64,000 bases of DNA, taken from Planctomycetota bacterium. Lineage in GTDB: Bacteria; Planctomycetota; Phycisphaerae; UBA1845. The DNA is taken from contig JAJRWX010000050.1 in NCBI GenBank assembly GCA_024276605.1, forward strand, positions 5,695 through 69,694, given 5' to 3'. The notes beneath the pieces were generated by a model. The model did no database searches, had not been told where the DNA came from, and worked only from the letters and a program-made list of their open reading frames with translations. The position numbers were made by a program, and so were the translations under genes. Of the stretch, positions 1 to 64,000 are shown in pieces (within the stretch, counting starts at the first letter, position 1; every line of letters starts with the position of its first letter).

Positions 1-468
1 GCCAATCAGGATCATCCATTGGATGGCCATGTCATCATCGTTGGCTATGGTCTGGTTGGTCGTGCCGTAGCGGAGTTACTGGACAGTGCCTCCATCCCCT
101 TTACATTGTTGGAGCAAAATCCTCAGACGGTTAAGACCCAACGTGCCCTAGGCCGCAACATAATCCACGGTGACGCCGTAGACACGAACACACTCGTAAC
201 CGCCGGTCTTCACACTGCCGCTGTTCTGGCACTAACCATACCTAACGAGTCAGCCGTCCTCAAGGCCATCACCATAGCCCGTCGATTGCGACCCAATATG
301 TATATCATTGCACGCACCAATTATTCTTCGATGGGCATGAAAGCAACACAACTCGGCGCCGATGATGTCATCAAAGCGGAACAAGCCGTCGCTATACATT
401 TCTACCAGATGTTAGCTGGCAGACTGCAATCATCTACCAATATACCCGACAGCAATCCCACCCCCTAA
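1..468 (+). CDS. C-terminal KTN/TrkA-N NAD-binding domain of a Kef/CPA2-type cation:proton antiporter (5' end lies outside the window)
   Basis: The frame is open from base 1 (ANQDHPLDGH...). Rossmann motif IIVGYGLVGRAV is followed by TrkA-N-like sequence. TAA stop at 466-468. Confidence 0.6.
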   Translation, partial: ANQDHPLDGHVIIVGYGLVGRAVAELLDSASIPFTLLEQNPQTVKTQRALGRNIIHGDAVDTNTLVTAGLHTAAVLALTIPNESAVLKAITIARRLRPNMYIIARTNYSSMGMKATQLGADDVIKAEQAVAIHFYQMLAGRLQSSTNIPDSNPTP

Positions 469-489
469 TGCTGTGTCACAGTATACATT

Positions 490-898
490 TAGGTGGCGCG
501 AAGACCTCTCCCTCACAGTCGCGGCTCTGATTGAACATACGTAACCCTAAGATTTAGCTGTGACGCCGCAATAGACTCACACCATCCCAGATATCGTTTG
601 AACACAAAAAAGAGCCTTTCCCAAAGAGGTAACCGTCCAAAGGCTTGCGACCCCGTAAAACAAGGTATTTCGTAACGCAACATGTGCTAAACAGCTAGTC
701 GTGGGTACGCTCCACCGAAAAAACGTCGTTTCTATCGTGTGAAGGCCTTTTTATCCTGTAAACGGTAACCAGTATCGTGCGTGTCAACTATTGTTTGACA
801 ACGTCTATTAAGAGGTGCGAAATAGGGATTGTCCCGTAAGGAGTTTGGCTTATTATAACAGCGATACAATCGGAACCGATCGGTCTTGGCGCCACCTA
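490..898. repeat. ~409-bp noncoding segment bounded by 17-nt inverted repeats
   Basis: TAGGTGGCGCGAAGACC (490-506) matches the reverse complement of GGTCTTGGCGCCACCTA (882-898) at 16/17 positions. No convincing ORF lies inside. An internal TGTCAA/TTGACA hairpin sits near 781-800. Confidence 0.3.
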
Positions 899-1162
899 GA
901 TCACGGATCGGTCACGAACCCGACCCGTCCTGGTGACATCGAAAACGCAGGTTGGTTTTCTATCTAGCGAATCATATTCATAGCTATTGGGAGGTGATCC
1001 ACCAAGGCTAGAGAATACCTTCACCACAAATAAAAAGAGGATTAGCCGCTTGGTCATCAGCGCATATTTCATCCCGTATGGCAGCGTTTATACCTACGGA
1101 TCAAGTATAGAAGCGTATTCTGTCGATTTTGATTTTCCGGAATTTAATAGGAGAACCACATC

Positions 1163-2737
1163 ATGCAAAGTATCCACAAAAAACATTTGGTCGGACTATC
1201 TTTTGTAACCTGTTATTTGCCAATTGTCGCACTAGCGTTGATTGTTGGCATGACTGCACGAGTAAATGCTCAACCTGCTTCACCGGTAGCGTTAACCGGT
1301 GAAGCAGGTTTTACTAAGGATCGGTACATCTCATTTGATCCAAGCACGAATGGAGCGTTGCTGGTCGGCTTTCGTGTCACACGTGTCGGTAACGCGGCGC
1401 CTTGGTATGTTAGTTGTTCTTTGCGCAATGACAGAGGCCCTGATGGTTATATATCCCGCTTGATTCCCATTCCCTAATACTGTGACTGGAGTGCTATCAC
1501 GGAACTCCACGTTCACGGCTGTCAAGTCGTGCCAGGTAATTTGTACGACATCGAGGCGACGGAGGATAATGTAGATTTTTCTCTTACCTTACGCGTATCT
1601 ACGACGTCGCCGACGCCCCTTCGGGAATTCGGTGATCTTGTAGGTGGTTACATTGCTGGTTTTTGGACAGCTCCAGATGGGATGGTAACTACCGACGATA
1701 GCATCGCCGTAACTAAAAAGTTAGCCCAATCACCCGATGCCCCACTGTTGGCACGTGTTGACATAGATGGACATGACGTGGACGAACGCGTTACTACGCA
1801 AGATGTCTACCGAGCAGTGGACGCTTTTAATGATGCTTCGTTTGGATTTGGTGTGACCGGATGCAGCACTGGTACATGTATCCCGGATTGCAGCCTGAAT
1901 GCCCCAGCCATGGTTTTCGATGAGGCTGGTTTTACCAAGGATAGTTATGTATCCATCGATCCCAATACCAACAGTACTGCAGCTGTGGCGATACGTGTCA
2001 CACGTGATGCTACTAATCTACCTTTGGTGGATAGGTATGTGGATTGCACCTCGTTGGAGGATAAAGGTGCGGATGGTTGGTATGCGTCGTTGATCGACGG
2101 TCCGTTGCCAGCCCCTGGTGATGCGACCTACTACTGCGATTGGAGTGGTGTAACCACCGGATTGCATATACGAGGTTGCAGTGTGGTTCCGGGGAACGAT
2201 TATCTAGTGGCTATGACTATCGATGGTGTCGAGTTTTCGTATGATGTAGTTATTCCGACAACACCAATACCATTACCACGTGAATTCGGTGATTTGGTGG
2301 GGGCATTTGTTGCCGATGCCTGGACGGCGCCGGATGGTCTTGTGACAACCAACGATATTGTGGCACCGTTGAGGAAGTTTGGGTTGGCCGCTAATGCAGC
2401 GATTTTGGCGCGAGTAGATACTGATGGTGCCGTCCCGAATGCTATCATAGCGTCGAGTGATATCCTTAGGGCGGTTCGTGCTTTCGCCGGTGACCCATTT
2501 GGCTACGATGTGACGGATTGCGTGCTGGGGCAATGTGTTCCTCCGCGGCCCGGTATCATGATATGCAGCAATGGCGGTAGATCCTGTGGGCATACTACTA
2601 TTGCTGCTGATTGCTGCCCAGGTGTGACCTGTGACCTTGTTCTGGGTGAATGCAGTAATAATGCCAATATGGCGTGTATGTCTGATGCTGATTGCTGTCC
2701 AGCATCATGTGACGCAGTTACGCAGTTTTGTGAGTAA
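1163..2737 (+). pseudogene. Secreted two-module repeat protein with a Cys-rich C-terminus, interrupted by an in-frame TAA at 1475-1477 (or a read-through gene)
   Basis: ORFs 1163-1477 and 1529-2737 share one frame. Sequence after the stop (YCDWSAITELHVHGCQVVPGNLY) aligns with module 2 (YYCDWSGVTTGLHIRGCSVVPGNDY). The TAA sits where module 2 has Tyr TAC. There is an N-terminal signal peptide, and dockerin-like FGDLVG...WTAPDG...D.DG segments occur twice. Confidence 0.6.
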
Positions 2738-2987
2738 GTTTTGATTCTCGCTTGCAGGAGAGGGCGAGTTTGACTCGCTCTCCCTGTGTAGGAACTGTGT
2801 TGTAGACAATGGCATCCATCAGACAGCGTTCGTGTTAAACCAACAACGATTTGGCTTTAGCGTTACGGATGGATGACAAGACAGCTGTATACAAGGCGTC
2901 GTATAGCCAAACGATTGTGCCGGTCCCTGTATGTTACATGCATATATGGCAGGTGAGCATCTGAAGTGCATGGCATGCGATTTTCAA

Positions 2988-3512
2988 TTACAACGAGGCC
3001 ATGTAAGCGACTAAATCGACAAGCTCCTGGTCTGAAAAATTAAATTTCCCACCTGGGTGGGGATCGCCACCTCGCAATACCGCGTCGGTTTCTTGTGTAG
3101 AATCTCCAATAATCGATGGCGCCTCGAGTGCGCAGCCGCCGGTCCCGTCAGCGCAGTGGCAGGCGCCGCAGTTGTTGGCCGTATAAATATCCTGCCCGGC
3201 TTGGACATCACCGACTAGGCTATCTAAATCGCCTCCGTCCCCGCCGTCACTATCAGGTGAACCACCGTCATTATCCGCATCATCGACATTGTCAACTTCG
3301 TCATCAACTTGGTTTTCGACTTCCCCACTGCCGGCTATTGCATTCGCAATGTCGGTCACAAAAGAATCAACCGCCGTTCGACCCGCCGCTGAAGCTAGCT
3401 GGAATAAAACTTCCTGGTAATTCGTTCCACATCCCACTAGAAATAGAAAACCAAACGGAAGGCATAACATCGTTTCGCGTATACGTTTTGAATTCGTAGA
3501 TAGGCTCTTCAT
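2988..3512 (-). CDS. Monohaem class-I c-type cytochrome lipoprotein with an acidic low-complexity linker
   Basis: Single CGACH haem motif and lipobox FLVGCG. The C-terminus (ELVDLVAYMASL) is typical of small cytochromes c. Start is uncertain: ATG at 3512, or TTG at 3542 overlapping the upstream stop. Confidence 0.7.
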   Translation of the reverse strand: MKSLSTNSKRIRETMLCLPFGFLFLVGCGTNYQEVLFQLASAAGRTAVDSFVTDIANAIAGSGEVENQVDDEVDNVDDADNDGGSPDSDGGDGGDLDSLVGDVQAGQDIYTANNCGACHCADGTGGCALEAPSIIGDSTQETDAVLRGGDPHPGGKFNFSDQELVDLVAYMASL

Positions 3513-3538
3513 CAACCATTTTCTCCACACATATGATG

Positions 3539-4111
3539 TCAATCGTCGCCGGATAAAAGTTTTCGCAGTAATACACCTTCACCAAAATGAGGATCGTGGC
3601 AGCGAGTACAGTTTTCCACTTGGTCGCCGCTATGTGCCTCTTCACTCAAATCTTCCGGCTCATCATGACATTCCACGCACGTTTCAAAGACGGTAAGTTT
3701 AAGTAGTGTGGGGTGAATGCTACGGTGCATCTCGTGGCATGTTACGCATTCGCCTGCGATAACCGGCGCATGGCCAACTTCCTTTGAAAAATACTTCGCG
3801 TGGCAATCTCGACAGGCCTCGAGCAAGGCGTCGTCTTCACGCGGCTTCATCTGATTTTCCTGAGAATGGCAGCGCAAACATTGATGCATGCGGAATGGCG
3901 GGTGGATGGATAGGTAATCACTGACCGCAACAGTCATACCGTGGGGGGGCATGGCGACAGGTATACCATCGATAGCACCGACCGGCTGTTGCTCGTCCGG
4001 GATTTCGAAGAACCAATGAGCCAGCTTATCGCGGGTATCGGTTGAACAACCCCACAAGACAAGCATGCCCACCGCACAGGTCCACGCAACCTTGCGCATA
4101 GCTGATTCCAC
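3539..4111 (-). CDS. Pentahaem c-type cytochrome lipoprotein (cytochrome c3/c7-like)
   Basis: Five CxxCH motifs (CLRCH, CRDCH, CVTCH, CVECH, CTRCH). Signal peptide with lipobox LWGCS. Confidence 0.8.
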
Positions 4112-4358
4112 CTTTTTCTTGTCGCAGTGCGTCTGCCACGCCTTGGCACCAGTCGCTACAGTACACTTTCGTCATCATAATACAAGAGTCTTCAGTCTCG
4201 GCATTCTCTGATCCGAGAAAAAATATTTACTGATCCATGTCCGACTCCTTCGCCGACGGTAAGAAAAATGCTTTTTTTTCTTGCGACCTTGGATGCAATC
4301 GTCTATAGAACTACCGGCTTAGCTAGGCAAAGACTGTGGAAGCAATGAGAGACGTGCG

Positions 4359-6413
4359 ATGAACGGCGCGACCATCACACGAGTACCACCCCTGTTACTT
4401 ATCGCAGTTTTCGCGTTAACAGGGTCTCCGGCAGATGCTTTAGCCGAGGAAGGCAAGACCAAGCCACAAGCAACCAGCGGTTTTCTTACGCTCGATTATG
4501 GCGATGTCTATCTCGAGCTGGAAACCGAATATGCCTATACCGACATTCGGTCCCGCAGCCAACGTTTTCCCTTCGACCGCAAGCAAACGAACCGTGAATG
4601 GCGTTTCGAGGAGCGATTCGGCTTAACGCTTGGCGGCACGGTGATTGACGCTAAATTTCTGACCTATCGCGCTGACGTTAATTTCGGCCTAGTTCAGGAT
4701 CGATTTAAGTAAAGCACGAATGTTGATCACCAATCGGAAATCGATCGAGGCTACCTGCTCGAATTTGATGCCCGAGTGAATATTTTGCCCGGCGGCATAT
4801 TTTCCGGGTCAGTCTACGGCCTACGCCGCGACGATCGTATCAATCGCCGTTTCCAAACCACCTTAACCGAGCGCCGTACGAGTTTTGGGACCAGTTGGGT
4901 CTTTGCACACGATACCATGCCTATGGAACTAACCTATGATTTTACCCGCACCAGCCGCCGTGGGAATCGTGATCGTCGAGATGATGAAGAGTTCACTGAT
5001 AACGCACTGCGCTATAACGTGGATTGGCGCATTAACGAGCATCAAATTCTAAAATTTTCCTATGAACACGTGGAAAGCGAGCAACGCTATCAAGGAACCA
5101 GCCTGCGCTTTGAGACCACGCGAGACTTGATGATTACGGATCACGAATTGGCCTTCGGTGAGCAGTATCAGCACGCGCTACGCACCCGATTTCGCTGGCA
5201 AGAGGAAAGCGGCGACTTCGCGCGAGATTTATTCGAGATAGGCCCGCAACTGACGCTGTCGCATTCCGATACGTTTCAAACGATCTATAAATACCAATTT
5301 AACCGAGAACGATACGCCGGGCTGGACGTCGAAACCCAGCGATTGGACTTCCAAGCCGTGCATCAACTGTATAGTAATTTAACGACGACTTTTGATGCCT
5401 TTGCGCTGTATGAAGATATAGAAAATGACATTAACACGACACAATATGGCGCTTCGGTCGACTGGCAATACAATCGCAAGAATCGTTTCGGTCGATTTCG
5501 CGCGAATCTAGCCCTTGCGTATGACACGGAAGAAGTGGAAAGTGATGAGGGGCAACGGTTGGTGCTCGACGAGTCAGGTACTTTTCGTGACCCCATCCCC
5601 ATCACGCTGCGAAACCGCAACGTTGATGCAAGCAGTGTGATTGTCACCGATACGGGCAATCGACGTGTTTTTTCAGCCGGCATTGACTACATCGTTTTTC
5701 GACAGGATAACGTCACGCGCATCTCGCGTATACGAACCGGCCTAATCGCCGACGGCGATACGGTCTTGGTTGATTATCTGTTCAACACCCCCGCACGTGG
5801 GCAACTTGATACGGTCCGTGTGGACTTCAGCTTGGAGCAAAGATTCACCAATGGGTTAACCCCGTATTACCGCCTATCCTATCGCAATCAGGAAGATGAT
5901 GTGACGACGGGCTTCGGGCGTAGAGCCGATCGTACCGATCACCATCGCTTGGGGGTGAAATACGAAAAACAGAAATATACCTTGGATGTGGAACTCGAAA
6001 TTTTTGACGATACCATCGAGCCTTATGACGCGTTTCATATCAACGGCCTGTATCATGTCCTGCAATCTACGGATCGCACCATAGACCTATCAAGTCTATT
6101 CTCCAGGTTGTTGTTTGAAGGCGGATTTGACAATCGCAACGTGACTTTGGTTGATGTGCAGCTTGATCACCAGCGTAGAATCAGCAACACCGTATCGCTT
6201 ATGCAGCGGCTCGTCTATCGCTATGAAAGAGATTCCAGCCGGGGCATCACCCACGCCTGGGATGTATCTGCCGGGTTGGACTTTGTCGTCGGTGAGTTGT
6301 CGGGCGAACTCGTATTAGAGTACGATCGCTTGGGCTTGCCCGAATCACAGGAAGACGACTACGGGGTATTTTTCAGAGTGCGAAGAGAGTTTCCTGATGC
6401 TTTGGTGCGCTAA
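4359..6413 (+). pseudogene. Putative outer-membrane beta-barrel (porin-like, ~684 codons) split by an in-frame TAA at 4710-4712 (or a read-through gene)
   Basis: ORFs 4359-4712 and 4776-6413 share one frame, with a 21-codon stop-free linker between them. There is a signal peptide (LTGSPADALA). The sequence is rich in alternating Y/R/D/F/T residues and has no hydrophobic helices. An aromatic-rich C-terminus (GVFFRVRREF) sits close to the end. Confidence 0.5.
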
Positions 6414-6420
6414 CCAATCT

Positions 6421-7443
6421 ATGGCTACGCGGCTTTTTTGGTGCCTTTTAGTTGGCACCATAGCCAGCGGTTGTGCGCGCCCTGAAGGCACCTTATTCCC
6501 CGCACTCCAATCACCCCGCGTTTGGCCCGCGCCACCCCAGCAGTCGCGCATCGCTTATATTGGAGCCATATCCGACAGCAACGATTTACATGCTTCACAG
6601 AGTGGATGGGAAATGTTCCAAGCCGGCCTGCGCGGACCGCTACCACCCATTCGCTTTTCCGGCCCGCACGCCTTGGCGATGGGGCCTGATGGCTGGCTTG
6701 CAGTAGCAGATACATCAGCCGCAGCCGTCCACCTAATTAATATTAACACGCGCGATCATCGTATCATCGCGGGATGGCATGATGAGCGATTCGCTTCGCC
6801 GGTTGGCGTAACCTGGGTCAACCATAGACTGTTTGTAACTGATGCCCAACGGCATGAAGTCATTGAAATGGACACGACCGGCACCGTACATCGTCATTTC
6901 GGTACCGAAGATTTGCAGCGCCCCGTCGGCATCACCTTCGCCCACGCCAATCAACGCTTATATGTGGTTGACGGCGATGCACACCGAATAGCTGTGTTTA
7001 ACATGGAAGGCAAGTTGGAAAAATTCGTCGGTCAGCGTGGCACGGCACCTGGGGAGTTTAATTACCCTTCACATATCACCTCAACGGCTGATAAGCTCCT
7101 CATAGCTGACAGCGGAAACTTCCGTGTGCAGTTAATCGATTTAGATGGAAACGGCCTGCGCGTGTTCGGACAAAAAGGCGACGGTGCGGGAGATTTTTCC
7201 CTGCCCAAGGGTGTAGCCGTAGATAGCGACGGGCATATCTATGTGGTCGATGCCCATTTTGAAAACGTACAGATATTTAACCAGCAGGGTCAATTGTTAC
7301 TTTCATGGGGACAGGAAGGTAGCGGTATTGGTGCATTTATCTTGCCAGCTGGGATCGCGATCGATAGCCTAGACCGTATATGGATCGCCGATGCAGGCAA
7401 CCGCCGTATACAGGTGTTTCAATATATGAAGGCAAAATCATGA
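6421..7443 (+). CDS. NHL-repeat six-blade beta-propeller lipoprotein
   Basis: Lipobox IASGCA. Six repeats of the NHL pattern, e.g. PKGVAVDSDGHIYVVDAHFENVQIFN and PAGIAIDSLDRIWIADAGNRRIQVFQ. The gene starts 7 nt after the barrel stop. Confidence 0.8.
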   Translation: MATRLFWCLLVGTIASGCARPEGTLFPALQSPRVWPAPPQQSRIAYIGAISDSNDLHASQSGWEMFQAGLRGPLPPIRFSGPHALAMGPDGWLAVADTSAAAVHLININTRDHRIIAGWHDERFASPVGVTWVNHRLFVTDAQRHEVIEMDTTGTVHRHFGTEDLQRPVGITFAHANQRLYVVDGDAHRIAVFNMEGKLEKFVGQRGTAPGEFNYPSHITSTADKLLIADSGNFRVQLIDLDGNGLRVFGQKGDGAGDFSLPKGVAVDSDGHIYVVDAHFENVQIFNQQGQLLLSWGQEGSGIGAFILPAGIAIDSLDRIWIADAGNRRIQVFQYMKAKS

Positions 7444-9236
7444 CACGACAGGTTTCAAAACTATGCGGCATGGTGATGCTCGGCTTATTGGCTACCCTAT
7501 CGCAGGCCGACGAGTCCGTTGTAAACTCCTTGCATGACTTATCCGTGCGCGGACCGGGACCAATTAGGGCTATCCACGAAAACGAAATTTGTATTTTCTG
7601 CCATACACCGCATAACGGTGCCCCGCAAACACCACTATGGAATCGTGAAAATCCACGAACGCATTACCGCATCTACCGCAGTTCGACAACCGACGCCCGT
7701 ATCGATCAGCCGTCCGGACCATCCAAGATGTGCCTTAGTTGCCATGACGGATCGATGGCCCTGGGCAATGTGCTCTCCCGGCCCCAAACACATCCCATCG
7801 TTATGACCGCCCGCACCATTCCTCCGGGGACAGCCGACCTGAGTAACGATCTGTCCGACGATCATCCGATTGGCTTTCGTTACGACCGCGCATTATCAAA
7901 TGCCGATCCACAGATTCGGGCACCGGAACTCATCAGCAGCAAGTTGCCGCTTGGCACGCACGATGAAATGCACTGCACGACGTGTCACGATCCACACAAC
8001 AATCAGCTCGGTGATTTTTTACGCATCTCGGATCAAATGTCTGTCATGTGCATCACCTGTCACGACCTTCAAGGCTGGCCCCACGCCTCACATGCTACCA
8101 GCGGAAAACGTACCTCCGGACGGACCGTAGATCCGGTCGAGCGACTAAAATACGCCACTGTTGCCGACAACGGCTGCATCAATTGCCACAAAATTCATTC
8201 CGCCAATGAGCGAGAGAGATTGCTTCGTTTTCGCCGCGAAGAGGATGGTTGTCTGAACTGCCATAGCGGTACGATTGCCAATTTCAACATAGCCTCCGAG
8301 ATTCGTAAACGTTCCAGCCATGATCCTACGAGACGCACAGGTGTGCATGACCCTACGGAAAATACGTTGACCATGCGCCGTCATAGCGAATGCACCGATT
8401 GCCACAATCCACACGCCGCAGCCCCCAACCCCATTGGCCTGGTGCGGGGCACGCTCGGACCGCTCGTCAAAGGGCCTAATCTGCGCGTATCCGGTATCTC
8501 CATCAGCGGGCGGGAAGTCGATCACATCAGTTATAGTTATGAGATGTGCCTGAAGTGTCACGCTGACGGCGTAGCCAGACCACGATTGGTCACGTCACGA
8601 CAAGTTAGCCAGACAAACACACGACTCGAATTCCAAACGTCCAATCCATCCTTCCATCCTATCGCCGGACCACGACGAAACGCTGACGTGGTGAGTTTGC
8701 TATCACCTCTACGCGTGGGTAGTGTCATCACTTGCATCGATTGTCATAATAGTGACACGGCAAGATCCTTTGGCGGGTCTGGACCTAACGGACCGCACGG
8801 ATCTATCTATGAACCGCTGTTGGTACGCAACTACAACACAGACGATTTTACATCCGAAAGTGCACAGGCATACGCACTCTGTTATGGCTGTCACAATCGA
8901 GATAGCATTCTTGGCGATGACAGCTTCTCCCGACACCGCCGTCACATCGTCGATATACGAACGCCGTGCAGCGCCTGCCACGATGCCCACGGTATTTACC
9001 GAGGCCAGGGCAACAGCGTCAATCACGGCAGCTTGATTAACTTTGATTTATCCATCGTGCAGCCGGCCGATTCGCCGGCAGGAAGACGCATCGCCTACGA
9101 AGACACCGGACGACTATCGGGAAACTGCACGCTGACTTGTCATGGTTTTACGCATGTGACCATGCCCTATTCCAACGCCGGGCCGAGGAAATCCGCTTTG
9201 AGACCCGGTAAATTGTCACGAGGAGGCAGGCGATGA
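7440..9236 (+). CDS. Multihaem c-type cytochrome, 11 CxxCH plus 1 CX3CH (doubled-CXXCH / Geobacter-type family)
   Basis: ATGA overlap with the NHL gene stop (7440-7443). Signal peptide MTRQVSKLCGMVMLGLLATLSQA. Motifs are CIFCH, CLSCH, CTTCH, CITCH, CINCH, CLNCH, CTDCH, CLKCH, CIDCH, CYGCH, CSACH and CTLTCH. Confidence 0.85.
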   Translation: MTRQVSKLCGMVMLGLLATLSQADESVVNSLHDLSVRGPGPIRAIHENEICIFCHTPHNGAPQTPLWNRENPRTHYRIYRSSTTDARIDQPSGPSKMCLSCHDGSMALGNVLSRPQTHPIVMTARTIPPGTADLSNDLSDDHPIGFRYDRALSNADPQIRAPELISSKLPLGTHDEMHCTTCHDPHNNQLGDFLRISDQMSVMCITCHDLQGWPHASHATSGKRTSGRTVDPVERLKYATVADNGCINCHKIHSANERERLLRFRREEDGCLNCHSGTIANFNIASEIRKRSSHDPTRRTGVHDPTENTLTMRRHSECTDCHNPHAAAPNPIGLVRGTLGPLVKGPNLRVSGISISGREVDHISYSYEMCLKCHADGVARPRLVTSRQVSQTNTRLEFQTSNPSFHPIAGPRRNADVVSLLSPLRVGSVITCIDCHNSDTARSFGGSGPNGPHGSIYEPLLVRNYNTDDFTSESAQAYALCYGCHNRDSILGDDSFSRHRRHIVDIRTPCSACHDAHGIYRGQGNSVNHGSLINFDLSIVQPADSPAGRRIAYEDTGRLSGNCTLTCHGFTHVTMPYSNAGPRKSALRPGKLSRGGRR

Positions 9237-9817
9237 TCGGCGCAAAATTTCTTCTGATTAGTGTAGCCGCTGTTTGCTGCGCGATCACAGGACTCGCTTC
9301 TTCCGGCATCGAAGGGTCCAAACATGATTTCAGCGGTCAAACCGGCTCGGATGTCGATAAGTGTACGGCTTGCCACATACCGAAAAAAGATGACGCCCCA
9401 AAGGCTGCCCCACTATGGAATCAAAGAGCAGACCTTAAGAGAAGATTCAACGGCCAAGACAAACGGGTCAGCAGACCGGGAGACGGCACACGCATCTGTC
9501 TGCAATGTCACGACGGTACGATTGCCAAACCCGTCGCAGGTGGCGTCAAAACGGAACGATTTGTATACACGAAACACCCACGATTATTCACCGCTGGACA
9601 TGGCCGAAGTGACCACCCCGTGGGTGTCCTCTATCCGACCTTTAGCGATGATTTTCACCCTATCGCCACGGTGTTGTCCAAAGGGACGGTCCTATTACCT
9701 CATGGCCGGGTCGAATGCACCTCCTGCCACGACCCGCATAACCAAACTGATGCCCCGTTCATGCTCGTCCGAAGCAACGCCCGCAGCGCGCTATGTCTCA
9801 CATGCCACAAGAAGTAG
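9233..9817 (+). CDS. Tetrahaem c-type cytochrome (doubled-CXXCH type)
   Basis: ATGA overlap with the upstream stop, and AGGAGG 7 nt upstream. Signal peptide present. Motifs CTACH, CLQCH, CTSCH, CLTCH. SKHDF...C..CH.P resembles the N-terminus of the 7440 gene product. Confidence 0.8.
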   Translation: MIGAKFLLISVAAVCCAITGLASSGIEGSKHDFSGQTGSDVDKCTACHIPKKDDAPKAAPLWNQRADLKRRFNGQDKRVSRPGDGTRICLQCHDGTIAKPVAGGVKTERFVYTKHPRLFTAGHGRSDHPVGVLYPTFSDDFHPIATVLSKGTVLLPHGRVECTSCHDPHNQTDAPFMLVRSNARSALCLTCHKK

Positions 9818-9908
9818 TCATGAATGCTGCGTACTTTGGTTCCGCGCATAGACGCTTACAGCATCCTTCTTTTTTGCGTATGGCTTTTTTGAAGCCATCT
9901 TCCGGGAA

Positions 9909-11015
9909 ATGATGAGTATTGACCGCTACACAATAAAAGAGCTTGCTCTAACACGGCGTATACTCGTTTTACTGTATGTGACAACGTACTGTATGTTTTC
10001 GATGTGTGGGGGCTGTATCACTCACTCCCCCAATAAGGAACTGGTGTACTTCCCCGCCCCGCCGGCGGAACCGCATGTAGTGCATTTGAAATCGTTTAAT
10101 CGTCTTCACGATTTAGTCTCACCAAAGCTATCCTGGGTTGATCATATTCGTGGTGGGTTTGCCAGCCCCTTTGTCGCCACACCAGCCGGTATCGCCTATC
10201 ACAATCCACTTCTATATATCTGTGATACAGGCCAAGGCTATGTGCATCGTTGGAATCTACTAACGGGGCAAGCAACCCGCATTGGTGATACCGGCAATGT
10301 CACACTAGGGACACCCGTCGCCGTAGCGGTGGACGATAACCAGGATGTCTATGTGGCGGATACCAGCCGAGGCGAGGTCGTCGTCTTTGATCAAACCGGC
10401 GACATGATACATCAACTCAAACCCAAACAAGGCGAATCGATGAAGCCCGTAGCACTAGCCGTCCAAGCGGGAAAAGTGTATGTAGCCGACATCGCCCAGC
10501 ATCGCATCCTCGTATTCTCAGCGGCATCAGGCTCGTTAATCACCAGTTTCGGTGGCCCAGGCCATGCGCTCGGCGCGTTCTATTTCCCCATGGGACTAGC
10601 CACCGACCAGCATGGCCGACTATGGGTAGCCGACTCGATGAATGGCCGTGTGCAACAATTCGATCATGCCTTCAAGCCATTATCCTCTATCGGTAGTCTG
10701 GGCAATCGCTACGGTGACATGGGCAGACCTCGACACCTTGATGTCGGTCCGGACGGTGTCATCTTCGTGGCTGATACTGAATTCGCACACGTACACATGT
10801 TCGATCAAGATGGCCGATTGCTCATGCTCTTAGGAGGCCCCGAAGATCAACCTGCCGGCACACCCATGCCATTAGGCATTGCTATAGCCCGGGATGTACC
10901 TCCTCTCATTCGTGAACTGGCTCCCGCAACATTTGATCCAAAATATTACCTCTTCATCTCAAACACCGTGGGTTCACAACGCCTGAGCATCTTTGCCGTC
11001 GGAGTGAAGAAATAG
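9909..11015 (+). CDS. NHL-repeat six-blade beta-propeller (probable lipoprotein)
   Basis: Six NHL-like blades, e.g. PVAVAVDDNQDVYVADTSRGEVVVFD and FYFPMGLATDQHGRLWVADSMNGRVQQFD. The N-terminus is hydrophobic with FSMCGGC. Confidence 0.8.
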   Translation: MMSIDRYTIKELALTRRILVLLYVTTYCMFSMCGGCITHSPNKELVYFPAPPAEPHVVHLKSFNRLHDLVSPKLSWVDHIRGGFASPFVATPAGIAYHNPLLYICDTGQGYVHRWNLLTGQATRIGDTGNVTLGTPVAVAVDDNQDVYVADTSRGEVVVFDQTGDMIHQLKPKQGESMKPVALAVQAGKVYVADIAQHRILVFSAASGSLITSFGGPGHALGAFYFPMGLATDQHGRLWVADSMNGRVQQFDHAFKPLSSIGSLGNRYGDMGRPRHLDVGPDGVIFVADTEFAHVHMFDQDGRLLMLLGGPEDQPAGTPMPLGIAIARDVPPLIRELAPATFDPKYYLFISNTVGSQRLSIFAVGVKK

Positions 11016-11460
11016 AAAGAATTGAATGCTTGGTAGAGCGACAGTGTATTCACATTATCTCAATAATGGGAAATAGGCGTATTAGGCATGTCATAGATAT
11101 GTCCTTTTTGGGGGTACACAATTTCAAATCCTTTTCTCACCTTTGAGTCGGTTCAAGTCGTAACAGCTATTGTTACGATACTCCTACGTGGCAACGGCTA
11201 ATATTTTTTGTTAATCTACTACATCATCCAGATAATCACAAAGCTATACGGATGATAAAAAGCAATATAATGTGATTATGCAATGGCCTGCGGCACTTAT
11301 TGCATTTTCGCATATTGCATTGCGGCGTATTCACGAAGAATGTAATTACCATGCGAGTCTCATCGCACATGGGCAATAGCTATTCAATCGTAGATGATCT
11401 CAAGACAGTAACCTACCAGGATGATGAGTTACCTCAAAGGTTTATAGGAGGCTGAAAACC

Positions 11461-12807
11461 ATGAACAAAAAATTGAAATGTATTTCATCCGTTGGCCTAT
11501 TTGCAGTGGTTGTTACGATGTCCAGCGTTTTCATGGTACTTATCGTTGGCTGCCCTACAGTCAGCGTGGGCGGAGGCACAACCAACGGTAATAGCGGTGT
11601 CACAGGCAAATTCGTCGGCGCCGAAACATGCCTAGCCTGTCACGCAGATGATCACGCGAATTGGTCCAACACAGGGCATGCCGGCGCATTAGAAACCCTG
11701 GAAGCTATCGGCCAAGGCGAGAATGCTAGTTGCTTGGGCTGTCATACAGTAGGCTTTGGTGAAGATGGCGGCTTCGTAGACCGTGCGACCACCAACGCCC
11801 TTGTTGGGGTACAATGCGAAAACTGTCACGGCAGCGGTCGCGACCATGTAGATAATGCCATCGCAGCACGTGATGAAGGGGCAACCTTTGACGAAAGCCT
11901 GAAGCCGGTGGTTAATCTGTCTGCGCAAATGTGTGGCACCTGTCATACCGATGCCCATCATCCAACCTTCGACGAGTGGAAACTATCCAAACATTCGACG
12001 GCCCTTGAAGGTCTTCGATCCAATCCGTTTGCCAACGACAGTTGCCTGGAATGTCACTCCCAGGACTTCCGTTACCAAACAGAACTGGCCACCGAAACGG
12101 GTGATCTGAGTAACATCCCGACGTTAGATTCCGCCCTGTTTTCTATCGAATGTGTCTCTTGCCATGCCCCGCATGGCGGCGTGGCACAGAACCATCAGTT
12201 ACGTATGCCCGTGGCTGATTTGTGCGGCGAATGTCATACGCAAGAAGAGGCAACGCTAGGTAGTACGCCTCATCATCCGCAAATTGAGATGGTAACTGGT
12301 ACTGGAGGCTTCGCAGCCGACGGAACAAGCTTGGTTCAAGCCGGTCCGCATTCGAGCTTGTTTGCCAGTGATGGCGAGGCTTGCGCACAATGTCATGTGG
12401 TTACGCACGATGTGGACGAACCCAATGATGGAAATCCCAATATCACAGGACACACATTCAACCCCTTCGATGAAGATATCACGACAATATCCCCTGAGCA
12501 TCAGGCTGAACAGTTCGGTGGGTGTCTGATTTGTCACACGGCTGAAGGTGCTCAGGAACGTTTTGATCGAGTACAAACGGACATTGCAGCCAAACTCGAT
12601 GCACTAAGCCCATTCTTTGATGCAGATAACCCGTCCTTTATTGATAAGAACACACTTACAATCGAGGATCAACTGCGTTACGAGACTGCCCAGTTCAACT
12701 TTAAGTATGTCGAGGCGGATGGTAGTCAAGGCGTGCATAATGCTTCATATGCCCGGGCTTTGTTAGATATTGCAGAGACTATTTTGAATGACTTAGCCGC
12801 AACATAA
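11461..12807 (+). CDS. Nonahaem c-type cytochrome lipoprotein
   Basis: AGGAGG sits 9 nt upstream of the start. Lipobox LIVGCP. Nine CxxCH motifs (CLACH, CLGCH, CENCH, CGTCH, CLECH, CVSCH, CGECH, CAQCH, CLICH). Confidence 0.85.
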   Translation: MNKKLKCISSVGLFAVVVTMSSVFMVLIVGCPTVSVGGGTTNGNSGVTGKFVGAETCLACHADDHANWSNTGHAGALETLEAIGQGENASCLGCHTVGFGEDGGFVDRATTNALVGVQCENCHGSGRDHVDNAIAARDEGATFDESLKPVVNLSAQMCGTCHTDAHHPTFDEWKLSKHSTALEGLRSNPFANDSCLECHSQDFRYQTELATETGDLSNIPTLDSALFSIECVSCHAPHGGVAQNHQLRMPVADLCGECHTQEEATLGSTPHHPQIEMVTGTGGFAADGTSLVQAGPHSSLFASDGEACAQCHVVTHDVDEPNDGNPNITGHTFNPFDEDITTISPEHQAEQFGGCLICHTAEGAQERFDRVQTDIAAKLDALSPFFDADNPSFIDKNTLTIEDQLRYETAQFNFKYVEADGSQGVHNASYARALLDIAETILNDLAAT

Positions 12808-13127
12808 CCAAATGCCGGTCAAGCGAATACACGCATCGGTCTGATCGGTCTGGTAGCTTGAAATGACTACCGGTATGACCATTTTATTCCCTTGACTCTA
12901 GCAAAAAAAATGTACGCTCGCGCAAGAGTTGCGCGTTAACTGTGTAGCCTGTGATTGTTAGTCAATTTTTTATATTCTGGCATGGATCATGCGAGGCAGT
13001 TGTTATTGTTGAGAAATGTGAGGGTTGACCGACTTTGTAACAATAGAAACTACTTGCCCCCTGTCATAACGCTAGGCGGGGGTTGTTGGAATTACAGTAG
13101 TAGAACAACGCATGAGGAGATCAGATT

Positions 13128-14756
13128 ATGCTCAGAAAACAAACCCCGAGTTGGAAGCCGCTCATGGCCGTTGGTGTGACGGTCTCGTTATTTAGTTTGT
13201 CACTTTTGATGGTAGGTTGTCCAGGGGGCACGATCCCTCCACCTGGCAACCCCTGTGACAATGTGGACTGCCAGGATGGTCAAACCTGTATCGACGGCAC
13301 ATGCGTAGCTGATGATACGGGCAATGCCCCAACCTTACAGGGGTTAGATGCGAACAAGGCCATGATCCTACCGTTTGCGGTACAAGTCGCATACAACGAT
13401 GACACTATGTTTTTTCACATGAGCTGGGAAGGCGACCGCGGGGATACGCACGATTATTTCCGATACACCAACGGCGCTTGGCAGCGTGAAGGCGGTGTCC
13501 GACGAGATGCCCAAGCAACGATCGATAACGATCCTCTGCGTGGTTCTACCAGTATAAACTCGACAATTTACGAATCCCGCGTCACATTTATGTTGGACGA
13601 CCCCACCGGTCCTAATGCCGTCGCAGGCTTCGCCCAGTATGGCTGCATGTTAACTTGCCATGACAATAGCCGAGCTATGCCACAATGGATTCATGACGAC
13701 GGTGAGGTTCATAAGTATCTACCGGATGATAAGCCCGGTCGCTTAGACCTATGGCACCACCGCCTGGGCCGGGCTAACCCCATTGGCCTATCTGACGATC
13801 AGTGGGTAGGTCTACGACAAGGTAAGGGTGATGATGGCGTCACCGACGAAGATGGCGGTTCCCGCCAGGGCGATGCAGGCACCGGACCATACGCCACGGG
13901 AAAGACCGATGGCGATGGCAATCCGCAGTGGGTATTCGACCCCAGTACGACCGGTGGCCTTTATGCCTTTGCCTTTGGGGACTTATTTACCAGCCCGATT
14001 CGTTATTTTGCGGATGACACCGCACTCAATATAGGCCCGAATGCACCGAACCCCATCGGTATCGATTACGCCGAAGCGATAGCCATGGGCTATGTGCCAA
14101 GTGAAGGCGATACCGTGCCTCGTCGTCGACTTCGACAAACAGAAGGTAGCCGGGGAGACATCACAGCAGCCGGTACGACTTTCACACCATCAGCCAACGA
14201 TCCGCTCTTTGGCCGATGGAATTCGAATATTCAGCGTGCCATGGATACTGGCAATGATGATGACACTGCATTGGTTGACGGTAACATTTACAACATCGCT
14301 TTCGCTGTCCATGTAGGCATGGTTACCGTGCGGGATCATTATGTATCCTTCGCCTACACCCTTTCGCTAGGCGGCGGTGATGCCGACATTCAAGCTGTGA
14401 AGATTTCAGGTAGTGGCAGCGCTACGCTTCCAGACTTCTCAGATACCGCGCAGTTCCCGGTAACTAACTTGAATACCTTCTTGCCAGGCATTACCAGCTA
14501 TGAATTTCTCAATGGTGATAACGCCGGGTTGGAATACATTGATCCTGCTACGGGCACAGCCGTTGACCAGAATCACGCAGGCGCTACCGGTTTAATGACG
14601 GGAGGCTTACGTTGCCAATCGTGCCATGCCGTTAGCGATGCTGACGTAGCATCCTTTACTGCATCGGGTACTGGTGCGTTCCCCGCTGGATCTATGGAAT
14701 CGCTGGCACCACAACGCGGCGGGGTGACCTCGCCAACGCCGCTTCCCCCGCCATAG
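13128..14756 (+). CDS. Lipoprotein with a small 4-Cys module, an EB_dh/DOMON-like putative haem-binding domain and one C-terminal CxxCH
   Basis: Lipobox LMVGCP, then PCDNVDCQDGQTCIDGTCV. MFFHMSWEGD and LDLWHHRLGRANPIGLSDDQW resemble ethylbenzene-dehydrogenase-type haem domains; this rests on my memory of the family and is not verified. Also CMLTCH (CX3CH) and CQSCH. Confidence 0.5.
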   Translation: MLRKQTPSWKPLMAVGVTVSLFSLSLLMVGCPGGTIPPPGNPCDNVDCQDGQTCIDGTCVADDTGNAPTLQGLDANKAMILPFAVQVAYNDDTMFFHMSWEGDRGDTHDYFRYTNGAWQREGGVRRDAQATIDNDPLRGSTSINSTIYESRVTFMLDDPTGPNAVAGFAQYGCMLTCHDNSRAMPQWIHDDGEVHKYLPDDKPGRLDLWHHRLGRANPIGLSDDQWVGLRQGKGDDGVTDEDGGSRQGDAGTGPYATGKTDGDGNPQWVFDPSTTGGLYAFAFGDLFTSPIRYFADDTALNIGPNAPNPIGIDYAEAIAMGYVPSEGDTVPRRRLRQTEGSRGDITAAGTTFTPSANDPLFGRWNSNIQRAMDTGNDDDTALVDGNIYNIAFAVHVGMVTVRDHYVSFAYTLSLGGGDADIQAVKISGSGSATLPDFSDTAQFPVTNLNTFLPGITSYEFLNGDNAGLEYIDPATGTAVDQNHAGATGLMTGGLRCQSCHAVSDADVASFTASGTGAFPAGSMESLAPQRGGVTSPTPLPPP

Positions 14757-14823
14757 TTTTTCGCATAACAGCCTGTTTCATATAACGATATGATCGTGGC
14801 TGTGACATTTTGCATTCATCATT

Positions 14824-14860
14824 GACCCCGGCTCAGTAACCGTGCCGGGGTCTTTTTATT
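14824..14860 (+). terminator. Rho-independent terminator
   Basis: GACCCCGGC (14824-14832) pairs with GCCGGGGTC (14844-14852) and is followed by TTTTTATT. Confidence 0.7.
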
Positions 14861-15319
14861 GCATATCCAGGCGCTAATCATCAACCCTGTACGCATTGTT
14901 TAGTAAATCGACTTGCTACCGCTCAACGGCATCGGCATCCGAACGTAAGTATCTACCAATACGCTACTTACGTCATTACCAATCCTGGGCATACTTAGCC
15001 ACAAGCTCGGCCCGTATCCCGCTCAATCGATCATAGCCCACACGCTCCGCTCGAACAGGGTGAGCAACAATCCATGTGGTACCGCAAGCTAAGGCCGAAC
15101 AAATAAAATTAACTTGGAGACGAGGCGTAATTGTTACGACTCCGCCTACTTTCTCTTGACTAATATGATTTTTTCTCAATTATGGAATGACTTGCATGAG
15201 ACAGGTTGGCAATTACTAACTTTGAGAACCTATAGATCACAGGATTAAAAATGCCCTGGCGCGGGGCGTTGGTGTAGCACCTATTTCGATTCTAGTAAAA
15301 AGTATTAGGAGATCAGTCA

Positions 15320-16291
15320 ATGTTAAGAAAACGGATGATAAGTTGGCAACCGCTCATAGCCATCGGGGTAACAATGTTTATCGTAGGATGTCCTACCATC
15401 ACGACACCGCCGGACGATCCATGTGCCGGTGTGGACTGCACGGACGGCGAAACTTGCGTTGACGGTGTATGTGTCGCAGCACCAGTCGATACTACCGACC
15501 CTGTAGAGTTCACCAATGCAGACGGTATCAAAGGAGGCGCGCTGTACGACAAGTTTTACGACACACCGGATTTTGATAAAAATACTGATGACGCTGCGCA
15601 GATTATGGCATTTGGTGATTTCTTCCGCTGCAAACAGTGTCATGCTTGGGATCACCTCGGCAACATGGCCTCCTATATAGACCGTGCGCCAAAAACCACG
15701 CGGCCTAATGTGACTGCGATCAACCTGGCTGAACATGCCATGGACGAGTCTGCACAAGAATTGTTCGACGCCATAAAAACGGGAAATGGCGGACGACGAT
15801 CTGTGTCCGCTGATTTGTCCACTTACGATCCCGCTGATCCAACAACAACAGCTGTGGGCGATCAGATGCCCAATTTCGGCGAAATTCTCACGGACGCCCA
15901 GATATGGGATCTCGTCAAATATCTCAAAGAGGACTTTTTAGATACAACCCAGCTGTACGACATCGACATCACAGGAACGTATCCGGATGGAACACGGACA
16001 TTTTCAAATATCGGTAAAGACGGCGATCCGGTAAATGGGGATGCCCTATACGCAGCAAAATGTGCTGGATGTCACGGTGCAGACGGCCTTCTGATTCTCT
16101 TTGACAACGGTGAATTATCCATTGGCTCTTTCGCCCGTACTAAACCATATGAACTCTCTCACAAATCCAAGTTTGGTCAGCCCGGTTCAGCAATGGGGCC
16201 ACAAGGCATTAATACAATCGAGGATATGAAAGACCTATTCGCTGCGCTAGTTGATTCAACGAACTTTCCTGATCCCGCACCGGCCCCATAG
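15320..16291 (+). CDS. Dihaem c-type cytochrome lipoprotein with the same N-terminal leader and 4-Cys module as the 13128 gene product
   Basis: Lipobox FIVGCP, then PCAGVDCTDGETCVDGVCV. Motifs CKQCH and CAGCH. Confidence 0.75.
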   Translation: MLRKRMISWQPLIAIGVTMFIVGCPTITTPPDDPCAGVDCTDGETCVDGVCVAAPVDTTDPVEFTNADGIKGGALYDKFYDTPDFDKNTDDAAQIMAFGDFFRCKQCHAWDHLGNMASYIDRAPKTTRPNVTAINLAEHAMDESAQELFDAIKTGNGGRRSVSADLSTYDPADPTTTAVGDQMPNFGEILTDAQIWDLVKYLKEDFLDTTQLYDIDITGTYPDGTRTFSNIGKDGDPVNGDALYAAKCAGCHGADGLLILFDNGELSIGSFARTKPYELSHKSKFGQPGSAMGPQGINTIEDMKDLFAALVDSTNFPDPAPAP

Positions 16292-16318
16292 GCCTGTCCT
16301 TAATCTTTAGTCATTTTG

Positions 16319-16353
16319 AAACCCGCGATCACTCGACGATCGCGGGTTTTTTA
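16319..16353 (+). terminator. Rho-independent terminator
   Basis: AAACCCGCGATC (16319-16330) pairs with GATCGCGGGTTT (16338-16349), extended by a T-run. Confidence 0.7.
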
Positions 16354-16704
16354 ACGCGCATTGACTGGCGTGGATGCTGTATTCATATTGCGCATGGTTA
16401 TACCTGTAGCGTACTGGATCCCCAGCCTGTTTGATGGAATTGCCGAAGTCGCAACGTGAAGGCATAAACATGCCAACGACGCTCCTTCCACACTCATCGC
16501 ATTTGACAAAAGCGTACAACACGCGGTAACACAAATGTAGCTCATGCCTCGATAGCGTTCACCAACCGCAGTGCAGCCGCATCTGGGCTTTTCTTCACGT
16601 ACTGACATCACGGACTTCTCAATACCGGCGGTTGGTGTTTCGTGAATTTGCTGATCGAAATTCACCGTTCGGCACGGAAATTGCGTGTAAATTACCGTAG
16701 AGCT

Positions 16705-16800
16705 AGCTCTATTAAACTGTAGTGTCCGGTAGCAGATTTTGGGGGAGGTTATCGATGTTTGACCGCTACACGCTATAGGAATGCTAGTGATGGTTTCATG
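16705..16800 (+). promoter_or_regulatory. Conserved leader-like element, copy 1, with GGAGG plus mini-ORF MFDRYTL (16755-16778)
   Basis: A 30-nt block (25 identical positions) and a 28-nt block (24 identical) are shared with 21149-21251. GGAGG lies 6 nt before the ATG. The element sits 40-130 nt upstream of the membrane cytochrome gene. Confidence 0.35.
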
Positions 16801-16841
16801 ATGTCATGCGTCTTCTGCCTATAAAGTTGGAATAATTGAAA

Positions 16842-19160
16842 ATGTCAGTTCATAGGATGCGTAAGTTATTGACCGCTATCGGGGCTATCCTGGCCATCGT
16901 GTCACTGATGACAATCATAACCTCCACCATTTTGAGCATATTGACTCAATCTGAGCCTATTGGCCTAGTCCTGGCCGAAGTTTTTACGCCGGCCATTTTG
17001 CTTCTCATCGGATTAGCCGGCATGCTCGGCAGCGCGCTCCTAGCTCGCAGACAAGGCTTAACTGTTCGTTTGTGGATGTTAGGTCTTGATGGGCTGCGCT
17101 CGCGCCACCTTGCCCAAGCAGGCTATACGATGCCAAGTGAGTTGTTGCAGGCGAACACCGAGCAGGATAACCCGTCGGCTTCAGATAATACGCCGACGAA
17201 ACCACACAACAAAATAAAGGATGATATGCCGTTCGACCAGCGCAAGCCATATCAACCAAAGTTTCCTCCAATGTGGAACAATTTCATTTCCTACACGGGA
17301 TTTTTTGTTTCACTAATGAGCATGCTGCTCATGCTGACATTTGGTTTGTTCAGCATGATATCTACCCACTCGAATCCCTATGTAGATATCATTGGCTACC
17401 TCGTACTACCGAGCGTATTGATCGCGGGTCTTGCATTTATACTTTGCGGTATTTTCATCAAGAGTTGGCGACTTAAGCGTACAGACCCTACCCAGAAATT
17501 AATCTTTCGCTTTCCACGCGTGGATTTCAATGATCCCATCCAGCGCAGGGCAGCGAAAGTTGTATTGGCCAGCTGTTTCATCTTGTTACCGGTGGTTGGT
17601 GTCAGTTCTTATCACGGGTATCACTACACCGATTCTGCCGACTTTTGCGCTAAAGCTTGCCATGCGGCCATGGAACCGCAAGCCACGGCTTATGAGTATT
17701 CCGCACATGCTCGTGTATCCTGCGCGGAATGTCATATCGGTTCCGGCGCAAGTTGGTTTGTGAAGTCAAAACTTTCCGGCACGCGGCAAGTCTTAGCCAT
17801 GTGGCAAGATTCGTTTTCCCGACCCATACCGCCGGCCATTACCGAACTTCGTCCAGCGCGAGAGACATGCGAAAAGTGTCATTGGCCAAAGAAATTTTTT
17901 GGTCAACAACTACGTCGCATTGTGCATTATAGATCTGACGAAGATAACACACGGCTTGAATTCGACATGCTACTCAAGACCGGCGGAGGCGATGAATCGA
18001 TGGGACGAGCTGAAGGCATCCACATGCATATGGCACTGGAAGGGAAAATTGAATATGTAGCCAACGACGACAAATTGCAGGATATTTCGTGGGTTCGTTA
18101 TGTGGATCGTACCGGCGTGGCATCAATCTACCGAAACGATGGAAATCCAAGCTCCGACCCCAGGCCAAAAGGTGTCATTCGCCGGCTTGATTGTATGGAT
18201 TGTCACAATCGCCCCGCACATAAATTTAAATCGCCCAAAGCTGCGATCGACATTTTTCTCGAAGTAGGTCGCATCGACACCACCTTACCTTTTATCAAGC
18301 GAGAAGCACTTGCTGCTTTAGTCGAACCATATCCTGATCGCGAAACGGCTGAGCGTGAAATAGGACGCCGTATGTTAGATTTCTATAAGAACCAATACCC
18401 CAATGTTTGGGATACTAGAAAAGCATCCGTCAAACAAGCGATCGATATGACACGACTAGCCTACCGTAAGAATTTTTTCCCGGATATGAAAGTCGATTGG
18501 CGCACCTATCCCGACAACATCGGCCATAAGATTTCCCCCGGCTGTTTCCGTTGTCATGATGGCTTGCACATCAACCAGAGAGGCGAACGACTGAGTCACG
18601 AGTGCAGCACGTGTCACACTTTCCTTAATCCGATCGACGAAAATGGGAGGAACTTGACCCAAGAAGGAGAATTTCAACACCCCTACGAGCTTGAGGGTTC
18701 ACACATATCTCTACGTTGCGACAAGTGTCATACCGGAGGCATTACACCGTCTACATCATGCCAAGGGTGTCACACAACGGTCGTCAACTTTCGTGCCGGT
18801 ACGCTGGCGGAATTTGAACTGGCCGCTCTCGAACCGGATGCCATGGTTGATGTTGATTGCGAGTCCTGCCATGATTTATCCGAACCCACTTCGATCGAAT
18901 CGATTGACGTGATGTGCATGGATTGTCATGACGGCGAAGAAGGCTTCGAAGGTATGTTAGCCTCCTGGGCGAAGGAGGCGGAAACATTACTATCGCATGC
19001 TCAAGAGAAAACCAAGGGCGATACGGTCAAACAAAACATCTTGCACGCGCTGCGCAAAGCAGGCCCGATGCATAATATGAAAGCCACACGATCCATCGTA
19101 CGAGAACTATTGTCATCAGAAAACGCGGCAACCAATCAAACAACAACAACAACAGATTGA
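16842..19160 (+). CDS. Membrane-anchored multihaem cytochrome (about 5 TM helices; 9 CxxCH plus 1 CX3CH), NapC/NirT-like candidate quinol dehydrogenase
   Basis: Hydrophobic helices occupy the first ~260 aa. Motifs follow in order: CAKACH, CAECH, CEKCH, CMDCH, CFRCH, CSTCH, CDKCH, CQGCH, CESCH, CMDCH. Start is ATG 16842 or TTG 16836. Confidence 0.8.
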   Translation: MSVHRMRKLLTAIGAILAIVSLMTIITSTILSILTQSEPIGLVLAEVFTPAILLLIGLAGMLGSALLARRQGLTVRLWMLGLDGLRSRHLAQAGYTMPSELLQANTEQDNPSASDNTPTKPHNKIKDDMPFDQRKPYQPKFPPMWNNFISYTGFFVSLMSMLLMLTFGLFSMISTHSNPYVDIIGYLVLPSVLIAGLAFILCGIFIKSWRLKRTDPTQKLIFRFPRVDFNDPIQRRAAKVVLASCFILLPVVGVSSYHGYHYTDSADFCAKACHAAMEPQATAYEYSAHARVSCAECHIGSGASWFVKSKLSGTRQVLAMWQDSFSRPIPPAITELRPARETCEKCHWPKKFFGQQLRRIVHYRSDEDNTRLEFDMLLKTGGGDESMGRAEGIHMHMALEGKIEYVANDDKLQDISWVRYVDRTGVASIYRNDGNPSSDPRPKGVIRRLDCMDCHNRPAHKFKSPKAAIDIFLEVGRIDTTLPFIKREALAALVEPYPDRETAEREIGRRMLDFYKNQYPNVWDTRKASVKQAIDMTRLAYRKNFFPDMKVDWRTYPDNIGHKISPGCFRCHDGLHINQRGERLSHECSTCHTFLNPIDENGRNLTQEGEFQHPYELEGSHISLRCDKCHTGGITPSTSCQGCHTTVVNFRAGTLAEFELAALEPDAMVDVDCESCHDLSEPTSIESIDVMCMDCHDGEEGFEGMLASWAKEAETLLSHAQEKTKGDTVKQNILHALRKAGPMHNMKATRSIVRELLSSENAATNQTTTTTD

Positions 19161-19165
19161 AACGG

Positions 19166-19445
19166 GTGGCCCATGTCCTTTCTTTTGGACATGGGGGAAT
19201 CGATGATAAACATACAGCGTCAAGATGACGTCACTACGTCTGGGTGCCCCATCCTTCGGGTACTCCCGAAGGGTGGGGAATGGATCTTGTTTCCGGCAAC
19301 GCAAGTGTCACTATCATAGCACGCAACATCCGTCCCCCACCCTTTGCCAGTAGGCAAAGGATGGGGCACCCATGCATAGCACGCAACATTCTCACCCATG
19401 CGATCATCGACTCCCCCACCTCGAAAACGAGATGGGCCACCCACT
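19166..19445 (+). repeat. Composite hairpin-repeat cluster: family-4 hairpin, family-1 double-hairpin element at 19243-19373, inverted family-4 hairpin
   Basis: CCCATGTCC/GGACATGGG hairpin at 19170-19195, 10 nt after the stop. CCCATCCTTCGGG-TACT-CCCGAAGGGTGGG and CCCCACCCTTTGCC-AGTA-GGCAAAGGATGGGG stems follow. Near-identical copies occur at 28378, 37519 and 38356. Confidence 0.75.
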
Positions 19446-19455
19446 ACCGTAGCTA

Positions 19456-19866
19456 TCACGCCTTCAATAACCATTCGACCACAGGTTGGGAGGGCACATC
19501 AAAGTCGTATTCGCGTAAGTGAGCTTTAGGTATCCAGCGTAAATGGTTATCCGTCGTTTCCTTGACCTCGCCACTAATCACGCCGCAAAAGAAATAACGA
19601 AGCTCGGTTGCCTGACCATCAATGTTTTCCATCAATGGCGGCTGACCAGCGACCACTTCAATGGTTAGCCCAAGCTGCTCTACAGCCATGCGGCGTATGG
19701 CTTGTTCCGGCGTTTCATGCTCATTAGCCAAGTCACGCGGAAATGTCCACAGGCCGGTCCCTTCCATCGCATCGCGACCGGCGCCAACGCGTTCAATGAG
19801 CATGTGATTATCCGAACGTTCAATTAACCCGGCCACACAGATCCTTCGAGATTGCCGATGACTCAT
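19456..19866 (-). CDS. NUDIX-family (MutT-like) protein with a degenerate Nudix box
   Basis: GLWTFPRDLANEHETPEQAIRRMAVEQLGL resembles GxWxFPGGxxExGETPEQAxxRELxEExG. The RE and EE positions are replaced by RM and EQ. Confidence 0.6.
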   Translation of the reverse strand: MSHRQSRRICVAGLIERSDNHMLIERVGAGRDAMEGTGLWTFPRDLANEHETPEQAIRRMAVEQLGLTIEVVAGQPPLMENIDGQATELRYFFCGVISGEVKETTDNHLRWIPKAHLREYDFDVPSQPVVEWLLKA

Positions 19867-19921
19867 ACACTACCCCATGTGCGCTTAGCGCTCACTCGTA
19901 CCTACCTACCCGATTGACAGT

Positions 19922-20671
19922 CTACGACGCGACAATCACAGGTGCCGCGGGCGAACGTAAGATAAGTGTTTGTGAACCAATCCCGAAAGCGAGCAGTCCG
20001 ACGGACAGCGCTACGCGAATCAGCCACCATTTACCCTGTTGTGGCGCATGGATAGGTCGAAGTAATCCGGGCACAACTTGCCGCGATATAACACCATTGG
20101 TTGATACCCAGCGAACATATCCAAGCATACCGCCCGGTGGATACGACTGCCGCAAAAACTGTCTCGCTTGCTCTGCTACGGATGCCCGATACGCTTCAAT
20201 GGTTTGATCTTTTAGCTTTAATCTTGGGTTTCGAGAAGCATGAGCGGCTACCCATACCGGCATACCCCTGGCTTCTATCTCCAGTGACAACAACCAACAA
20301 AACAAAACGACAATCGTAGTGCCCACCAGCAAAGGCCACGTACCATAGGGACGTGCCCGGTGTAAAACCCGGTGCATCACAGCACCAATCATTAAGCCAA
20401 AAAGCGGAAAGAAAAACAAGCCAAGAAAAAAGGGAAGCTGCGCCGCATTTGAAAGTAACCAACCCAAAGGTACTGATGCGAGCAACCCGGCCAAGGTAGC
20501 CACGATCAGATGCCATCGGTTTTCATGTGAAGTCGAATGATCTTCAGAAGGCATCCTTTCATCTTCAACTTGACTCCGGCCTGTCGGTTGTATCGGAGAC
20601 GCGATTTCTTGAACATTGTTTACAGGTGTAGAGGTTACATCCTGTTCATGATCTATGTTCGTCGAATTCAT
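19922..20671 (-). CDS. Hypothetical polytopic membrane protein, translationally coupled to crcB
   Basis: ATGA overlap with the crcB stop (20668-20671). The central and C-terminal regions contain several hydrophobic helices. Confidence 0.5.
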   Translation of the reverse strand: MNSTNIDHEQDVTSTPVNNVQEIASPIQPTGRSQVEDERMPSEDHSTSHENRWHLIVATLAGLLASVPLGWLLSNAAQLPFFLGLFFFPLFGLMIGAVMHRVLHRARPYGTWPLLVGTTIVVLFCWLLSLEIEARGMPVWVAAHASRNPRLKLKDQTIEAYRASVAEQARQFLRQSYPPGGMLGYVRWVSTNGVISRQVVPGLLRPIHAPQQGKWWLIRVALSVGLLAFGIGSQTLILRSPAAPVIVAS

Positions 20672-21036
20672 ATACTGATCCACCACTTCGCCAGGCGATA
20701 ACCAACCCCTGCAGCTACAACACACGTCACTACGCTACCGATGATGTTCAACATCGCCAAGTAGTAATCCCGCGACTCCACTAATTTGAGCGTATCTAAT
20801 GAAAATGTACTGAAAGTTGTAAACCCGCCGAGCAAGCCGACCAGAATAGCGGAGCGCACGCGCGGGTCCAGCGATGAACCTTCCAGATGTTCGCTTAGAA
20901 AACCTATGGCCAAGCAACCCACCACGTTGACCGTGAACGTACCTATGGGAAAAGCAACATCATGGCGTTGTACGAACGTAGCCATCGCGTGCCGGAGCAT
21001 ACTCCCCACCGCACCGCCGAACCCCACGTACATCAT
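20668..21036 (-). CDS. crcB: Fluoride ion channel CrcB
   Basis: MMYVGFGGAVGSMLRH...GTFTVNVVGCLAIGF...GLLGGFTTFSTFS matches CrcB family hallmarks. At ~122 aa the length is typical when the start is placed at 21036. Confidence 0.85.
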   Translation of the reverse strand: MMYVGFGGAVGSMLRHAMATFVQRHDVAFPIGTFTVNVVGCLAIGFLSEHLEGSSLDPRVRSAILVGLLGGFTTFSTFSLDTLKLVESRDYYLAMLNIIGSVVTCVVAAGVGYRLAKWWISI

Positions 21037-21148
21037 ATGTGTCAAAAGATCTCTCCTCCTAAACGTCACCCTGCGAACTTGGCAAACGTCACAGCCACCA
21101 TATCTTGACGCATTGATCTGTCCCATGCAACTAGGCTTAATTAGAACA

Positions 21149-21251
21149 AGCTCTATTTAACTGTAACATCCCGTAGCATGTTGTTCACGGAGGTTTTCGA
21201 TGTTTCCACGCTACACTTGATTGTTAAACGCGCTAGTCACAGTTTGGTTTG
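21149..21251 (+). promoter_or_regulatory. Conserved leader-like element, copy 2, with GGAGG plus mini-ORF MFPRYT (21200-21220)
   Basis: Aligns with 16705-16800. It has the same SD-to-ATG spacing of 6 nt. No plus-strand gene follows it. Confidence 0.3.
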
Positions 21252-21321
21252 TAGGAAATAACTACAAGTCGGCAAAACATGGAAATCGCAGGCTATTGTT
21301 TGGGTGCAAGACCAACTAGGC

Positions 21322-21503
21322 GGGCTTGAGTGGGGTGGCATGGACAAGCGTCGCGTTTAAGGGATCGCAGATGAAAAGAGGCGTAGGAGCGACGCTTGCC
21401 CGTGCTTTTCATCGGTTGCGCTCGCACGGGCAAACGCAGCGAGCAGCATCCATTGGACATTCGACAGCCCGATTCCGCGGCGTTTGTCCATGCCACCCTC
21501 ACG
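21322..21503 (+). repeat. MITE-like element (family 5, copy a) with ~27-bp terminal inverted repeats
   Basis: GAGTGGGGTGGCATGGACAAGCGTCGC (21328-21354) is nearly the reverse complement of GCGGCGTTTGTCCATGCCACCCTCACG (21477-21503). An internal GCCCGTGC/GCACGGGC hairpin is present. It is homologous to 24075-24222. Confidence 0.55.
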
Positions 21504-21523
21504 CCAATTTTGTCATGCATCCC

Positions 21524-23191
21524 CTATTGTTTGGGCTGATCGCCTTTGGTCGACTTAGCCTTTACGTTTTCACGGGGCTTAGTCGAAGTAGGTCTAGCCC
21601 GGCGGGAAGTCGTACCAGTTGCCGGCTTGATCATCGGTCGCCTGTCTTTGGATGGCGCTACGAATTCAACGACTAGCGTGATAAACTGTTGATCTATCGT
21701 TTTGGCATGAGATACCGACGCTTTCGCGGTTGGATGAACTTTATCGGCTAAAGCACGCCCTACGCTTTTATTTTTCTCTCGTTTACTAGCTACGTTTTGT
21801 CGCAAGGCTGCTTCGCGTCTTTCAACCAACGGGCTATGACTAACACCTGACTCATCCGCGTCTTTGCGGTTACTATCATTCGGCGATGTGGAAACTACAT
21901 GAGCATCGTCACGGCGTTTGCTTGGACTACGCTGTCCCGAGGCCTCACGTTCGGTCGAAAGTTTTTTTGACTGGGTATCATCACTACTTATGGTATCTGT
22001 AAATGTGAACACGTCCTCCGGTAGCCCTATAGCCTTGATGATTTCAGCGAGAATATCATCTTCGGATTCTTTGACTTCAACTGACTTTTTAGTTTTTTCG
22101 TCCACACGCACGGTTGGTTCCATCGCTTCGTTTCGGGAATCCCCGAGGACCGGGGTCGGTGTTTGCTGAAAATGCGTAAGGCTCGTTTGGGCTTGCGCCA
22201 GACCGCGAACGACCAATGGGCCGGCAGATAGTGTGACATCCTTGTCCCTTACTCCATCGACGGCTATATGGTCCAGCAGTGTTTGCATGTCATCAATGGG
22301 AATACGCACCAACATTTGACTTTGATTGTCGCCGCGAAAATTTTGTCCCGTCCGTCCTTCATAATAAAACGATTGACGGCGCAACTTTGTAGGCTTAGTC
22401 AATGTCGTCCGCGCGCCGGCATCCACCAACCCCTGCGAATCCAATTGCTTCTTGAATGCCTCTCGGACCTGTTCAAGTTGACTGACGTCGCGCATGACTA
22501 ATCGCAGACGAACAGGTTCATTCCTAAAAGCATGGGAGGGTAGAAAATCAAGTTTCTCGCCGGTAGCCAGACGCTGCTCAGTGTGGGCCTGATCGAGAAT
22601 AGCCGGTGTAGATGCGACCCCTGTTCGAGCCATCGGACGATCAGATGCAGACTTCTCAACCGCATTGGGGACTATTGTAGCTACCGAACCGGGAGCTTTG
22701 CGGCTTCTGCTGCGTGCCATTCGGGTCATGTCCGTCGATCGTTTAGCCGTCGATTTACGTGTTTCCAAGCCCTCGGCATGCGCCTCGTTTTCTTCCATGA
22801 CCATAGCCACTTGGTCGAGTTTCAAATCATGAGATTGACCGGTCGGACGCATATACCACCAACCGCCCGTGATCACGATGGCCAACGCCGCAGCCATAGA
22901 TAGCATGGCACGCCACGGTCGCCATGAACCGGTGGCTTGATACGGTGTCACATTCGCGTCACCGAGAAGGGCCTGCCGTTCGAGCAATCGAATAACATCC
23001 CCAGCCATCGCTTCCGGCGCACGTTGGCGAGGCAGTGACGCCGTCAACTCCCGCGTGCTTCGTAAATCAGCCAACAGCGCCCGTGCAGATTCATCCCGGG
23101 CTAACTCACGCTCGATATATTCACGCTCGCGGGCATTCACTTCCCCATCCAGGTAGGCGCTCAATAGTTGGGCTAGCTGTTCGTGACTCAT
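21524..23191 (-). CDS. Anti-sigma factor (zf-HC2-like N-terminus, one TM helix, long low-complexity periplasmic region)
   Basis: LSAYLDGEVNAREREYIERELARDESARALLADL is typical of ECF anti-sigma N-termini. TM helix AMLSMAAALAIVITGGWWY. The gene lies downstream of an ECF sigma gene. Confidence 0.65.
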   Translation of the reverse strand: MSHEQLAQLLSAYLDGEVNAREREYIERELARDESARALLADLRSTRELTASLPRQRAPEAMAGDVIRLLERQALLGDANVTPYQATGSWRPWRAMLSMAAALAIVITGGWWYMRPTGQSHDLKLDQVAMVMEENEAHAEGLETRKSTAKRSTDMTRMARSRSRKAPGSVATIVPNAVEKSASDRPMARTGVASTPAILDQAHTEQRLATGEKLDFLPSHAFRNEPVRLRLVMRDVSQLEQVREAFKKQLDSQGLVDAGARTTLTKPTKLRRQSFYYEGRTGQNFRGDNQSQMLVRIPIDDMQTLLDHIAVDGVRDKDVTLSAGPLVVRGLAQAQTSLTHFQQTPTPVLGDSRNEAMEPTVRVDEKTKKSVEVKESEDDILAEIIKAIGLPEDVFTFTDTISSDDTQSKKLSTEREASGQRSPSKRRDDAHVVSTSPNDSNRKDADESGVSHSPLVERREAALRQNVASKREKNKSVGRALADKVHPTAKASVSHAKTIDQQFITLVVEFVAPSKDRRPMIKPATGTTSRRARPTSTKPRENVKAKSTKGDQPKQ

Positions 23192-23286
23192 CGGTTATAG
23201 CATCCGTAGGTTTTGATGTTTCGCATTGTTGTAGAAATCTTTCGATCAAACCGGGTATTGATGGCTACATAAACATAGCGCTTGTT

Positions 23287-23937
23287 TTAGTCACCCTCCA
23301 GACGAGTCTCATCTCGCAACCAAGGTTTCAATGTTTCTCGCAAGGCCATACGCGCTCGATGAAGACGGGACTTGACCGTACCAATCGGCAGTTCAAGAAT
23401 GTCACTGATGGTCTGATAGTCCATATCCTCGACATCGCGCAATACAACGACAGCACGTTGATCGTCATCCAGCGCCTGCATCGCTTCGAGCAGTTGATGC
23501 TGCAAAGTTTGATCTCGCATCGCATCCGAAGCGTCGTCGGTGTAACGCATCAGACCCAACGCTTGTGATGAAGCCAAGTCCTGCGTCTCGTCCAATTCGA
23601 CCGTTCTTCGCACACGGCTCGATCGACGATCGGATAGCGCTAAATTGACGGCAATCCGAAATATCCATGTATAAAATCCGCTCTCCTGGCGGAAGGACGT
23701 GATACGCTGAAAGGCTTTGAGAAACGCTTCCTGTGTCAAGTCACGAGCATCTTCAGCGTTTCCCGCAATGCGCCAGACCGCGTTATACACACGATCCTGA
23801 TACTTCACGATTAGCGCACCAAAGGCTTCGGATTTCCCAGCTTTCGCGCCCTTGATCAGTTCGGCATCCTCCAACGGAACCGGTTCCATTGGCCGACTCT
23901 CAGCCACCCGATTCCAATCCTTTGGACGCTCTACCAC
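23287..23937 (-). CDS. ECF-subfamily RNA polymerase sigma-70 factor
   Basis: Region 2 (DLTQEAFLKAFQRITSFRQESGFYTWIFRIAVNLALS) and region 4 (YQTISDILELPIGTVKSRLHRAR). Start is uncertain: GTG 23937 or ATG 23889. Confidence 0.85.
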   Translation of the reverse strand: MVERPKDWNRVAESRPMEPVPLEDAELIKGAKAGKSEAFGALIVKYQDRVYNAVWRIAGNAEDARDLTQEAFLKAFQRITSFRQESGFYTWIFRIAVNLALSDRRSSRVRRTVELDETQDLASSQALGLMRYTDDASDAMRDQTLQHQLLEAMQALDDDQRAVVVLRDVEDMDYQTISDILELPIGTVKSRLHRARMALRETLKPWLRDETRLEGD

Positions 23938-24074
23938 CGCCTCAAGTTCCCAAGGGTTGTCATATTTACAACCATCCAGCGACTGATCAACTACTCCCGA
24001 TAACCTATCTTGCCGCTACGCGATACTATGGTCAATGAGCTGGTCCCCCCGAAAAGGCTGTATGACGGTTTGAG

Positions 24075-24222
24075 TGGGCTTGAGTGGGGTGGCATAGACA
24101 TGCGTCGCGGGCAAAGTGTCGCAGATTCTGAAAAGGCGTCTGTGGCGACGATGGCCTGCCTCGGCAGTAAAAATGGGGTGGAGCTACAACGCAGCGGGTT
24201 TCAGATTCCGCAGCCACCACTT
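24075..24222 (+). repeat. Family-5 repeat, copy b (diverged, right end truncated)
   Basis: GGGCTTGAGTGGGGTGGCATAGACATGCGTCGCG plus internal blocks TCGCAGAT, GAAAAGGCGT, ACGCAGCG and GATTCCGC are shared with 21322-21503 in the same orientation. Confidence 0.5.
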
Positions 24223-24241
24223 GTTATTCGCATCTGGTTCC

Positions 24242-25714
24242 TCAACCTTCCTCGCCGACAGCCTTATCATGCTCCAACTGCGACAGCCAATAGCACGCCA
24301 GTGGCGCGGGAATCTTCAGGATGTTCGTACCGCCGACGGCGTTATTGGCAGATTGCGATTTCGCCTGGATCGTGCAAGCCTCGAAATCGGCCATGTCGCG
24401 CGTGACGACGTAGGCGTGTGAGATGTGCTTCTGGTCGCACAGCATCCGAAGACCCTTGAGGTCGTCCATTCTGACGATGCTTCCGCTGTATTTGACCTCG
24501 AACGGGATCAGCTTGCCGCCGACCTCGGCCACGATGTCCACCTCATGGTCTTTCTTGCCCCGCCAGTAGGAGAAGCCGACGCTGATCTGGTAGTAGTGAC
24601 TAAACACATGCTTGAAGAACGCCGTCTCAACAGCCGCGCCCAAGCGCGTTCTGTCTTCAAGAAGCGCCTTGCCCTTAAGCAGTACACTTCCGGCGATGGC
24701 GGCGTCGGCCAGGTATATCTTGTATCGCGCACGAAGGATTTCCTTACCGTACCCGTATGGCGGCAGCTTGTAGATCAGGTGCGCTGCTTCTAGTAGAGCA
24801 AGGAAGTTGTTGACGGTCGGCTTCTTCAAGTCCAAGTTGTTGCATAGCTGCGGCATGTCGAGAATGCCGCCGTCGTGCAAGCACAGGTACAGGAAGGTCT
24901 TTTCGAGTTCCAGCACTCGGCGCACGCCGAACAGCGCCGTCATGTCGCGCTTGAGAACCTTGTCAACGATGTCTTCTCGGAGCAGGCGCTGTGCCGTCCC
25001 GATGTTCTCCACCTGTGCCGTCTGCGGAAACCCGCCGCGCAAAAGATACTCGTGGAAGTGCGCGACCAGAGGCCGGGCAGTTTCTCCTACGCGAATGCGG
25101 TCGGGTTGCGACCAGTCGAATACCTCGGTGAGTGACGAAACCGCCGGGAGCTTGGGCAGTTCAATCTTCTTGATTTGCAGATACTCGAAGAAGGACAGGG
25201 TTGGTAGTTTGATTGTGTGCCAGCGTCCGACACCAGACTCCAGTCCTTCCGTGTTGATCGGTATGGCCGAGCCGGTGACGGCGATACGCCGTTTCTTCTG
25301 GAAGTCGGTCTGGAGTTTGAGCCAAGTCGGCCACTCGCCCGTGTTCTGGATTTCATCGAGTAGCAGGTACTCCAACCCTTCGGGTGGTGGCTGTAGCTCG
25401 CGCCAGAGGTCTAGCACGCCTTCGAGCCCGATCAGCTTCATCAGCGGGTGGTCGAAGGTGACATAGAGAATTTGCTCAGGGCGGATGCCCGTGCAGAGCA
25501 ACTCCTCGATGGATTGAAGAAGCAGTGTCGTCTTGCCGACTTGCCTTGCCCCGCTGAGTTGGACGGCACGAGGAGCCGGGGGATCGGTCAGCCACTCCAT
25601 CAACTGCGGAAAGACCGCCCGCCGCCATGGTGGAAGATCTGGAACCTCCCCGCCATCCCACCAAGGGTTGTATTGGCGGAGAACCGCGAAAAGCTCATTC
25701 TTGGACACTATCAC
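24242..25714 (-). CDS. AAA-type ATPase of the AAA_14/DUF4143 family
   Basis: Walker A GARQVGKTTLL. N-terminal LRQYNPWW, and LLDEIQ as Walker B. The probable GTG start at 25714 is preceded by TATAAT. The ORF-track N-terminal extension looks spurious. Confidence 0.7.
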   Translation of the reverse strand: MIVSKNELFAVLRQYNPWWDGGEVPDLPPWRRAVFPQLMEWLTDPPAPRAVQLSGARQVGKTTLLLQSIEELLCTGIRPEQILYVTFDHPLMKLIGLEGVLDLWRELQPPPEGLEYLLLDEIQNTGEWPTWLKLQTDFQKKRRIAVTGSAIPINTEGLESGVGRWHTIKLPTLSFFEYLQIKKIELPKLPAVSSLTEVFDWSQPDRIRVGETARPLVAHFHEYLLRGGFPQTAQVENIGTAQRLLREDIVDKVLKRDMTALFGVRRVLELEKTFLYLCLHDGGILDMPQLCNNLDLKKPTVNNFLALLEAAHLIYKLPPYGYGKEILRARYKIYLADAAIAGSVLLKGKALLEDRTRLGAAVETAFFKHVFSHYYQISVGFSYWRGKKDHEVDIVAEVGGKLIPFEVKYSGSIVRMDDLKGLRMLCDQKHISHAYVVTRDMADFEACTIQAKSQSANNAVGGTNILKIPAPLACYWLSQLEHDKAVGEEG

Positions 25715-25835
25715 GGTTGAATTATACCACGAAAAGGAAAATAGGACAAGTATACTTAACCTAAACAAGAATAATAAGCAGATTCTGACGGAACCAAACC
25801 TGTTTCTGGCGTCCACCTGATAACTCAATGCTCGC

Positions 25836-25873
25836 TTGACATCGGGTCGATATATCCTATTATCCGGATATAT
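25836..25873 (+). promoter_or_regulatory. Sigma-70-like promoter (TTGACA-16 nt-TATTAT) overlapped by palindrome ATATATCC-N8-GGATATAT
   Basis: TTGACA at 25836-25841 and TATTAT at 25858-25863. Palindrome arms lie at 25850-25857 and 25866-25873, immediately upstream of the ArsR-methyltransferase gene. Confidence 0.45.
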
Positions 25874-25881
25874 GGAATTAC

Positions 25882-26874
25882 GTGATGGTGATGCACCTGA
25901 CTATTGAACCGGAAAATGTATTCAAAGCCATGGCCGATGGCACGCGGCAGCGAACCCTGACGGTGCTGGCGCGGCATGAGTTGAGCGTTTCGGAGTTGGT
26001 AGATATCCTTCGCCAGCCTCAATCCACCGTGTCGCGACACCTACGCGTGCTGCGCGAAGCCGGCTTGATTCAGGATCGACGTGAGGGCAACATGGTGCTG
26101 TACTCACTACCCCTATTACATAGCCCATCAACGGAGGGCGATGCAGGTTCGTTATCGGGCGATTTGCTAAATTGGGTGGCTCGTCAACCGATGGTTGAGC
26201 CACTGGCATCACGATTGGAATCCGTGCTACAGCGGCGTAAGGAATTGAGCGACAAATTCTTTGGGCGGGTAGGACATGAATGGGACGATTTGCGTGAGCA
26301 GAGCTTTGGAAGCCAGTTTCACCTTGAAGCGTTTCTAGCCCTGCTGCCCCGATCGTGGCGCGTGGCGGATGTAGGTACGGGTACGGGATCATTGCTACCT
26401 ACGTTGGCCCGTCACTTTCAGACCGTTGTGGGTATTGATCCCGTCGATGCGATGCTCGACATTGCACGGCGTCGCATAGACGAAGCGGGATGCAACAATG
26501 TTGAGCTTCATCGCGGTGATTTGTCTGCGCTGCCGTTACCTTCCCATGCGGTAGACTTAGTCGTTGCAGCGCTGGTCTTGCATCATGTGCCGTCGCCGCA
26601 AGATGCGATGACGCAGCTACACCGCATTGCCAAACATGCCGGTCGTGTGATGATTATTGAGCAAGGGCCGCACCTGGAACAGTCTTTTTACGATCGGATG
26701 CAAGACCATTGGTGGGGTTTTGAACGTGATTGGCTTTGTCAGCAATTACGTCAAGTTGGCTTTGTTGATGTCGACGCACACGCGTTGGTCACGGTCGATC
26801 GTGCCAAGGATGCACCGGAATTATATGTAATCACAGCGACGAAGCACGCGCTGCGTAAGATAGAACCAGAGTAA
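25882..26874 (+). CDS. sahR: ArsR-family HTH fused to a SAM-dependent methyltransferase-like domain (SahR-type regulator of the SAM cycle)
   Basis: LSVSELVDILRQPQSTVSRHLRVLREAGLI is an ArsR-type HTH. VADVGTGTGSLL is methyltransferase motif I. The gene lies 54 nt upstream of ahcY, the context described for SahR. Confidence 0.55.
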   Translation: MMVMHLTIEPENVFKAMADGTRQRTLTVLARHELSVSELVDILRQPQSTVSRHLRVLREAGLIQDRREGNMVLYSLPLLHSPSTEGDAGSLSGDLLNWVARQPMVEPLASRLESVLQRRKELSDKFFGRVGHEWDDLREQSFGSQFHLEAFLALLPRSWRVADVGTGTGSLLPTLARHFQTVVGIDPVDAMLDIARRRIDEAGCNNVELHRGDLSALPLPSHAVDLVVAALVLHHVPSPQDAMTQLHRIAKHAGRVMIIEQGPHLEQSFYDRMQDHWWGFERDWLCQQLRQVGFVDVDAHALVTVDRAKDAPELYVITATKHALRKIEPE

Positions 26875-26928
26875 AAACAGCGTATACGCATCAGAAGATG
26901 ATACGCGATAACCATGTAGGAGAAGACG

Positions 26929-28356
<1,428 letters not shown>

Positions 28357-28377
28357 TGCGCCGCATGCATAGAATAT

Positions 28378-28711
28378 GTGCCCCATCCTTCGGGTACTCC
28401 CGAAGGGTGGGGGACGGATCTTGCGTCGAAAGGCATCGCAAGTGACACTATTATGTCACGAAACGTCCTTCCCCCCACCCGCTGATCCGAGCCGGTAGCG
28501 CCAGCGCCCGGTGTTTTCGGATAGTCACGCGCTGCGCATGTTCTACGTGATTGCGGCGTGTATGGCGTTTTGAAGACACGGGTCGCTTGCGCTCGCCGCT
28601 CGGATTAGTGGGGGATATATCTTGTTTAGCATGGTATTACAAGTGTCACTACTATTGCTCATGGCATCCTTCCCCCATCCTTTGCCGGTAGGCAAAGGAT
28701 GGGGCACCCGC
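28378..28711 (+). repeat. Nested repeat cluster: family-1 5' part (28378-28480), family-2 element (28484-28612), family-1 3' part (28639-28711)
   Basis: The first hairpin and middle of family 1 are followed by a ~130-bp element homologous in inverted orientation to 38619-38757. The middle and second hairpin of family 1 then follow. Confidence 0.7.
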
Positions 28712-29815
28712 ATGCCACCCACTGTCATGCGTATGGCATTCACATGCTTGGTTATCACTGCTATGGCGTCACCTGTGATGGCACAAACAGATGCATCGCG
28801 ACATGCTCATAAGGTGCTGCGTAGTACCCTCGCATCGCAACAACTCGACTTTACCATGTATCCAAGTGAACATTTCGTCTTGGCTACGGATGCTGACAAA
28901 ACGATCGCGAACTCGACGCTGCACGAACTGGAAGCTACATACCAACATATTCAGCGTTGGGCTGATTCGCTTGAATTATCCATTGATACGGCTCACGAAG
29001 CCTGGCCTGTTATCTATTTCATGCACCAACTTGATTATGAGCGAAATAGTTATCACGTCGGCACGGCGGCAACACAAGAATTTGGGTTCTACTTGCCATC
29101 GCAACACTTAGCTATTTTTCTCGATATCACCAACCATACACAAATGCGCAACGCCGATGAACGCATCGCTCAACTACAAGCCTCTATTCGTACGCTTGCC
29201 GAGTTATCCACCGATGACAACGAGGCCCAGCGACGAAAGATGCGCGAGCAATTGGATGCGCTTTTAACTAACAAGAGTCATATTCATCAGCGCTTCCAGC
29301 AACTCGTCGTTCGCCATGAAGCGGCCCATATGATCCTTAACGGCCTGGGGATTCTAAATCCAAATACAACCAACCCTGACTGGCTGACCGAAGGGATTGC
29401 TTGCCTCTTTGAAACCCAATCTCCCAACAACGATCGTCCCAACTCAAACCCCATGCGCTTAGCGGATTTACAACGTGCCTTGTCGCAACCGCCCGACAGC
29501 GTACCTCACCAACGCCAAGCGATTGTCCCGCTTGCCACCTTTGTAGATGAAACAACTTTCTCCACACGATCAACCCATGAAACGGCATGGCGTTATGCGC
29601 AGGCCTGGGCTTTGGTACAATATATGCAAGCGAATCATCCAACACTATTTACCTCTTTTCTTACCTGCCAGGCTAGGACCACCATTTTGCCTAAAAGTCA
29701 AAAGGTGTCGCCGTGTTTCAAAACGACCTTTTTGACCAACGACAGCCAATTTGAGTCACAGTGGGACAATTGGCTTTCCTCCCTAAAGCTCGACCACGCC
29801 CAGGGACGACGATAA
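28712..29815 (+). CDS. Secreted hypothetical protein with an HExxH motif (DUF1570-like putative metallopeptidase)
   Basis: Signal peptide MRMAFTCLVITAMASPVMAQ. HEAAH motif in VVRHEAAHMILNG. The ORF-track N-terminus (28622) lies inside the repeat, so the start is moved to 28712. Confidence 0.5.
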   Translation: MPPTVMRMAFTCLVITAMASPVMAQTDASRHAHKVLRSTLASQQLDFTMYPSEHFVLATDADKTIANSTLHELEATYQHIQRWADSLELSIDTAHEAWPVIYFMHQLDYERNSYHVGTAATQEFGFYLPSQHLAIFLDITNHTQMRNADERIAQLQASIRTLAELSTDDNEAQRRKMREQLDALLTNKSHIHQRFQQLVVRHEAAHMILNGLGILNPNTTNPDWLTEGIACLFETQSPNNDRPNSNPMRLADLQRALSQPPDSVPHQRQAIVPLATFVDETTFSTRSTHETAWRYAQAWALVQYMQANHPTLFTSFLTCQARTTILPKSQKVSPCFKTTFLTNDSQFESQWDNWLSSLKLDHAQGRR

Positions 29816-29886
29816 AGTACGCAGCGTTGATCTTCGACAGGATCAACGACGTTTGAATTGAGTTTGTCGAGGCGCGGCGCGTAACT

Positions 29887-31227
29887 ATGGAAATTATCAT
29901 CGCGGGCACCGGCGAGGTGGGGGGGCATGCCGCAGACGTGCTATCTAAGGCCGGGCATAACGTCACGGTCATAGACCTTAACCAAGAACGACTTCAACTA
30001 CTCAACAATTCTCTCGACCTGAGTACGTTAACCGGACATTGCGCGCATTACAGCGTACTCGAAGAAGCAGGCGTAGGCGATTGCGATTTGTTCATTGCGG
30101 CTACGCAGTCTGATGAAGTCAACATGCTTTCTTCGTTTCTGGCTAAAGCAGCTGGGGCCAAGAAAACGATCTCGCGCGTTCATCACACCGCCAACTTCTC
30201 GTTAAGCAAAACAGCCATCGCTGCCAAGCTCGGGATCGACGACCTCATCTGCCCGGAGCACGCCACCGCGATGGCTATCGCTCGACAGTTACGCAATCCC
30301 GGCACTATTGCCTTAGAAGAGTTTGGTAAAGGGAAAATCTTCATGCAGCGATTCCCGGTATCCAAAGGTGCGCAAGCGATTGGAAAAAACCTAGCTGACG
30401 TCGAGCTACCGCACAATACGCGCCTGGCTATCGCAGAATGTGGGGATGAAGTATCGCTGGCCACCGCGCAAACGCGCGTGGCCGAAGGGGATGTCGTCAC
30501 GCTCATCGGCGAGGTAAAGACTTTTGACACAGCACGAAAATTATTCAACAAAGACAAAGAAAAGCGAATGACGGTAGCCATTATGGGGCAATCCTCAACG
30601 GCGGTTTGGTTGGGGCGCGCACTCAAGAGCCGATTGTTTTCCGTCCGTGTTTTCGTCGATGAATACGAACGCGCCGAACAACTTGCTGAAAAATTACCCC
30701 ACGCGACAATCATCGAATCCGACCCCACCGACACAGCCGTGTTCGCGGAAGAACATCTCGAAGCCCTTGATACATTCATCGCGGTCACCGAAGATGACGA
30801 GCACAACATTTTAGGTTGCGCACAAGCCAAAACACTCGGCGTGGGCAAGAGCATTGCCGTCGTCCAACGTACCAAATACTTACATTTGTTTGAGCACGTG
30901 GGTATCGATCATGCCTTTAGCCCGCGACAAGTTGCCGTCAACGCTATCGAACATCTCATCGATGTCGGACCGGTTCGATCCGTCGCTAAGTTCGAGGGTG
31001 GCGTCGCCGAAGTCTACGAAGTTAGACCATCCCCCAAAGCGGCTATCCTGGGGCGCGAGTTGCGCACGCTCGAACTGCCTTCACAATCGATGATCGCGGC
31101 GATTCGTCGCGGTGACCGGGTCTACGTACCGGGTGCGGAGGACCAAATTGCTCCCGGCGATACCGTACTGATCATCGGTCCGTATGGCATTAACGAGAAA
31201 CTTCTCAAACTGTTCACAACATCATGA
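29887..31227 (+). CDS. trkA: Trk potassium uptake system NAD-binding subunit TrkA
   Basis: Two TrkA-N plus TrkA-C units (MEIIIAGTGEVGGH..., VAIMGQSSTAVWLG...). The gene overlaps trkH. Confidence 0.9.
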   Translation: MEIIIAGTGEVGGHAADVLSKAGHNVTVIDLNQERLQLLNNSLDLSTLTGHCAHYSVLEEAGVGDCDLFIAATQSDEVNMLSSFLAKAAGAKKTISRVHHTANFSLSKTAIAAKLGIDDLICPEHATAMAIARQLRNPGTIALEEFGKGKIFMQRFPVSKGAQAIGKNLADVELPHNTRLAIAECGDEVSLATAQTRVAEGDVVTLIGEVKTFDTARKLFNKDKEKRMTVAIMGQSSTAVWLGRALKSRLFSVRVFVDEYERAEQLAEKLPHATIIESDPTDTAVFAEEHLEALDTFIAVTEDDEHNILGCAQAKTLGVGKSIAVVQRTKYLHLFEHVGIDHAFSPRQVAVNAIEHLIDVGPVRSVAKFEGGVAEVYEVRPSPKAAILGRELRTLELPSQSMIAAIRRGDRVYVPGAEDQIAPGDTVLIIGPYGINEKLLKLFTTS

Positions 31228-32771
31228 CCATCGATTTCCGCGTCATCGCCAGACAGCTAGGCCTGCTTCTATTCGTACTTAGTGCGATCGTCTTGGGCAT
31301 GGCGGGCTTTGCGATTGTAGAGCAGGGTATTAGCGCTCTATGGCGTAGTCCCGATGCCCACGCCATGCTGCTCACCGCCGTTGTCGGCTCGGTGATCGCG
31401 ACGGCGCTTGTATGCATGGGAAAACGAACCACATCCATCCTGGGTTTTCGTGAAGCGTTACTACTGGTCGCCCTGAGTTGGATCATTGGTGGATTCATCG
31501 CCGCACTACCTTTTAGATTTTGGGCAGCACTGCGACCGGACGCCGGCATGATCGCCCACGATTTCGACACCCTGGTCAATTGCTACTTCGAGTCCGTCAG
31601 TGGGCTAACCACCACCGGATCCACCATTGTTCAAGCCATCGGCACGCTACCGCGAAGCATCCTGCTTTGGCGCTCACTCATACAATGGCTCGGTGGACTT
31701 GGTATCGTTGTTTTGTTTGTCGCCGTGCTACCCATGCTCGGCGTAGGCGGTCGCCGCATCTACCGCATTGAAGCGCCCGGCCCTACACCCGACGGCGTTC
31801 GGCCACGCATCGCCGAAGCCGCTCGCGCACTCTGGTACATCTATCTAGGCCTGACCGTGGCTGAGATCATCGCACTTCGCATCGCAGGTATGGGCTGGTT
31901 CGATGCCACTTGTCATACACTCACGACCCTCGCCACCGGCGGTTTTAGTACGCAAGATGCCAGTGCCGCCGGTTTTTCATCGCCGGCTATTCAATACATC
32001 CTCATGTTCTTCATGTTGTTAGCCGGGATTAATTTTGGCTTATACCATTTCGTCCTGCGCGGTGAATGGCGCAAAGCCATTAAAGACCATGAACTTCGTT
32101 GCTACCTCGCATTAGTGGCGATCGCTACGGTTATCATCACGGTTTCGGTTTTCCGAAACAGTTCGCTCCCACCATCCGACGAAGGTCAACCCGCAGGCAT
32201 CACCCAGGCATTTCAACATAGTCTTTTCCAAGTGCTGGCCATACAGACTACGACGGGTTTTTGTAGCGCCGACTTCGACACCTGGACTTTTGTGCCCAAG
32301 GCGATTTTATGCGTGCTCATGTTCGTCGGCGGATGTGCCGGCTCTACCGGTGGCGGTATCAAAGTTATCCGCATTATGATCGTTGCCAAGGTGATGATGG
32401 CGGAAATCGAACATGTCTACCGGCCTAAAGTCGTACGAACGGTTAAAATCGGCCAAACCACTATCGACGCAGATCTCAAGCGCAGTATCTTGGTGTACGT
32501 GCTTGGGATTCTATTACTCTTCGCGCTGGGTACGGGCGGACTGATGTTTTTCGACGCCCATAACGGGATAGATATTACCACCGCAGCCACCGCCTCCGCC
32601 TCCACACTCAACAACATCGGCCCCGGCTTAGCCCGCGTCGGCGCGACGCAAAACTATGCATGGTTTTCAGCACCAAGTAAAATTGTTATGTGTATGCTTA
32701 TGATTTTGGGGCGACTTGAAATGTTTACCATCATCGTGCTATTTACGCCGCGATACTGGCGCGGAGAATAG
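31224..32771 (+). CDS. trkH: Trk potassium uptake transporter membrane subunit TrkH
   Basis: Polytopic membrane protein with TrkH signatures (SGLTTTGST, TLATGGFS, QTTTGF, GGCAGSTGGGIKV). Confidence 0.9.
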   Translation: MTIDFRVIARQLGLLLFVLSAIVLGMAGFAIVEQGISALWRSPDAHAMLLTAVVGSVIATALVCMGKRTTSILGFREALLLVALSWIIGGFIAALPFRFWAALRPDAGMIAHDFDTLVNCYFESVSGLTTTGSTIVQAIGTLPRSILLWRSLIQWLGGLGIVVLFVAVLPMLGVGGRRIYRIEAPGPTPDGVRPRIAEAARALWYIYLGLTVAEIIALRIAGMGWFDATCHTLTTLATGGFSTQDASAAGFSSPAIQYILMFFMLLAGINFGLYHFVLRGEWRKAIKDHELRCYLALVAIATVIITVSVFRNSSLPPSDEGQPAGITQAFQHSLFQVLAIQTTTGFCSADFDTWTFVPKAILCVLMFVGGCAGSTGGGIKVIRIMIVAKVMMAEIEHVYRPKVVRTVKIGQTTIDADLKRSILVYVLGILLLFALGTGGLMFFDAHNGIDITTAATASASTLNNIGPGLARVGATQNYAWFSAPSKIVMCMLMILGRLEMFTIIVLFTPRYWRGE

Positions 32772-32841
32772 CTAAAAAGTCAGATGTTGGTGTCCGACAA
32801 AAGCGACCGATTGTCTGATGATTTTCTAAACCAAGTAGGAG

Positions 32842-33207
32842 ATGTTCGTGGGACTTTCCAACCTTCGACGATTCGACGTTCAGGCTCGATACGCCGCCAT
32901 GATGTCCATCGCATCCGTCATACCTCTCATGGCTGCGATCTATCTGATCTGGCGTAACTACAACCATCAACTTGGACAAATCGTATACGGGGCTAAAGGC
33001 ACCTACATTGTGATGCTTCTAGCCTGTGTAGGTGCCTCATCGCTGCCAGGTCTCATCGGTTTTGTGCTGGGCTGGAGCAGTTCCGGTCAACGCCGCAACG
33101 ACCAACCCACAAAATCCTGGATCGGCTTCATACTCGGTGCGGGGGTACTGACAGCCAACTTCATTATTTTATTGGCCTTCTGGATGCTCAGACTCAAACA
33201 AGGATAA
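32842..33207 (+). CDS. Small hypothetical membrane protein (3-4 TM helices)
   Basis: The ORF contains hydrophobic helices. Start is ambiguous: ATG 32842 or GTG 32848. Confidence 0.4.
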   Translation: MFVGLSNLRRFDVQARYAAMMSIASVIPLMAAIYLIWRNYNHQLGQIVYGAKGTYIVMLLACVGASSLPGLIGFVLGWSSSGQRRNDQPTKSWIGFILGAGVLTANFIILLAFWMLRLKQG

Positions 33208-33286
33208 TGATGCTTCTATCGCGACCATCCATAGATATAAGAAACATACTTTTTTCCTTCGACTTAAGCCATAAGGAGCGTTTCAA

Positions 33287-34402
33287 ATGAACCGAACGAT
33301 CTTGTCTAGAATGCTGGCCATACCTACGGCCCCGTTCGCTGAACATCGCGTGATCGACTACATCAAAACGTTTAGCCAACGTCGACCCGGCGTAAGTTTC
33401 AAACAAGATCAAGTTGGCAATCTGCTCATCCATATCCGTCGTCGAAACAGAAAAGTAGCCAGACCGGTTTGCATCACCGCCCATCTGGATCACCCGGGCT
33501 TCGTGGTTGAAAAAATGATCTCAAAAACGCGCCTACGCGCTCACTGGCGCGGCGGTGTTCCCCAACCATATTTCGCCGGCAGTAAAGTAAGATTATTCGA
33601 CGGCGACCGCATCATCAAAGGTAAAGTCCGCGCCACGACTTCCGTCACATATAGCGGCAAAAAACGTGTGGACTCAGCCACGATAGACGTGCCCGAAAGC
33701 GTTTCCCCCGGGTCGATTGGCATGTGGGATTTTCCCGACGTTACCTTTCGAGGTTCGAAAATCTATGCCCGTGATTGCGACGACATCGCCGGCGCCTCAG
33801 CGATGCTGTGCGCCATAGATCAATTGTCGAAACAAAACCAGACCTGCGATGCCTACTTCCTCTTCACACGTGCAGAAGAGGTTGGCTTTGTCGGGGCTAT
33901 CGCTGCATGTCGGTTAGGCACCATCCCCAAAAAATGTTTCGTCGTTGCCATGGAGACCAGCTCACAATTGCCCAACGCCCGCATGGGTGATGGCCCTATC
34001 CTGCGCGTGGGCGATCGAACCAGTGCCTTTACGCCGGCTGCGACTTCGCATTGTTATCGTATCGCTAGAGAATTAGCCCGCGACGATTCTTCGTTTCAAT
34101 ACCAACGCAAACTCATGGACGGGGGAACCTGCGAATCCTCCGCATATTGCTCATTAGGATATGAAGCCACCGGACTCTGCGTCGCGCTGGGGAATTACCA
34201 TAACATCAACGCCAAGCGCGGCACGCTAGGCCCGGAGTATATTGACCTCCGTGATTTTGACAGCGTCGTCAAATGGTTCGTCTCATTAGCCCAAGCACCG
34301 TTTCCCTACACCGGCGCCGACCAACAACTCGCATCGCAAATTAAAGACCTTGAAAAGACCTACAAAAAACTATTGCGCGCTTCCATCAAAAAACCTTGCT
34401 GA
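33287..34402 (+). CDS. M42-family (FrvX/glutamyl aminopeptidase-like) metallopeptidase
   Basis: ITAHLDHPGFVV, ARDCDDIAGASAM and FTRAEEVGFVGA resemble the M42 metal-ligand motifs HMDEIG, DDRxG and QEEVGxRGA. Confidence 0.6.
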   Translation: MNRTILSRMLAIPTAPFAEHRVIDYIKTFSQRRPGVSFKQDQVGNLLIHIRRRNRKVARPVCITAHLDHPGFVVEKMISKTRLRAHWRGGVPQPYFAGSKVRLFDGDRIIKGKVRATTSVTYSGKKRVDSATIDVPESVSPGSIGMWDFPDVTFRGSKIYARDCDDIAGASAMLCAIDQLSKQNQTCDAYFLFTRAEEVGFVGAIAACRLGTIPKKCFVVAMETSSQLPNARMGDGPILRVGDRTSAFTPAATSHCYRIARELARDDSSFQYQRKLMDGGTCESSAYCSLGYEATGLCVALGNYHNINAKRGTLGPEYIDLRDFDSVVKWFVSLAQAPFPYTGADQQLASQIKDLEKTYKKLLRASIKKPC

Positions 34403-34533
34403 GAATCCATCGCAACTGACCGAGACGCGCCCGTGAGGAAGTGGTTTCTGCGCGATTAACATTGGCCGCTTCCTGACGGGCGCAGTTCGGATAGAGGGGC
34501 CGTTTCTTCACAGGCGCGGTTCGGGTTAGCCCG

Positions 34534-35652
34534 TCAACCCGCCATGGCTGCGTCCACGATGTCGTTCCCCGCACGCACGCCACGGGCCATATTCTCACTC
34601 AACTGAGCTATTTGACTTGCATAGCGCCGCACGGAAAAACATTCGTACGCATGACCCCGTGCCACTTCGCGCCCCTTCAACTGTGACGTGCGATCGATTA
34701 AACACCGCGCCAACGGAATAGCAATTGACTTATAAGGCACGGGCTTAACCAACAAGCCATTTAATTTATTGGCTATTAATTCCGCATGAGCACGGGTGGC
34801 TGTCGCAATCACAGCCGTATTCGCCGCCATGGCCCAGGCCAGCGCCGTCGTATCTGAGTCATCACGATCCGGCGCCAGGTATATATCTGCTATGCAAATC
34901 ATTTGTTCAATGGACGTCTGACGTGGTGGCACCATCAAGTCATCTTGCCGGTGCAACATGGCCTGCATCTGTTTCCCATGCATCGATTGTGGTGAAACAC
35001 CGTGAACACACAACCGCATCGACTCCATTTGGTAACTAGCCAGGTTTATGGCCAACGCCGATTCAAACGGACTACCCGCACGTATCGACTCATCACCAAC
35101 GACCACCAACAAATTATCCCGCGACAACCCCATCGCCGCCCGCGTGCCACCTTTTTGCCATTGGTGTATCTGAGAAAAATCGACCCCCACGCGAATGACC
35201 ACACACAACTCCGGTTGTATTCCGCCTTCGATCAAATGGCGCCGTACGGTCTCCGTCGAACAAGCCACCGCAAAACGCTTTAACCTAGCCAAGGTACGCA
35301 TCCATCTTAACTGCGAAGCCGTCATCGCCGGGTCAGACACATGTAACACCAACGGTACCTCCGTCGCTATCGGTGCCTTCGCTGATAGTCCTGCACGTAA
35401 ACCCCAAGCATGAATCACATCAATACGATACTCACTGACCATGCGACGCATCAACGGCATGGTAAGCAGCCCCGCCAACGGCATGCGCGGTAGTGGAATC
35501 ATTTTCGCCGTTAATTTTTGATCTATCAAACCGGAAGGTGAGGCGATATATTGTTGATAACGATCCACTTCCCAACGATCAACAAGCTGTCGCAAGGCGA
35601 TAAGCCCCTGCCAACCTACGCTATCATCCAAGACATGCAGCACGCGCATCAT
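34534..35652 (-). CDS. GT-B fold glycosyltransferase (family 1/4-like)
   Basis: The N-terminus MRVLHVLDD and overall length are typical of GT4 enzymes. The C-terminal half carries an LAWAMAANTAVIAT-type segment. Confidence 0.5.
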   Translation of the reverse strand: MMRVLHVLDDSVGWQGLIALRQLVDRWEVDRYQQYIASPSGLIDQKLTAKMIPLPRMPLAGLLTMPLMRRMVSEYRIDVIHAWGLRAGLSAKAPIATEVPLVLHVSDPAMTASQLRWMRTLARLKRFAVACSTETVRRHLIEGGIQPELCVVIRVGVDFSQIHQWQKGGTRAAMGLSRDNLLVVVGDESIRAGSPFESALAINLASYQMESMRLCVHGVSPQSMHGKQMQAMLHRQDDLMVPPRQTSIEQMICIADIYLAPDRDDSDTTALAWAMAANTAVIATATRAHAELIANKLNGLLVKPVPYKSIAIPLARCLIDRTSQLKGREVARGHAYECFSVRRYASQIAQLSENMARGVRAGNDIVDAAMAG

Positions 35653-36326
35653 GAGGGACCGTCGAATTCGTCAGCTTCATAATCATAAAACAATTTAGCA
35701 ATCCGATCCGTCAACAAAGCCGACAGCTCTTTGCTAATCGCATCCTTAGTGCGCAATCGAGCTACATCACTGCCCGACAATCGCGCACTCACCACATGAC
35801 CGGACGGACTGGTCGGCCAAACGCGTACCCGTGACCGCTTCTCACCGTGGGCATCAATCACCTTGACCGTCACCATGATATAAGCCGCATTATTGGCATC
35901 GTGAATGTCTTCCTGCGCAAGAAAATCTTTAATCTCTACCCAAAGCACCTGAGAAGCCCCGGCTAATTGTCCTATTTCTCGACAACCGCGCTTGGCAAAA
36001 TCCAGATGCGTGCGGCGGAGATTCTCTATCGTAGCCCGAGCCACGACCCTTTTAGCTGCTTCGTGTTTAACCAACGCCTGACTTAAATCATCCGTAATAT
36101 ATTTCCACGCCGGCGGCCAATCCATCGCCTGCCCCGGGTCATCTACCAATACCAGGATTGGCTCATCAGCTAACCTGAACTGCGCTTCAATCGTCGCAGC
36201 CTGCCCCACACCCATCATGTACAGAAGCTGCCCGCCGGAAAATCCGCATCCCGCCAAAATCGGCAAAGCCATACAAAACACGCAACCAACGACATAACGT
36301 CTGATATCACGTGAATCATTAAACAT
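35649..36326 (-). CDS. Hypothetical lipoprotein (paralogue-like of the 36514 gene product)
   Basis: The start is moved to MFNDSRD (36326). Lipobox ILAGCG. The C-terminus DRIAKLFYDYE parallels DRVARKFYEH of the upstream gene. The ORF-track N-terminal extension runs through a perfect hairpin. Confidence 0.5.
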   Translation of the reverse strand: MFNDSRDIRRYVVGCVFCMALPILAGCGFSGGQLLYMMGVGQAATIEAQFRLADEPILVLVDDPGQAMDWPPAWKYITDDLSQALVKHEAAKRVVARATIENLRRTHLDFAKRGCREIGQLAGASQVLWVEIKDFLAQEDIHDANNAAYIMVTVKVIDAHGEKRSRVRVWPTSPSGHVVSARLSGSDVARLRTKDAISKELSALLTDRIAKLFYDYEADEFDGPS

Positions 36327-36358
36327 GGTTACTAGTGCTTTGTCACAGCTAAGAATTC

Positions 36359-36425
36359 GGGTGGCATGGGTAAGTCCCGATGTATCCCGACGTAAAGTCG
36401 GGATACATCGGGACTTACCCGTGTA
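36359..36425. repeat. GGGTGGCATG box followed by a perfect 24-bp-stem hairpin
   Basis: GGGTAAGTCCCGATGTATCCCGAC (36368-36391), loop GTAAA, then GTCGGGATACATCGGGACTTACCC (36397-36420). It lies between two co-oriented lipoprotein genes. Confidence 0.85.
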
Positions 36426-36513
36426 GTTCCGGAGGCCGACACGGGCAAAAAAAACGTTGCCCATACCACCCTCGATGACTCCGAAAAATAAGCGGTGACA
36501 CAGCACAAGCACG

Positions 36514-37152
36514 TTACATATCCAACGTGTGCTCATAAAATTTTCTCGCTACACGATCGGCGAACATTCGATAGACAGCCTCACGAACCATGGGAGAGTT
36601 CGTCGCACTAAAAAGTACCGGCGCTGTTTCCGGGTAGGTGCAATCCACCTCGGTCAATTCATAGCGATCTACTGCATCTACACCCGCACGCAGATCGTAT
36701 ACCGTCACCGAGGCACGAATGCGGCCTCGTAAAAATTGTGCCTGCATGGGATCGCGTATCTGAAAATCCAAAATCTCCAGAAAAATCACATAGTCCGCGT
36801 TCACATGCTTACCCACAACTTTCGGATCAACTTGCGCGCTCAAATTGCGCTGCACGAAATCCTCTATATCGCGCGAATCCACAACCTCCACATCCAAGTT
36901 GCGCTGACCCGTCTGCGAACCCAGCTTCTCCGAAACATACGTCGCTAACTCAAACCGCGCAAAGGGATAATCAAACAAGGTCGCGGGGTCCGTCCAAACA
37001 TGAACAGCTACACGATGACCAGCTAACTTATCAAACTCCGGCGCGATCATCTTCTTATGCTCACCTATGAAGATAAGGGGTGTGAGTAAATTACACCCAC
37101 CCACCGCCGCCAGCGTAGCCATACCCACCCACGTCCATAATGCGTGCTTCAT
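36514..37152 (-). CDS. Hypothetical lipoprotein
   Basis: MKHALWTWVGMATLAAVGGCN provides a signal peptide and lipobox. Start is uncertain (37152, 37170 or 37218). Confidence 0.5.
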   Translation of the reverse strand: MKHALWTWVGMATLAAVGGCNLLTPLIFIGEHKKMIAPEFDKLAGHRVAVHVWTDPATLFDYPFARFELATYVSEKLGSQTGQRNLDVEVVDSRDIEDFVQRNLSAQVDPKVVGKHVNADYVIFLEILDFQIRDPMQAQFLRGRIRASVTVYDLRAGVDAVDRYELTEVDCTYPETAPVLFSATNSPMVREAVYRMFADRVARKFYEHTLDM

Positions 37153-37319
37153 CGTTTGCCCGCGCTCCATTATACGATCTTCGAACGTATCTAACTCTAC
37201 TGAACCTAACAGCAGCATACACCACTTCCCCCCAAAACACGAGACATCGCTAATGCCTCGTCGTGCATCATGGGACCGATCTTACGATCCGCAACCATCT
37301 GGGACTGACAAATCCGGGT

Positions 37320-37770
37320 AGGGCAGATCGTTCTTTCGCTAATGCAATAAGCATTTGCGAAAGGTTGACCTGCCTGAAATCATCAAGCTTCGGACTTCTG
37401 CACCATCAAGCGCACGTCGGCATGAGGTTTAGGTTAGACGTAGGTCAGCGCCGGGTGGCCCATCTCCTTTGGAGGTGGGAGAGACGATGATTGCGGGTTA
37501 CATCACATCATGCACAGGGTGCCCCATCCATTGGGTACTCCCAAAGGGTGGGGGACGGATCATGTGTCGAAAGGTACCACAAGTGTCACTGTCATTGCAC
37601 GGACTATCCTTCCCCCACCCTTTGCCAGTAGGCAAAAGATGGGGCACCCGCTTGTCCGCAGGCTGGCGCCGTGCGGCTCTGATTTGACATTCCACCGGTT
37701 GCAAGTATCTATGGCTACAGGCAGGTCAACCTTTCGCCAATTTTGGATTGGCGAAAGAACGACCCGCCCT
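37320..37770. repeat. Mosaic of hairpin repeats: family 3 inverted (37320-37374), family 4 (about 37457-37490), family 1 (37519-37651), family 3 (37655-37770)
   Basis: Each block has near-identical counterparts at 19166-19445, 28378-28711 and 38356-38960. Family 3 forms GGCAGGTCAACCTTTCGC...GCGAAAGAACGACCYGCC. Confidence 0.7.
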
Positions 37771-37797
37771 AAAGTTATCCCACATCACGAGTGTTGA

Positions 37798-38310
37798 TTA
37801 ACGCAACAGCACCATCGCGACGACTTTGTATCCCCATCCCGCCAGCACGAGCGCTACGCACACCAACCCCAATTGAAATGGCGACACACGAAACCAGTTG
37901 ATCCGCCACATCCGCCCGGTCAGCGCCGCCGTCATCGCAACGACGCCCACCACAAACACCATCAAAGCCGCAAGTAACCCGGTTGGCTGAGCATAAAACG
38001 CTAGGATCACCTCACCCCGCACCGCATGAGAAAAAGCCGTCGTCATCCCACAGGTCGGACAAGGATACCCCGTCATCATGACCAAACTACACGGGGCTAA
38101 GCCAAGCTGACGATGCGTCCCCAATCCGCGTGCATCCGGACTCAAAGTCCACGCGACGGCAAGCAGACCAAAGCAGATTAGCCCCAAAACCAACGCCCAT
38201 AATCGGGTATATGACGTAGCTTTATGCTCAAGACGCATCATCACCGGCCCAAGCGGATGCCCACGCGTGGCTTGATGTTCGCTAGAGGTTGACTGATCCA
38301 TGTGTGGCAT
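37798..38310 (-). CDS. DUF2752-like membrane protein
   Basis: GYPCPTCGMTTAF motif with four hydrophobic helices. Confidence 0.6.
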   Translation of the reverse strand: MPHMDQSTSSEHQATRGHPLGPVMMRLEHKATSYTRLWALVLGLICFGLLAVAWTLSPDARGLGTHRQLGLAPCSLVMMTGYPCPTCGMTTAFSHAVRGEVILAFYAQPTGLLAALMVFVVGVVAMTAALTGRMWRINWFRVSPFQLGLVCVALVLAGWGYKVVAMVLLR

Positions 38311-38355
38311 GAGTTGACCAATACATTATGCAACGTTCACGGTAATGCCGCATGG

Positions 38356-38960
38356 GTGCCCCATTCTTCGGGTACTCCCGAAGGGTGGGGGACGGATCTT
38401 GTGTCAAAAGACGTCTCACATGTCACTGTAATGGCACTTCTCATCCTTCCCCCATCCTTTGCCAGTAGGCAAAGGATGGGCACCCGCAGCTGTAGAGCAG
38501 GTCGTTCTCTCGCCCCAAAGCGAAAGGTTGATCTGCTTTTATTATAACACATCGATCTTTCTTTGGGGTGCGATGTCCGGTCGTGCGACGGACTTGGTGG
38601 TCAATCTCGTTTTGAGGTGGGGGAGACCAAATCCGAGCGGCGAGCGCGAGCGACCCGTGTCTTTAACACGCCATACACACCGCAATCGCCTAGAACATTC
38701 ACAGCGTGGGTGATCATCCGAAGACACTAGGCGTTGGCGACTCAGGTGCTCATTCGGTTACGAACCAAGAGTCGACGTGCGGAGGTCCGCAGGCTGGCGC
38801 CGTGCGGCTCTGATTCGGTATTCCCGTTGGTTGCGCGTGCCGATGGTTACGGCAGGTCAACCTTTCGCAAATTGGCATTGGCGAAAGAACGACCTGCCCT
38901 ACCGACTTGGCACTTGCTGCATATCATCGTCTTCCCCATGTCCAAAAGGAAGGATATGGG
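38356..38960. repeat. Mosaic of hairpin repeats: family 1 (38356-38487), family 3 inverted (38497-38536), family 4 (about 38598-38628), family 2 (38619-38757), family 3 (38786-38900), family 4 inverted (38925-38957)
   Basis: Blocks were aligned by eye to the other loci. The ORFs called here on both strands (PHPSGVPEEWG, PILCLLAKDGG) are mirror translations of the hairpins. Confidence 0.7.
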
Positions 38961-39162
38961 CCACTCACCGAGTTAGCGAGGCAGGAAAATCATTTTCAGC
39001 TATGTGATTGCCAACCACGCACAAGGTACTATACTCCACCCTGTTTGACATTTGGGCGTGCGGTGCCTGAGCTTGTCAAGCTAGCTTGTCAAACTGGTAC
39101 GGATATTGCTCGCTGTTTTTTGAGTATATTACATTCTCCATACTACGTGGAAGGAGTCGGCT

Positions 39163-39918
39163 GTGGCGCATCCGACGGAATCGGTATCCTTACAAGACAA
39201 ACATTACTTTTTAATACGACGCTTGCATTCGCTGCTGGGCTTGGTGCCCGTCGGGGCGTTCTTGTGCGTCCACCTGCTGGCCAACGCCACCGTGCTCGCC
39301 CCGGGTGAGCCGGGCGGGGAATTTCAAAAATCAATCGAGCGTATCCATGCACTGGGGCCGTTTCTCGTACCGGTGGAAATTGTGTTCATCTTTCTGCCGC
39401 TCCTATTCCATTCGCTGCTCGGGTTTCAAATTGTGTTTAACAGCGAATCCAACGCCCAGCAATATCGCTACGGGAGTAACATTCGGTTTATGTTACAGCG
39501 CGTGACCGGCATTCTGGCGTTCGTCTTTATTTTCTATCATGTATGGCAGATGCACTGGTTCGGTAAACCCGTGGGTGGCGGTGCGTTCGAGTTACATAGT
39601 GAATCAGGCGCTGCCACAGGGGCCATCACTACGGCTCAGGCCATTCAACACGCCTGGTGGATTGCCCCGGTATACGGGGTCGGTGTACTCTCGTGCGTGT
39701 TCCACCTAGCCAATGGTCTATGGACATCCCTGATTACTTGGGGCATTACGATTCGTCCCCAGTCACAGCGCATTGCGGGATACGTCTGTGCGACCTTTGG
39801 TGTGATACTTGGCCTTATCGGCATGGGCGCACTTAGCGGATTTCGAACGTTTGACCTGAAATCACCTCCGCCGGTTGTTGGTGATGCCCACGCAAACATA
39901 GCGGACCACGAACACTGA
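39163..39918 (+). CDS. sdhC: Succinate dehydrogenase/fumarate reductase cytochrome b subunit (Bacillus-type, 5 TM)
   Basis: YFLIRRLHSLLGLVPVGAFLCVHLLANA closely resembles b558-type SdhC. GGAAGGAG precedes the GTG start. Confidence 0.85.
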   Translation: MAHPTESVSLQDKHYFLIRRLHSLLGLVPVGAFLCVHLLANATVLAPGEPGGEFQKSIERIHALGPFLVPVEIVFIFLPLLFHSLLGFQIVFNSESNAQQYRYGSNIRFMLQRVTGILAFVFIFYHVWQMHWFGKPVGGGAFELHSESGAATGAITTAQAIQHAWWIAPVYGVGVLSCVFHLANGLWTSLITWGITIRPQSQRIAGYVCATFGVILGLIGMGALSGFRTFDLKSPPPVVGDAHANIADHEH

Positions 39919-39992
39919 GCCACGGGCTGAAGCACGCGGCTCGGAAGAATTGATAAAAAGTAGTTCATAGCAGTAGATAGCGGAATCAACTT

Positions 39993-41969
39993 ATGGCTCA
40001 TCAAAATGTCGTCGTTGTCGGTGGCGGGTTAGCAGGATTAGCCGCGGCTATGCGTCTTGCAGAAGCCGGGCTTCATGTTGACCTCATCAGTATGGTCCCC
40101 GTCAAACGCTCACACAGCGTCTGTGCCCAGGGTGGCATTAACTCAGTCAACGAATACACCCGGCAACAAGGCGACAACGAATGGCTTCACTTGGACGATA
40201 CGGTCTACGGCGGCGACTTCTTACAACATCAGCCACCGGTCAAGGAAATGTGCGACTGGGCACCGAGGGTGATCGATCTGCTCGATCGTCTGGGTGTGAC
40301 CTTTAATCGCACCAACGAAGGCCTGCGCGATCAACGACGATTCGGCGGTACGCTCTATAAAAGAACCGCTTTCGCCGGCGCCACCACGGGGCAGCAGCTC
40401 ATCTACGCTTTAGACGAACAGGTTCGCCGCTGGGAAGCCGATGGGCTGGTCGACAAATACGAGTACTGGGAGTTCCTCGGCCCCATTCTCGACGACCAAG
40501 GCCAGTGTCGCGGTGTGGTAGCGCAAGATATGTTTAGCATGGAGATTCGCTCTTTCCGTGCTGATGCCGTGGTCTTAGCTACCGGTGGCTGCGGGTTGGT
40601 ATATGGCCGAAGCACCATGTCGATGATCTGTACCGGCGGCGCTGCGGCTCGTGCATTCAGAGCCGGCGTCAATTACGCCAACGGCGAATTTATTCAGGTT
40701 CACCCCACAGCTATTCCCGGTACCGATAAGCTTCGTCTCATGAGCGAGAGCGCTCGCGGCGAAGGAGGCCGGGTCTGGGTTCCGAAAAAACCACAAGACG
40801 ATCGAGACCCGATGTCCATCCCCGCCTCCGAACGCTATTATTTCCTCGAAGAAAGATATCCCGAATATGGGAATCTGGTTCCGCGCGATATAGCTACGCG
40901 AGAAATTTTCGACGTGTGCGTCAACCTCAATCTCAGTGTCGAGCAGGATCGACTTTGTGTGTATCTCGATGTGACCGAATTACCCGCAACGACGCTAAAA
41001 AAGCTGGACGGCATTCTCGAAATTTATGAGAAGTTCCAAGGTGACAACCCGCGCGTCGTCCCTATGAAAATTTTCCCAGCGGTACACTATTCTATGGGTG
41101 GTCTATGGGCGGATTTTGAGCGTGATGACAAGACCGGCGGCATGGTCATCGGCTCACCCCGCAATCATCTCAGCAACGTACCGGGTTTGTATGTCATTGG
41201 CGAAGCTGATTACCAATACCACGGTGGGAACCGTCTCGGGGCTAACTCGCTACTGAGTTGCATCTTTACCGGCTTATTCGTGGCACCAACTATCGAAAAT
41301 CAACTAACATCGCTGAAAAACGGCTCTTCAAACGATGCCCCGGCGTCGTTGTTTGACGGGGCAGTAGCCGAGCATAAACAGCAGATGGCTGATTTGATCG
41401 CTCGAAACGGTGATGAGAATCCTTATCAATTGCACCTGGAACTCGGCGATTCGATGACCCGCAACGTGACTGTCGTTCGCAGAAACAAAGATATCGAATC
41501 CACGCTGAGCAAAATCGCAGAATTGACCGCTCGCTATAAGCATATCTCATTAGCGGATAAGGGTAACTGGACCAATCAAAATTTCAGCTTTACGCGGGCA
41601 CTCGGCGATATGCTACTCATGGCCAGGGTTATTGCCCAAGGGGCATTGCAACGAGATGAATGTCGCGGCGCTCATTTTGAGCCCGATTTCCAGATCACCG
41701 CTCCCGATGCGGATGATCCGGCTACATTGCGAAAGCAAGCGACAACCTGGTGTCAGTCGTTCAAGAAGAAAAACGAACAGTGGCTTAAGTCGACCATCGC
41801 CAAGTATACGCCCGACGGTGTGGAATTTAGTTACGAAGATGTTGATACGAGTTTGATCCCACCTCGGCCTCGGACCTATGGCCTAAAAGGTGCGGAGATT
41901 ATTGGGGAAGTCTGGAGCGAGATGCTCGCCGCAGCCGACAGTGATAAAGAAGCTAAAGTCGGTACGTAG
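39993..41969 (+). CDS. sdhA: Succinate dehydrogenase/fumarate reductase flavoprotein subunit
   Basis: VVVGGGLAGLAAA FAD motif. HSVCAQGGI marks the covalent-FAD His region. RGEGG and HYSMGG motifs are present. Confidence 0.95.
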   Translation: MAHQNVVVVGGGLAGLAAAMRLAEAGLHVDLISMVPVKRSHSVCAQGGINSVNEYTRQQGDNEWLHLDDTVYGGDFLQHQPPVKEMCDWAPRVIDLLDRLGVTFNRTNEGLRDQRRFGGTLYKRTAFAGATTGQQLIYALDEQVRRWEADGLVDKYEYWEFLGPILDDQGQCRGVVAQDMFSMEIRSFRADAVVLATGGCGLVYGRSTMSMICTGGAAARAFRAGVNYANGEFIQVHPTAIPGTDKLRLMSESARGEGGRVWVPKKPQDDRDPMSIPASERYYFLEERYPEYGNLVPRDIATREIFDVCVNLNLSVEQDRLCVYLDVTELPATTLKKLDGILEIYEKFQGDNPRVVPMKIFPAVHYSMGGLWADFERDDKTGGMVIGSPRNHLSNVPGLYVIGEADYQYHGGNRLGANSLLSCIFTGLFVAPTIENQLTSLKNGSSNDAPASLFDGAVAEHKQQMADLIARNGDENPYQLHLELGDSMTRNVTVVRRNKDIESTLSKIAELTARYKHISLADKGNWTNQNFSFTRALGDMLLMARVIAQGALQRDECRGAHFEPDFQITAPDADDPATLRKQATTWCQSFKKKNEQWLKSTIAKYTPDGVEFSYEDVDTSLIPPRPRTYGLKGAEIIGEVWSEMLAAADSDKEAKVGT

Positions 41970-42013
41970 CATGGACTTGATGTTTCGGACCCTGGGTCAC
42001 ATAGGCGGGTGTC

Positions 42014-42084
42014 GGGTGGCATGAGTGAGTAAGCAGGTGATGACGGGTGGGTAGCATGGGTAAGCAGCAGCTTACCCGTGTTGT
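42014..42084 (+). repeat. GGGTGGCATG-box hairpin element inside the sdhA-sdhB spacer
   Basis: GGGTGGCATG at 42014-42023. GGGTAAGC-AGCA-GCTTACCC hairpin at 42058-42077, followed by GTGT. The flanks match those of the 36359 element. Confidence 0.6.
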
Positions 42085-42146
42085 GTAAAAATAGACGGCA
42101 GTATGATGCAAAAGAACTGGAGGCGGCCAGCGCCGCAATAATCGCC

Positions 42147-42905
42147 ATGGCTAAGACCTTTACGGTAACCGTCCAACGGCAAGATAATCCGCACGGTGGT
42201 AAGTACAGCGAATCTTTCGAGCTGCCTTACGAGCCGGGCATGAATATGACGACGGTGTTGCAGCGCATCGCCGCTAACCCTGTCACCTCAGATCATCAAA
42301 CATCTGCGCCGGTAGCCTATGACGCCTGTTGCCTGGAAGAGATTTGCGGTGCCTGCACCATGGTCATCAACGGGTGTGTACGTCAAGCATGTTCAGCCCT
42401 CATTGATAACCTGCTACAAGAATCGACCGGCCCGATCGATGTTAAGCCGATGTCCAAGTTTCCCGTCGTGCGAGATTTGGTGGTTAATCGCAAGCCGATG
42501 TTTGAGTCACTCAAGCGTGTGAAAGCCTGGATCGCGGTCGATGGCTATCATGATCTAGGCGCCGGACCTCGTGTTTCCGTCCCCCAGCAGGAAGAGGCTT
42601 ATCCGTTGTCTCGTTGCATGACCTGTGGCTGTTGCGTCGAGGCGTGCCCACAGTTTAACGATAAATCTTCATTCATCGGCCCGGCGGCCATCTCTCAGGC
42701 CATTTTATTCAATGTACACCCCACGGGGAGCATTGACCGAGAGCATCGTCTGGAAGTTCTAACCAGTCCCGGTGGCATTGCCGATTGCGGCAATAGCCAA
42801 AACTGTGTCAAAGTGTGTCCGAAAGAAATCCCCCTGACCGATTCCATCGCTAAAGCAGGCCGAGACACGACTTTGTACAAATTACGCCAATTCTTCGGGC
42901 GATAG
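42147..42905 (+). CDS. sdhB: Succinate dehydrogenase/fumarate reductase iron-sulfur subunit
   Basis: Three Cys clusters: CLEEICGAC, CMTCGCCVEACP and CGNSQNCVKVCP. The start is placed at MAKTFTV (42147). Confidence 0.9.
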   Translation: MAKTFTVTVQRQDNPHGGKYSESFELPYEPGMNMTTVLQRIAANPVTSDHQTSAPVAYDACCLEEICGACTMVINGCVRQACSALIDNLLQESTGPIDVKPMSKFPVVRDLVVNRKPMFESLKRVKAWIAVDGYHDLGAGPRVSVPQQEEAYPLSRCMTCGCCVEACPQFNDKSSFIGPAAISQAILFNVHPTGSIDREHRLEVLTSPGGIADCGNSQNCVKVCPKEIPLTDSIAKAGRDTTLYKLRQFFGR

Positions 42906-42994
42906 TGGCTATATCATTTCTGCGATAGCCTCTGACTGTCGATACAACCAGCAAGGCTGATGGGACGCTATTCAAACAAGTTATAGAGGTTTGT

Positions 42995-44518
42995 ATGTGC
43001 AATCGTTTATTCAAGATCATCTGTCTATTTGCTTTAACCACGACCGCATCAGCCAAACCCATTGACCCCAACAATCCAACCGACGGTCGCTTCGCAGACG
43101 ACTGGGGCGTGATCTATCTCGCCGGTCAAAAAGTCGGATATATGGACGCCACCATGACCCGCCAAGGCGACCACATACTTTCGGATACCACCACCGTCAT
43201 GCGCCTCGGTCGCGTCGATCAACCGATCAAAATTAAGCTTATAGAAAAATCCACGGAAACCATAGCCGGTAAACCTATTTCATTCGAGTCCATACAAGAT
43301 TTATCCACGCACCAATCCACCGTCAAAGGCCGCATCAAAGATGGCAAGGTATATATCACCAACTCTCAATTCGGCGTTGACCTCAAAGACGAATACGACT
43401 TCCCGGAAGGAGCCGTCCTGAAATCGTGGGCCATGTTCCGTGAGAGTCTGTTACGCGGACTAAAACCCGGTACAACATACGAGAATAATCTTTACGAACC
43501 ATCCATGCGCGTCGATGGCATCATCAAAGCCAAAACGACCATCGGCCAGGTCGAATCCATCGACATCCTCGGCGTCAAAACCCAAGGCCAACGCGTCACC
43601 GTCGAAATGATTACACCGCTTGGTTCTATGGCTATGCACTCTTGGGTCGACCCGGATGGATGGATGATTAAAGCCTCCATCCCAGCCCCCGGCATGGGCA
43701 ACATGGACATCATCATCACCACCGCAGCCAAAGCCCTAGCCGATTTCATCCCGCCGGAAATCTTTATGACCTCCAGTATCAAGGCTGGGCGACGCATCGA
43801 CACCAATGCAGCCGGACAGATTACCTATCGCATCAAGCGGAAAAATAAAGACATAGACCTCGGTGAACTGCCATCCACTGCCATGCAGCGTGTCATCTCC
43901 GCGACACCCGATGCCATCGAGCTAACGGTCACGCGCCAATCTCACACGCGACAATCCGCCAAGGCCGTAAAACTAGACAAGACCCAACTGCGCGATTACC
44001 TCTCCAGCAACCTGATGATTAACAGCCAAGACCCGCAAATCATTGCCTTAGCGACCAAAGCCGCCGCTGGTGAATCCGACCCGTTCATACTCGGCGATAA
44101 ACTCCGCATATTTGTGACCGACTATATCGAAGAAAAAAATCTCAGCGTCGGCTTCGCCACCGCCAGCGAAGTCTGTCGCACCAAGGAAGGCGATTGCAGC
44201 GAACACGCCGTCCTGCTCGCCGCGCTGGGCCGCGTCCATAACATTCCCTCCCGCGTCGCCGTGGGATTAGCCTACGTCCCACTCTTTGGTCAACAAGACG
44301 ACATCTTCGGCTATCACATGTGGACGCAGTTCTACATTGACGGTCGATGGATCGACTTCGACGCCGCCCTACGAGAAACCGATTGCAGCCCCACACGCAT
44401 CACCTTCGCCACCTCATCCCTAAAAACCGCCGGCGGCGCCGACCTGAGCCTACCCCTCATCGCCAAAATAGGCGGTATCGACATCGACATCCTCAACATA
44501 AAACCCCGCACGAAATAA
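42995..44518 (+). CDS. Secreted transglutaminase-like domain protein
   Basis: Signal peptide present. The C-terminal core KEGDCSEHAVLLAALGR ... GYHMWTQFYIDGRWIDFDA is consistent with a transglutaminase Cys-His-Asp core. Confidence 0.7.
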   Translation: MCNRLFKIICLFALTTTASAKPIDPNNPTDGRFADDWGVIYLAGQKVGYMDATMTRQGDHILSDTTTVMRLGRVDQPIKIKLIEKSTETIAGKPISFESIQDLSTHQSTVKGRIKDGKVYITNSQFGVDLKDEYDFPEGAVLKSWAMFRESLLRGLKPGTTYENNLYEPSMRVDGIIKAKTTIGQVESIDILGVKTQGQRVTVEMITPLGSMAMHSWVDPDGWMIKASIPAPGMGNMDIIITTAAKALADFIPPEIFMTSSIKAGRRIDTNAAGQITYRIKRKNKDIDLGELPSTAMQRVISATPDAIELTVTRQSHTRQSAKAVKLDKTQLRDYLSSNLMINSQDPQIIALATKAAAGESDPFILGDKLRIFVTDYIEEKNLSVGFATASEVCRTKEGDCSEHAVLLAALGRVHNIPSRVAVGLAYVPLFGQQDDIFGYHMWTQFYIDGRWIDFDAALRETDCSPTRITFATSSLKTAGGADLSLPLIAKIGGIDIDILNIKPRTK

Positions 44519-44562
44519 TAGAGCATAATGATCGCCCAATCGGGTGTTGGGTGACGTATGTT

Positions 44563-44599
44563 GGGTGGCATGCCCAAGCCGAAGGCGCGGGCATGTGTT
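44563..44599 (+). repeat. GGGTGGCATG-box hairpin
   Basis: GGGTGGCATG at 44563-44572. CATGCCC pairs with GGGCATG (44589-44595), followed by TGTT. Confidence 0.55.
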
Positions 44600-44668
44600 A
44601 ACCGCATATCCAGTGCGAACTCGCTATGATAACATCGTGCGCTGAACAACAATCTTGAGAGAGAAACT

Positions 44669-45181
44669 ATGATTCGTATCACTTGCTTATGCGTAGTAAC
44701 ACTACTGGCTGTATTGGTCTTCCAATCCTCTTCGCGATCGGAACAGTTTCAAGAGACATCTGCCAACAAGCGCGTTGATATTAACCAGCTATCCTGGATG
44801 AAAGGTATGTGGACCCGTCAAAAAAACAATCGCCATATGCAGGAGTTTTGGACGGAACCTGCCGGTCATACCATGATGGGTATCGCTAGAACCATCGTGG
44901 ACGATCAAACGGTTGAATTCGAGTTCCTCAGAATCGTACAGACCAAACCCGGCACCATCGTTTACTTCGCAAGCCCCGGTGGCCGATGCCCGCCAACCTC
45001 GTTCGAACTCAAGATAATCAAGGGTGAACACGTCGTCTTTGAAAACCTCAAGCATGACTTCCCCCAACGTATCATCTACCGACGTGACACCGATGGCGCG
45101 CTCCACGCCAGCATCGAAGGCGAAAGTAACGGTCAAACGCGTAAGCTCGAATGGTCTTGGCAACCACAACAGTCAAACTAA
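44669..45181 (+). CDS. Secreted hypothetical protein (DUF6265-like)
   Basis: Signal peptide present. WMKGMW...FEFLRI...VYFASPGG...FENLKHDFPQRIIYRR is a pattern I associate with that family; not verified. Confidence 0.45.
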   Translation: MIRITCLCVVTLLAVLVFQSSSRSEQFQETSANKRVDINQLSWMKGMWTRQKNNRHMQEFWTEPAGHTMMGIARTIVDDQTVEFEFLRIVQTKPGTIVYFASPGGRCPPTSFELKIIKGEHVVFENLKHDFPQRIIYRRDTDGALHASIEGESNGQTRKLEWSWQPQQSN

Positions 45182-45227
45182 CCCCGCTTAGGAACAAGCG
45201 TTTAGCTATCCCTAAATTATAGCGAAA

Positions 45228-45275
45228 CACCCGCCACAAGAGCGGGTGATCGGGCCTGGAGATGCTATCTCCAGG
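45228..45275 (+). terminator. Two tandem hairpins downstream of the 44669 gene (terminator candidates, no U-tract)
   Basis: CACCCGC/GCGGGTG at 45228-45248 and CCTGGAGAT/ATCTCCAGG at 45255-45275. Confidence 0.4.
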
Positions 45276-45576
45276 GAGGTACGCCTTATTATATATCGGC
45301 TATTAGGTCCAATGCAACTTGGCAAAACGCCTAATCGCGTACATGAGACTTTATGCCCGTGTGAACCCGGCTAGGCACCCAGACCCACCCTGTACAGCCC
45401 TCACGCGGGAGATTACAATTCACACCGCTGGATCATAGGGGAAAGCGGGCTATCCGAGGTCCGAAATCGGGCGGTAGATTCGCCACGGTTGGTTTTTAGC
45501 CAACACTGGCAAGTCGGATGCTCAACGGGGAGTTGGTCGTTTCATTAAGCTTGGCTTAGCGGAGGTTCACAACGAC

Positions 45577-46662
45577 GTGTCAAAAAATACTACGCCTGCA
45601 GTCGTAGCCATTCTGGCTTCTCTTGTATGTGTTTTGGGCTGGGTGTCTCTGCCTAGCCTGCAAAGTGCCCAGCGCCGTGTTGATACGCAAGCAGCGGAGC
45701 ATCTCGAACGCGCCCGACGCATACTCCAGCAATACAGTTTCGGTCTTTCGCACAAAGCCGTTCTTCTGGATCAGGCCTACGAACTCGGTATGGACGTTGA
45801 GCAGGAAGATAGCGCTTGGATCGCCGATGAAGAAGCGGATAACTATCAAGCGGATCACGAAAGACTCTGGGAAGGGTATAAGCCAACCGACTGGCCCACT
45901 GACCAAGAGGGTCGACCCAGACCAGCCAGGGCGAATTACGGCAATCTGTCCGGTCAAATCCGTACCGGTCTAACTTCGCGTACAAAAATCCTGCAAGAAA
46001 ACGAGCAGCTACTCGCCGACGCCTTACGCGAAATCAACGAAGCCTTAGCTATCACCGACGGATCCGCTGACACACGTTCTTACGCGGAAGCCAATCGCCT
46101 CAAGGCTGTCGCACTCTACCACCAAGGCTTATCCCATTCGATCCGCGCAAAACTCAAGCGCAACGAATCCCAGCCCCTTCGCGGACAATTGGTCGAGTTA
46201 CGAACCAAAGTCGACATATTGAAGAATGTCGAGTCTGACAATCGCATTGCGCTAACCAATGAGAAAATCGACGAACTGCAGATGATAGCCCACAAGGCAA
46301 AAACCGAAGCTGACACATTAAACGCAAAGCTGTCTAAACTCGATGACACCATCGCGGATTTCAAGCGTCGTATCGATCAAGCCACAAAAACACGTGACGC
46401 TCGATTGGCAGATATGCAATCGCTACGCAAGACCGGCCTCGACTTTAGCAACCCTAACGGCGCCGAAGATTTCACCCAACGCTACCAGCAAATAGCCACA
46501 GCCTATCGATCAGCCGATCGTCTGGTGCAAACCCTGATAGGGGGGGACTTACCCCACGCCCAAATCGATGCCAGTACCGATTACATCCAAGGTAAGTACC
46601 TCGAAAATGGCACCGACAGCAACTTGACCGTCTCCCTAGGCCATACACATTACCTGAAATAA
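45577..46662 (+). CDS. Membrane-anchored coiled-coil protein, part 1 (ends at TAA 46660-46662)
   Basis: GTG start and an N-terminal TM helix (AVVAILASLVCVLGWV). The remainder is Q/A/L/E/R-rich helical sequence. Confidence 0.5.
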   Translation: MSKNTTPAVVAILASLVCVLGWVSLPSLQSAQRRVDTQAAEHLERARRILQQYSFGLSHKAVLLDQAYELGMDVEQEDSAWIADEEADNYQADHERLWEGYKPTDWPTDQEGRPRPARANYGNLSGQIRTGLTSRTKILQENEQLLADALREINEALAITDGSADTRSYAEANRLKAVALYHQGLSHSIRAKLKRNESQPLRGQLVELRTKVDILKNVESDNRIALTNEKIDELQMIAHKAKTEADTLNAKLSKLDDTIADFKRRIDQATKTRDARLADMQSLRKTGLDFSNPNGAEDFTQRYQQIATAYRSADRLVQTLIGGDLPHAQIDASTDYIQGKYLENGTDSNLTVSLGHTHYLK

Positions 46663-46743
46663 CGTGACATACTTTCAGAGCAATTATCCGCTGCCCAATC
46701 TTCCGTCACAGCATTCGAAGAAGGCATCCAAGTACTTGAGGGT

Positions 46744-47445
46744 ATGCTGGCGATGTTTGAGCAACAACGCTCCAAAGCACAGCAGGCATTGCCCACCTTA
46801 GCCAAGACTGCCCGCGACCTATATGATGAACTTTCTCGCCTCGACGCCGAGGCCTTCTCCTTCGAGGATGACGCCCTATCGGCACTAAAAAAATCCGCCT
46901 CATCCGCCAGGCAAGCGGCTACCAACGCCCAGAATTGGGTATCGCAGGCCCGCGCCCAAATACAATCGCTTGCTCCGGAAGCTAAGAACCTTTCCCCCTT
47001 TCACACGCGCACCCAGGATGGATGGATGGCCGGTCACATAGCCTCCCAGGAAGCTGATGCACTGTTGGAGCAGGCTCGCATCTACCTACGCCGCTATCGT
47101 ACGCAACAACTGGATGCAGCGATCCTCGCTGAATTAGCCAAACCACTAAACCTGCGCGAAGCCGATCCCCAGGCATTACAAGAAGCAGCATTACAAGCTC
47201 AGACTGCCGGAGTCGATGCTGTTAGGACAGCTATGATGCGCCTCCAGAAAGCTCATCGCGAGGCCAACCGCCACTGGACGATTGTCGCCCAACAGGCATC
47301 GGCCAACGAATTGCTCACTCTGCTAGGCCAACCAGGCTATGATAAAGACGCTCTCACGGCCTACCGAAATGCCATCAAAGGACGCGAGTCTGAATCATTC
47401 TCTCAGCCCTTCCTGGCGAGAATTCATCAGCTCGAAAATAATTAA
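46744..47445 (+). CDS. Coiled-coil protein, part 2 (same frame as 45577-46662; possibly one interrupted gene)
   Basis: Same reading frame as part 1, with a 27-codon stop-free linker between them. Composition is the same. Confidence 0.45.
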   Translation: MLAMFEQQRSKAQQALPTLAKTARDLYDELSRLDAEAFSFEDDALSALKKSASSARQAATNAQNWVSQARAQIQSLAPEAKNLSPFHTRTQDGWMAGHIASQEADALLEQARIYLRRYRTQQLDAAILAELAKPLNLREADPQALQEAALQAQTAGVDAVRTAMMRLQKAHREANRHWTIVAQQASANELLTLLGQPGYDKDALTAYRNAIKGRESESFSQPFLARIHQLENN

Positions 47446-47900
47446 CGTCTTGCCTCGACTGAAGATCAGAAAGTACCCAACCGTCCGTACCCTTCTGGAA
47501 GTGGATTCTATACACACCGGTGGTGACCAATTATCCCCACCCATCCCCGGATTTCCCTGTATGATCCTGAACGCAAGTGGTTGGATGCACCAGGATAAAT
47601 AATGTGACAACACATAATTGACATCAACACTTTCAATTTGACGCTTTTCACATGCTCTCTGTTGACCTGACCCAATTGGAGGGCGATAATCACTTGGTGA
47701 GGTGAAGGCAGGGGTACACCTTTACAAGCCTTGTTGAGACGGACGTAGTTAGTTGGAAGATCGACTTCCGATAGTTGTCTGCCGCATTCATCGAACATGG
47801 GGAAGTTATAGCTGGTAGTATATGGTGTCGCATCCAGGTTTCGCGGTCCGATGATAAGACCACTAGGCCAATAACAGGCGACTTAATCGAAAATAGACCG

Positions 47901-49568
47901 ATGCCCAAGTTTCTCAACCGTGATCTGTCAGAGTTAGCCCACCAGCTAACCATCTCCCCGCGCCGACTACGTATAAAGCAATTGCGCGGGATCGAAACGC
48001 TGCTTGATCTCATTGAGTCGAACCGAGCATACCCTTATGAGTTGATCTGCTTTCACATTACCGGCTATCACAAGCGCGGTCCGTCCACCAGCGATTTAGT
48101 CCCGGCAGCCGCCCTGATTCCTGATTTAGTCACCATGGCTGAGTCCATCAGTCGTCGCGCTAACCTCACCGTCTCGGAGCTGGGTGAATCCTTCCAGACA
48201 CAACAAGAGCTTGCCGAACAATTGGATGTCAGCACCAAGACCCTCAGACGTTGGCGCAATCGAGGGCTGATGGGTGTGCGCGTCGTTTATGAAGACGGCG
48301 TCAATCGCTTAGCGTTCCTCAAGCGCACCGTGGCCCGCTTTGTTCGCCAAAACAAAGCGCTCGTGGAAAAAGGCGCTTCGTTCAAACAACTAACGGATGT
48401 GGAACGTGACGGCATTGTAGAATCCGCTCGGGCTATTCTCGTGCGTCGCAAAGTCAAGCTGCACGCAGCCGCCCGCATCGTCGCCGAACAAACCGGGCGA
48501 GCCATCGAAACGGTTCGTTATACCTTGCGTCGATACGACGAAGCGAATCCCAAGACCTCGCTATTCGCCAACAACATTGACCATTTGTTCACCGAACAAC
48601 AGTCTGCTATCTGGCGCAGCCATCAAGCCGGTGAAACTGCGGAATCCCTGGCCCGGGCCTACGAAACCAACGCCAGTGACATCAACCAGACGCTACGTAC
48701 CGTACAGCTGCGCATGTGGCAACAAAGTCCACCGGAATGTATTTATCACGAATTGTTTGATGCGCCCCAGGCGGATCAAATGTTTCTACAAACAGCGGAG
48801 CCGGTCTCTACGGATCAACCTTCGCCGCGCGTACCGAGGGATTTACCATCCTACTTACAGTCACTCTACCGTACCCCACTGCTATCACCGGACCAGGAGC
48901 AGTATTTATTCCGTCGGTATAATTATATCAAACACAAAACCGCGACACACCTCAAGGCTGTTGATTCCGATACCGTAACCGCTGATCAGTTACATAGCAT
49001 CCGTGGTCTATTTGCCGATATCGAAGCGACCAAACAGCGCATTGTCAAAGCCAATCTTCGCCTGGTCGTTAGTATCGCTAAGAAACATGTGGGCGTTTCC
49101 CGCGACCTCTTTGAAGTTGTTAGCGACGGAAACGTGTCACTCATGCGGGCCGTCGAAAAATTCGATGTCTGGCGGGGTAACAAGTTCAGCACCTATGCTT
49201 CCTGGGCAATCATCAAGAATTTCGCCCGCTCGATACCGGAAAGTTATTACCACTCCGCGCGTTACGTCACCGGGCAGGATGCCCTCATCGATACAGCCGC
49301 CGATCATCACGAATTGCCTGAGTCCGCCAGTGATCAAAACCGCGTGCGCGATCTCATTGCTTCAGGCCTGAAGCAGCTTCCGCTACGCGATCAGGAAATT
49401 ATCGCCGGTCACTTCGGCTTAGCAGGCATAGGCGGATCGCTGACACTCGAACAACTTGGCCAGCGCTTCGGCGTTACCAAAGAACGCGTCCGTCAAATCG
49501 AACAGCGCGCCTTGTCCCGACTACGCGAGGTGCTTTCACCATCACTAGCCGATATGATTTCTACGTAG
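47901..49568 (+). CDS. Sigma-70 family RNA polymerase sigma factor with an N-terminal extension carrying an extra HTH
   Basis: Region 2 (ANLRLVVSIAKKH...NVSLMRAVEKFDVWRGNKFSTYASWAIIKNFAR) and region 4 (LTLEQLGQRFGVTKERVRQIEQRAL). The N-terminal QQELAEQLDVSTKTLRRWRNRGL resembles a MerR/excisionase-type HTH. The start is placed at ATG 47901. Confidence 0.8.
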   Translation: MPKFLNRDLSELAHQLTISPRRLRIKQLRGIETLLDLIESNRAYPYELICFHITGYHKRGPSTSDLVPAAALIPDLVTMAESISRRANLTVSELGESFQTQQELAEQLDVSTKTLRRWRNRGLMGVRVVYEDGVNRLAFLKRTVARFVRQNKALVEKGASFKQLTDVERDGIVESARAILVRRKVKLHAAARIVAEQTGRAIETVRYTLRRYDEANPKTSLFANNIDHLFTEQQSAIWRSHQAGETAESLARAYETNASDINQTLRTVQLRMWQQSPPECIYHELFDAPQADQMFLQTAEPVSTDQPSPRVPRDLPSYLQSLYRTPLLSPDQEQYLFRRYNYIKHKTATHLKAVDSDTVTADQLHSIRGLFADIEATKQRIVKANLRLVVSIAKKHVGVSRDLFEVVSDGNVSLMRAVEKFDVWRGNKFSTYASWAIIKNFARSIPESYYHSARYVTGQDALIDTAADHHELPESASDQNRVRDLIASGLKQLPLRDQEIIAGHFGLAGIGGSLTLEQLGQRFGVTKERVRQIEQRALSRLREVLSPSLADMIST

Positions 49569-49881
49569 ATCGCATTCTCAACTAAGCTATAAATACCTCA
49601 ATCGTGCCGTGCGGTGGCACTTATTCTGCAGGGCCTTTGTCGATAACAAATAAGCTAATATTCAATCCAAATCCCTTATGACACAGTCTCCCCCCTGTTT
49701 CGACCCAGGTCAGGTGAGCGCCCATCGTACCCTGAAACTCAGTAACCATGCCCCGATGTAAATCATCGCCGATGTACTAAAAACCTACTTGACTACCTGC
49801 CGATTATTATCGCTACCAGTATCATTCGTTGCAAACGACTGAAGAGTTATGTTTGGACAAGGCGTGTCGTTTGGGTGTGTA

Positions 49882-50319
49882 TTACATAAGCTCAGGATGC
49901 TCACGTTGAAACCAGGCTTCCACGTTCCGACGAAGTTCATGTGCCAACTGAATCATCTCCTTCGCCTCTTGCTCGGAAACCATGCCGGCCCGTTCGTAAT
50001 CCGCCATGTTGCGTTTTTTGCGAAAAGCATCCAACTGTGTCACAATAGTGGCATCCGAGCCAATCGTGTAGGTGAGGGATTGAATAACGCGGTAATGGTG
50101 AGCTTGGCGTGAGGCACGGAAGCCACAGGCCGCCAGCGCGACCGTGGCGGTCTGCAATGCGGCGTTGTGGGCAATGTTGAGCTTCCAGTCGGGGCTTAGG
50201 CCTGCAGTTTGGCAATCATCAAGATCACGCTTGGCTACGCCGAACAGGTCGGCGATCTCTTGGCGGTTTGGTTTGTGCTCGACGAGCCAGCCCCTTTTCA
50301 GCCAATCGCTTAAGCTCAT
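49882..50319 (-). CDS. HEPN-like helical protein, putative partner or toxin of the upstream nucleotidyltransferase
   Basis: All-helical, ~145 aa, with the conserved-looking motif FRKKRNMADYE. It lies directly downstream of an NTase gene. Start is uncertain. Confidence 0.4.
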   Translation of the reverse strand: MSLSDWLKRGWLVEHKPNRQEIADLFGVAKRDLDDCQTAGLSPDWKLNIAHNAALQTATVALAACGFRASRQAHHYRVIQSLTYTIGSDATIVTQLDAFRKKRNMADYERAGMVSEQEAKEMIQLAHELRRNVEAWFQREHPELM

Positions 50320-50920
50320 TTTCAGACCCAATGAGGAAGACCTTGGGGCCATCGTACACCGCACGAACAAAATGATGCCCCGAAACTAGCTTACGACAAA
50401 ACTCCGCGGATGGGTACACCGTAGGATTGATCTCGCGAGCGAGCAATTCCTGAGCGGGCTGGAGGGTCTCAACCACGTCCCCAAAGGAGACCTTGCCGAT
50501 GACCATGACATCCACATCGCTCTCGGCACACTCTTGACCGGTAGCTAGAGAACCATACAGAAATGCTACGTCAATCTGCTCGGAAAGCGTCTCCAAATGT
50601 TGCCGGAGGACGCCTACCGCACCTGCAGTCTTAAGCAGGAGGCCTTTGAGTTCGGCAAACACAGGGCAATCCCGGTTCACCTGGTAGTAAACTTGGTGAC
50701 CGTTGGCGTCTCGGGTCAAGATGCCCACGTCGACGAGCCGACCGAGTTCGCGTTGAACGGCTCCGTGACCGACACCCACAAGTCTGACGATCTGTCGAAG
50801 GTAGAAGGCCTGATCGGTATGGGCAAAGAGAAACGCCAGGACTGTCTGTCTGGTCCTGCCGAGCAAGGCCGTCGCTAGTGGATCAAGGTCCGGCTTAATG
50901 ATGTTGGATTGTGTACTCAT
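50225..50920 (-). CDS. Winged-HTH plus minimal nucleotidyltransferase (MNT-type) fusion protein
   Basis: The N-terminal region FYLRQIVRLVGVGHGAVQRELGRLVDVGIL looks like a wHTH. NTase motif LYGSLATGQECAESDVDVMVIG is present. Confidence 0.65.
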   Translation of the reverse strand: MSTQSNIIKPDLDPLATALLGRTRQTVLAFLFAHTDQAFYLRQIVRLVGVGHGAVQRELGRLVDVGILTRDANGHQVYYQVNRDCPVFAELKGLLLKTAGAVGVLRQHLETLSEQIDVAFLYGSLATGQECAESDVDVMVIGKVSFGDVVETLQPAQELLAREINPTVYPSAEFCRKLVSGHHFVRAVYDGPKVFLIGSENELKRLAEKGLARRAQTKPPRDRRPVRRSQA

Positions 50921-51533
50921 ATCTGTTACAATTGTACCCTATTTGGGTACACTGGTCAAATGGCAGAACGGCTTCACGCCCTATTCCAGTATACTTGGCA
51001 AGACCGATTACCGGGGTCGAGCCACGCCCCGTTTCGTGACCTCGGCGGGAGGGCCACTAAGTCGGGTAGCCCTGGAAACAATTCTGCCACATATCATGAT
51101 CTAAACAATCAACCGTTTGATCACCATTTAGATCGCCGTCACACGTACAACACTGATTATGTATAGTCCCCGTGAGACTGACCTGAAAACCCATAACGAT
51201 AGCCAAGTATCATTTTGTCATAGTCATGACATCTCCACTATATTGATCAAAGTACTATTTCCCTGAAACACGACCCGATAGAATCGTGCCGGCATAAATG
51301 CTCCATTATCTGTGCAGTGAAGATGTACCGGCATGTTGACAGTTGGTAGACCATCATTTTGCGTATCGAAAAGGCCCCTAATGAATACCTCTCGGCTACA
51401 TCCGTCGATGGTTTACCCCTCGCATACATCTTGCCAAATTCCCCCAAAAAGGTAACGTCAACGTCTTGTTTGTCAGCAAAGTGTACAAGGTGTCCATTGC
51501 GGCGCGAGAAATCAGACATGGTGGGGTGATGAT

Positions 51534-52652
51534 ATGAAAGATCCACGGATAACGAAGTTAGCTAAGGTGCTCATTAACTACTCAACGGAGCTTAAGCCCG
51601 GCGAGAAAATACTGATCGAAGCCATCGATATCCCCTATGAGATGACCTGCGAATTGGTGCGCCTGGCCAGGGCGGCTGGCGGTGATCCGCTTGTTACGCT
51701 CAAAAGTCAGTCTGTCCACCGGGCACTGTTAATGAATGCCTCCGAATCACAGATGAATCTTATCGCGGAAGTCGAAGCGTTGCGTATGAGCAAGGTCGAT
51801 GCCTACATCGGTTTACGCGGTAGCCATAACATAGCCGAGTCGTCCGACGTGCCGGAATCGTCCCACAAGCTCTATCAAGACACTATCTGGCAGCGCGTCC
51901 ACCAAGAAATTCGCGTACCCAAGACACGTTGGGTTGTCCTTCGTTGGCCCCACCCCGCAATGGCTCAGCAAGCGAACCGTAGCACGGAAAGCTTTGAAGA
52001 CTTCTATTTTGATGTTTGTACGATGGACTACGCCCGCATGTCAGCAGCCATGCAACCCTTAGCCCAGCGCATGAACAACACGGATCAGGTGCATATCGTG
52101 GGGCCTGGCACCGATCTCAAGATGTCTATCAAAAACATCCCAGCTGTGCCCTGCGATGGTAAGCTCAATATCCCTGACGGCGAAGTTTTCACCGCTCCGG
52201 TACGCAACAGTGTCAATGGAACGCTTCAATATAACGCACGAACCATCTACCAAGGTGTAGTACACGATCAAGTACGGTTTGAATTCGCCGAGGGGAAAAT
52301 CGTTAAGGCGACAAGCACCAATACCGAGCACCTCAACAAGGTGCTGGACTCCGACGAGGGAGGGCGATACATCGGCGAATTTGCCATTGGCTTTAATCCG
52401 TTCGTTACTGAACCCATGCTGGATATTCTCTTTGATGAGAAAATAGCCGGGTCATTCCACTTTACCCCGGGTCAGGCTTACGAAGAGGCTGACAACGGCA
52501 ATAAAAGTGCGATTCACTGGGATATCGTATGCCTCCAGGATGCGGAACACGGTGGTGGGGAAATTTGGTTCGACAACGAAATGATACGCAAGGATGGTTT
52601 ATTCGTGGTTGACGACCTGAAGGGGTTAAATCCGGAGAATCTTAAAGGCTAA
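51534..52652 (+). CDS. M29-family aminopeptidase (AmpS/PepS-like)
   Basis: MKDPRITKLAKVLINYSTELKPGEKILIEA, the C-terminal EFAIGFNP...HWDIV, and the ~370-aa length are typical of thermophilic-metalloprotease M29 members. Confidence 0.7.
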   Translation: MKDPRITKLAKVLINYSTELKPGEKILIEAIDIPYEMTCELVRLARAAGGDPLVTLKSQSVHRALLMNASESQMNLIAEVEALRMSKVDAYIGLRGSHNIAESSDVPESSHKLYQDTIWQRVHQEIRVPKTRWVVLRWPHPAMAQQANRSTESFEDFYFDVCTMDYARMSAAMQPLAQRMNNTDQVHIVGPGTDLKMSIKNIPAVPCDGKLNIPDGEVFTAPVRNSVNGTLQYNARTIYQGVVHDQVRFEFAEGKIVKATSTNTEHLNKVLDSDEGGRYIGEFAIGFNPFVTEPMLDILFDEKIAGSFHFTPGQAYEEADNGNKSAIHWDIVCLQDAEHGGGEIWFDNEMIRKDGLFVVDDLKGLNPENLKG

Positions 52653-53022
52653 AGAATATCATACTCGCGGTATAACTTCCAAGCACGATGATGAACAAGT
52701 TGTGGTGAGGGCTGGTAATTCAAGTGTCATCATCATGCCCCTCATGTCTCATGATGAAGGCCACACGGCCTATAATACGAGGGCGACAAGGCCGTCTCTG
52801 ACGTTTTGCCTATATAATGATGAAATGATCGAGCTAACAGGGGCACCACTCAACTTTTTTCAACACCCCCAGAACCCTTAGAAGCTTGATCTGACCATCT
52901 GATTTTGGTATGATAGCTATCGCGGGCCGGGTAGTTGGCATATCTTTAGACTGTACAGCAGTCGGGTCGGCCGCTTCTCTTGGAATGATTTCTGAACGCA
53001 CAAAATCATATAGGGGATTGTT

Positions 53023-56000
53023 ATGTCAAGTCGCTGTTGTCTGCCTATAGTGTTCGCGGCTGTTTATTTTCTACCGACGCAGGCCGTCGCGGTTATATCT
53101 ATTAGTCCCCAGCCGGGCTTTGGTATTGTTGAGATTGGCACTGAGGGGGAATTCTCTAACAGTCCCGTACCCGATAATGTGGCTCGGGCCTCGCGCGGCG
53201 CCGTGCCTTTTGGCGATTTCGAAGAGGGCGTCACATTCCTGATCCAAAACATCAACGATGGGCAATATGGGAATCTTAGCTCATGGCAAAGCAATTCTGC
53301 TGCTGGCGCGTATGTGGGCGTTGTATTTGCTGACCCGGTCGTCATTTGTTCGATCGCCTGGGGGCGAGACAACAATAGTCCTCAGAATATCGACGTGGGC
53401 CGCTGGCAAGATTCATATACACTCGAGATATCCTCCGACCCCAATGTTGCTTCTGACCCCGCAAATGCATCATGGACAACGGTTGGTACTGTTACATACT
53501 CTTTACCGCTAAATGGTCGAAAGTTATGGCTTCGCCATGAATATCGAATGTCTGAACTTGGTAACCCCATCGAGGCACGCGCGTTTCGTATTAAAGTCAC
53601 CAATGCGTTTATACGCATTGACGAAATCGAAGTTTATGCTGCTGCTCCAGCAAAAACTTTGTTTGTTGACGCCGATGTACCCGGTCCGGGAGACGGGCTG
53701 ACGTGGTCCACAGCGTTTAACAGTCTGCCAGACGCACTTGCCTTGGCGAGCTGTAATGTTGAAACCATTCGCGTGGCGCAGGGAACGTACATGCCCGACG
53801 GTGCCCGTATTGGCGACTCCGGATATCGGGCTGGCTCTGGTGATAAGACGGCTACAATTCAATTGATAGATGGTGTCAGGCTTGAGGGTGGGTACGCTGG
53901 TTTTGGCGAAGTGGACCCGGACCTGCGAGATGTGGTCGCGTTCCCGACGATATTAAGCGGCGACCTGAGCGGCGATGACGCGTCGGTTGCGAATCCCGTT
54001 GATTTATTGACGGAGGCTACGCGGGTAGAGAATAGCGATCATGTGGTGACGGGCAGCAACACGGATGCGACGGCTGTCATTGATGGGTTTACCATCGCAT
54101 ATGCAAATGCCATGAATGCACCCAACACCGCAGGCGGCGGTATGCTCATTGAGTTGGGTAGCCCTACGGTAAGCAACTGCACCTTCCTCGAAAACATCGC
54201 CGCGGGCGCTTCCGGCATGTGGATCGACCAAGGCGATCCGGTTGTGACAGACTGCGCGTTTACCAGAAACGCGGCAACCTCTTCCGCCGGGTTGGGCATG
54301 ACTCGCTCCAACAACCCGAGCGTGACGAATTGTGCATTTACAGATAATGCGTCCACCTTTAGCAACGGCGGTGGGATGTTCATTGATCAATCCAGTCCCA
54401 CAGTGACCAACTGCACATTCACTGGAAACTCTACGGACGCTAATGGCGGCGGCTTATACGCTGTAGGTAGCCATCCGGTCATTACCGACTGTACGTTTAC
54501 TCAAAATATGGCGGGCGTAGGCGGTGGTGGTCTTTATGTCACAACACTTGGTCAGGTAGACATCCACTCGATTGTGACCAATTGCCGTTTTATCGATAAC
54601 TCCGCTATGACCGGGGGCGGGATATATGCTTTTACTGCTGATGTTACACACAACAATTTAACAATTAATAATAGTAGCTTTAGCGGAAATACGTCGGCCA
54701 GCGGGGGCGGTGTAGCGATTCGTGACAGCAACTTGACAGCGATCAACTGTGCGTTCGATGGGAATCATTCCAGTGGGGACGGCGGCGCGATAAATTTCAA
54801 GCGTGTTAACCCCATTCAAACAGTTGGCATGGTGTCGGCAGCGGTGACGAACTGCGTGTTCCATATGAATACGGCAGCCGGTAATGGGGGCGCGCTGAAC
54901 GGTGTCATTGGCGCCAGCAACTCAGCCGGAGCGATCGTATCGGTAGAGGCGGAGATAGCTGTGACAAACAGCACGTTCAATGGGAATTCCGCGATCGGTA
55001 ACGGCGGCGCGATGGGCTATGCCGTCGGGAACGTGACTACCACAGGCGCGACACCAACCGTTTCTTTGGCGGTAACGGTATCAAACTGCATTATATGGGG
55101 TAACGCCTCTGCAGATAGCAAGCAGATAACCAATTCGATGGTTTCTCCGACACCTGTTATCCAATACTGCGATGTTGATGGTTCTGGTGGCAGTGGCACA
55201 GGGTGGGATACTACCCTTGGCATCGATGGGGGTGGCAACATCGACGCTGATCCGCTTTTTGTGGGCGTTAATGACCTCCAATTATCACCTGGTTCTCCAT
55301 GTATTGACAGTGCTCATTCCGGATTTTACGGCGCTGGCCCTTCAGTGGATATTACTGGTCATGACCGCATCTTTGATGATCCGGCGACGCTTAATACGGG
55401 TGGCGGCGGAGCATCTTTTCTTGATATGGGCGCGTATGAATTTTCGAGCAATAGCGGCCCGGGGTTTGCGGCTGCGGACCTCGACGCTGACGGCGACGTT
55501 GATGCGGATGATTACTTTATCTTTCATGGCGACTTTAACAGCGCAGCACGTTCGTCGGGTCGAACTTTTACTATGTCTAGGCGCGATGTCGGAATAACCT
55601 GGTTTGTTGACGCCGATGCTACCGGCCTGGCTGATGGCTTGAATTGGACCAATGCGTTCACTCATCCGCAAGATGCCCTCGCAACGGCACTCACCGGCGA
55701 CACGATTCGCGTGGCGCAAGGCACTTACATGCCAGACGGCGGGCGCATTGGTGATGCCGGCTTTGTGGCAGGTACGGGCGATCGGACGGCTACATTTCAA
55801 CTGATCGACGATGTAAGGATTGAAGGCGGGTACGCGGGCTTTGGCGAGGTAAACCCAGACCTGCGAGATGTGGTAGCGAACCTAACTATCCTTAGCGGCG
55901 ACTTAGGCAACGATGACATCGCAGTGGCAGACCCCGCAGATTTGGTCACCGAGCCTACGCGCGTTGAGAATAGCCATCATGTGGTGACGGGAAGCAATAC

Positions 56001-57417
56001 GATGGCGACGGCAGTCATTGACGGGTTTACGATCCGCGCCGGAAATACAACCGGGGCATCGTTCATATTTGGTGGCGGGATGACGATCGAACCAGGCAGT
56101 CCGACGATAAGTAATTGCCACTTCCTTGAAAACTTCGCGTCATTCGCTGGTGGTGGCATGTGGGTTAATCAAGGCGATCCTGTTGTTTCCAACTGCACTT
56201 TTACCCGAAACTCGTCCACTGCTGGCGCCGGGATGGTTATTCGAAATACCAACAATACGGTCTTGACGAATTGCATGTTTATCGGGAACACGGCTATTAC
56301 AGCCGGTGGATTTGGTGGTGGGTTGTTTAACTCAGCAAGCAGCCCCACGGTGACCGGCTGCACGTTCGTAGGAAATACGGCTGAGCGCGGTGCTGGGATG
56401 AGTAATGAGTTAGCCAATCCGAATGTGATCGACTGCATGTTTAACGGGAACGTAGCTGTGAGTACGGGTGGAGGCGTTAACAATAATATTTCCGGCGATC
56501 CGATATTCACAAACTGCGTTTTTTTAGAAAACACAGCCATCTCTGGAGGCGCTATATACAGCACTGGAGGGAATGGCGAGTTCATCAATTTAACCGTCTC
56601 AAATTGCTCCTTTACAGGAAACGCCTCGACATTTAGCGGCAGTGCAGTCTTTGGCAGTAACGGCCAGTTATCCATGAGCAACAGCACCTTCGATGCCAAT
56701 ACCGCAGGCGGTAGTGGTACCTTAGGTTACGCTGATGACTATAACGTGGTGGTGACAAACTGCGTGTTCAATGGGAATGATGTAGGAAGCGAAGGTGGTG
56801 CGATGGAATTCAGGGACGGAGCTAATTCAACGTCCACCTCTGAAATTAATAACTGCACGATTTTTGGGAATAATGCCCTTAGTGGTGGCGCATTGAGCTA
56901 TTTTATCAATGCAGGCTCTACGGGTACGGTGTCGAACAGTATTATTGGTAACAATACGGCTAAGGATGGTAAGCAGATTGCGATTGGCGGTACTTCTCTG
57001 CCGCCGGTTTTCCAATACAGCAACATCGCAGGGTCCGGGGGTAGCGGCGCGGGATGGGATGTCACACTTGGGATCGACGGTGGTCATAACATCGATGATG
57101 ACCCGCTGTTTGCAGGCATCAACGATTTTCGGTTGACGGCTGGCTCGCCGTGTATCGACAATGCTCATTTGGGATTCTACGGCGAAGGACCATCTGTTGA
57201 CCTTGATGGCAACGACCGCTTGAGAGACGACCCAGCTACGCCTAATACGGGTGTTGGTGCAGCGACATATCTCGATATGGGTGCCTATGAATTCCTGAGT
57301 GGCAGCCCAAAACTTGCCCGGGCAGACCTCGACCAAGACGGCGATGTGGATATGAAGGACTACTCAATTTTCATAAACTGCTATAGCGGCACATCAATCC
57401 CGACAAACTGCCCCTGA
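53023..57417 (+). CDS. Giant secreted protein (1464 aa): discoidin-like N-terminal domain plus two ~640-aa parallel beta-helix (PbH1) modules, each ending in a dockerin-like segment
   Basis: Signal peptide present. Repeated NCTFTGNSA..GGG turns occur throughout. Modules begin with FVDAD at 53662 and at 55603. ADLDADGDVDADDY and ADLDQDGDVDMKDY mark the module ends. Confidence 0.75.
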   Translation: MSSRCCLPIVFAAVYFLPTQAVAVISISPQPGFGIVEIGTEGEFSNSPVPDNVARASRGAVPFGDFEEGVTFLIQNINDGQYGNLSSWQSNSAAGAYVGVVFADPVVICSIAWGRDNNSPQNIDVGRWQDSYTLEISSDPNVASDPANASWTTVGTVTYSLPLNGRKLWLRHEYRMSELGNPIEARAFRIKVTNAFIRIDEIEVYAAAPAKTLFVDADVPGPGDGLTWSTAFNSLPDALALASCNVETIRVAQGTYMPDGARIGDSGYRAGSGDKTATIQLIDGVRLEGGYAGFGEVDPDLRDVVAFPTILSGDLSGDDASVANPVDLLTEATRVENSDHVVTGSNTDATAVIDGFTIAYANAMNAPNTAGGGMLIELGSPTVSNCTFLENIAAGASGMWIDQGDPVVTDCAFTRNAATSSAGLGMTRSNNPSVTNCAFTDNASTFSNGGGMFIDQSSPTVTNCTFTGNSTDANGGGLYAVGSHPVITDCTFTQNMAGVGGGGLYVTTLGQVDIHSIVTNCRFIDNSAMTGGGIYAFTADVTHNNLTINNSSFSGNTSASGGGVAIRDSNLTAINCAFDGNHSSGDGGAINFKRVNPIQTVGMVSAAVTNCVFHMNTAAGNGGALNGVIGASNSAGAIVSVEAEIAVTNSTFNGNSAIGNGGAMGYAVGNVTTTGATPTVSLAVTVSNCIIWGNASADSKQITNSMVSPTPVIQYCDVDGSGGSGTGWDTTLGIDGGGNIDADPLFVGVNDLQLSPGSPCIDSAHSGFYGAGPSVDITGHDRIFDDPATLNTGGGGASFLDMGAYEFSSNSGPGFAAADLDADGDVDADDYFIFHGDFNSAARSSGRTFTMSRRDVGITWFVDADATGLADGLNWTNAFTHPQDALATALTGDTIRVAQGTYMPDGGRIGDAGFVAGTGDRTATFQLIDDVRIEGGYAGFGEVNPDLRDVVANLTILSGDLGNDDIAVADPADLVTEPTRVENSHHVVTGSNTMATAVIDGFTIRAGNTTGASFIFGGGMTIEPGSPTISNCHFLENFASFAGGGMWVNQGDPVVSNCTFTRNSSTAGAGMVIRNTNNTVLTNCMFIGNTAITAGGFGGGLFNSASSPTVTGCTFVGNTAERGAGMSNELANPNVIDCMFNGNVAVSTGGGVNNNISGDPIFTNCVFLENTAISGGAIYSTGGNGEFINLTVSNCSFTGNASTFSGSAVFGSNGQLSMSNSTFDANTAGGSGTLGYADDYNVVVTNCVFNGNDVGSEGGAMEFRDGANSTSTSEINNCTIFGNNALSGGALSYFINAGSTGTVSNSIIGNNTAKDGKQIAIGGTSLPPVFQYSNIAGSGGSGAGWDVTLGIDGGHNIDDDPLFAGINDFRLTAGSPCIDNAHLGFYGEGPSVDLDGNDRLRDDPATPNTGVGAATYLDMGAYEFLSGSPKLARADLDQDGDVDMKDYSIFINCYSGTSIPTNCP

Positions 57418-57871
57418 CTCCATAGCCACGACCGGACTGTAGACAGCCCCCGGTATGGCAAACCTGACCTGCCCGACCTTATTGGCGCGCGTTCAACCCG
57501 CGTTGCGGAATGTCCACAGTTCCCAACACAACCATACGAGTGACCGGGAAGCCAAGCCCTTTCTGCTGGGTACGTGCTTGCGCATGTGCCTCTTGATTTT
57601 ACGGGGTGTCGGGCATGCTTACGGTCGGGTCGTCGACCTTATAGATATGACGACCGTGCCACAACAACTGTTTATCAAGCATGTCTTCGCAGCCTGTGCC
57701 TACGTTGACGGTTATTTAGAGCTGTTTTCATATCGTACCCGCCATTGAGCTGATAAAGGCTGAGAACGGTTATATGGTGGTTTTCTGTTGCAACATGCAA
57801 TCAAAGTCAGTTAGCGTTACGGCGCTGTTACCTCGTGGTGTTGACCCGAAGATGCTACAAGATTAGGATTC

Positions 57872-58240
57872 ATGTACATGATGCGCGTTATCACTATCGT
57901 AGCTGTTTCCAGTTCGCTCCTAATCGTTCCGGTGTTGTGCCTGAGCGGTGTCGTTATGCATACGTGTGATTGCACAACGGCCACTGTGTGCAATATGGGA
58001 GCCGACTGCGGGCACGAATACGGTTGTGGGCATGAGAGTAGTTGCGCCGACGACCCATGTAGCTTCTGCGTTGTTCGAATTGAGCGCCAGGGTGATGATG
58101 TCGTTTCGGTATCTCCGTCGACGATTATTCTTAGCGCTGTCACGCAAGCGTCGATTCAGACGGCGCGTGCCGGTGTACACGAATGGATAGGTGGTAGATA
58201 TTTACCGTTCCCCTCCAGCGACCTTCCTCTTCTCATCTGA
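57872..58240 (+). CDS. Small signal-anchored Cys/His-rich hypothetical protein upstream of the metal-efflux operon
   Basis: Hydrophobic N-terminus, then HTCDCTTATVCNMGADCGHEYGCGHESSCADDPCSFC. No strong SD sequence. Confidence 0.35.
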   Translation: MYMMRVITIVAVSSSLLIVPVLCLSGVVMHTCDCTTATVCNMGADCGHEYGCGHESSCADDPCSFCVVRIERQGDDVVSVSPSTIILSAVTQASIQTARAGVHEWIGGRYLPFPSSDLPLLI

Positions 58241-58634
58241 TTCCTCGTACTCGTTTCACGGGATACTGTGTGAGTCGCGTTCGTGCTTTTCATTCAGTAT
58301 GTTCGGCAACGCTATCCTTGCGATGCACGTCAAATTCATTGAATCCGATTGAGGCATCGTATACATGCTTTAGACAATCTTAATGTTCGAAAGGTTTTTC
58401 GGGCTCCATTAGCAGTAACGGGTCTATCGGTCCGAAGACGATATGCTTGTTGTGGGACTGGCACGAGAAGGAATAAGTATCGATGAGACAGTTGGCTTTG
58501 AAGAAATATCTTCCTGGTGAAATCGTCCTCAACGAAAAACGAGGCGTGCGTGTTCTTACCCGTATGAAAGATATCGTTGGAGAAGCCGGCGAGCGTGTGG
58601 TTGACACCGAACGCAACGGCGAAGGAACATTCTG

Positions 58635-59879
58635 ATGAACAAGCAGATGATGGTTGTGATGGTCGTTTGTCTGGTCGCAGGTCTTAGTGTCGGTGGTGCC
58701 GCCACTTACTTCTGGCTTGAGGCGGCTCCTGATATCGATCGGTCTGTTCAGCATGAAGAGCATGAAGGTGGTCATGCTGACCACGATGAGGAAGGCGAAG
58801 ATAACCACGAGGAACAAGGTGATACCGTTCGGCTCACGCAGGCGGTGATGGACGAGTATGGCGTGAAAGTCGCGACGGCTGGGCCGGGTGGCGTTCAGCT
58901 TAATCTTGTACTTCCCGGCGAGGTCGTGGTGAATCCTGACGAGATGATTCATATTGTGCCGCGCGTCTCCGGCATCGCTCTTAAGGTTACCAAATCGATC
59001 GGTGACATCGTGGAGACCGGCGAATTGCTTGCTGTGATTGAGAGCGCCGAACTGTCACAAGCCAAAGCGAGATATCTTGCTTCCGCTCAGCGACTTACCT
59101 TGGCACAAGCAAACGTAGCTGCTAATGAGGAGCTTAAAGCCAAGGGTATTGTGGCCGAACTTGAATTCCTGACTGCACTGCGTGAGTTGGCTGAAGCGGA
59201 GATCGAGCGACGAGCGTCTGAATTTAAGCTCTTCGCACTCGGACTTCAACAGGCGAATTTACCTACCATTGCGGAAGAACAAGGCGCGAAATTTTCCACT
59301 TACGAGTTGATGGCTCCGATGGCCGGTACGATTATCGGGCGGCATATAAGCCTGGGTGAAATTGTCACGCCGGAGACCGCGGTCTTCGCACTCGCAGACC
59401 TGAATACGGTGTGGGTTCATCTGACAGTGTATCAGAAGGACTTGGCGATGGTTCGTGCCGGTCAGCCGGTGGTGCTGAAGTTCGGACACGATATTCCGAA
59501 TGCCCAGGGTGTCATTGACTATATCAGCCCCATCGTCGAGGAAACGACGCGTACCGCGACCGCCCGCGTCGTGCTGAAAAACTTGGAACGGGTTTGGCGT
59601 CCGGGTTTGTTCGTCCACGCGTCGGTCCAGGTGGGTGAAGCTAGCGTGGAACTACGCGTGCCGGCGACGGCGCTTCAGACCGTCGGTGGAGAGACCGTCG
59701 TGTTTGTTGAAACAGCGGAGGGATTTCTCCCGAAACCTGTTACCGTCGGTCGCACGAACAGAACGCACGTTGAGATCACATCCGGGTTGGTCCCCGGAGA
59801 CCGGTATGTGGCGACAGGTGCATTCAATCTCAAAGCGCAACTGATGAAAGCCAGTTTCTCAGGTGGGCACTCTCACTAA
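58635..59879 (+). CDS. Efflux RND periplasmic adaptor (CzcB/CusB-like) with a His/Glu/Asp-rich N-terminal segment
   Basis: TM anchor, then HEEHEGGHADHDEEGEDNHEEQGD. Membrane-fusion-protein sequence follows (LPGEVVVNPDEMIHIVPRVSG..., LMAPMAGTIIGRHISLGE). Confidence 0.85.
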   Translation: MNKQMMVVMVVCLVAGLSVGGAATYFWLEAAPDIDRSVQHEEHEGGHADHDEEGEDNHEEQGDTVRLTQAVMDEYGVKVATAGPGGVQLNLVLPGEVVVNPDEMIHIVPRVSGIALKVTKSIGDIVETGELLAVIESAELSQAKARYLASAQRLTLAQANVAANEELKAKGIVAELEFLTALRELAEAEIERRASEFKLFALGLQQANLPTIAEEQGAKFSTYELMAPMAGTIIGRHISLGEIVTPETAVFALADLNTVWVHLTVYQKDLAMVRAGQPVVLKFGHDIPNAQGVIDYISPIVEETTRTATARVVLKNLERVWRPGLFVHASVQVGEASVELRVPATALQTVGGETVVFVETAEGFLPKPVTVGRTNRTHVEITSGLVPGDRYVATGAFNLKAQLMKASFSGGHSH

Positions 59880-59903
59880 CCGACGCGCGGAGGCGAGTCT
59901 ACC

Positions 59904-62900
59904 ATGATTGATCGAGTATTTGAGTTCAGCCTGAAGAACCGTCCCCTGGTGGCGGTGCTCTCGGTTCTCGTCATGGCGTCAGGGTATTACGCCTATCGCG
60001 AACTACCCGTAGATGCTTTTCCCGACGTATCGCCGAACCTAGTGCAGATCTTCACTTTGACTGAAGGGCTTGCCCCGGAGGAAGTCGAGAAATACGTCAC
60101 ATATCCGGTCGAAGTAGCCATGATGGGCTTACCGGGGATAGAAAAGGTCCGTTCCGTTTCCAATTTCGGTCTTCCGTGGTCAATGTGTACTTCGAAGACG
60201 GCATGGACATTTACTTCTGTCGCCAGGTAGTCAACGAACGGCTTCAGGAGGCCCGCGAGCAAATCCCCGAGGGGTTCGGTGACCCTGCGATGGGGCCTAT
60301 CTCCACGGGGATGGGGCTTGTGTTGTTCTATTACCTCCAGGATACGACGGGGCAGTATTCGCTGGAGGAGTTGCGGACGATCCAGGACTGGGTGGTCAAG
60401 TTCCATCTCCAGACCGTCCCGGGCGTGACCGAGGTGTTGGGGATCGGCGGGTGGGAAAAGCAGTTTCACGTAGTCGTCGATCCCGATGGACTGTTGCAAT
60501 ACGACGTGACCCTTAGTGAGTTGATCGCGCGGGTTCGGGCGAACAACCTCAACGTCGGGGCACAATTTATCGAAAAGGACGCTGAGGAGTTTATCGTCCG
60601 CTCGCTGGGGTTGGCCCGTGGTATCGACGACCTTGAGTCCATTATCGTTAAGACCGAGGATGGTCGACCGGTCTACCTGCGCGAACTGGCGGAAGTGAAA
60701 ATCGGTGGCGCTATCCGGCGCGGCGTGCAGACGCGCAATGGCGTGGAAGAGGTCGTAGCCGGCATGGTTATCAAGCTGTTCGGCACGAACTCCTCGACGG
60801 TGATCGCCGATGTTGAGCAGAAACTGGAAGAGATCAACAAGATTCTGCCGGACGGTATTCACATCGTCCCGTATTACGAACAGAAGAGCATTGTCCAGGC
60901 GGCGGTTCACACGGTCACGAGTGCACTGCTCCAGGGGATTGCGTTGGTCGTGCTGGTTCTGCTTGTCTTTATGGGAGCGTTGCGTCCTAGCATCGTCGTT
61001 GCGTTCTCGGTTCCCTTCTCCATACTCTTCGCCTTCATCCTGATGGATTACTTCGGTATTTCAGCCAATCTGATGTCGTTCGGGGGGCTGGCGATTGCCA
61101 TTGGTATGATGGTGGACGGGACGATTGTGATGGTTGAAAACGCGGATCGGATGCTGCGTGATGCGGCTCCCAATGAACCGCGTTTGATGGTCGTGAGCCG
61201 TGCATCACAAGAGGTCGGTCGGCCAATCGCTTTTGCCATCGTGATTATCATCGTTGTCTTTCTACCGTTGTTCACGCTTCAGGGCGTTGAAGGCAAAACG
61301 TTTCGTCCACTGGCCTACACCGTCGCCCTGGCCATGCTCGGTTCGCTGATTTTCGCTCTTGTCCAGGCGCCGATGCTGAGCACGTTACTGATGCGCGCAC
61401 CCCAGTCGCGGAATAACAACGACACACGCAGGGAATCGTTTGTCGTGCATTTGCTGCTTATTCCGTACCGGCCTCTGGTACGCTTCTTCGTTCGACAGCG
61501 CTGGGCAGCCGTGATGATGGCGCTGCTCATGCTAGGTGCCGGTATCGTCGTCTTTCCGCTGTTGGGATCGGAGTTTACGCCGAAGTTGAACGAGGGAACC
61601 ATCGTACTTCGTTTGACGATGGCACCCTCGATCTCGCTGGTGCATAGTACCGAAACAACGCTTATCGCCGAACGGCGCGTGCTTCAAGTTCCGGAAGTGC
61701 GCGAGGTTGTGACACGCATCGGTCGCGGCGAGGTCGGTGCACACACGGATCCGGTCAACAGCGCCGAGATGTACGTCCTACTCAAGCCGGAATCCGAATG
61801 GCCACCGGGTGTGGGGCAAAGCGAGATCGAGTCAGCGATTCGTGAGGTTGTCGCTGATATGCCCGGGGTACTAGCCAATATTACGCAACCTATTGAGATG
61901 ACCGTCGATGAGCTTTTGGAGGGTGTTCGCGCCGAACTGGCCATCAAGCTATTTGGTGACGACCTCGATGTGCTCAAGCGCAAAGCCGACGAGATTGCGG
62001 CTGTGGTTCGTTCGGTACGCGGGGCGGCGGACATGCAGGTGGATCAGGTGAGTGGGACACCACAACTGCTGATCCGTGTTAATCGCCAAGCCATTGCCCG
62101 ATATGGGTTCAATATCACCGATGTGCAGGACGTCATCCGTGCGGCTGTAGGTGGTGAGGTGGCGGGGCAGGTATTCGAAGGGATTCGGCGTTTTGATATT
62201 TTGGTTCGCTACGAGCCTAAGGCGCGTAGTTCCGCCGATGCCATACGGGGCATCATCATTGCTACGCCGGGCGGCATGAAAGTTCCATTGGAGCAACTGG
62301 CTTCGATCCAAGAGATCACCGGTCCTCGCCAGATCACACGCGAAAACAATCAGCGTTTTATTACGGCCCAGTGTAATGTGGTGGGACGCGACATTGGTTC
62401 GTTTGTAGAGGAGGCAAAGAAGAAGATCGACGAGAAGGTGGATTTGCCGGCAGGTTATCTGGTGACATGGGGAGGGCAGTTTCGATTACAACAAGAGGCT
62501 AATCGCCGCCTGCTCGTCGTGGTGCCCGTGACGCTGCTGATTATTTTTCTTATGCTGTTCAGCAATTTCCATTCTTTGAAAAATGCGTTGCTGATTCTCA
62601 TGAATATTCCACTTGCGTTGGTTGGCGGTGTAGTTGCGCTGTGGCTTTCGGGACAAAACCTCTCCGTCCCTTCGTCCGTTGGTTTTATTGCCCTGTTCGG
62701 TATTGCCGTGGAGAACGGTATGGTGCTGGTCACTTATTTCAACCAGCTCGTTAGGGAGGGTGTTTCGGTAGATGAAGCCTCGCAGCGCGGTGCGTGCCTG
62801 CGTTTGCGTCCCGTGTTGATGACCGCCGTAACTACCGCATTGGGTTTAATTCCGCTACTGATATCAAGCGGTACGGGTAGTGAGGTTCAACGTCCCTTGG

Positions 62901-63007
62901 CTACGGTTGTCATCGGAGGTTTGGTGACATCGACCGCACTGACCTTATTGGTCATCCCGGCATTGTATAAGTGGTTCGCACCTGCCGAAAAAGAAGTAGT
63001 GATCTGA
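59904..63007 (+). pseudogene. CzcA/CusA-family heavy-metal efflux RND pump with a -1 frameshift near 60171-60175
   Basis: The N-terminal 90 aa (59904 frame) end ...VRSVSNFGL. The remainder continues in another frame as VVNVYFEDGMDIYF. Restoring one T in CTTCC (to CTTTCC) gives GLSVVNVYFEDG, the family-typical sequence. Confidence 0.85.
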
Positions 63008-63035
63008 GTTTCCTCGTAAATTAGAGAGACGTAAC

Positions 63036-63377
63036 ATGAAAGAAATAAAAGCATTAATTCGCCCGAACCAATTCGGCGCCGTGCTCGACGCCTTGCATGA
63101 ACACCCGGAGCTGCCGGGTGTGACTGTCTCCGAGGTTCGTGGATTCGGTCGCACGGTGGGTCGCTCGAGCAGGCGCGAAGGGACGCGCGTACGCTACGGG
63201 ACCACCAAGATGTTCAAAGTGGAGTGCGTGGTCAACGACGATGATGTCGACCAAGTTGTCGAGCTAATACAGCAAGCGGCACACACGGGCCATGTGGGAG
63301 ATGGAAAAATCTTCGTGCACAACGTCGAACGAACGGTCAAGATCCGAACCGGTGCACAATTAGAGCGACTCGAATAG
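63036..63377 (+). CDS. P-II (GlnB-like) signal-transduction family protein linked to the RND operon
   Basis: MKEIKALIRPNQFGAVLDAL...VTVSEVRGFGR...GDGKIFVHNVERTVKIRTG aligns well with the P-II consensus. The T-loop region is divergent. Confidence 0.8.
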   Translation: MKEIKALIRPNQFGAVLDALHEHPELPGVTVSEVRGFGRTVGRSSRREGTRVRYGTTKMFKVECVVNDDDVDQVVELIQQAAHTGHVGDGKIFVHNVERTVKIRTGAQLERLE

Positions 63378-63469
63378 GTGGGCCTACCAGACTTAGAGGA
63401 CGGAGCCGCGCTTGTGCTTCACTGCCCAATAGTCAATATGGCAACTGCTAATTGATAAGTAAAATGAGT

Positions 63470-63503
63470 GGCCTACCTCACTAACGAAGATATGAGGTAG
63501 GCC
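63470..63503. terminator. Hairpin between convergent genes (bidirectional terminator candidate)
   Basis: GGCCTACCTCA (63470-63480) pairs with TGAGGTAGGCC (63493-63503) around a 12-nt loop. Confidence 0.5.
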
Positions 63504-63821
63504 ATGTTAGCACCATCAGCATACTGATACGGCTGCGGTTATCAATTATTGTTGTTCACATGTGGATGCTACCTGTTGCTCATGTGTAAGCACAGGATTT
63601 ATTACTATGGTACTACTACCTTAGTGCAGGTTAGATGTATCCCAATCGGACTGGTACTGAAACATCCCAGGCAAACAAATGCATCTTCTCCAATATTCCC
63701 TGAGATAATGCAACAACAGGTAGGCATTTTGCATAGGGCCGGCGGACACTCAATATCTGTTTCAGGGACGTCACCATCATTATCGTCCTTGTAATCGGAA
63801 TATTGAGCGACTGATTGCCTA

Positions 63822-64000
63822 CTAACCAGAAACAAACTGCGTAAGGAGATCGTCGTCGAGTTGTATGATCTCAACGCCATCCTGAGTAATGGCAAGGTTA
63901 AGCGCAAACCCACCCTCGTCCGCGTTCAGTGTTTCATGGTCGATAGCATTAACGATCAAATGAACAGCACCATCACCTCTGTCGATCACAGAGAGCACGC
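63822..64000 (-). CDS. C-terminal end of a hypothetical protein whose 5' part lies outside the window
   Basis: Open frame from the window edge: VLSVIDRGDGAVHLIVNAIDHETLNADEGGFALNLAITQDGVEIIQLDDDLLTQFVSG, ending at TAG (63822-63824). Confidence 0.3.
   Translation of the reverse strand, partial: VLSVIDRGDGAVHLIVNAIDHETLNADEGGFALNLAITQDGVEIIQLDDDLLTQFVSG

Follow-up and report, generated by a model that had tools for sequence, protein, structure and literature searches.

The gene at positions 1163–2737 of the window, which is the whole 64-kb stretch of DNA that was analyzed, encodes a protein with two tandem modules. A single internal stop codon, the TAA at 1475–1477, is present in this reading frame, which is then open up to the TAA at 2735–2737. 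The two ORFs on both sides of the interruption, one of 104 amino acids that starts with ATG and another one of 402 amino acids that starts with GTG, share the same frame (Table 1). The joined product is 524 amino acids long and consists of a signal peptide, module 1 (residues 39–242), module 2 (residues 246–461), and a Cys-rich tail of 63 residues. The Sec signal peptide of ORF 1163–1477 was assigned by inspection, taking into consideration its basic n-region, its long hydrophobic core, and the sequence ..RVNA/QP. No signal peptide was found by inspection in ORF 1529–2737.

Table 1. Location of the interrupted gene, its parts, and the other lesions in the window
Feature	Position	Strand	Description
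5′ fragment	1163..1477	+	ATG start; signal peptide of the Sec type, MQSIHKKHLVGLSFVTCYLPIVALALIVGMTARVNA/QP; then ~66 residues from the start of module 1, up to the premature TAA
Module 1 (residues 39–242)	1277..1888	+	Short-loop type; end ..GTCIPDCS; the TAA lies inside
Premature in-frame TAA	1475..1477	+	Context TAA-T; aligned residue Glu (GAA) in the nearest homologous module, Tyr in long-loop modules
Gene-finder ORF (P0001)	1529..2737	+	GTG start; 402 amino acids; its start falls midway through the beta-sandwich of module 1
Module 2 (residues 246–461)	1898..2545	+	Long-loop type (PLPAPGDATYYCDWS)
Cys-rich tail (residues 462–524)	2546..2734	+	Two ..DCCP..C.. repeats, inserted after module 2 and before the C-terminal 'CE' that is typical of the family
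Genuine terminator TAA	2735..2737	+	Immediately 3′ of the C-terminal 'CE'; same ending in 13/35 non-self relatives
Stem-loop just 3′ of the gene	2745..2794	+	−27 kcal/mol; z = −3.2; no T-tract
Second TAA	4710..4712	+	In the 684-amino acid outer-membrane beta-barrel gene 4359–6413; column Glu in 118/119 full-length homologues
Third TAA	46660..46662	+	In the 622-amino acid membrane-anchored coiled-coil gene 45577–47445; variable column (Q5 E5 R3 D3..); nearest relatives CAG
1-base frameshift	60168..60179	+	In a czcA/AcrB-type RND pump gene; GGTCTTCCGTGG; base missing at ~60172, most simply T

The two modules share 47% identity (BLASTP, E = 4e-60), and the family profile matches both of them over positions 2 to 205 or 206 (E = 1.8e-80 and 4.2e-93). 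The motifs conserved in the family are GFTKDRY, [YF]C.W, LHV.GC, VPGN.Y, FGD.VG, WTAPDG, ARVD.DG, and FG.GVT.C..G.C.P. The homology, far stronger than chance would give, is uninterrupted across the stop codon, where the translation reads ..SRLIPIP-stop-YCDWSAITELHVHGCQVVPGN.. and the family residues YCDWS..LHVHGC..VVPGN are found right behind the TAA, those up to LHVHGC within the 17 codons that precede the GTG at 1529. These comparisons agree with a first-pass annotation of this DNA, which had placed the TAA inside one gene with two tandem modules in the same frame and a Cys-rich tail, had extended the homology beyond the stop up to the GTG, and had taken the latter as a mere restart chosen by the gene caller. 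In fact, the entry P0001 of the protein collection is exactly the fragment 1529–2737. The strong hairpin that follows the terminal TAA is likely the transcript end, and it fits 1163–2737 as a single transcription unit.

The module and its relatives

A word-indexed search of a 5.8-billion-protein collection identified 35 non-self relatives, and an exhaustive search of representatives identified 691 cluster representatives. The relatives originate from Planctomycetota/Phycisphaerae metagenome-assembled genomes (MAGs), and none among the 35 non-self relatives and the 691 representatives is interrupted at the stop position. The homologues are all continuous, with no split into two genes that have their own starts. 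Two of the proteins compared, P0002 and P0003, have two tandem modules each, both uninterrupted. The best full-length relative of the joined gene shows 51% identity, and a contig-level genome scan found only paralogues, ~50–59% identical, from two other MAGs.

In large secreted proteins the module, of ~205 amino acids, nearly always occupies the extreme C-terminus. The domains found with it include M28, M10, M64, M6, M43, astacin, and trypsin-like peptidases, FG-GAP, GSDH, and PKD, and in one case 'choice-of-anchor B'. The proteins of the family terminate in ..CE or ..CP. The module has no Pfam match, even at E ≤ 10, and matches nothing in NCBIfam or among PDB sequences. In an AlphaFold model, module 2 consists of a confident N-terminal beta-sandwich (pLDDT >90, residues ~20–120) and a C-terminal half that is helical and of low confidence. 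A fold search produced weak FN3/Ig-like matches for the N-terminal half of the module and nothing stronger. The C-terminal placement on secreted enzymes, including the one with the 'choice-of-anchor B' partner, suggests that the module may play a role in anchoring or sorting. In its location at the extreme C-terminus of varied secreted enzymes it is like dockerin-like and other C-terminal anchoring or sorting modules, and its D.DG...D repeats recall Ca-binding loops. Neither the module nor any family member matched Dockerin_1 (PF00404). Unlike sorting or anchoring modules, the ~205-amino acid module has no transmembrane or sortase-type signal, and its proteins end in the dipeptides mentioned above. 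As a side product of this analysis, it can be described as an uncharacterized C-terminal domain that is widespread in secreted Planctomycetota enzymes.

The codon at the interruption

The column of the family alignment that corresponds to the stop codon is bimodal, with Tyr or Glu depending on the class of the loop. The residue is Tyr in 21 of 21 long-loop modules (..IDGPLPAPGD.TYYC..), and the short-loop modules (..LVQTPEFC..) have Glu (22 cases) or one of a few other residues, but never Tyr. The loop of module 1 is short (LIPIP-stop-YC). Its closest relative, residues 415–623 of P0177, is 62% identical and aligns without gaps around the site, where SRLIPVP-E-FCDW in P0177 corresponds to SRLIPIP-stop-YCDW in module 1; the P0177 codon in this column is GAA. 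A further short-loop module reads ..LPEYC.. at the same site.

It had been proposed in the first pass that the TAA replaced a conserved Tyr codon through a change at the third position. The Tyr was deduced from module 2, which is of the long-loop type (PLPAPGDATYYC), whereas module 1 is of the short-loop type and its closest relatives have Glu, and a change from GAA to TAA is therefore likelier. It was upheld that a single base separates the TAA from a sense codon; the conserved Tyr and the third position were not upheld. Considering the alignments, we infer that the most parsimonious ancestral change would be GAA to TAA, by a first-position G to T substitution at base 1475, and that a change from TAY to TAA at base 1477 is probably not what took place. 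Tyr keeps some likelihood as the ancestral residue because no true orthologue exists, P0177 being, at 62% identity, a relative at the level of a paralogue.

Other lesions in the window

Candidate in-frame stops were collected by a mechanical scan of the window and then subjected to homology searches. Two further TAA interruptions, already mentioned in the first-pass annotation, are present, one in a gene for an outer-membrane beta-barrel protein and the other in a gene for a membrane-anchored coiled-coil protein (Table 1). The TAA at 1475 had been ranked as the best supported of the three, a place that belongs to the one at 4710, given the almost invariable Glu in its column. The codons in this column are GAA and GAG in the two nearest relatives. 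The beta-barrel gene is located in a conserved syntenic cluster together with multihaem cytochromes and NHL-repeat proteins. The fourth lesion is a frameshift in the czcA/AcrB-type gene, where the ACR_tran profile is split over two frames, with profile positions 2–85 in one (starting at 59904) and 89–1020 in the other (60176–63007).

The tally for the window is four single lesions in otherwise pristine genes for envelope proteins, in 64 kb and about 47 genes. Deviations from the family in module 1 affect 5 of 47 conserved columns, versus 9–10 of 48 in the internal modules of the intact P0002 and P0003. The outer-membrane protein has one other deviation among 158 columns that are at least 95% conserved, a CGA to CTA change (Arg to Leu), which is also G to T. 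Judging from these comparisons, the lesion at 1475 would be very recent if it is in the organism's DNA; the lack of decay fits a recent mutation and a sequence error alike. No interrupted gene was found in 92.8 kb from related MAG loci. Two scans of JGI metagenome contigs for the exact sequences that surround 1475 and 4710, in which the variable base was masked, produced 0 matches.

The other candidates were rejected. The TAG at 9849 falls in a non-coding frame that overlaps a real cytochrome gene, and the TAA at 59877 is the true stop of an HlyD-type gene, with the start of czcA following in the same frame. The candidates at 48976, 62486, 24419, and others correspond to alternative frames of known genes, and the candidate in-frame stop at L003:1711 lies in antisense low-complexity sequence. 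An E to L deviation in the coiled-coil protein was discarded as part of a poorly aligned stretch.

Mutation, sequence error, or decoding

The explanation that we prefer, and to which we give about an even chance, is that the TAA at 1475–1477 is an ordinary premature stop that originated by one base substitution, i.e., a very recent mutation or null allele in the organism. A G to T transversion at base 1475 would have turned GAA (Glu) into TAA within module 1. The ribosomes would stop at this codon and release a fragment of ~104 amino acids, about 70 after cleavage of the signal peptide. The remaining 420 codons would be left untranslated or, by re-initiation at the GTG at 1529, would give a product with a truncated first domain and no export signal. 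Since this remainder lacks an export signal and its first codon lies within a domain, the gene as recorded is presumably non-functional, and it would represent a very recent pseudogene or a null allele, possibly segregating. Two or three of the stops, as well as the nearby Arg to Leu change, would be G to T substitutions on the coding strand, which would fit a mutation process biased towards G:C to T:A (8-oxoguanine type) in the lineage.

The locus is like known nonsense pseudogenes in that a single in-frame stop is found within a domain, the homology on both sides is to intact proteins, the stop codon is one that is normally used, and the part 3′ of the stop lacks its own export signal. It differs from them in two ways: secondary decay has not accumulated, which makes the lesion very recent or else confines it to the assembly, and with three stops and one frameshift the 64 kb have an unusually high density of lesions. 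For a free-living bacterium, four fresh inactivating lesions among about 47 genes are a high load, which counts against real mutation. The same can be said of the mildly non-random nature of the substitution lesions, all three of which are TAA with two informative at Glu. The changes from GAA to TAA, twice, and from CGA to CTA, all G to T, resemble 8-oxoguanine transversions, which can come from a mutM/mutY mutator or from an oxidative library artefact; the likeness is limited by the number of events, only 3–4, with a polarity deduced from paralogues and distant orthologues.

An error of sequencing, assembly, or polishing in the MAG, which would leave the true gene intact (with GAA or TAY) and would also account for the other TAAs and the czcA frameshift, is a serious contender to which we assign a probability somewhat short of one half. 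Oxidative (8-oxoG) damage to DNA while samples or libraries are prepared classically shows as G to T changes, and the substitutions are chemically uniform; at low coverage, errors of this type could end up in the consensus of a MAG-type NCBI contig such as this one, of 70,776 bp. However, for a contig of 70 kb the coverage is usually sufficient to out-vote random read errors. In addition, when 3.5% of random substitutions are nonsense, three stops imply roughly 80–90 substitution errors versus one indel, which we consider odd for any platform. Both points favor a real mutation. The error is also made plausible by the contrast between the four single lesions in perfectly conserved genes within 64 kb and the absence of lesions in the 92.8 kb of related MAGs, an absence that could indicate consensus error as well as it could be accommodated by mutation. 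The affected genes show no secondary decay, and one of the lesions hits a Glu that is kept in nearly all homologues, in a conserved respiratory gene cluster. Against the error, housekeeping genes of the window (AdoHcyase, SdhA/B, TrkA/H, and P-II) are full length with normal Pfam matches, and the sigma factors are also full length.

It is very unlikely that the internal TAA is decoded, by occasional read-through or as a codon with a dual meaning (e.g., Glu inserted by a suppressor tRNA), and that the full secreted protein of 524 amino acids is made. The known alternative codes include UGA read as Trp or Gly in bacteria, UAG read as Gln in phages, and, in the protist Blastocrithidia, UAR read as Glu with a dual use of UAA. 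The case is like a stop-codon reassignment in that the in-frame stops are found where the homologues have sense codons and two informative sites are at Glu. Genes in the window are interrupted by TAA only, never by TAG or TGA, and they show no further decay. The residues aligned to the TAAs, at three sites only, are Glu in 118 of 119 homologues at 4710, Glu in the nearest relatives and Tyr in the other loop class at 1475, and Q, E, R, or D at 46660, where the column is compatible with Glu.

The expectations for such a pattern were calculated from the codon usage of the window. Random single-base substitutions would be nonsense in 3.5% of the cases, with TAA making up 37% of the nonsense changes. 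The probability that three of three nonsense lesions are TAA would then be 4–5% under random substitution, and about 12%, from the same shares, that all three are any one stop codon. If G:C to T:A changes alone are considered, TAA represents about 50% of the nonsense outcomes, and GAA is the precursor of about 60% of these TAAs. GAA is also simply the commonest codon one step away from TAA (530 of 2052). Stops that are all TAA and mostly at Glu would be expected of a G to T-biased process, and recoding is not needed to explain the pattern.

Several properties of the window argue against decoding. Its commonest terminator is TAA (TAA 18, TGA 15, and TAG 11 among 44 confident genes). Unlike in a reassignment, the same codon ends the three interrupted genes exactly at the C-termini of their closest homologues, which are ..CE for the module protein, ..DALVR for the outer-membrane protein, and ..HQLENN for the coiled-coil protein, and there are only 3 internal occurrences in about 17,500 codons. 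No tRNA, suppressor or otherwise, and no Rfam element, including recoding elements, was found within the 64 kb. All homologues have a sense codon, and none has a stop, at 1475, 4710, or 46660. The czcA frameshift in the same window indicates that the lesions are not specific for TAA. The base after the premature stop is T, and in E. coli no context terminates more strongly than TAA-T. The 120 nucleotides 3′ of the stop fold no better than shuffled sequences (z = −0.74). Both RF1 and RF2 read UAA. The decoding or read-through that was implicit in the first-pass annotation thus found no support. As far as the accounts in two sources extend, the stop-codon reassignments known in bacteria are all of UGA, and none of UAA is known (PMC8629427; PMC13462651). 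A dual use of UAA in this Phycisphaerae lineage, usually as terminator and occasionally as Glu or another residue via a suppressor tRNA, is a long shot that, if true, would have no reported precedent among bacteria as a recoding of UAA.

Two separate genes, a small secreted peptide encoded by 1163–1477 and an independent 402-amino acid protein that starts at the GTG, are extremely improbable even if gene finders call the second ORF: the break falls inside one confidently predicted beta-sandwich, which excludes two ORFs that are separate genes of one domain each, the codons between TAA and GTG are homologous to the family, the homologues are continuous, and the second ORF has no signal peptide despite being Cys-rich and having secreted relatives.

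A gene disrupted by a nonsense mutation, as we prefer to read this one, is, like a sequence error, an already known kind of thing and not a new genetic code. The practical meaning is a quality or pseudogene flag on three genes and czcA in a MAG, and the gene 1163–2737 is better annotated as disrupted than as a 402-amino acid protein. If the TAAs are real and a G:C to T:A mutator signature is found genome-wide, the window would belong to a natural mutator or to a decaying uncultured Phycisphaerae that carries a gene cluster of the extracellular-electron-transfer type. If they are real and are accompanied by systematic TAA at Glu and a tRNA(UUA), the recoding just mentioned would apply.

The cluster of interruptions that are TAA only and compatible with Glu is a residual curiosity. 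The regions that flank the three TAAs are SRLIPIP and YCDWSAITELHVHGCQ at 1475, DRFK and STNVDHQ at 4710, and HYLK and RDILSEQ at 46660.

Interrupted genes and the probable direction of base change

Of the interruptions in the window, the in-frame TAA that splits the gene for the beta-barrel outer-membrane protein has the best support. The aligned column holds Glu in 118 of 119 homologues, and the joined protein is covered over 100% of its length by homologues of approximately 685 aa. Among the columns of this protein that are conserved at 95% or more, the only other departure is an Arg to Leu substitution at 6096-6098, where the codon is CTA and the relatives have CGA or CGC. The substitution is a further G→T transversion, a hint that the spectrum of mutation or damage is biased towards G:C→T:A.

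Two other genes are disrupted. The nearest relatives of the coiled-coil protein are 70-71% identical, have a length of 622-666 aa and carry Gln (CAG) at the site of the stop. In the czcA/AcrB-type gene, the first 89 residues, at the N-terminus, are encoded in one frame and the other 943 residues in another.

The NUDIX hydrolase is of relevance solely through a possible oxidative-damage signature. Its similarity to MutT (8-oxo-dGTPase) is weak, far under the NCBIfam cut-offs. Loss of MutT would lead to A:T→C:G changes, an expectation that does not match the G→T changes of the window.

Features discussed in this part, with their positions in the window unless a locus is named
Feature	Position	Details
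Beta-barrel outer-membrane protein gene, 684 aa	4359-6413	In-frame TAA 4710-4712
Coiled-coil protein gene, 622 aa	45577-47445	In-frame TAA 46660-46662; N-terminal membrane anchor
czcA/AcrB-type RND transporter gene	59904-63007	1-base deletion at ~60171-60175, GGTCTT[T]CCGTGG
HlyD/CusB-type gene	58635-59879	Intact; upstream of czcA/AcrB-type gene
Small NUDIX hydrolase	19456-19866	Intact; - strand
~205-aa module	1277-2545	Family members P0002-P0036, P0177-P0309
Cys-rich tail	2546-2734	Two ..(A/D)DCCP..(T/S)CD.V...C.. repeats
Strong GC-rich stem-loop	2745-2794	8 nt past stop of gene 1163-2737; -27 kcal/mol, z=-3.2
Flanks of P0177 gene	L009 1-2970 and 8968-9870	Serine recombinase, reverse-transcriptase fragment, rve/DDE transposase
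Conserved multihaem cytochrome cluster	2988-19160	Syntenic: L005 8639-18307, L006 471-9221

The module family

The ~205-aa module is a C-terminal domain without a name that is widespread in secreted Planctomycetota proteins (691 cluster representatives), where its partners include peptidases, FG-GAP, GSDH, PKD and choice-of-anchor B; searches of Pfam, NCBIfam and PDB gave zero matches. Two subclasses were distinguished, one with a long loop, YYC and the terminus ..PPQGGxCE, and the other with a short loop, EFC and the terminus ..CVPSCP. The Cys-rich tail, found in none of the retrieved homologues, is an insertion that separates the end of module 2 from the terminal "CE" of the family. The stem-loop that follows has no T-tract; this hairpin probably marks the end of the transcript or stabilises it.

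P0177, a retrieved homologue of 1760 aa, carries the module that is most closely related to module 1. A serine recombinase, a reverse-transcriptase fragment and an rve/DDE transposase flank its gene, and this arrangement suggests that mobile regions can house large module-bearing proteins.

The cytochrome cluster

The c-type multihaem cytochromes of the conserved cluster are of the Paired_CXXCH, c554 and MtrC-like types, and a NapC/NirT-like cytochrome also belongs to it. The other members are NHL-repeat beta-propellers, an EB_dh-like protein and the beta-barrel protein described above. The cluster looks like an extracellular electron-transfer module of the porin-cytochrome type in Phycisphaerae.

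Follow-up and report, generated by a model that had tools for sequence, protein, structure and literature searches.

A planctomycete multihaem cytochrome locus that probably belongs to the omcE type of extracellular electron-transfer clusters

The window, a 64,000-nucleotide stretch of a Planctomycetota contig, contains eleven genes, g1 to g11, for cytochromes and envelope proteins (Table 1). Genes g2-g7, together with g1, probably form an omcE-type cluster, i.e. the six-gene set that accompanies the polymerising cytochrome OmcE in Geobacter sulfurreducens and Desulfuromonas soudanensis. We regard the cluster as a planctomycete copy of a known, poorly understood extracellular electron-transfer machinery, the architecture of which is not new. 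The initial annotation had recognised machinery of this type, and the outer-membrane barrel, the exported multihaem cytochromes and the inner-membrane NapC/NirT-like cytochrome bear this out. It had also described the eleven genes as a single 16-kb unit of undescribed architecture, which we do not uphold: g2-g7 are the six parts of the minimal omcE cluster, and g6 and the N-terminus of g5 are homologous to OmcE filaments.

Table 1. Genes of the locus, with positions in the window.
Gene	Position	Strand	Product
g1	2988..3542	-	monohaem class I cytochrome c, probable lipoprotein (LVGC)
g2	3539..4111	-	pentahaem lipoprotein (LWGC/S, cut before S), small multihaem cytochrome of the module
g3	4359..6413	+	large predicted outer-membrane beta-barrel, 684 codons, in-frame TAA 4710-4712
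g4	6397..7443	+	NHL beta-propeller lipoprotein (IASGC); likely start ATG 6421
g5	7440..9236 (ORF open from 7380)	+	dodecahaem cytochrome, Sec signal peptide
g6	9233..9817	+	OmcE-family tetrahaem cytochrome, 194 aa, Sec signal peptide
g7	9909..11015	+	second NHL beta-propeller protein, atypical lipobox
g8	11461..12807	+	OcwA-family nonahaem lipoprotein (LIVGC), variable accessory
g9	13128..14756	+	EB_dh/DOMON-like lipoprotein, lineage-specific accessory
g10	15320..16291	+	dihaem class I cytochrome c lipoprotein
g11	16836..19160	+	inner-membrane multihaem cytochrome, NapC/NirT- and ImcH-like, putative quinol oxidase

All eleven open reading frames are found where the initial annotation had placed them, and the recount of haem motifs gave the same 42 CxxCH and 3 CX3CH. 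The CxxCH motifs are distributed over g1 (1), g2 (5), g5 (11), g6 (4), g8 (9), g9 (1), g10 (2) and g11 (9), with one CX3CH each in g5, g9 and g11; the Pfam family Paired_CXXCH was matched in g2, g5, g6 and g8. The tight coupling claimed for 4359-11015 is seen in the part 4359-9817, which has a 7-nt gap (6414-6420) and two ATGA overlaps (7440-7443 and 9233-9236). The N-termini of six gene products are lipobox-like (g1, g2, g4, g8, g9 and g10), and Sec-type signal peptides are present in g3, g5 (from Met21, i.e. nt 7440) and g6. The N-terminus of g7 was ambiguous on inspection for export signals, unlike most of its orthologs, which have clear lipoboxes. Across the relatives lipoboxes are seen on propellers and pentahaems, and Sec signals on the tetrahaems. 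The closest homologs of the window proteins are Phycisphaerae/Planctomycetota MAG proteins, in agreement with the planctomycete-like host suspected before.

Filament structures of OmcE have been solved for G. sulfurreducens (PDB 7TFS) and D. soudanensis (PDB 9YUQ). The g6 protein matches the latter over its full length (9yuq_N, E 1.7e-13) and also the former (7tfs_A, E 1.2e-11). The g6-OmcE alignment comprises four CxxCH motifs, three of the four conserved distal histidines and a C-terminal CH-x-K end common to both proteins. The distal histidine of the CHxPH motif is Asn in locus L002 and Lys in g6, and the latter replacement makes polymerisation doubtful in the lineage of g6. Judged by its sequence, g6 is a candidate filament subunit and a divergent relative of OmcE. 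The first 200 residues of g5 are a closer match to OmcE than g6 is. An OmcE-like tetrahaem domain extends over residues 9-208 (nt 7464-8063) and matches 7tfs_A (E 3.5e-27) and 9yuq_N (E 1e-25), and the sole significant Foldseek match of the g5 AlphaFold2 model (pLDDT 84) in the PDB was 7TFS, with a TM of 0.71 spanning all of OmcE and 34% identity. A set of 51 diverse g5 homologs shows little or no variation at the 12 haem sites of g5 and at the eight haem ligands of OmcE. At every locus checked, G. sulfurreducens OmcE aligns near its full length with about the first 200 aa of the 11/12-haem protein, with E values of 1e-21 to 1e-35 among the best 70 matches. We propose that g5 acts as a conduit and, because it starts with a complete OmcE-like domain, as the filament base to which g6 subunits attach.

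Genes for OmcE, a large beta-barrel, two multihaem cytochromes and two beta-propeller lipoproteins are present in every one of the smallest omcE clusters, and homologs of the cluster were reported from five phyla, Planctomycetota not among them (Petersen et al., bioRxiv 10.1101/2025.10.22.684050). The window has a counterpart for each of the six, i.e. g6, g3, g2 with g5, and g4 with g7. For the G. sulfurreducens and D. soudanensis clusters the sequence comparison is that of OmcE, the other parts being matched by type; the nearest sequence test is Desulfuromonas sp. BM509 (L064), in which g2, g3, g4 and g5 match the pentahaem, barrel, NHL and 11-haem proteins, respectively. The window differs from the omcE clusters in its Planctomycetota host, in the inverted pentahaem gene and in the gene order barrel-NHL-12haem-4haem-NHL. 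Moreover, g6 is divergent and without one distal histidine, the barrel gene is interrupted, the glycosylation gene block is missing, and OcwA-like, EB_dh, dihaem and ImcH-like neighbours are added. We know of no member of the Planctomycetota in which a filament has been seen, which counts against the omcE-type reading.

The search for g5 relatives gave 5393 representative relatives and 303 genome stretches, and the best 80 of these 303 loci come from ~15 phyla, most of them with the same neighbours. In the 75 of the 80 fetched loci that have an intact 11/12-haem homolog, an NHL gene lies directly upstream of this homolog in 70 cases, an OmcE-like tetrahaem gene is present in 51 and a barrel, as detected by a profile of Phycisphaerae barrels, in 49. 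Orthologs of g2 carry lipoboxes and adjoin the barrel in 32/75 loci; g2 itself is transcribed divergently from g3. It matches Paired_CXXCH_1 (E 1e-17), and its best PDB match is MtrA (6r2q_A, E 8e-10, 58 residues). The g1 protein matches Pfam Cytochrom_C and Cytochrome_CBB3 and has orthologs in L001, L002 and L004, its place beside the pentahaem gene being conserved in the window's own clade only. The two NHL propellers and the EB_dh protein named in the initial annotation were recovered with Pfam (g4, E 3e-30; g7, E 1.5e-21; g9, E 2e-25, 90.7 bits vs a cut-off of 33.3). For the g3 product the Pfam and NCBIfam searches gave no match, and its more than 238 homologs, about 685-690 aa long, are unnamed. 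The AlphaFold2 model of P0002, an intact homolog with 83% identity, is an all-beta barrel of ~30 long strands (mean pLDDT 88), as the outer-membrane barrel suggested earlier would require, and its Foldseek matches are large outer-membrane barrels only (TM <=0.34). We consider g3 a putative secretion pore or anchor.

Going by their descriptions, Uet, Occ and the Desulfovibrio ferrophilus DFE clusters look like further relatives. The Uet (undecahaem electron transfer) genes uetA-J of 'Ca. Tenderia electrophaga' and Gallionella, proposed for electron uptake, encode the tetrahaem UetA, the beta-barrel UetC (predicted to have 28 strands and to exceed MtrB in size), the NHL proteins UetH/I and UetJ, an undecahaem 'doubled CXXCH' protein that has 11-12 motifs (bioRxiv 10.1101/2022.05.06.490989; PMC10734462). 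This is the parts list of the window, likened via the descriptions and not via Tenderia sequences, and its earlier description in Tenderiales and Gallionella also speaks against a new architecture. The window differs in having a pentahaem lipoprotein instead of trihaem c7 proteins, cupredoxin and PPIase. In the proteobacterial loci L049, L058 and L059, which were found with g5, the order is NHL, tetrahaem, two trihaems, barrel-sized ORF, NHL and 11-haem; the barrel profile matches the barrel-sized ORF in L049 and L058, not in L059. In D. ferrophilus IS5 genes for multihaem cytochromes and NHL beta-propeller proteins lie together (DFE_0448-0451 and DFE_0461-0465; PMC5815863; FeGenie HMMs), and no porin is apparent (PMC9769857). 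DFE_449 is described with 12 sites for haem binding (a count of CXnCH motifs), the number also seen in g5, and 'DFE variants' were previously reported in Phycisphaerae MAGs by a FeGenie-type survey, a further argument against novelty. Deletions of the DFE cytochromes, which are probably related, had no Fe(III) oxide phenotype (PMC9769857). MtrCAB of Shewanella (6R2Q) and Geobacter Pcc/Ext also lead a multihaem cytochrome through a large outer-membrane barrel and have outer lipoprotein cytochromes, and MtrA shares a local paired-CXXCH segment with g2. In contrast, MtrB has no sequence relation or specific fold match to g3, a decahaem MtrA or MtrC is missing here, the family matches all being below cut-off, and MtrCAB/Pcc have nothing that corresponds to the NHL propellers or the OmcE-like proteins.

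Genes g8-g11 are variable neighbours and not part of a conserved supercluster. Relatives keep only g1-g7 as a linked block, sister genomes lack g8-g11 or differ in them, and their tie to the core is proximity only, with gaps of 320-563 nt from g7 to g11. The g8 protein has nine haems like OcwA of Thermincola potens (6I5B; 6i5b_A, E 2.3e-27) and also matches cytochrome c554 (1bvb, E 2e-11); OcwA, however, comes from the surface of a Gram-positive cell, and g8 from a diderm, where it is a lipoprotein. The g8 gene is missing from L001, L002 and L005, and at other loci small tetrahaems resembling c554 are again found close to the module. A Cys-rich N-terminal module is common to g9 and g10, hence their cross-hits in the ortholog search. 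In g9 there are also one CX3CH and one C-terminal CxxCH; the PDB sequence search gave no relative of it, and L002 alone among 85 loci has an ortholog, directly after the core. The g10 protein matches Pfam Cytochrome_CBB3 and Cytochrom_C. The g11 protein, noted before as five-TM anchored with ten haem motifs, indeed has five hydrophobic segments, a CX3CH right behind the last and then nine CxxCH, and it matches Pfam Cytochrom_NNT (E 2e-7, the NapC/NirT N-terminal region) and NrfH (2j7a_C, E 3e-7). This agrees with the published signature of ImcH (GSU3259; PMC6295460), i.e. N-terminal membrane helices, a CX3CH after the last helix, nine CxxCH and NapC/NirT similarity there; by that signature g11 has five hydrophobic segments instead of three and is ~250 residues longer. 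In the Verrucomicrobiia MAG L034 the module has a g11 homolog (E 3e-127) at a distance of 5 kb, and a Rieske/cytochrome b or HydC-type cytochrome b adjoins the module in L002, L004 and L085; such neighbours connect it with the inner membrane.

The same proteins might form a classical porin-cytochrome conduit without a filament, with g5 in the barrel like MtrA in MtrB, and with g6 and/or g8 working at the surface as monomeric reductases or oxidases. In essence the initial annotation had this model, which was also proposed for Uet. It would fit a barrel that exceeds MtrB in strand number, in line with the prediction for UetC, the local MtrA similarity in g2, the place of g8 in the OcwA family of surface terminal reductases and the conserved distal histidine missing in g6; OmcE, too, was long regarded as a plain outer-surface cytochrome. 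Nevertheless, both solved members of the g6 family (7TFS and 9YUQ) are filaments, the match of the barrel to MtrB is unspecific (TM 0.34, 8% identity, rank 46), and a decahaem protein of the MtrC/OmcA type is missing, such matches all being below the curated cut-offs. We consider a conduit of this kind rather unlikely. Still less probable, in our judgement, is a decaying or inactive locus, in which the nonsense codon of g3 is real, the outer-membrane step is lost and what remains is vestigial or does no more than store electrons in the periplasm. The codon in question (118) is Glu in 8/8 aligned homologs, the public annotation has only a 545-aa C-terminal ORF without signal peptide (P0001), and the in-frame TAA means that the locus as written cannot export the full barrel. 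On the other hand, the stop is one substitution (GAA to TAA), frameshifts are absent, and the 83% identity to P0002 is kept downstream. No other gene is damaged, and none has lost a haem motif. An error in the MAG consensus or a strain variant would explain the stop with no less probability.

It is very improbable that the locus, instead of exporting electrons, encodes periplasmic multihaem enzymes that convert nitrogen or sulfur compounds of the hydroxylamine, nitrite or sulfite type. The distant similarity of g8 to hydroxylamine oxidoreductase and cytochrome c554, the EB_dh domain of g9, as in molybdoenzyme gamma subunits, and weak NrfB/NrfH matches, all below cut-off, point in this direction. 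Against it, a catalytic subunit is missing (no molybdopterin protein, no NrfA-type CxxCK), the NCBIfam enzyme matches are all far below cut-off, no match to a nitrogen or sulfur enzyme operon was found, the core partners are OmcE homologs and a large outer-membrane barrel, and the hosts of the module differ widely in nitrogen and sulfur metabolism. We note that several points speak against the omcE-type reading as well, i.e. the stop in g3, the divergence of g6, the DFE deletion phenotype (PMC9769857) and the mere proximity of g8-g11.

In an omcE-type cluster, electrons from quinol would enter the ImcH/NapC-like inner-membrane cytochrome g11 and pass onward via the periplasmic or lipoprotein cytochromes g1, g8 (OcwA-like), g10 and g2 (pentahaem), and perhaps via the EB_dh protein g9. 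The dodecahaem g5, placed within or next to the ~30-strand barrel g3, would then take the electrons across the outer membrane, and g6, exported through g3 or mounted on it, may polymerise to an extracellular filament or at least act as a surface cytochrome. The NHL propellers g4 and g7 may be assembly or docking factors. What we observe are the homologies of the parts, their conserved synteny and the export signals; the order of flow and the topology are inferred, and the direction of flow could be that of reduction or of uptake. The useful lead from the locus is g5, a 12-haem protein whose OmcE-like domain makes it a possible filament base.

All eleven ORFs that the initial annotation had described were found in place, and the recount of the haem motifs gave the same number, i.e. 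42 CxxCH plus three CX3CH. The two supposed NHL proteins do contain NHL repeats, the EB_dh-like lipoprotein exceeds the gathering score for that family and has a lipobox-like N-terminus, and g11, said to be anchored by five transmembrane helices, has five hydrophobic segments. That most of the genes carry lipoboxes agrees with the lipobox-like N-termini of g1, g2, g4, g8, g9 and g10; Sec-type signal peptides were found in g3, g5 (from Met21, nt 7440) and g6. The tight coupling of the genes is real: two ATGA overlaps (7440 and 9233) and a 7-nt gap before the ATG at 6421 were found. The genes from g7 through g11 lie 320-563 nt apart. The flanking genes (TrkA upstream; CrcB, an ECF sigma factor and its anti-sigma factor downstream) are unrelated to the cluster. 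A 402-aa ORF without a Pfam match or obvious signal peptide is located just upstream of the cluster, and a 175-aa ORF, most likely spurious, lies wholly within g6 in another frame. A promoter and terminator scan gave counts not above those of shuffled sequence and so carries no information on operon structure.

Genes and sites of the cluster, and features of related loci (L numbers; genome loci carrying g5 relatives); haem motifs are CxxCH + CX3CH
Feature	Position	Strand	Haem motifs	Pfam/NCBIfam match or remark
ORF upstream of cluster	1529-2737	+		402 aa
g1, monohaem cytochrome	2988-3542	-	1	class I cytochrome c
g2, pentahaem cytochrome	3539-4111	-	5	Paired CXXCH
g3, barrel	4359-6413	+		no family match
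g3, in-frame stop	4710-4712	+		TAA
g4, NHL protein	6397-7443	+		NHL repeats; likely start ATG 6421
g5, dodecahaem cytochrome	7440-9236	+	11+1	Paired CXXCH
g5, OmcE-like domain	7464-8063	+		residues 9-208
g5, twelfth haem site	9126-9143	+		CTLTCH, residues 563-568
g6, OmcE-like tetrahaem	9233-9817	+	4	Paired CXXCH
ORF within g6	9324-9851	+		175 aa
g6, altered CHxPH site	9362-9379	+		CHIPKK
g7, second NHL protein	9909-11015	+		NHL repeats
g8, nonahaem cytochrome	11461-12807	+	9	Paired CXXCH
g9, EB_dh protein	13128-14756	+	1+1	EB_dh (PF09459), residues 81-407, 90.7 bits vs cut-off 33.3
g9, N-terminal unit	13128-13320	+		PCxxVDCxDGxTCxDGxCV
g10, dihaem cytochrome	15320-16291	+	2	class I cytochrome c
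g10, N-terminal unit	15320-15480	+		PCxxVDCxDGxTCxDGxCV
g11, inner-membrane cytochrome	16836-19160	+	9+1	NapC/NirT N-terminal region
L002, tetrahaem	14692-15384			Asn at CHxPH site
L002, Rieske/cytochrome b complex and 9-haem cytochrome	1147-4301			adjoins module
L004, Rieske/cytochrome b complex and 9-haem cytochrome	9871-13331			adjoins module
L085, HydC-type cytochrome b and two multihaem cytochromes	11640-15040			adjoins module
L025, very large cytochrome	12478-14844			18-20 CxxCH
L045, very large cytochrome	16171-18528			18-20 CxxCH
L033, very large cytochrome	from 13371			18-20 CxxCH
L085, very large cytochrome	17213-19564			783 aa

The architecture had been regarded as undescribed; g2-g7 match instead the parts set of a published family. 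The minimal omcE nanowire cluster consists of the OmcE tetrahaem, a large beta-barrel that is a putative secretion pore or anchor, two beta-propeller lipoproteins and two further multihaem cytochromes (Petersen et al. 2025, bioRxiv 10.1101/2025.10.22.684050). In the window g6 is the OmcE homolog, g4 (clear lipobox) and g7 (atypical lipobox) are the propellers, whose orthologs mostly have lipoboxes, and g2 (5 haems) and g5 (12 haems) are the further cytochromes. The large outer-membrane barrel is g3, as judged by Foldseek and the AlphaFold2 model of a homolog, with the caveat of the in-frame TAA. The g2/g5 pair is equated with that of the omcE cluster by type; the sequence comparison was made with a Desulfuromonas sp. 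locus (L064), where such a pair is also found. The locus is thus an omcE-type nanowire/conduit cluster with lineage-specific accessories, in a phylum not previously described in such terms. Within its family the locus is unremarkable; what stands out is how widely the family is spread and that the 12-haem partner carries an OmcE-like domain.

The g3 protein has more than 238 homologs, which are unnamed, about 685-690 aa long and nearly all from MAGs of Phycisphaerae/Planctomycetota. Its proposed beta-barrel nature is supported by the AlphaFold2 model of P0002, an intact homolog of 83% identity: the predicted structure (mean pLDDT 88) is all-beta, with some 30 long strands plus a small insert around residues 409-467. 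A Foldseek search of the PDB with this model returned large outer-membrane barrels exclusively (TonB-dependent receptors, LptD, FimD, SprA, MtrB), with TM scores of at most 0.34 and identities of 8-11%, so g3 is predicted to be a large outer-membrane barrel, and none of the solved structures is a specific relative. The stop codon corresponds to a single GAA-to-TAA change, the position being Glu (GAA) in eight aligned homologs, and the rest of the gene is intact. Selenocysteine was rejected since the codon is TAA, not TGA. The public annotation contains only the downstream 545-aa ORF, without a signal peptide. A nonsense codon in the barrel gene counts as a doubt on our reading of the locus.

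The g6 protein matches the OmcE structures of Desulfuromonas soudanensis (9yuq_N, E 1.7e-13, full length) and Geobacter sulfurreducens (7tfs_A, E 1.2e-11), and has in common with OmcE four CxxCH motifs and the C-terminal CH-x-K end. In the OmcE filament subunit there are four additional conserved histidines, one of which ligates a haem across the subunit interface. Three of these are kept in g6 (motifs KHD, DHP, CHDPH), and the CHxPH histidine is replaced by Lys in the window and by Asn in L002, the closest relative; the sister lineages L001, L004, L005 and L033 still have it. This loss counts as a further doubt. An extra histidine five residues ahead of the DHP motif is present in all tetrahaems of the window's clade except that of L033. 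We know of no member of the Planctomycetota from which a filament has been reported, which is a doubt as well.

The second OmcE-like sequence is within g5, which has 5393 relatives among 50%-identity representatives. The AlphaFold2 model of g5, built on 51 diverse homologs (pLDDT 84, pTM 0.80), had a sole significant match in the PDB, OmcE 7TFS (E 4e-8, TM 0.71 over the whole of OmcE, 34% identity). At the sequence level the N-terminal domain matched both OmcE (E 3.5e-27) and 9YUQ, the OmcE bundle subunit of D. soudanensis (E 1e-25). In every locus checked, that of Desulfuromonas sp. included, G. sulfurreducens OmcE aligned near full-length to the first ~200 residues of the 11/12-haem protein, with E-values of 1e-21 to 1e-35 in the best 70 rows. 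The domain in g5 retains all four extra histidines of OmcE. The eight haem ligands of OmcE show little or no variation across the 51 homologs, and the same is true of the twelfth, CX3CH-type haem site, from which it follows that the literature's 'undecahaems', counted by CxxCH alone, are probably dodecahaems.

The distribution of the module was investigated with the g5 family alignment as query, using one genome per species and taking the best 80 of 303 relatives. The hosts of these 80 belong to Planctomycetota, Calditrichota, Ignavibacteria, Nitrospirota, Bacteroidota, Desulfobacterota (including the isolate Desulforhopalus sp. IMCC35007), Verrucomicrobiota, Kiritimatiellia, Acidobacteriota, Alpha-, Beta- and Gammaproteobacteria, Geobacteraceae, Desulfuromonas, Zixibacteria, Binatia and others. 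The window proteins and a barrel profile then served as queries against the ORFs of the loci. In 75 of the loci the 11/12-haem gene is intact; an NHL gene adjoins it in 70 of these, an OmcE-like tetrahaem is present in 51 and a barrel in 49. All six parts are present in at least 21, an undercount, since contigs end early and the barrel profile had been built from a single phylum. The usual order, on one strand, is tetrahaem, NHL, pentahaem, barrel, NHL, 11-haem. In Ignavibacteria and Calditrichota this order is circularly permuted, and in the window's clade the pentahaem gene is inverted and the tetrahaem and second NHL genes are shifted behind the 12-haem gene. The complete genome CP070744.1 (Phycisphaerales bin37) carries two paralogous modules, L001 with the window-type order and L016 with the canonical one, the latter without an NHL gene between barrel and 11-haem.

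Other cytochromes were seen near the module. A 13-haem cytochrome of about 480 aa, with no counterpart in the window, adjoins it in many phyla (L016, L024, L026, L029, L031, L032, L041, L044, L048, L050, L055, L057, L060, L062, L063 and L065). Very large cytochromes, three of them with 18-20 CxxCH, lie within a few kb of it in four loci; those of L025, L045 and L085 are paired with a further NHL propeller and that of L033 is fused to one. Such pairs may represent a second, related unit.

The 16-kb supercluster did not hold as a unit. Four relatives on long contigs, i.e. CP070744.1 and three others, keep together the divergent pentahaem gene followed by barrel, NHL, 12-haem and tetrahaem; the monohaem gene beside the pentahaem gene and the second NHL gene are each found in three of the four. 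The series g8-g11 is present in none of them, and the EB_dh gene occurs only in the closest relative, directly after the core. As the neighbours beyond the core differ, the 'supercluster' resolves into a conserved seven-gene core (g1-g7) plus lineage-specific neighbours. The link of g8-g11 to the core is purely positional, which counts as another doubt.

Among these neighbours, g8 is a predicted nonahaem lipoprotein of the OcwA family (6i5b_A, E 2.3e-27 over most of its length); it also matches cytochrome c554 (E 2e-11). Small c554-like tetrahaems adjoin the module in five other loci. The g9 and g10 genes are specific to the window's lineage. They have a common N-terminal unit made of a signal peptide, a lipobox and a Cys-rich motif, which produces cross-hits between otherwise unrelated proteins. 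As to g11, a signature has been described for the ImcH family: N-terminal transmembrane helices, an atypical CX3CH beside the last of them, then 5-9 CxxCH, and a resemblance to NapC/NirT at the junction (PMC6295460). The g11 protein resembles ImcH by this signature: its hydrophobic segments extend to residue 261, the CX3CH is at 271, and Cytochrom_NNT (residues 240-327) and NrfH (residues 242-304) match at the junction. In a Verrucomicrobiia MAG a g11 homolog (E 3e-127) is encoded 5 kb away from the module, and Rieske/cytochrome b complexes (two loci) or a HydC-type cytochrome b (one locus) adjoin it elsewhere. In other words, some quinol-linked inner-membrane partner recurs and which one varies.

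Other known systems share some of these parts. The initial annotation had itself named a characterised nitrogen or sulfur oxidoreductase operon as the outcome that would overturn its reading; it was rejected on the haem motifs and NCBIfam results. An MtrCAB-type conduit would also combine a porin with multihaem cytochromes, and MtrB is among the Foldseek matches of g3. MtrB (6r2q_B) ranks 46th (TM 0.34, 8% identity), and TonB-dependent receptors and LptD match at least as well; g3 was rejected as an MtrB-type 26-strand porin. Neither MtrA/DmsE nor MtrC/OmcA decahaems are present (TIGR03508 and TIGR03507 at 22-53 bits vs cut-offs of 192-209), and g2 matches MtrA over 58 residues only.

The likeness to Uet, Occ and DFE is based on parts lists and the literature. 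Uet of Tenderiales and Gallionella comprises the tetrahaem UetA, the 28-strand barrel UetC, two NHL proteins and UetJ with 11-12 'doubled CXXCH' motifs (PMC10734462; bioRxiv 10.1101/2022.05.06.490989). The window has all of these parts, whereas the trihaem c7 proteins UetD/E/G, the cupredoxin UetF and the PPIase UetB have no equivalent among its eleven proteins. Three proteobacterial loci (L049, L058, L059) have the order NHL, tetrahaem, two trihaems, barrel-sized ORF, NHL, 11-haem, which looks like a compact Uet; the barrel profile matches the barrel-sized ORF in the first two but not in L059. A profile of the proteobacterial 11-haem proteins found no Tenderia-, Gallionella- or Leptothrix-named protein in its best 120 matches; the support for a link to Uet comes from the parts list and these loci. 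The Occ cluster of 'Ca. Dechloromonas occultata' has 6-NHL-repeat proteins together with an undecahaem. The DFE clusters of D. ferrophilus (DFE_0448-0451, 0461-0465) contain a 12-site cytochrome (DFE_449, 12 CXnCH), further cytochromes and NHL proteins (PMC5815863); they have no apparent porin, and their deletion left Fe(III) oxide reduction unaffected (PMC9769857). The lack of a phenotype in these deletions counts as a doubt on our reading. Neither He et al. 2017 (PCC3) nor a 2024 survey of outer-membrane multihaem cytochromes mentions NHL proteins or propellers; a 2026 peat preprint describes a 'porin-scaffold-cytochrome' system. A FeGenie-type survey lists 'DFE variants' in Phycisphaerae and G. 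sulfurreducens. The omcE cluster, Uet, Occ and DFE may be four published names for one family, and if so, the reading of such 'DFE variant' matches in environmental surveys should change.

The initial interpretation as a trans-envelope electron conduit stands in its predicted barrel, exported cytochromes and NapC/NirT-like inner-membrane g11, but not in its new architecture or its 16-kb unit. In the omcE-type reading electrons would pass from quinol to g11, then to the periplasmic and lipoprotein cytochromes and on to g2 and g5; g5 would span the outer membrane at the barrel, g6 would make the extracellular part and the propellers would aid assembly. This scheme draws on the homology of g6 and the g5 N-terminal domain to subunits that polymerise into conductive filaments, on the predicted large barrel and the export and lipidation signals, and on the conserved six-gene synteny. 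The scheme, the direction of flow included, is what we infer; the module is found in iron reducers and in electron-uptake/iron-oxidising lineages alike.

Petersen et al. 2025 state explicitly that the export of cytochrome nanowires, their initiation and their wiring to the cell are an open question, and that no candidate for an OmcE-like initiator or tip appears in the operons. We put forward g5, together with its relatives from about 15 phyla, as a candidate for the missing base of OmcE-type filaments, a proposal that we consider rather unlikely to be correct in full. The OmcE-like unit would dock the first free subunit via the same haem-His contact, the remaining eight haems would lead through the barrel of ~30 strands into the periplasm, and the two propeller lipoproteins would act as assembly factors. 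Specialists may already be aware of this; if not, it may prove a useful lead. The OmcE-like domain of the large cytochrome is a concrete filament-base candidate, testable in genetically tractable Geobacter or Desulfuromonas. If true, the six-gene module would be a widespread, self-contained device for anchoring and wiring nanowires, and Phycisphaerae, Bacteroidota, Nitrospirota and others would produce cytochrome filaments.

The omcE-type six-gene set reaches well past the five phyla, Planctomycetota not included, in which OmcE homologs were reported (Petersen et al. 2025). It occurs in Planctomycetota, Ignavibacteria, Calditrichota, Bacteroidota, Acidobacteriota, Verrucomicrobiota and others. 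For Phycisphaerae, usually viewed as fermentative polysaccharide degraders, the cluster adds a specific candidate pathway for respiring acceptors outside the cell.

Follow-up and report, generated by a model that had tools for sequence, protein, structure and literature searches.

An in-frame TAA at positions 4710 to 4712 raises the question of whether the large porin-like gene that contains it is broken, split by design, decoded through its stop or simply misread. The gene lies on the plus strand of a 64-kb stretch of DNA (the window) from an uncultured member of the Phycisphaerae, in one frame that runs from the ATG at 4359 to a TAA at 6411-6413, which falls at the C-terminus of the orthologues. 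The original prediction took the ORFs 4359-4712 (117 aa) and 4776-6413 (545 aa, GTG start) for parts of one gene split by the TAA, and it noted that the next 63 nt hold no further stop. We verified this frame; indeed, 566 of the 566 codons 3′ of the premature TAA are open. The N-terminal fragment (4359-4709, plus strand; 117 codons) begins like a signal peptide (MNGATITRVPPLLLIAVFALTGSPADALA) and, from its translation and an orthologue model, includes strands 1 to 3 of a barrel. The remaining 566 codons (4713-6413, plus strand) have no signal peptide of their own, so that the predicted restriction of such a peptide to the first ORF holds; translation and orthologue model assign to them strands 4 to ~28 and an inserted domain. 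Residues around the stop read DRFK-X-STNVDHQSEIDR, where X is codon 118. The first in-frame starts beyond it are the GTG at 4776, 63 nt after the TAA, and a TTG at 4785, both without a Shine-Dalgarno (SD)-like motif. The second ORF was thus correctly described as having a GTG start without an SD, but the argument built on that absence is weak: across the window, SD-like motifs precede only 17 of 37 genes, and the true start of this gene, at 4359, is itself without one. The 117-aa piece is recorded as a separate gene call (P0121), as is the 545-aa piece on the same NCBI contig; therefore, the stop is present in the deposited assembly.

Related genes give the ancestral state of this codon. We checked 120 proteins and 62 loci, all from Phycisphaerae/Planctomycetota MAGs, and these genes are uninterrupted at ~685 aa. 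An alignment of orthologues had been proposed as the way to find the lost sense codon, with orthologues that break at this point as the observation that would speak against a single gene; all of them are single proteins. A stop at codon 118 occurs in 0 of the 120 proteins and 0 of the 62 loci, and the window copy is the only one among the loci compared to carry a stop in the barrel gene at all. One locus, L060, is seemingly half a gene, its other half being a masked run of N. The column at codon 118 holds Glu in 118 of the 120 homologues and Gln in one. Since the nearest relatives read GAG (L001), GAG (L003) and GAA (L002) at this site, TAA is one G-to-T step, at position 4710, from GAA. The whole gene (4359-6413, plus strand; 684 codons and the terminal TAA) matches P0001/L001, L002 and L003 over 684 residues without a gap; its identity to P0001 across residues 1-684 is 80%, and no indels separate it from its orthologues. 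Homology continues in the same frame on either side of the stop, the 566 downstream codons matching the C-terminal 566 residues of the family, and this continuity is far beyond chance. No second intact copy of the barrel gene was present in the 64-kb window. The exact junction pattern, with the first codon base left free, gave 0 matches in genome and metagenome contig collections.

Selection on the two parts has not been relaxed. The dN/dS value against L001 and L002 is 0.05 downstream of the stop and 0.12 to 0.14 in the N-terminal part, in each case equal to that of the intact pair L001-L002. Besides the stop, there is one deviation in 158 columns conserved at ≥95%. Both halves being under strong purifying selection like the intact orthologues, the lesion must be either very recent or not real. 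An old, decaying pseudogene was rejected, as dN/dS is not raised, conserved columns are kept and indels are missing. Furthermore, the remaining genes of the operon show no decay. This counts against a real loss, because decay would be expected had the conduit been long lost.

The description of the product as a barrel-like porin was borne out by structural modelling. An AlphaFold2 model of the 80%-identical orthologue (pLDDT 86.6) is an outer-membrane barrel of ~28 long strands with an extra inserted domain at about residues 399-476. Foldseek matches in the PDB were all large outer-membrane barrels, the top TM-score being that of MtrB (6r2q_B, 0.45/0.47); a Pfam and NCBIfam search of the barrel protein matched no family. 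The first strands in the model span residues 43-65, 74-95 and 101-120, which puts residue 118 at the end of the third. As the stop follows strand 3, no barrel can form from the product as written.

The neighborhood is a cytochrome cluster, in keeping with the original prediction, with NHL β-propellers and multihaem cytochromes flanking the barrel gene. An NHL-repeat six-bladed β-propeller with a lipobox-like N-terminus (ASGC) is encoded at 6397-7443 (plus strand; Pfam NHL, 2.9e-30); this gene overlaps the 3′ end of the barrel gene and is syntenic in L001 and L002. It is followed on the plus strand by a 598-aa multihaem cytochrome (7440-9236) with 11 CXXCH motifs, one CX3-4CH and doubled-CXXCH domains, equal in length in L001 and L002 at 87-90% identity, then by a 194-aa tetrahaem cytochrome (9233-9817; 4 CXXCH, Paired_CXXCH_1) and a second NHL-repeat β-propeller protein (9909-11015; Pfam NHL, 1.5e-21). 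On the minus strand, 3539-4111 encodes a divergently transcribed 190-aa pentahaem cytochrome (5 CXXCH, Paired_CXXCH_1) that is syntenic with the barrel gene in the same two relatives. Thus, proteins with 11, 4 and 5 CXXCH motifs adjoin the barrel gene, in a gene order that is the same in L001 and L002. The locus has two features of a porin-cytochrome conduit of the Mtr/Pcc/Uet kind, namely a barrel of at least 26 strands with a signal peptide and co-located, conserved multihaem cytochromes with export signals. Our model-based reading is that the barrel is the predicted outer-membrane channel of a conserved barrel/NHL-propeller/undecahaem/tetrahaem cluster of Phycisphaerae. An Rfam scan of the whole window returned nothing at the gathering threshold.

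The TAA at 4710-4712 marks an ordinary broken gene or a sequence error; recoding and a split by design are both very unlikely. Between these two, we lean slightly towards a real mutation. A G-to-T change at 4710 would have turned the GAA of Glu-118 into TAA, so that translation would end after the signal peptide and three strands and no barrel would form; any product re-initiated at the GTG at 4776, having no signal peptide, would stay in the cytoplasm. With a truncated N-terminal piece and a cytoplasmic C-terminal piece, the copy would be a null allele, and the barrel gene has probably lost its function. In other words, it may well be, on a judgment that we place close to evenly balanced, that this copy is a real and very recent null allele in the population that was sampled, and that the genome has several such fresh lesions in its envelope genes, this one among them.

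Three such lesions accompany it, so that the window holds four in all: the in-frame TAAs at 4710, 1475 and 46660 and a 1-nt frameshift at about 60171-60175, all of them in the deposited contig. The second TAA (1475-1477, plus strand) lies in a gene for a secreted two-repeat protein (1163-2737). The internal repeat of this protein can be aligned through the stop (E=7e-62), and its homologues have Y or E at the site. The third (46660-46662, plus strand) interrupts a 622-codon gene (45577-47445). Homologues of this gene are ~616-622 aa long and cover the 361-aa ORF with only their first ~356 residues; the stop column reads E in 31 of 54, D in 8 and Q in 5, and beyond the stop the sequence shares 68% identity with P0163. 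The frameshift (60171-60175, plus strand) is a 1-nt deletion, CTT/CC where CTTTCC is expected, in the gene of an RND (AcrB/CzcA-type) pump (59904-63007); its N-terminal piece covers positions 2-84 of the ACR_tran profile and a 943-aa ORF in another frame covers positions 89-1020. Each of the four is a single defect in an envelope-related gene that is conserved on both sides of it. Since two further TAAs and a frameshift share the window, the stop at 4710 is not special to the barrel gene. Purifying selection otherwise acts on all three genes with a TAA, whose products are exported or belong to the envelope.

Other same-frame ORF pairs, at 24419 (TGA), 38711 (TGA), 50546/50876 (TAG) and 9849 (TAG) and several on the minus strand, were dismissed as lesions because they run antisense to, or out of frame with, Pfam-verified genes or have a junk translation. 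A codon-usage scan of all stops, which scored the coding potential of both flanks, placed 46660 and 4710 among its top ranks; as a lesion counter, however, it discriminates too weakly, antisense frames of real genes scoring high as well. Four fresh lesions in about 42 genes exceed what is expected at a pseudogene rate of 3% (P=0.037), an excess that could equally mean a problem of assembly quality.

That second meaning is the strongest competitor. The organism would have GAA at 4710-4712, and the four lesions would be artefacts of a MAG contig of low quality or low coverage; we regard this as quite possible, though somewhat less likely than a real mutation. Four single defects, each in a gene conserved on both flanks, form the pattern that errors leave, and their density is high for a free-living bacterium. 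The deletion sits in a short T-run, a classic site of sequencing error. In the barrel gene, a stop is absent from all 62 related loci, and the contig offers no independent copy: those of its recorded proteins that were tested each form a singleton cluster, from one deposit. The required error profile, however, is hard to match. For random substitution to produce three nonsense codons, ~86 substitution errors would be needed in 50 kb (95% range 18-252), which corresponds to about Q28 (Q23-Q35). The consensus of short reads is much better than this, and a long-read consensus as poor as this would be dominated by indels, of which the window shows only the single frameshift. Besides, many long ORFs are intact, two of them of 1464 and 943 aa, with complete, full-length Pfam matches, and very low coverage is disfavored by the 70.8-kb length of the contig. 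As ~86 implied substitutions with a single indel fit the consensus of no common platform, a real mutation is slightly favored, and the base at 4710 may well be correct. A change from GAA or CAA to TAA follows the usual GC-to-AT direction of bacterial mutation.

The agreement of the three premature stops also invites readings that reach beyond this gene. Rather than separate accidents or errors, they might reflect a genome-wide property of the lineage, either a G:C-to-T:A hypermutator (e.g., through MutY or MutM deficiency) or a suppressor tRNA that acts on TAA at a low level, which we consider very improbable. If it were true, a hypermutator would account for a burst of new null alleles among the genes of surface structures, and a suppressor would make TAA alleles tolerable. 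A stronger form, in which TAA is decoded by programmed read-through, a suppressor tRNA or partial reassignment to give the full-length barrel, draws on the occurrence in 64 kb of three genes with one in-frame stop each, all TAA, at sites where homologues mostly have Glu (or Gln or Tyr); under uniform substitution, three TAAs out of three have a probability of 0.053. Of the explanations originally listed, inactivation, read-through and base-call error, the first and last hold as alternatives, while recoding, read-through included, is very unlikely. As a normal terminator, TAA closes 14 of the window's 38 long ORFs, the barrel gene at its own conserved end included, and the premature stop is conserved in none of the 120 homologues or 62 loci. 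The +4 bases differ at the three sites (A, T and C), and each gene has a single stop where recoded genomes have many. We found no tRNA genes in the 64-kb window, no significant RNA structure downstream of the three TAAs (z of -1.6, -0.9 and -0.6) and no sequence motif common to the three sites. A sense reassignment of TAA is not known from bacteria. Hardly credible, finally, is a functional two-piece barrel, assembled from a 117-aa and a 545-aa product of separate translation: both parts are open and conserved and a GTG is available 63 nt past the stop, but none of the orthologues compared is split, the exported piece holds only three of ~28 strands, the second part could not reach the outer membrane as it has no signal peptide, and the recency of the lesion accounts for the conservation of both parts.

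A real and recent null allele or a consensus error, the lesion is of a known kind, and neither outcome alters what is known of stop codons or porins. The practical consequences lie in annotation. Gene callers yield two 'hypothetical proteins' of 117 and 545 aa, both already in public protein collections. Presence/absence surveys would miss the outer-membrane component, or would count a conduit that the genome as written cannot build. The cluster of barrel, NHL propellers and undecahaem cytochrome is itself widespread, with 60 distinct loci among Phycisphaerae MAGs. Should the stop be real, the population is a natural knockout of the cluster's outer-membrane channel, which would suggest that bacteria in that habitat can do without the conduit. 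Should the stop be an error, the four lesions flag the quality of the contig.

In gene content, one of the closest known counterparts of this locus is the undecahaem electron transfer (Uet) cluster, which occurs in Ca. Tenderia electrophaga and in some Gallionella (10.1101/2022.05.06.490989; PMC9900912). The UetC barrel is predicted to have 28 strands, against ~28 here. UetJ, a cytochrome with 11 CXXCH motifs of the 'doubled CXXCH' type, resembles the 598-aa protein; the tetrahaem UetA resembles the 194-aa protein with 4 CXXCH; and the NHL-repeat propellers UetH/I resemble the two NHL genes of the window. The likeness is one of gene content and of the numbers of haems and strands. In contrast, the peptidyl-prolyl isomerase (PPIase) UetB, the trihaem c7 proteins UetDEG and the cupredoxin UetF were not seen adjoining the window barrel; Pfam and NCBIfam found no PPIase, cupredoxin or dedicated small trihaem c7 protein among the ORFs of 2988-19160. 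The gene order is also different, and the host phylum here is Planctomycetota. A scan with family-specific peptides reached Planctomycetota loci only, and we found no literature link between Uet and this phylum.

The MtrAB/MtrCAB system of Shewanella (PDB 6R2Q) likewise has a large outer-membrane barrel encoded beside multihaem cytochromes. However, MtrB has 26 strands, whereas the window family has ~28 and an inserted domain, sequence identity is 8%, and neither Pfam nor NCBIfam matches the window barrel to an MtrB family. Furthermore, the window locus has no adjacent MtrA-type decahaem cytochrome but has NHL propellers.

In FeGenie-type surveys, the outer-membrane cytochrome clusters of Desulfovibrio ferrophilus IS5 go by the name 'DFE'. 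According to a passage in 10.1101/2022.05.06.490989, which cites work on this strain, its multihaem cytochromes occur with NHL-repeat β-propellers that are thought to stabilize the complex. The window cluster pairs the same two kinds of protein and is likened to the DFE clusters by this description; 'DFE variants' in Phycisphaerae have been reported by surveys (10.1101/2022.03.26.485925). The lesion itself resembles an ordinary nonsense pseudogene, or null allele, or a base error of a MAG, with its change from sense to stop by a single base, in-frame homology on both sides and intact orthologues. From an ordinary nonsense lesion it does not differ in kind; what is unusual is the local density of such lesions in 64 kb.

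The reading frame of the porin-like gene runs on the forward strand from an ATG at 4359 to a closing TAA at 6411-6413, and its translation meets an in-frame TAA at 4710-4712, where the window reads ...CAG GAT CGA TTT AAG TAA AGC ACG AAT GTT GAT.... The mechanical ORF list accordingly holds an N-terminal ORF of 117 aa (4359-4712, ATG start) and a C-terminal ORF of 545 aa (4776-6413, GTG start), both on the plus strand and in one frame, as the original prediction of a single split frame had it. The same reading had noted 63 stop-free nt after the TAA; in fact, the whole remainder of 566 codons is open.

A homologue search with the read-through translation returned 185 relatives, the best 120 of which were examined. 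Nearly all of these are 660 to 750 aa long and cover 94 to 100% of the query; the sole short entry (P0003) is the window's own 545-aa ORF, from a single NCBI contig of 70,776 bp. In a MAFFT alignment of the same best 120 of 185, the stop column is occupied by Glu in 118, Gln in 1, and a gap in P0003, so that the orthologue comparison proposed earlier identifies the sense residue as Glu. The nearest relatives align gap-free (DNA identity 76-77%, protein identity 80-81%), and the codon at the stop position is GAG in L001 (a JGI metagenome contig), GAA in L002 (GCA_024280855.1), and GAG in L003 (Phycisphaerae MAG OFTM182). The TAA is therefore a single G->T step from GAA. Furthermore, tblastn with the orthologue against 62 related loci, drawn from species-representative genomes and metagenome contigs, showed the barrel match to be continuous and stop-free in every locus but the window; an apparent half-gene in L060 proved to be a masked run of N breaking that locus. 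Orthologues consistently encoding two proteins that break at this point were the pattern set against a disrupted gene at the outset; none split at the stop site was seen among the best 120 of 185 proteins or the 62 loci. As a side observation, the public gene call for the L002 orthologue (P0002, 659 aa; 8001-9980 of L002, from JAJRPG010000098.1, GCA_024280855.1) begins 25 codons too late; lengthened to the ATG at L002 7926, the protein reaches 684 aa and regains the conserved signal peptide.

Leaving the stop aside, the window protein deviates at 1 of the 158 columns with conservation of 95% or more (family median, 2), and the gene has no indels relative to the orthologues in L001, L002, and L003. 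Upstream of the stop, signal peptide included, dN/dS of the window against L001/L002 was 0.12-0.14, compared with 0.16 between L001 and L002; the corresponding downstream values were 0.05 and 0.059. These values are comparable to those of the adjoining genes. Thus, neither dN/dS, conserved columns, nor indels against orthologues give any sign of relaxed selection, and the stop must therefore be evolutionarily very young or unreal.

In the AlphaFold2 model of P0001, the orthologue encoded in L001, strand 3 (residues 101-120) has residue 118 at its end. The exported truncated product would thus comprise the signal peptide and three strands, unable to close a barrel. The earliest in-frame starts past the TAA are GTG 4776 and TTG 4785, and a product begun at either lacks a signal peptide and could not get to the outer membrane; the signal peptide is indeed confined to the first ORF. 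The lack of a Shine-Dalgarno sequence before the second ORF, also raised in the original prediction, is a weak argument because such a motif precedes just 17 of 37 window genes and is missing from the true start at 4359. Since no second barrel copy was found in the 64-kb window either, we infer that the copy is null as written.

A scan of the window for same-frame open segments parted by one stop calls for caution, as no fewer than four genes of the contig are disrupted. The gene at 1163-2737 (TAA at 1475-1477) encodes a secreted protein with two repeats of ~200 aa and a Cys-rich tail. Its repeats align through the TAA (E = 7e-62), and homologues have Tyr or Glu at the site, immediately ahead of a conserved [YF]C[DEN]W motif. 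Many proteases and further exported enzymes of Planctomycetota have the same repeat module at their C-terminus (the matches carry Pfam domains such as PF05572, PF04389, PF05547, and PF14312). The gene at 45577-47445 (TAA at 46660-46662; 622 codons on read-through) encodes a protein that is rich in helices, starts with a membrane anchor or signal, and has no Pfam or NCBIfam match. In a full-library HMMER search, its 361-aa upstream ORF retrieved about 130 relatives (E<1e-10), almost all of 600-660 aa and aligned solely over their first ~356 residues. Its homologues are unbroken at ~620 aa, with Glu in 31 of 54 at the stop column, Asp in 8, and Gln in 5, among them the closest homologue, P0163, to which the portion past the stop is 68% identical. 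Lastly, the RND (AcrB/CzcA-type) efflux pump gene at 59904-63007, downstream of an HlyD-type adaptor (58635-59879), is frameshifted at ~60171-60175 by the loss of 1 nt from a short T-run: its N-terminal 89 residues (59904-60170) match ACR_tran profile positions 2-84, the 943-aa ORF in another frame (60176-63007) matches positions 89-1020, and the junction reads TTC GGT CTT CC|G TGG where CTT TCC GTG is expected, one T being absent. The fragments of all disrupted genes are separate gene calls on one NCBI contig; therefore, the lesions are in the deposit and did not arise in preparing the window. The remaining same-frame ORF pairs were discarded as antisense or off-frame to Pfam-verified genes, or as junk translation.

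Separately, the non-coding sequence around a small DUF2752 gene (37300-38900) holds many repeated palindromic elements that look REP- or MITE-like, with no Rfam match: a 127-nt unit, itself a hairpin (37517-37643 and 38354-38480, 83% identical), a 29-34-nt unit (GGCGAAAGAACGACCYGCCCTA) that occurs at least five times and in both orientations, and a 40-nt unit in two copies (93%).

The original three-way interpretation (inactivation, read-through, or base error) was sound, and we lean slightly toward real, recent null alleles, to which we give marginally better than an even chance. A consensus or assembly error behind the TAA stops and the deletion is a serious contender that falls somewhat short of even. 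With about 42 genes, four fresh single lesions are more than a pseudogene rate of 3% would give (P = 0.037; at 5%, P = 0.16), and one of the four is a T-run deletion; both points favour an assembly-quality problem. However, nonsense changes make up only 3.5% of random substitutions, and three nonsense codons would therefore take about 86 erroneous substitutions in 50 kb (95% range 18-252, Q23-Q35), whereas short-read consensus is much better. Long-read consensus at Q23-Q35 is dominated by indels, yet a single frameshift was found; long ORFs (1464 and 943 aa) are intact, Pfam matches of AdoHcyase, SdhA, and TrkA/H are full-length, and orthologue alignments are gap-free. A search for the exact 24-base junction that allowed any base at the first codon position had no match in species-representative genomes or JGI metagenomes, and even the window's AdoHcy hydrolase clusters with no other protein at 90% identity.

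Decoding of the TAA by read-through or recoding appears very improbable. All three window stops are TAA and fall at mostly-Glu columns, but the 38 long-ORF terminators comprise 14 TAA, 14 TGA, and 10 TAG, the barrel gene's own final TAA falls exactly at the orthologues' end, and none of the relatives carries a stop at any of the three sites. Moreover, the 64-kb window has no tRNA, the 90 nt following each TAA are no more strongly folded than shuffled sequence (z = -1.6, -0.9, and -0.6), and the three contexts share no motif (+4 bases A, T, and C). GAA is the commonest single source of TAA by substitution at the window's codon usage; under uniform substitution, TAA takes 37.6% of nonsense changes (three of three, P = 0.053). 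Bacterial mutation is usually GC->AT biased, which would push that share higher. Novelty in gene organisation or in decoding is rejected, the orthologues examined being unsplit and TAA a normal terminator. The barrel gene is a normal single gene that bears an ordinary single-base nonsense change or a base error.

The barrel protein matches no Pfam or NCBIfam model. AlphaFold2 was run on an alignment of 52 sequences with P0001 at its head, a protein equal in length to that of the window and 80% identical to it without gaps. The model (mean pLDDT 86.6) has about 28 long antiparallel strands, a small domain inserted in the barrel near residues 399-476, and, at the N-terminus, a helix of low confidence such as signal peptides typically give. 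A Foldseek search of the PDB yielded solely large outer-membrane barrels (TonB-dependent receptors, LptD, FimD usher, and MtrB), among which MtrB of the Shewanella Mtr complex (6r2q_B) had the top TM-score (0.45/0.47) at 8% identity. The barrel gene is followed by a lipoprotein-like six-bladed NHL propeller (6397-7443), a 598-aa cytochrome with 11 CXXCH motifs (7440-9236), a 194-aa tetrahaem cytochrome (9233-9817), and a second NHL propeller (9909-11015); divergent pentahaem (3539-4111) and monohaem (2988-3542) cytochromes lie on the minus strand. Farther downstream are a 9-haem lipoprotein, an EB_dh-domain protein, a dihaem, and a NapC/NirT-like 9-haem protein. L001 and L002 retain the core order (pentahaem, then barrel, NHL, undecahaem, tetrahaem, and NHL); given the fold and these neighbours, "putative porin" of a cytochrome cluster was therefore a fair label. 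The EB_dh (ethylbenzene-dehydrogenase-like haem-binding) domain protein is a lipoprotein (13128-14756), the 9-haem lipoprotein (11461-12807) has MtrC-like domain II/IV matches, and L002 has a Rieske/cytochrome b pair upstream; together, these genes around the barrel suggest a full electron route from periplasm to surface.

Surveys have so far treated multihaem proteins in Phycisphaerae/Planctomycetota only as unnamed clusters or "DFE variants" (10.1101/2022.03.26.485925), and we found no literature connecting Uet with Planctomycetota. The Uet cluster of Ca. Tenderia electrophaga comprises the 28-strand barrel UetC, undecahaem UetJ, tetrahaem UetA, and NHL proteins UetH/I (10.1101/2022.05.06.490989; PMC9900912). 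Likened by gene content, it is the closest known system, as the window cluster too has a ~28-strand barrel, an undecahaem and a tetrahaem cytochrome, and two NHL proteins. The barrel family is part of a conserved Uet-like cluster (barrel, NHL propeller, 11-haem, 4-haem, and NHL) present at 60 distinct Phycisphaerae/Planctomycetota MAG loci. In contrast to Uet, the window cluster (2988-19160) lacks the PPIase, the trihaem c7 proteins, and the cupredoxin; the likeness probably bears on how the window cluster works rather than on membership in Uet.

Follow-up and report, generated by a model that had tools for sequence, protein, structure and literature searches.

A short dispersed repeat of about 75–100 nt, specific to its lineage, was found in copies at two intergenic sites of a Phycisphaerae genome; with a little better than even confidence, it is best explained as a non-autonomous mobile element or the remnant of one. 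Both copies lie in a window of 64,000 nt (the whole stretch of DNA that was analyzed) on contig JAJRWX010000050.1 of the Planctomycetota metagenome-assembled genome (MAG) GCA_024276605.1 (Phycisphaerae; UBA1845). The mobile-element reading is supported by the comparison of filled and empty orthologous sites: copy 1 is absent from the L001 locus of a relative and copy 2 is absent from the loci L061 and L064, with the flanks conserved up to the element boundary. A Shine-Dalgarno (SD) sequence, an ATG and the following 6–7 codons would be part of the repeated unit and would move with it as cargo. The repeat family is best read as new.

Extent and Identity of the Two Copies

The core of copy 1 (16698–16771) was aligned with that of copy 2 (21142–21216) on the plus strand, and 58 of the 75 columns were identical, with one gap (Table 1). 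When copy 1 was searched against the whole window by sensitive blastn, copy 2 was recovered with an E-value of 1.6e-11, by which chance similarity of the two copies was ruled out; for the core, nhmmer gave an E-value of about 1e-23. The collinear core ends at CGCTACAC, i.e., at 16771 in copy 1 and at 21216 in copy 2. Its left edge is the 14-nt palindrome, which begins 7 nt before the start given in an earlier, sequence-only reading of the window. In that reading, three blocks had been described in shared order and orientation, the first two with 25/30 and 24/28 identical positions, and recounting returned the same values. The third block, GCTAGT.A..GTTT, is indeed present, but it is not significant alone, since it sits in tails (to ~16797 and ~21247) with an identity of 14/29. 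The tail of copy 1 falls inside 16698–~16792, the stretch that has no counterpart in L001, and this empty-site comparison suggests that the inserted stretch at copy 1 extends to ~16792. In the tail of copy 2, GTCACAGTT (21236–21244) is complementary to AACTGTAAC (21159–21167) at 8/9 positions.

Table 1. Features of the two repeat copies, the candidate partial copy and their surroundings (positions in the 64,000-nt window).
Feature	Position	Strand	Basis or remark
Candidate partial copy, TTGACCGCTACAC + AAGAGCTTGCTCTA	9918–9951	.	first 14 codons of NHL-propeller lipoprotein gene (9912–11015)
Sigma-54-type -24/-12 motif GGCAC-N5-TTGC, GGCACGGAAATTGC	16671–16684	+	sole match in window
Copy 1 core, 74 nt	16698–16771	+	58/75 identity to copy 2; missing at orthologous L001 site
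Perfect 14-nt palindrome TAGAGCTAGCTCTA, left end of copy 1	16698–16711	.	~+3 to +16 of predicted transcript
GGAGG (16744–16748), 6-nt spacer, mini-ORF ATG TTT GAC CGC TAC ACG CTA TAG (MFDRYTL*)	16744–16778	+	copy 1
Copy 1 weak tail with third block GCTAGTGATGGTTT	16772–16797	+	14/29 identity to copy 2 tail
NapC/NirT-type membrane multihaem cytochrome gene, 3' of copy 1	16842–19160	+	Pfam; 100% match to P0001
crcB (fluoride channel), copy 2 upstream on other strand	20668–21036	-	Pfam CRCB domain; homologues
crcB promoter-like block (GGTTGCnn...GTCAAGATA)	21085–21141	-	three-genome alignment; promoter function inferred
Copy 2 core, 75 nt	21142–21216	+	missing in orthologous anti-sigma/crcB spacers of L061, L064
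Degenerate palindrome TAGAACAAGCTCTA, left end of copy 2	21142–21155	.	palindrome scan
GGAGG (21189–21193), 6-nt spacer, mini-ORF ATG TTT CCA CGC TAC ACT TGA (MFPRYT*)	21189–21220	+	copy 2
Copy 2 weak tail with GCTAGTCACAGTTT	21217–21247	+	alignment
Anti-sigma/ECF-sigma pair	21524–23937	-	far side of copy 2 spacer

Filled and Empty Orthologous Sites

The gene behind copy 1 had been named a membrane multihaem cytochrome gene in the sequence-only reading, and Pfam agreed by assigning it to the NapC/NirT type. It ends a cluster of genes for multihaem cytochromes, NHL-propeller lipoproteins and an EB_dh-like haem protein, and the homologues of the cytochrome found by protein search belonged almost all to Phycisphaerae or other Planctomycetota MAGs. 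The nearest available relative for copy 1 was L001 (GCA_029260115.1), in which the cytochrome is 73% identical and its gene follows the EB_dh-like gene as in the window. The two sequences were aligned through CGGCAC(A/G)GAAATTGCGTGT and about 10 nt beyond it, and the alignment resumed at TTCATG and continued down to the start codon; L001 keeps CGGCACAGAAATTGCGTGTGAGTATTACGG as well as the downstream TTCATG...AGTTGGA...ATG. Between the aligned flanks, L001 has 12 nt as compared to 95 nt in the window (16698–16792). By this alignment, copy 1 was shown to be a discrete insertion directly behind a conserved sigma-54-type promoter motif. No match to the element was found upstream of the cytochrome gene of L015, and in L016 and L017 the gene lies inside an operon without the element.

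The sigma-54-type motif is kept in L001 (9911–9924), and GGCACG-N4-TTGCT occurs upstream of related cytochrome operons in the more distant Phycisphaerae L016 (593–606) and L017 (600–613), which suggests that the cytochrome electron-transfer genes are under sigma-54 control. Sigma-54 promoters have a usual spacing between the -24/-12 motif and the transcription start, and this geometry therefore puts the predicted transcription start at ~16696. Copy 1 begins about 2 nt past this predicted start and would thus be transcribed as the beginning of the cytochrome mRNA.

Some further features of the cytochrome locus were recorded. A perfect 8-nt inverted repeat, GTGAATTT-N8-AAATTCAC, lies at 16642–16665 (~-54 to -31), directly upstream of the sigma-54-type motif; it could be a regulator or IHF-type site, and the palindrome is not kept in L001. 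An ORF of 104 codons on the minus strand (16351–16665) was considered as a divergent partner gene and rejected, having no Pfam match and no homology to the L001 ORF at that place. Likewise, TTGACCGCTA at the cytochrome start (16869) was judged a chance match rather than a piece of the element, because about ten 10-mer matches were expected and seen and because L001 shows ordinary coding sequence there. Farther upstream, the EB_dh-like gene and the next gene, encoding a dihaem cytochrome c (15320–16291), share about 70% identical DNA over the ribosome-binding site and the signal-peptide codons (13101–13180 vs. 15293–15372). The dihaem cytochrome c gene is absent from the syntenic L001 locus, and the similarity looks like a 5'-end duplication accompanying gene gain or loss.

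Copy 2 had been placed 110–215 nt upstream of crcB, on the opposite strand and without a downstream plus-strand gene. With the Pfam-supported crcB start at 21036 the distance was measured as 106–211 nt, and no plus-strand gene was found after the copy, in line with that description. The spacer between crcB and the anti-sigma/ECF-sigma pair, which holds copy 2, has 487 nt. Two relatives were compared, L061 (CrcB 92% identical, ~75% at the DNA level) and L064, which belongs to the same genome as L001. Both keep the order ECF sigma, anti-sigma, crcB, a gene of unknown function and NUDIX, and both keep the crcB promoter-like block, while their spacers to the called crcB starts have 266 nt (L061) and 155 nt (L064) vs. 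487 nt in the window, and the element is in neither. The flank conserved in L064 stops at ~21142–21146, where the similarity to copy 1 starts. Thus compared, copy 2 was shown to be a discrete insertion that adjoins the crcB promoter-like block on its upstream side. This block, common to the window, L061 and L064, may also be written GGTTGCnn-N17-CAAGATA (within 21037–21141, minus strand). A fluoride riboswitch often precedes crcB; none was detected by Rfam at crcB in the window, L061 or L064.

As one of several options, the sequence-only reading had proposed a mobile promoter cassette. Mobility was borne out by the comparison, both copies being insertions relative to orthologous sites; the promoter part was not, since at copy 1 the sigma-54-type promoter precedes the element and is older than it.

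The palindrome at the left end of both copies gave rise to another reading, in which AGAGC-NN-GCTCT would be a shared operator, and the regulator bound to it would jointly control the cytochrome gene, crcB and an NHL-propeller lipoprotein gene. Allowing up to three mismatches, the palindrome was matched at three places only within the window (16698, 21142 and 9937), and its predicted positions, ~+3 to +16 relative to the sigma-54 promoter and ~-55 relative to the crcB promoter-like block, would be plausible for regulation. However, an operator accounts for 12–14 nt and not for 75 nt of collinear similarity, and the sites are missing from the orthologous promoters of the relatives. A shared operator is therefore regarded as very unlikely.

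The two copies point in the same direction on either side of a 4.4-kb segment, an arrangement that is not predicted by random insertion and carries little weight at n = 2. It would be expected if the copies were att-like or attC-like direct-repeat recombination sites bounding the segment (16.8–21.1 kb), whose neighbourhood differs from that of the relatives: in GCA_029260115.1 the cytochrome and crcB loci are on different contigs. In addition, ATTTAAC (21157–21163) ... GTTAAAC (21223–21229) of copy 2 resembles the R''/R' boxes of integrons. An attC site is an imperfect palindrome, R''/L''...L'/R', with RYYYAAC and GTTRRRY boxes, and stands in a cassette array with or without intI. An integron attC site was rejected, as the boxes were found in copy 2 only and neither a cassette array nor an integrase in the window. 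Recombination sites in general are contradicted by the 77% identity of the repeats, by the lack of any integrase or recombinase gene in the window, and by the cytochrome gene being in its ancestral place beside the EB_dh-like gene, so that hardly any probability was assigned to this reading.

The Shine-Dalgarno Site and the Mini-ORF

The GGAGG-N6-ATG spacing and the mini-ORFs of seven (16755–16778) and six codons (21200–21220) were found as the sequence-only reading had reported them. Conservation between the copies is blocky: the block from the SD sequence to the ATG is identical at 16 of 17 positions, the third codon is fully changed, and 8/8 positions are identical in the codons after it. 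Such blocky conservation is a pattern that is also expected of a functional translation start. Within the window, GGAGG-N4-9-ATG occurs six times, i.e., at two true gene starts of the cytochrome cluster, at the two mini-ORFs and at two intragenic positions. From its sequence, the SD-ATG site would probably initiate translation if it were transcribed. Selection on the mini-ORF is not readable from its conservation, because there are only two copies and these share ancestry.

These features are the basis of a rival reading, according to which the mini-ORF is a functional upstream ORF or leader peptide: ribosomes on the mini-ORF of the sigma-54 transcript would tune the cytochrome, and copy 2 would be another instance with transcription of its own. 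In its favour, the SD sequence is strong and ideally spaced, as at the two true starts in the cytochrome cluster; no other part of the element is as well conserved as the SD-ATG-codon block, and copy 1 is within the predicted 5' UTR. On the other hand, no terminator or alternative-hairpin architecture is present downstream, the element is missing from the orthologous L001 leader and from the region upstream of the L015 gene, copy 2 has neither a recognizable plus-strand promoter nor a downstream gene, and the conservation is inseparable from shared ancestry at two copies. Upstream-ORF control is therefore regarded as unlikely.

The specific proposal of a leader peptide or attenuator fared no better. 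No terminator-like hairpin was found at 16700–16900 between the mini-ORF and the cytochrome start, nor after the mini-ORF of copy 2, and the predicted leader of 185 nt (16696–16880) folded with z = +0.48 relative to shuffled sequences. Since a terminator, a significant fold, conservation in the L001 leader and a plus-strand gene behind copy 2 were all missing, the attenuator reading was not supported.

The intergenic position and the repetition of the element would also suit an independent small RNA gene on either strand, which had been offered as an alternative to a leader. With RNAalifold, the two copies gave a 7-bp stem with one compensatory pair on the minus strand and, on the plus strand, an outer stem kept by two G.U changes. 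These hints come from two sequences, favour opposite strands and are too few to weigh. Minimum free energy folding of the copies on both strands gave z-scores of -0.67 to +1.17, i.e., no better than shuffled sequences. No promoter/terminator pair for an independent RNA was found at either copy, and Rfam returned no match at gathering thresholds in the whole window; at E-values up to 10, it returned noise only (E > 3) at 16600–16900 and nothing at 21030–21530. The small-RNA reading thus found no backing and is considered highly improbable. An ECF-sigma or sigma-70 promoter inside the element was looked for by eye and by scan, and no convincing match was seen.

Further Copies and Other Repeats

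Searches for additional copies were extended to the window, to related loci and to sequence collections. A two-copy nhmmer profile detected no third full copy in the window. With up to three mismatches, neither 17-mer matched anywhere in the window beyond the two copies except at 9991–10007. The element was absent from 17 related loci by nhmmer, with no trace of it in L061–L065, L001/L002 or L015–L017. In genome and metagenome contig collections, which do not include the window itself, the exact pattern of block 1 had no match, and that of block 2 matched 12 loci. Ten of these represent one conserved unrelated sequence (one titled record is a Bacteroidales genome), and the remaining two were rejected as copies, being pattern-only matches. 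Pattern scans of a viral collection gave chance matches of pattern length only, and plasmid BLAST gave no match to the element. In total, the 64 kb hold two clear dispersed copies and one marginal, partial one.

The partial candidate is located where the NHL-propeller lipoprotein gene begins (Table 1). Three separate motif searches (TTGACCGCTACAC, AAGAGCTTGCTCTA and GTTTTCGATGT) each returned one extra site, and all three sites fall in 9918–10007, i.e., in the first ~33 codons of this gene. The 13-mer TTGACCGCTACAC is common to copy 1 and the NHL gene without mismatch and is read in the same frame (MSIDRYTI, codons 4–8, vs. MFDRYTL), and the palindrome AAGAGCTTGCTCTA follows 6 nt past it. The site is also the best extra nhmmer match in the window, in inverted orientation and with E = 0.24, and the order of its motifs is unlike that of the element. 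In simulated windows, the 8-mer clustering statistic was equalled in 3 of 200 (p ~0.015). Among the 120 homologues listed, DRYT in the first 40 residues is confined to the protein of this genome, and the closest NHL homologues have short, ordinary lipoprotein signal peptides. Because this N-terminus is unique among the homologues listed, the first ~13 codons are read as a lineage-specific extension, and the N-terminal extension MSIDRYTIKELAL likewise belongs to this genome alone among them. That the NHL gene start is derived from the element is suggestive and not established.

The NHL site bears on two readings. In the first, the repeat is the relic of a duplicated host-gene 5' end, e.g., that of the NHL lipoprotein gene (9912), which would have spread by local duplication or gene conversion and not by transposition. 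The in-frame 13-mer with the nearby palindrome and the clustering statistic favour this origin, as does the other 5'-end duplication of the window, in the EB_dh-like and dihaem cytochrome c genes. Against it, the nhmmer E-value is just 0.24, the 46 nt of the element upstream of the SD sequence are unmatched upstream of the NHL gene, the motif order in gene and element differs, and both insertions are sharply bounded in otherwise orthologous intergenic DNA. A host-gene relic is accordingly given a small probability. The second reading makes the repeat a portable cassette for translation initiation, in which ~80 nt of mobile DNA would carry a strong SD sequence, an ATG and a few codons. It would provide an upstream ORF where it lands in 5' UTRs and a new start with an N-terminal extension where it lands at the 5' edge of a gene, as at the NHL lipoprotein, and might perhaps have been co-opted to retune the extracellular-electron-transfer cluster. 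This cassette is a speculative and quite improbable extension of the mobile-element reading.

Other repeats were present in the window. In the spacer of copy 2, the remainder of the window-specific DNA is a separate MITE-like element of ~220 nt (21302–21522), an imperfect palindrome between the anti-sigma stop codon and copy 2. Its inverted ends have 23 nt with 91% identity (21333–21355/21476–21498), its left ~80 nt recurs at 24076–24156 upstream of the ECF sigma gene, and L061 and L064 lack it in this spacer. The convergent junction of the cytochrome and NUDIX genes is filled by a nested palindromic repeat (19164–19442) with G+C-rich hairpins, e.g., CCCCATCCTTCGGG/CCCGAAGGGTGGGG. This family has four copies in the window, the others, also intergenic, being at 28375–28709, 37516–37649 and 38353–38486. 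The junction may mark a rearrangement, because the cytochrome and crcB loci of the relatives are on different contigs. Next to copies of the palindromic family, intergenic direct repeats (37654–37771 vs. 38785–38901) are 93% and 88% identical over 40 and 34 nt, respectively. Given the neighbouring MITE-like and palindromic repeats, the genome is therefore taken to be rich in short intergenic repeats that are missing at the relatives' sites. Within coding DNA, an ORF of 1464 codons (53023–57417) contains internal repeats in units of 300 nt with 70–75% identity, ~1.9 kb apart; its product is probably a repetitive surface protein.

A Probable Mobile Element and Its Possible Effects

According to the preferred reading, insertions of a short mobile element occurred at two or more intergenic sites in this Phycisphaerae genome. 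The element was not filed as a MITE, because inverted repeats are essentially lacking, a target duplication was unreadable and a parent insertion sequence (IS) was not identified in the available sequence. Terminal inverted repeats were limited to 9 nt at 8/9 identity in copy 2, and in copy 1 none of at least 6 nt was found beyond the terminal palindrome; by eye, the ends show weak similarity (GAGCTAGC ... GCTAGTGA). The flanks are ~70–75% identical to the empty sites, which is too divergent for a target-site duplication of 2–9 nt to be read. No transposase domain was found in the Pfam-scanned ORFs across the 64-kb window.

If the SD sequence and the mini-ORF are cargo, their conservation in both copies reflects recent common descent and not any demonstrated function. 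Possibly, the SD sequence and the ATG are left over from the start of a gene, e.g., that of the transposase in a parent insertion sequence. As cargo, they would add an upstream ORF to the cytochrome mRNA at copy 1, whose transcript would make up the first ~95 nt of this mRNA. The leader would be lengthened from ~85 to ~145 nt and would gain, besides the translatable upstream ORF, a 5'-terminal hairpin or palindrome. At the other site, the palindrome of copy 2 would come to lie ~55 nt before the start site of crcB. Expression, if affected at all, would change as a side effect of the insertion, in the manner of Correia elements in Neisseria.

If this reading is true, one more short dispersed repeat family is added, in poorly studied, uncultured Phycisphaerae with repeat-filled intergenic DNA. 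It would alter the 5' end of the cytochrome mRNA in a putative extracellular-electron-transfer cluster, and its second copy abuts the crcB promoter-like block, so that each insertion could have brought about a lineage-specific change in expression. The case is also cautionary, in that a well-spaced SD sequence with a mini-ORF recurring upstream of genes can be repeat cargo and not a regulatory leader. Inspection of empty orthologous sites is a quick way to tell the two apart.

Comparison with Known Systems

Copy 1 resembles the trpL, ermCL and cat/cmlA leaders in having a short ORF with a good SD sequence in the 5' leader of a gene that would be regulated. Unlike these attenuators and stalling leaders, it comes without terminator/antiterminator hairpins and without conservation in orthologous leaders, and copy 2 lies outside any leader. 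To our knowledge, the mini-ORF peptides bear no resemblance to known stalling peptides.

Usually, the left end of an insertion sequence opens with a terminal palindrome or repeat, and an SD sequence and an ATG come no more than ~50 nt after it. Solo IS left ends, i.e., a left end with the transposase start, therefore have the layout seen in the element; they differ from it in that no parent IS, transposase or right end was found here in the available sequence.

Short repeats whose reading frames give codons to host genes are known from Rickettsia palindromic elements and from intragenic ERIC and BOX elements (PMC10969869). The Rickettsia elements (~150 nt, palindromic, in-frame inside genes) would be analogous to the NHL extension (9918–9951) only if the NHL site is real; here, the intragenic case is marginal (E = 0.24) and the two clear copies are intergenic.

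In placement and in how it would work, the element resembles the Correia repeat-enclosed elements, MITEs of Neisseria with ~100–150 nt, which are dispersed, intergenic and often directly upstream of genes, as is the repeat described here. In Correia elements, the terminal inverted repeats measure 26 nt, the duplicated target is TA, and copies number in the hundreds. By contrast, the inverted ends are weak or absent here, two to three copies are visible in the window, and there is no sequence similarity to Correia elements. Insertion of MITEs just downstream of promoters, with co-transcription and with ORFs or promoters carried along, is documented (PMC10969869). In particular, one Correia element, inserted immediately behind the mtrCDE promoter, is part of the transcript and alters expression (PMC10969869), and its placement corresponds to that of copy 1 directly behind a promoter.
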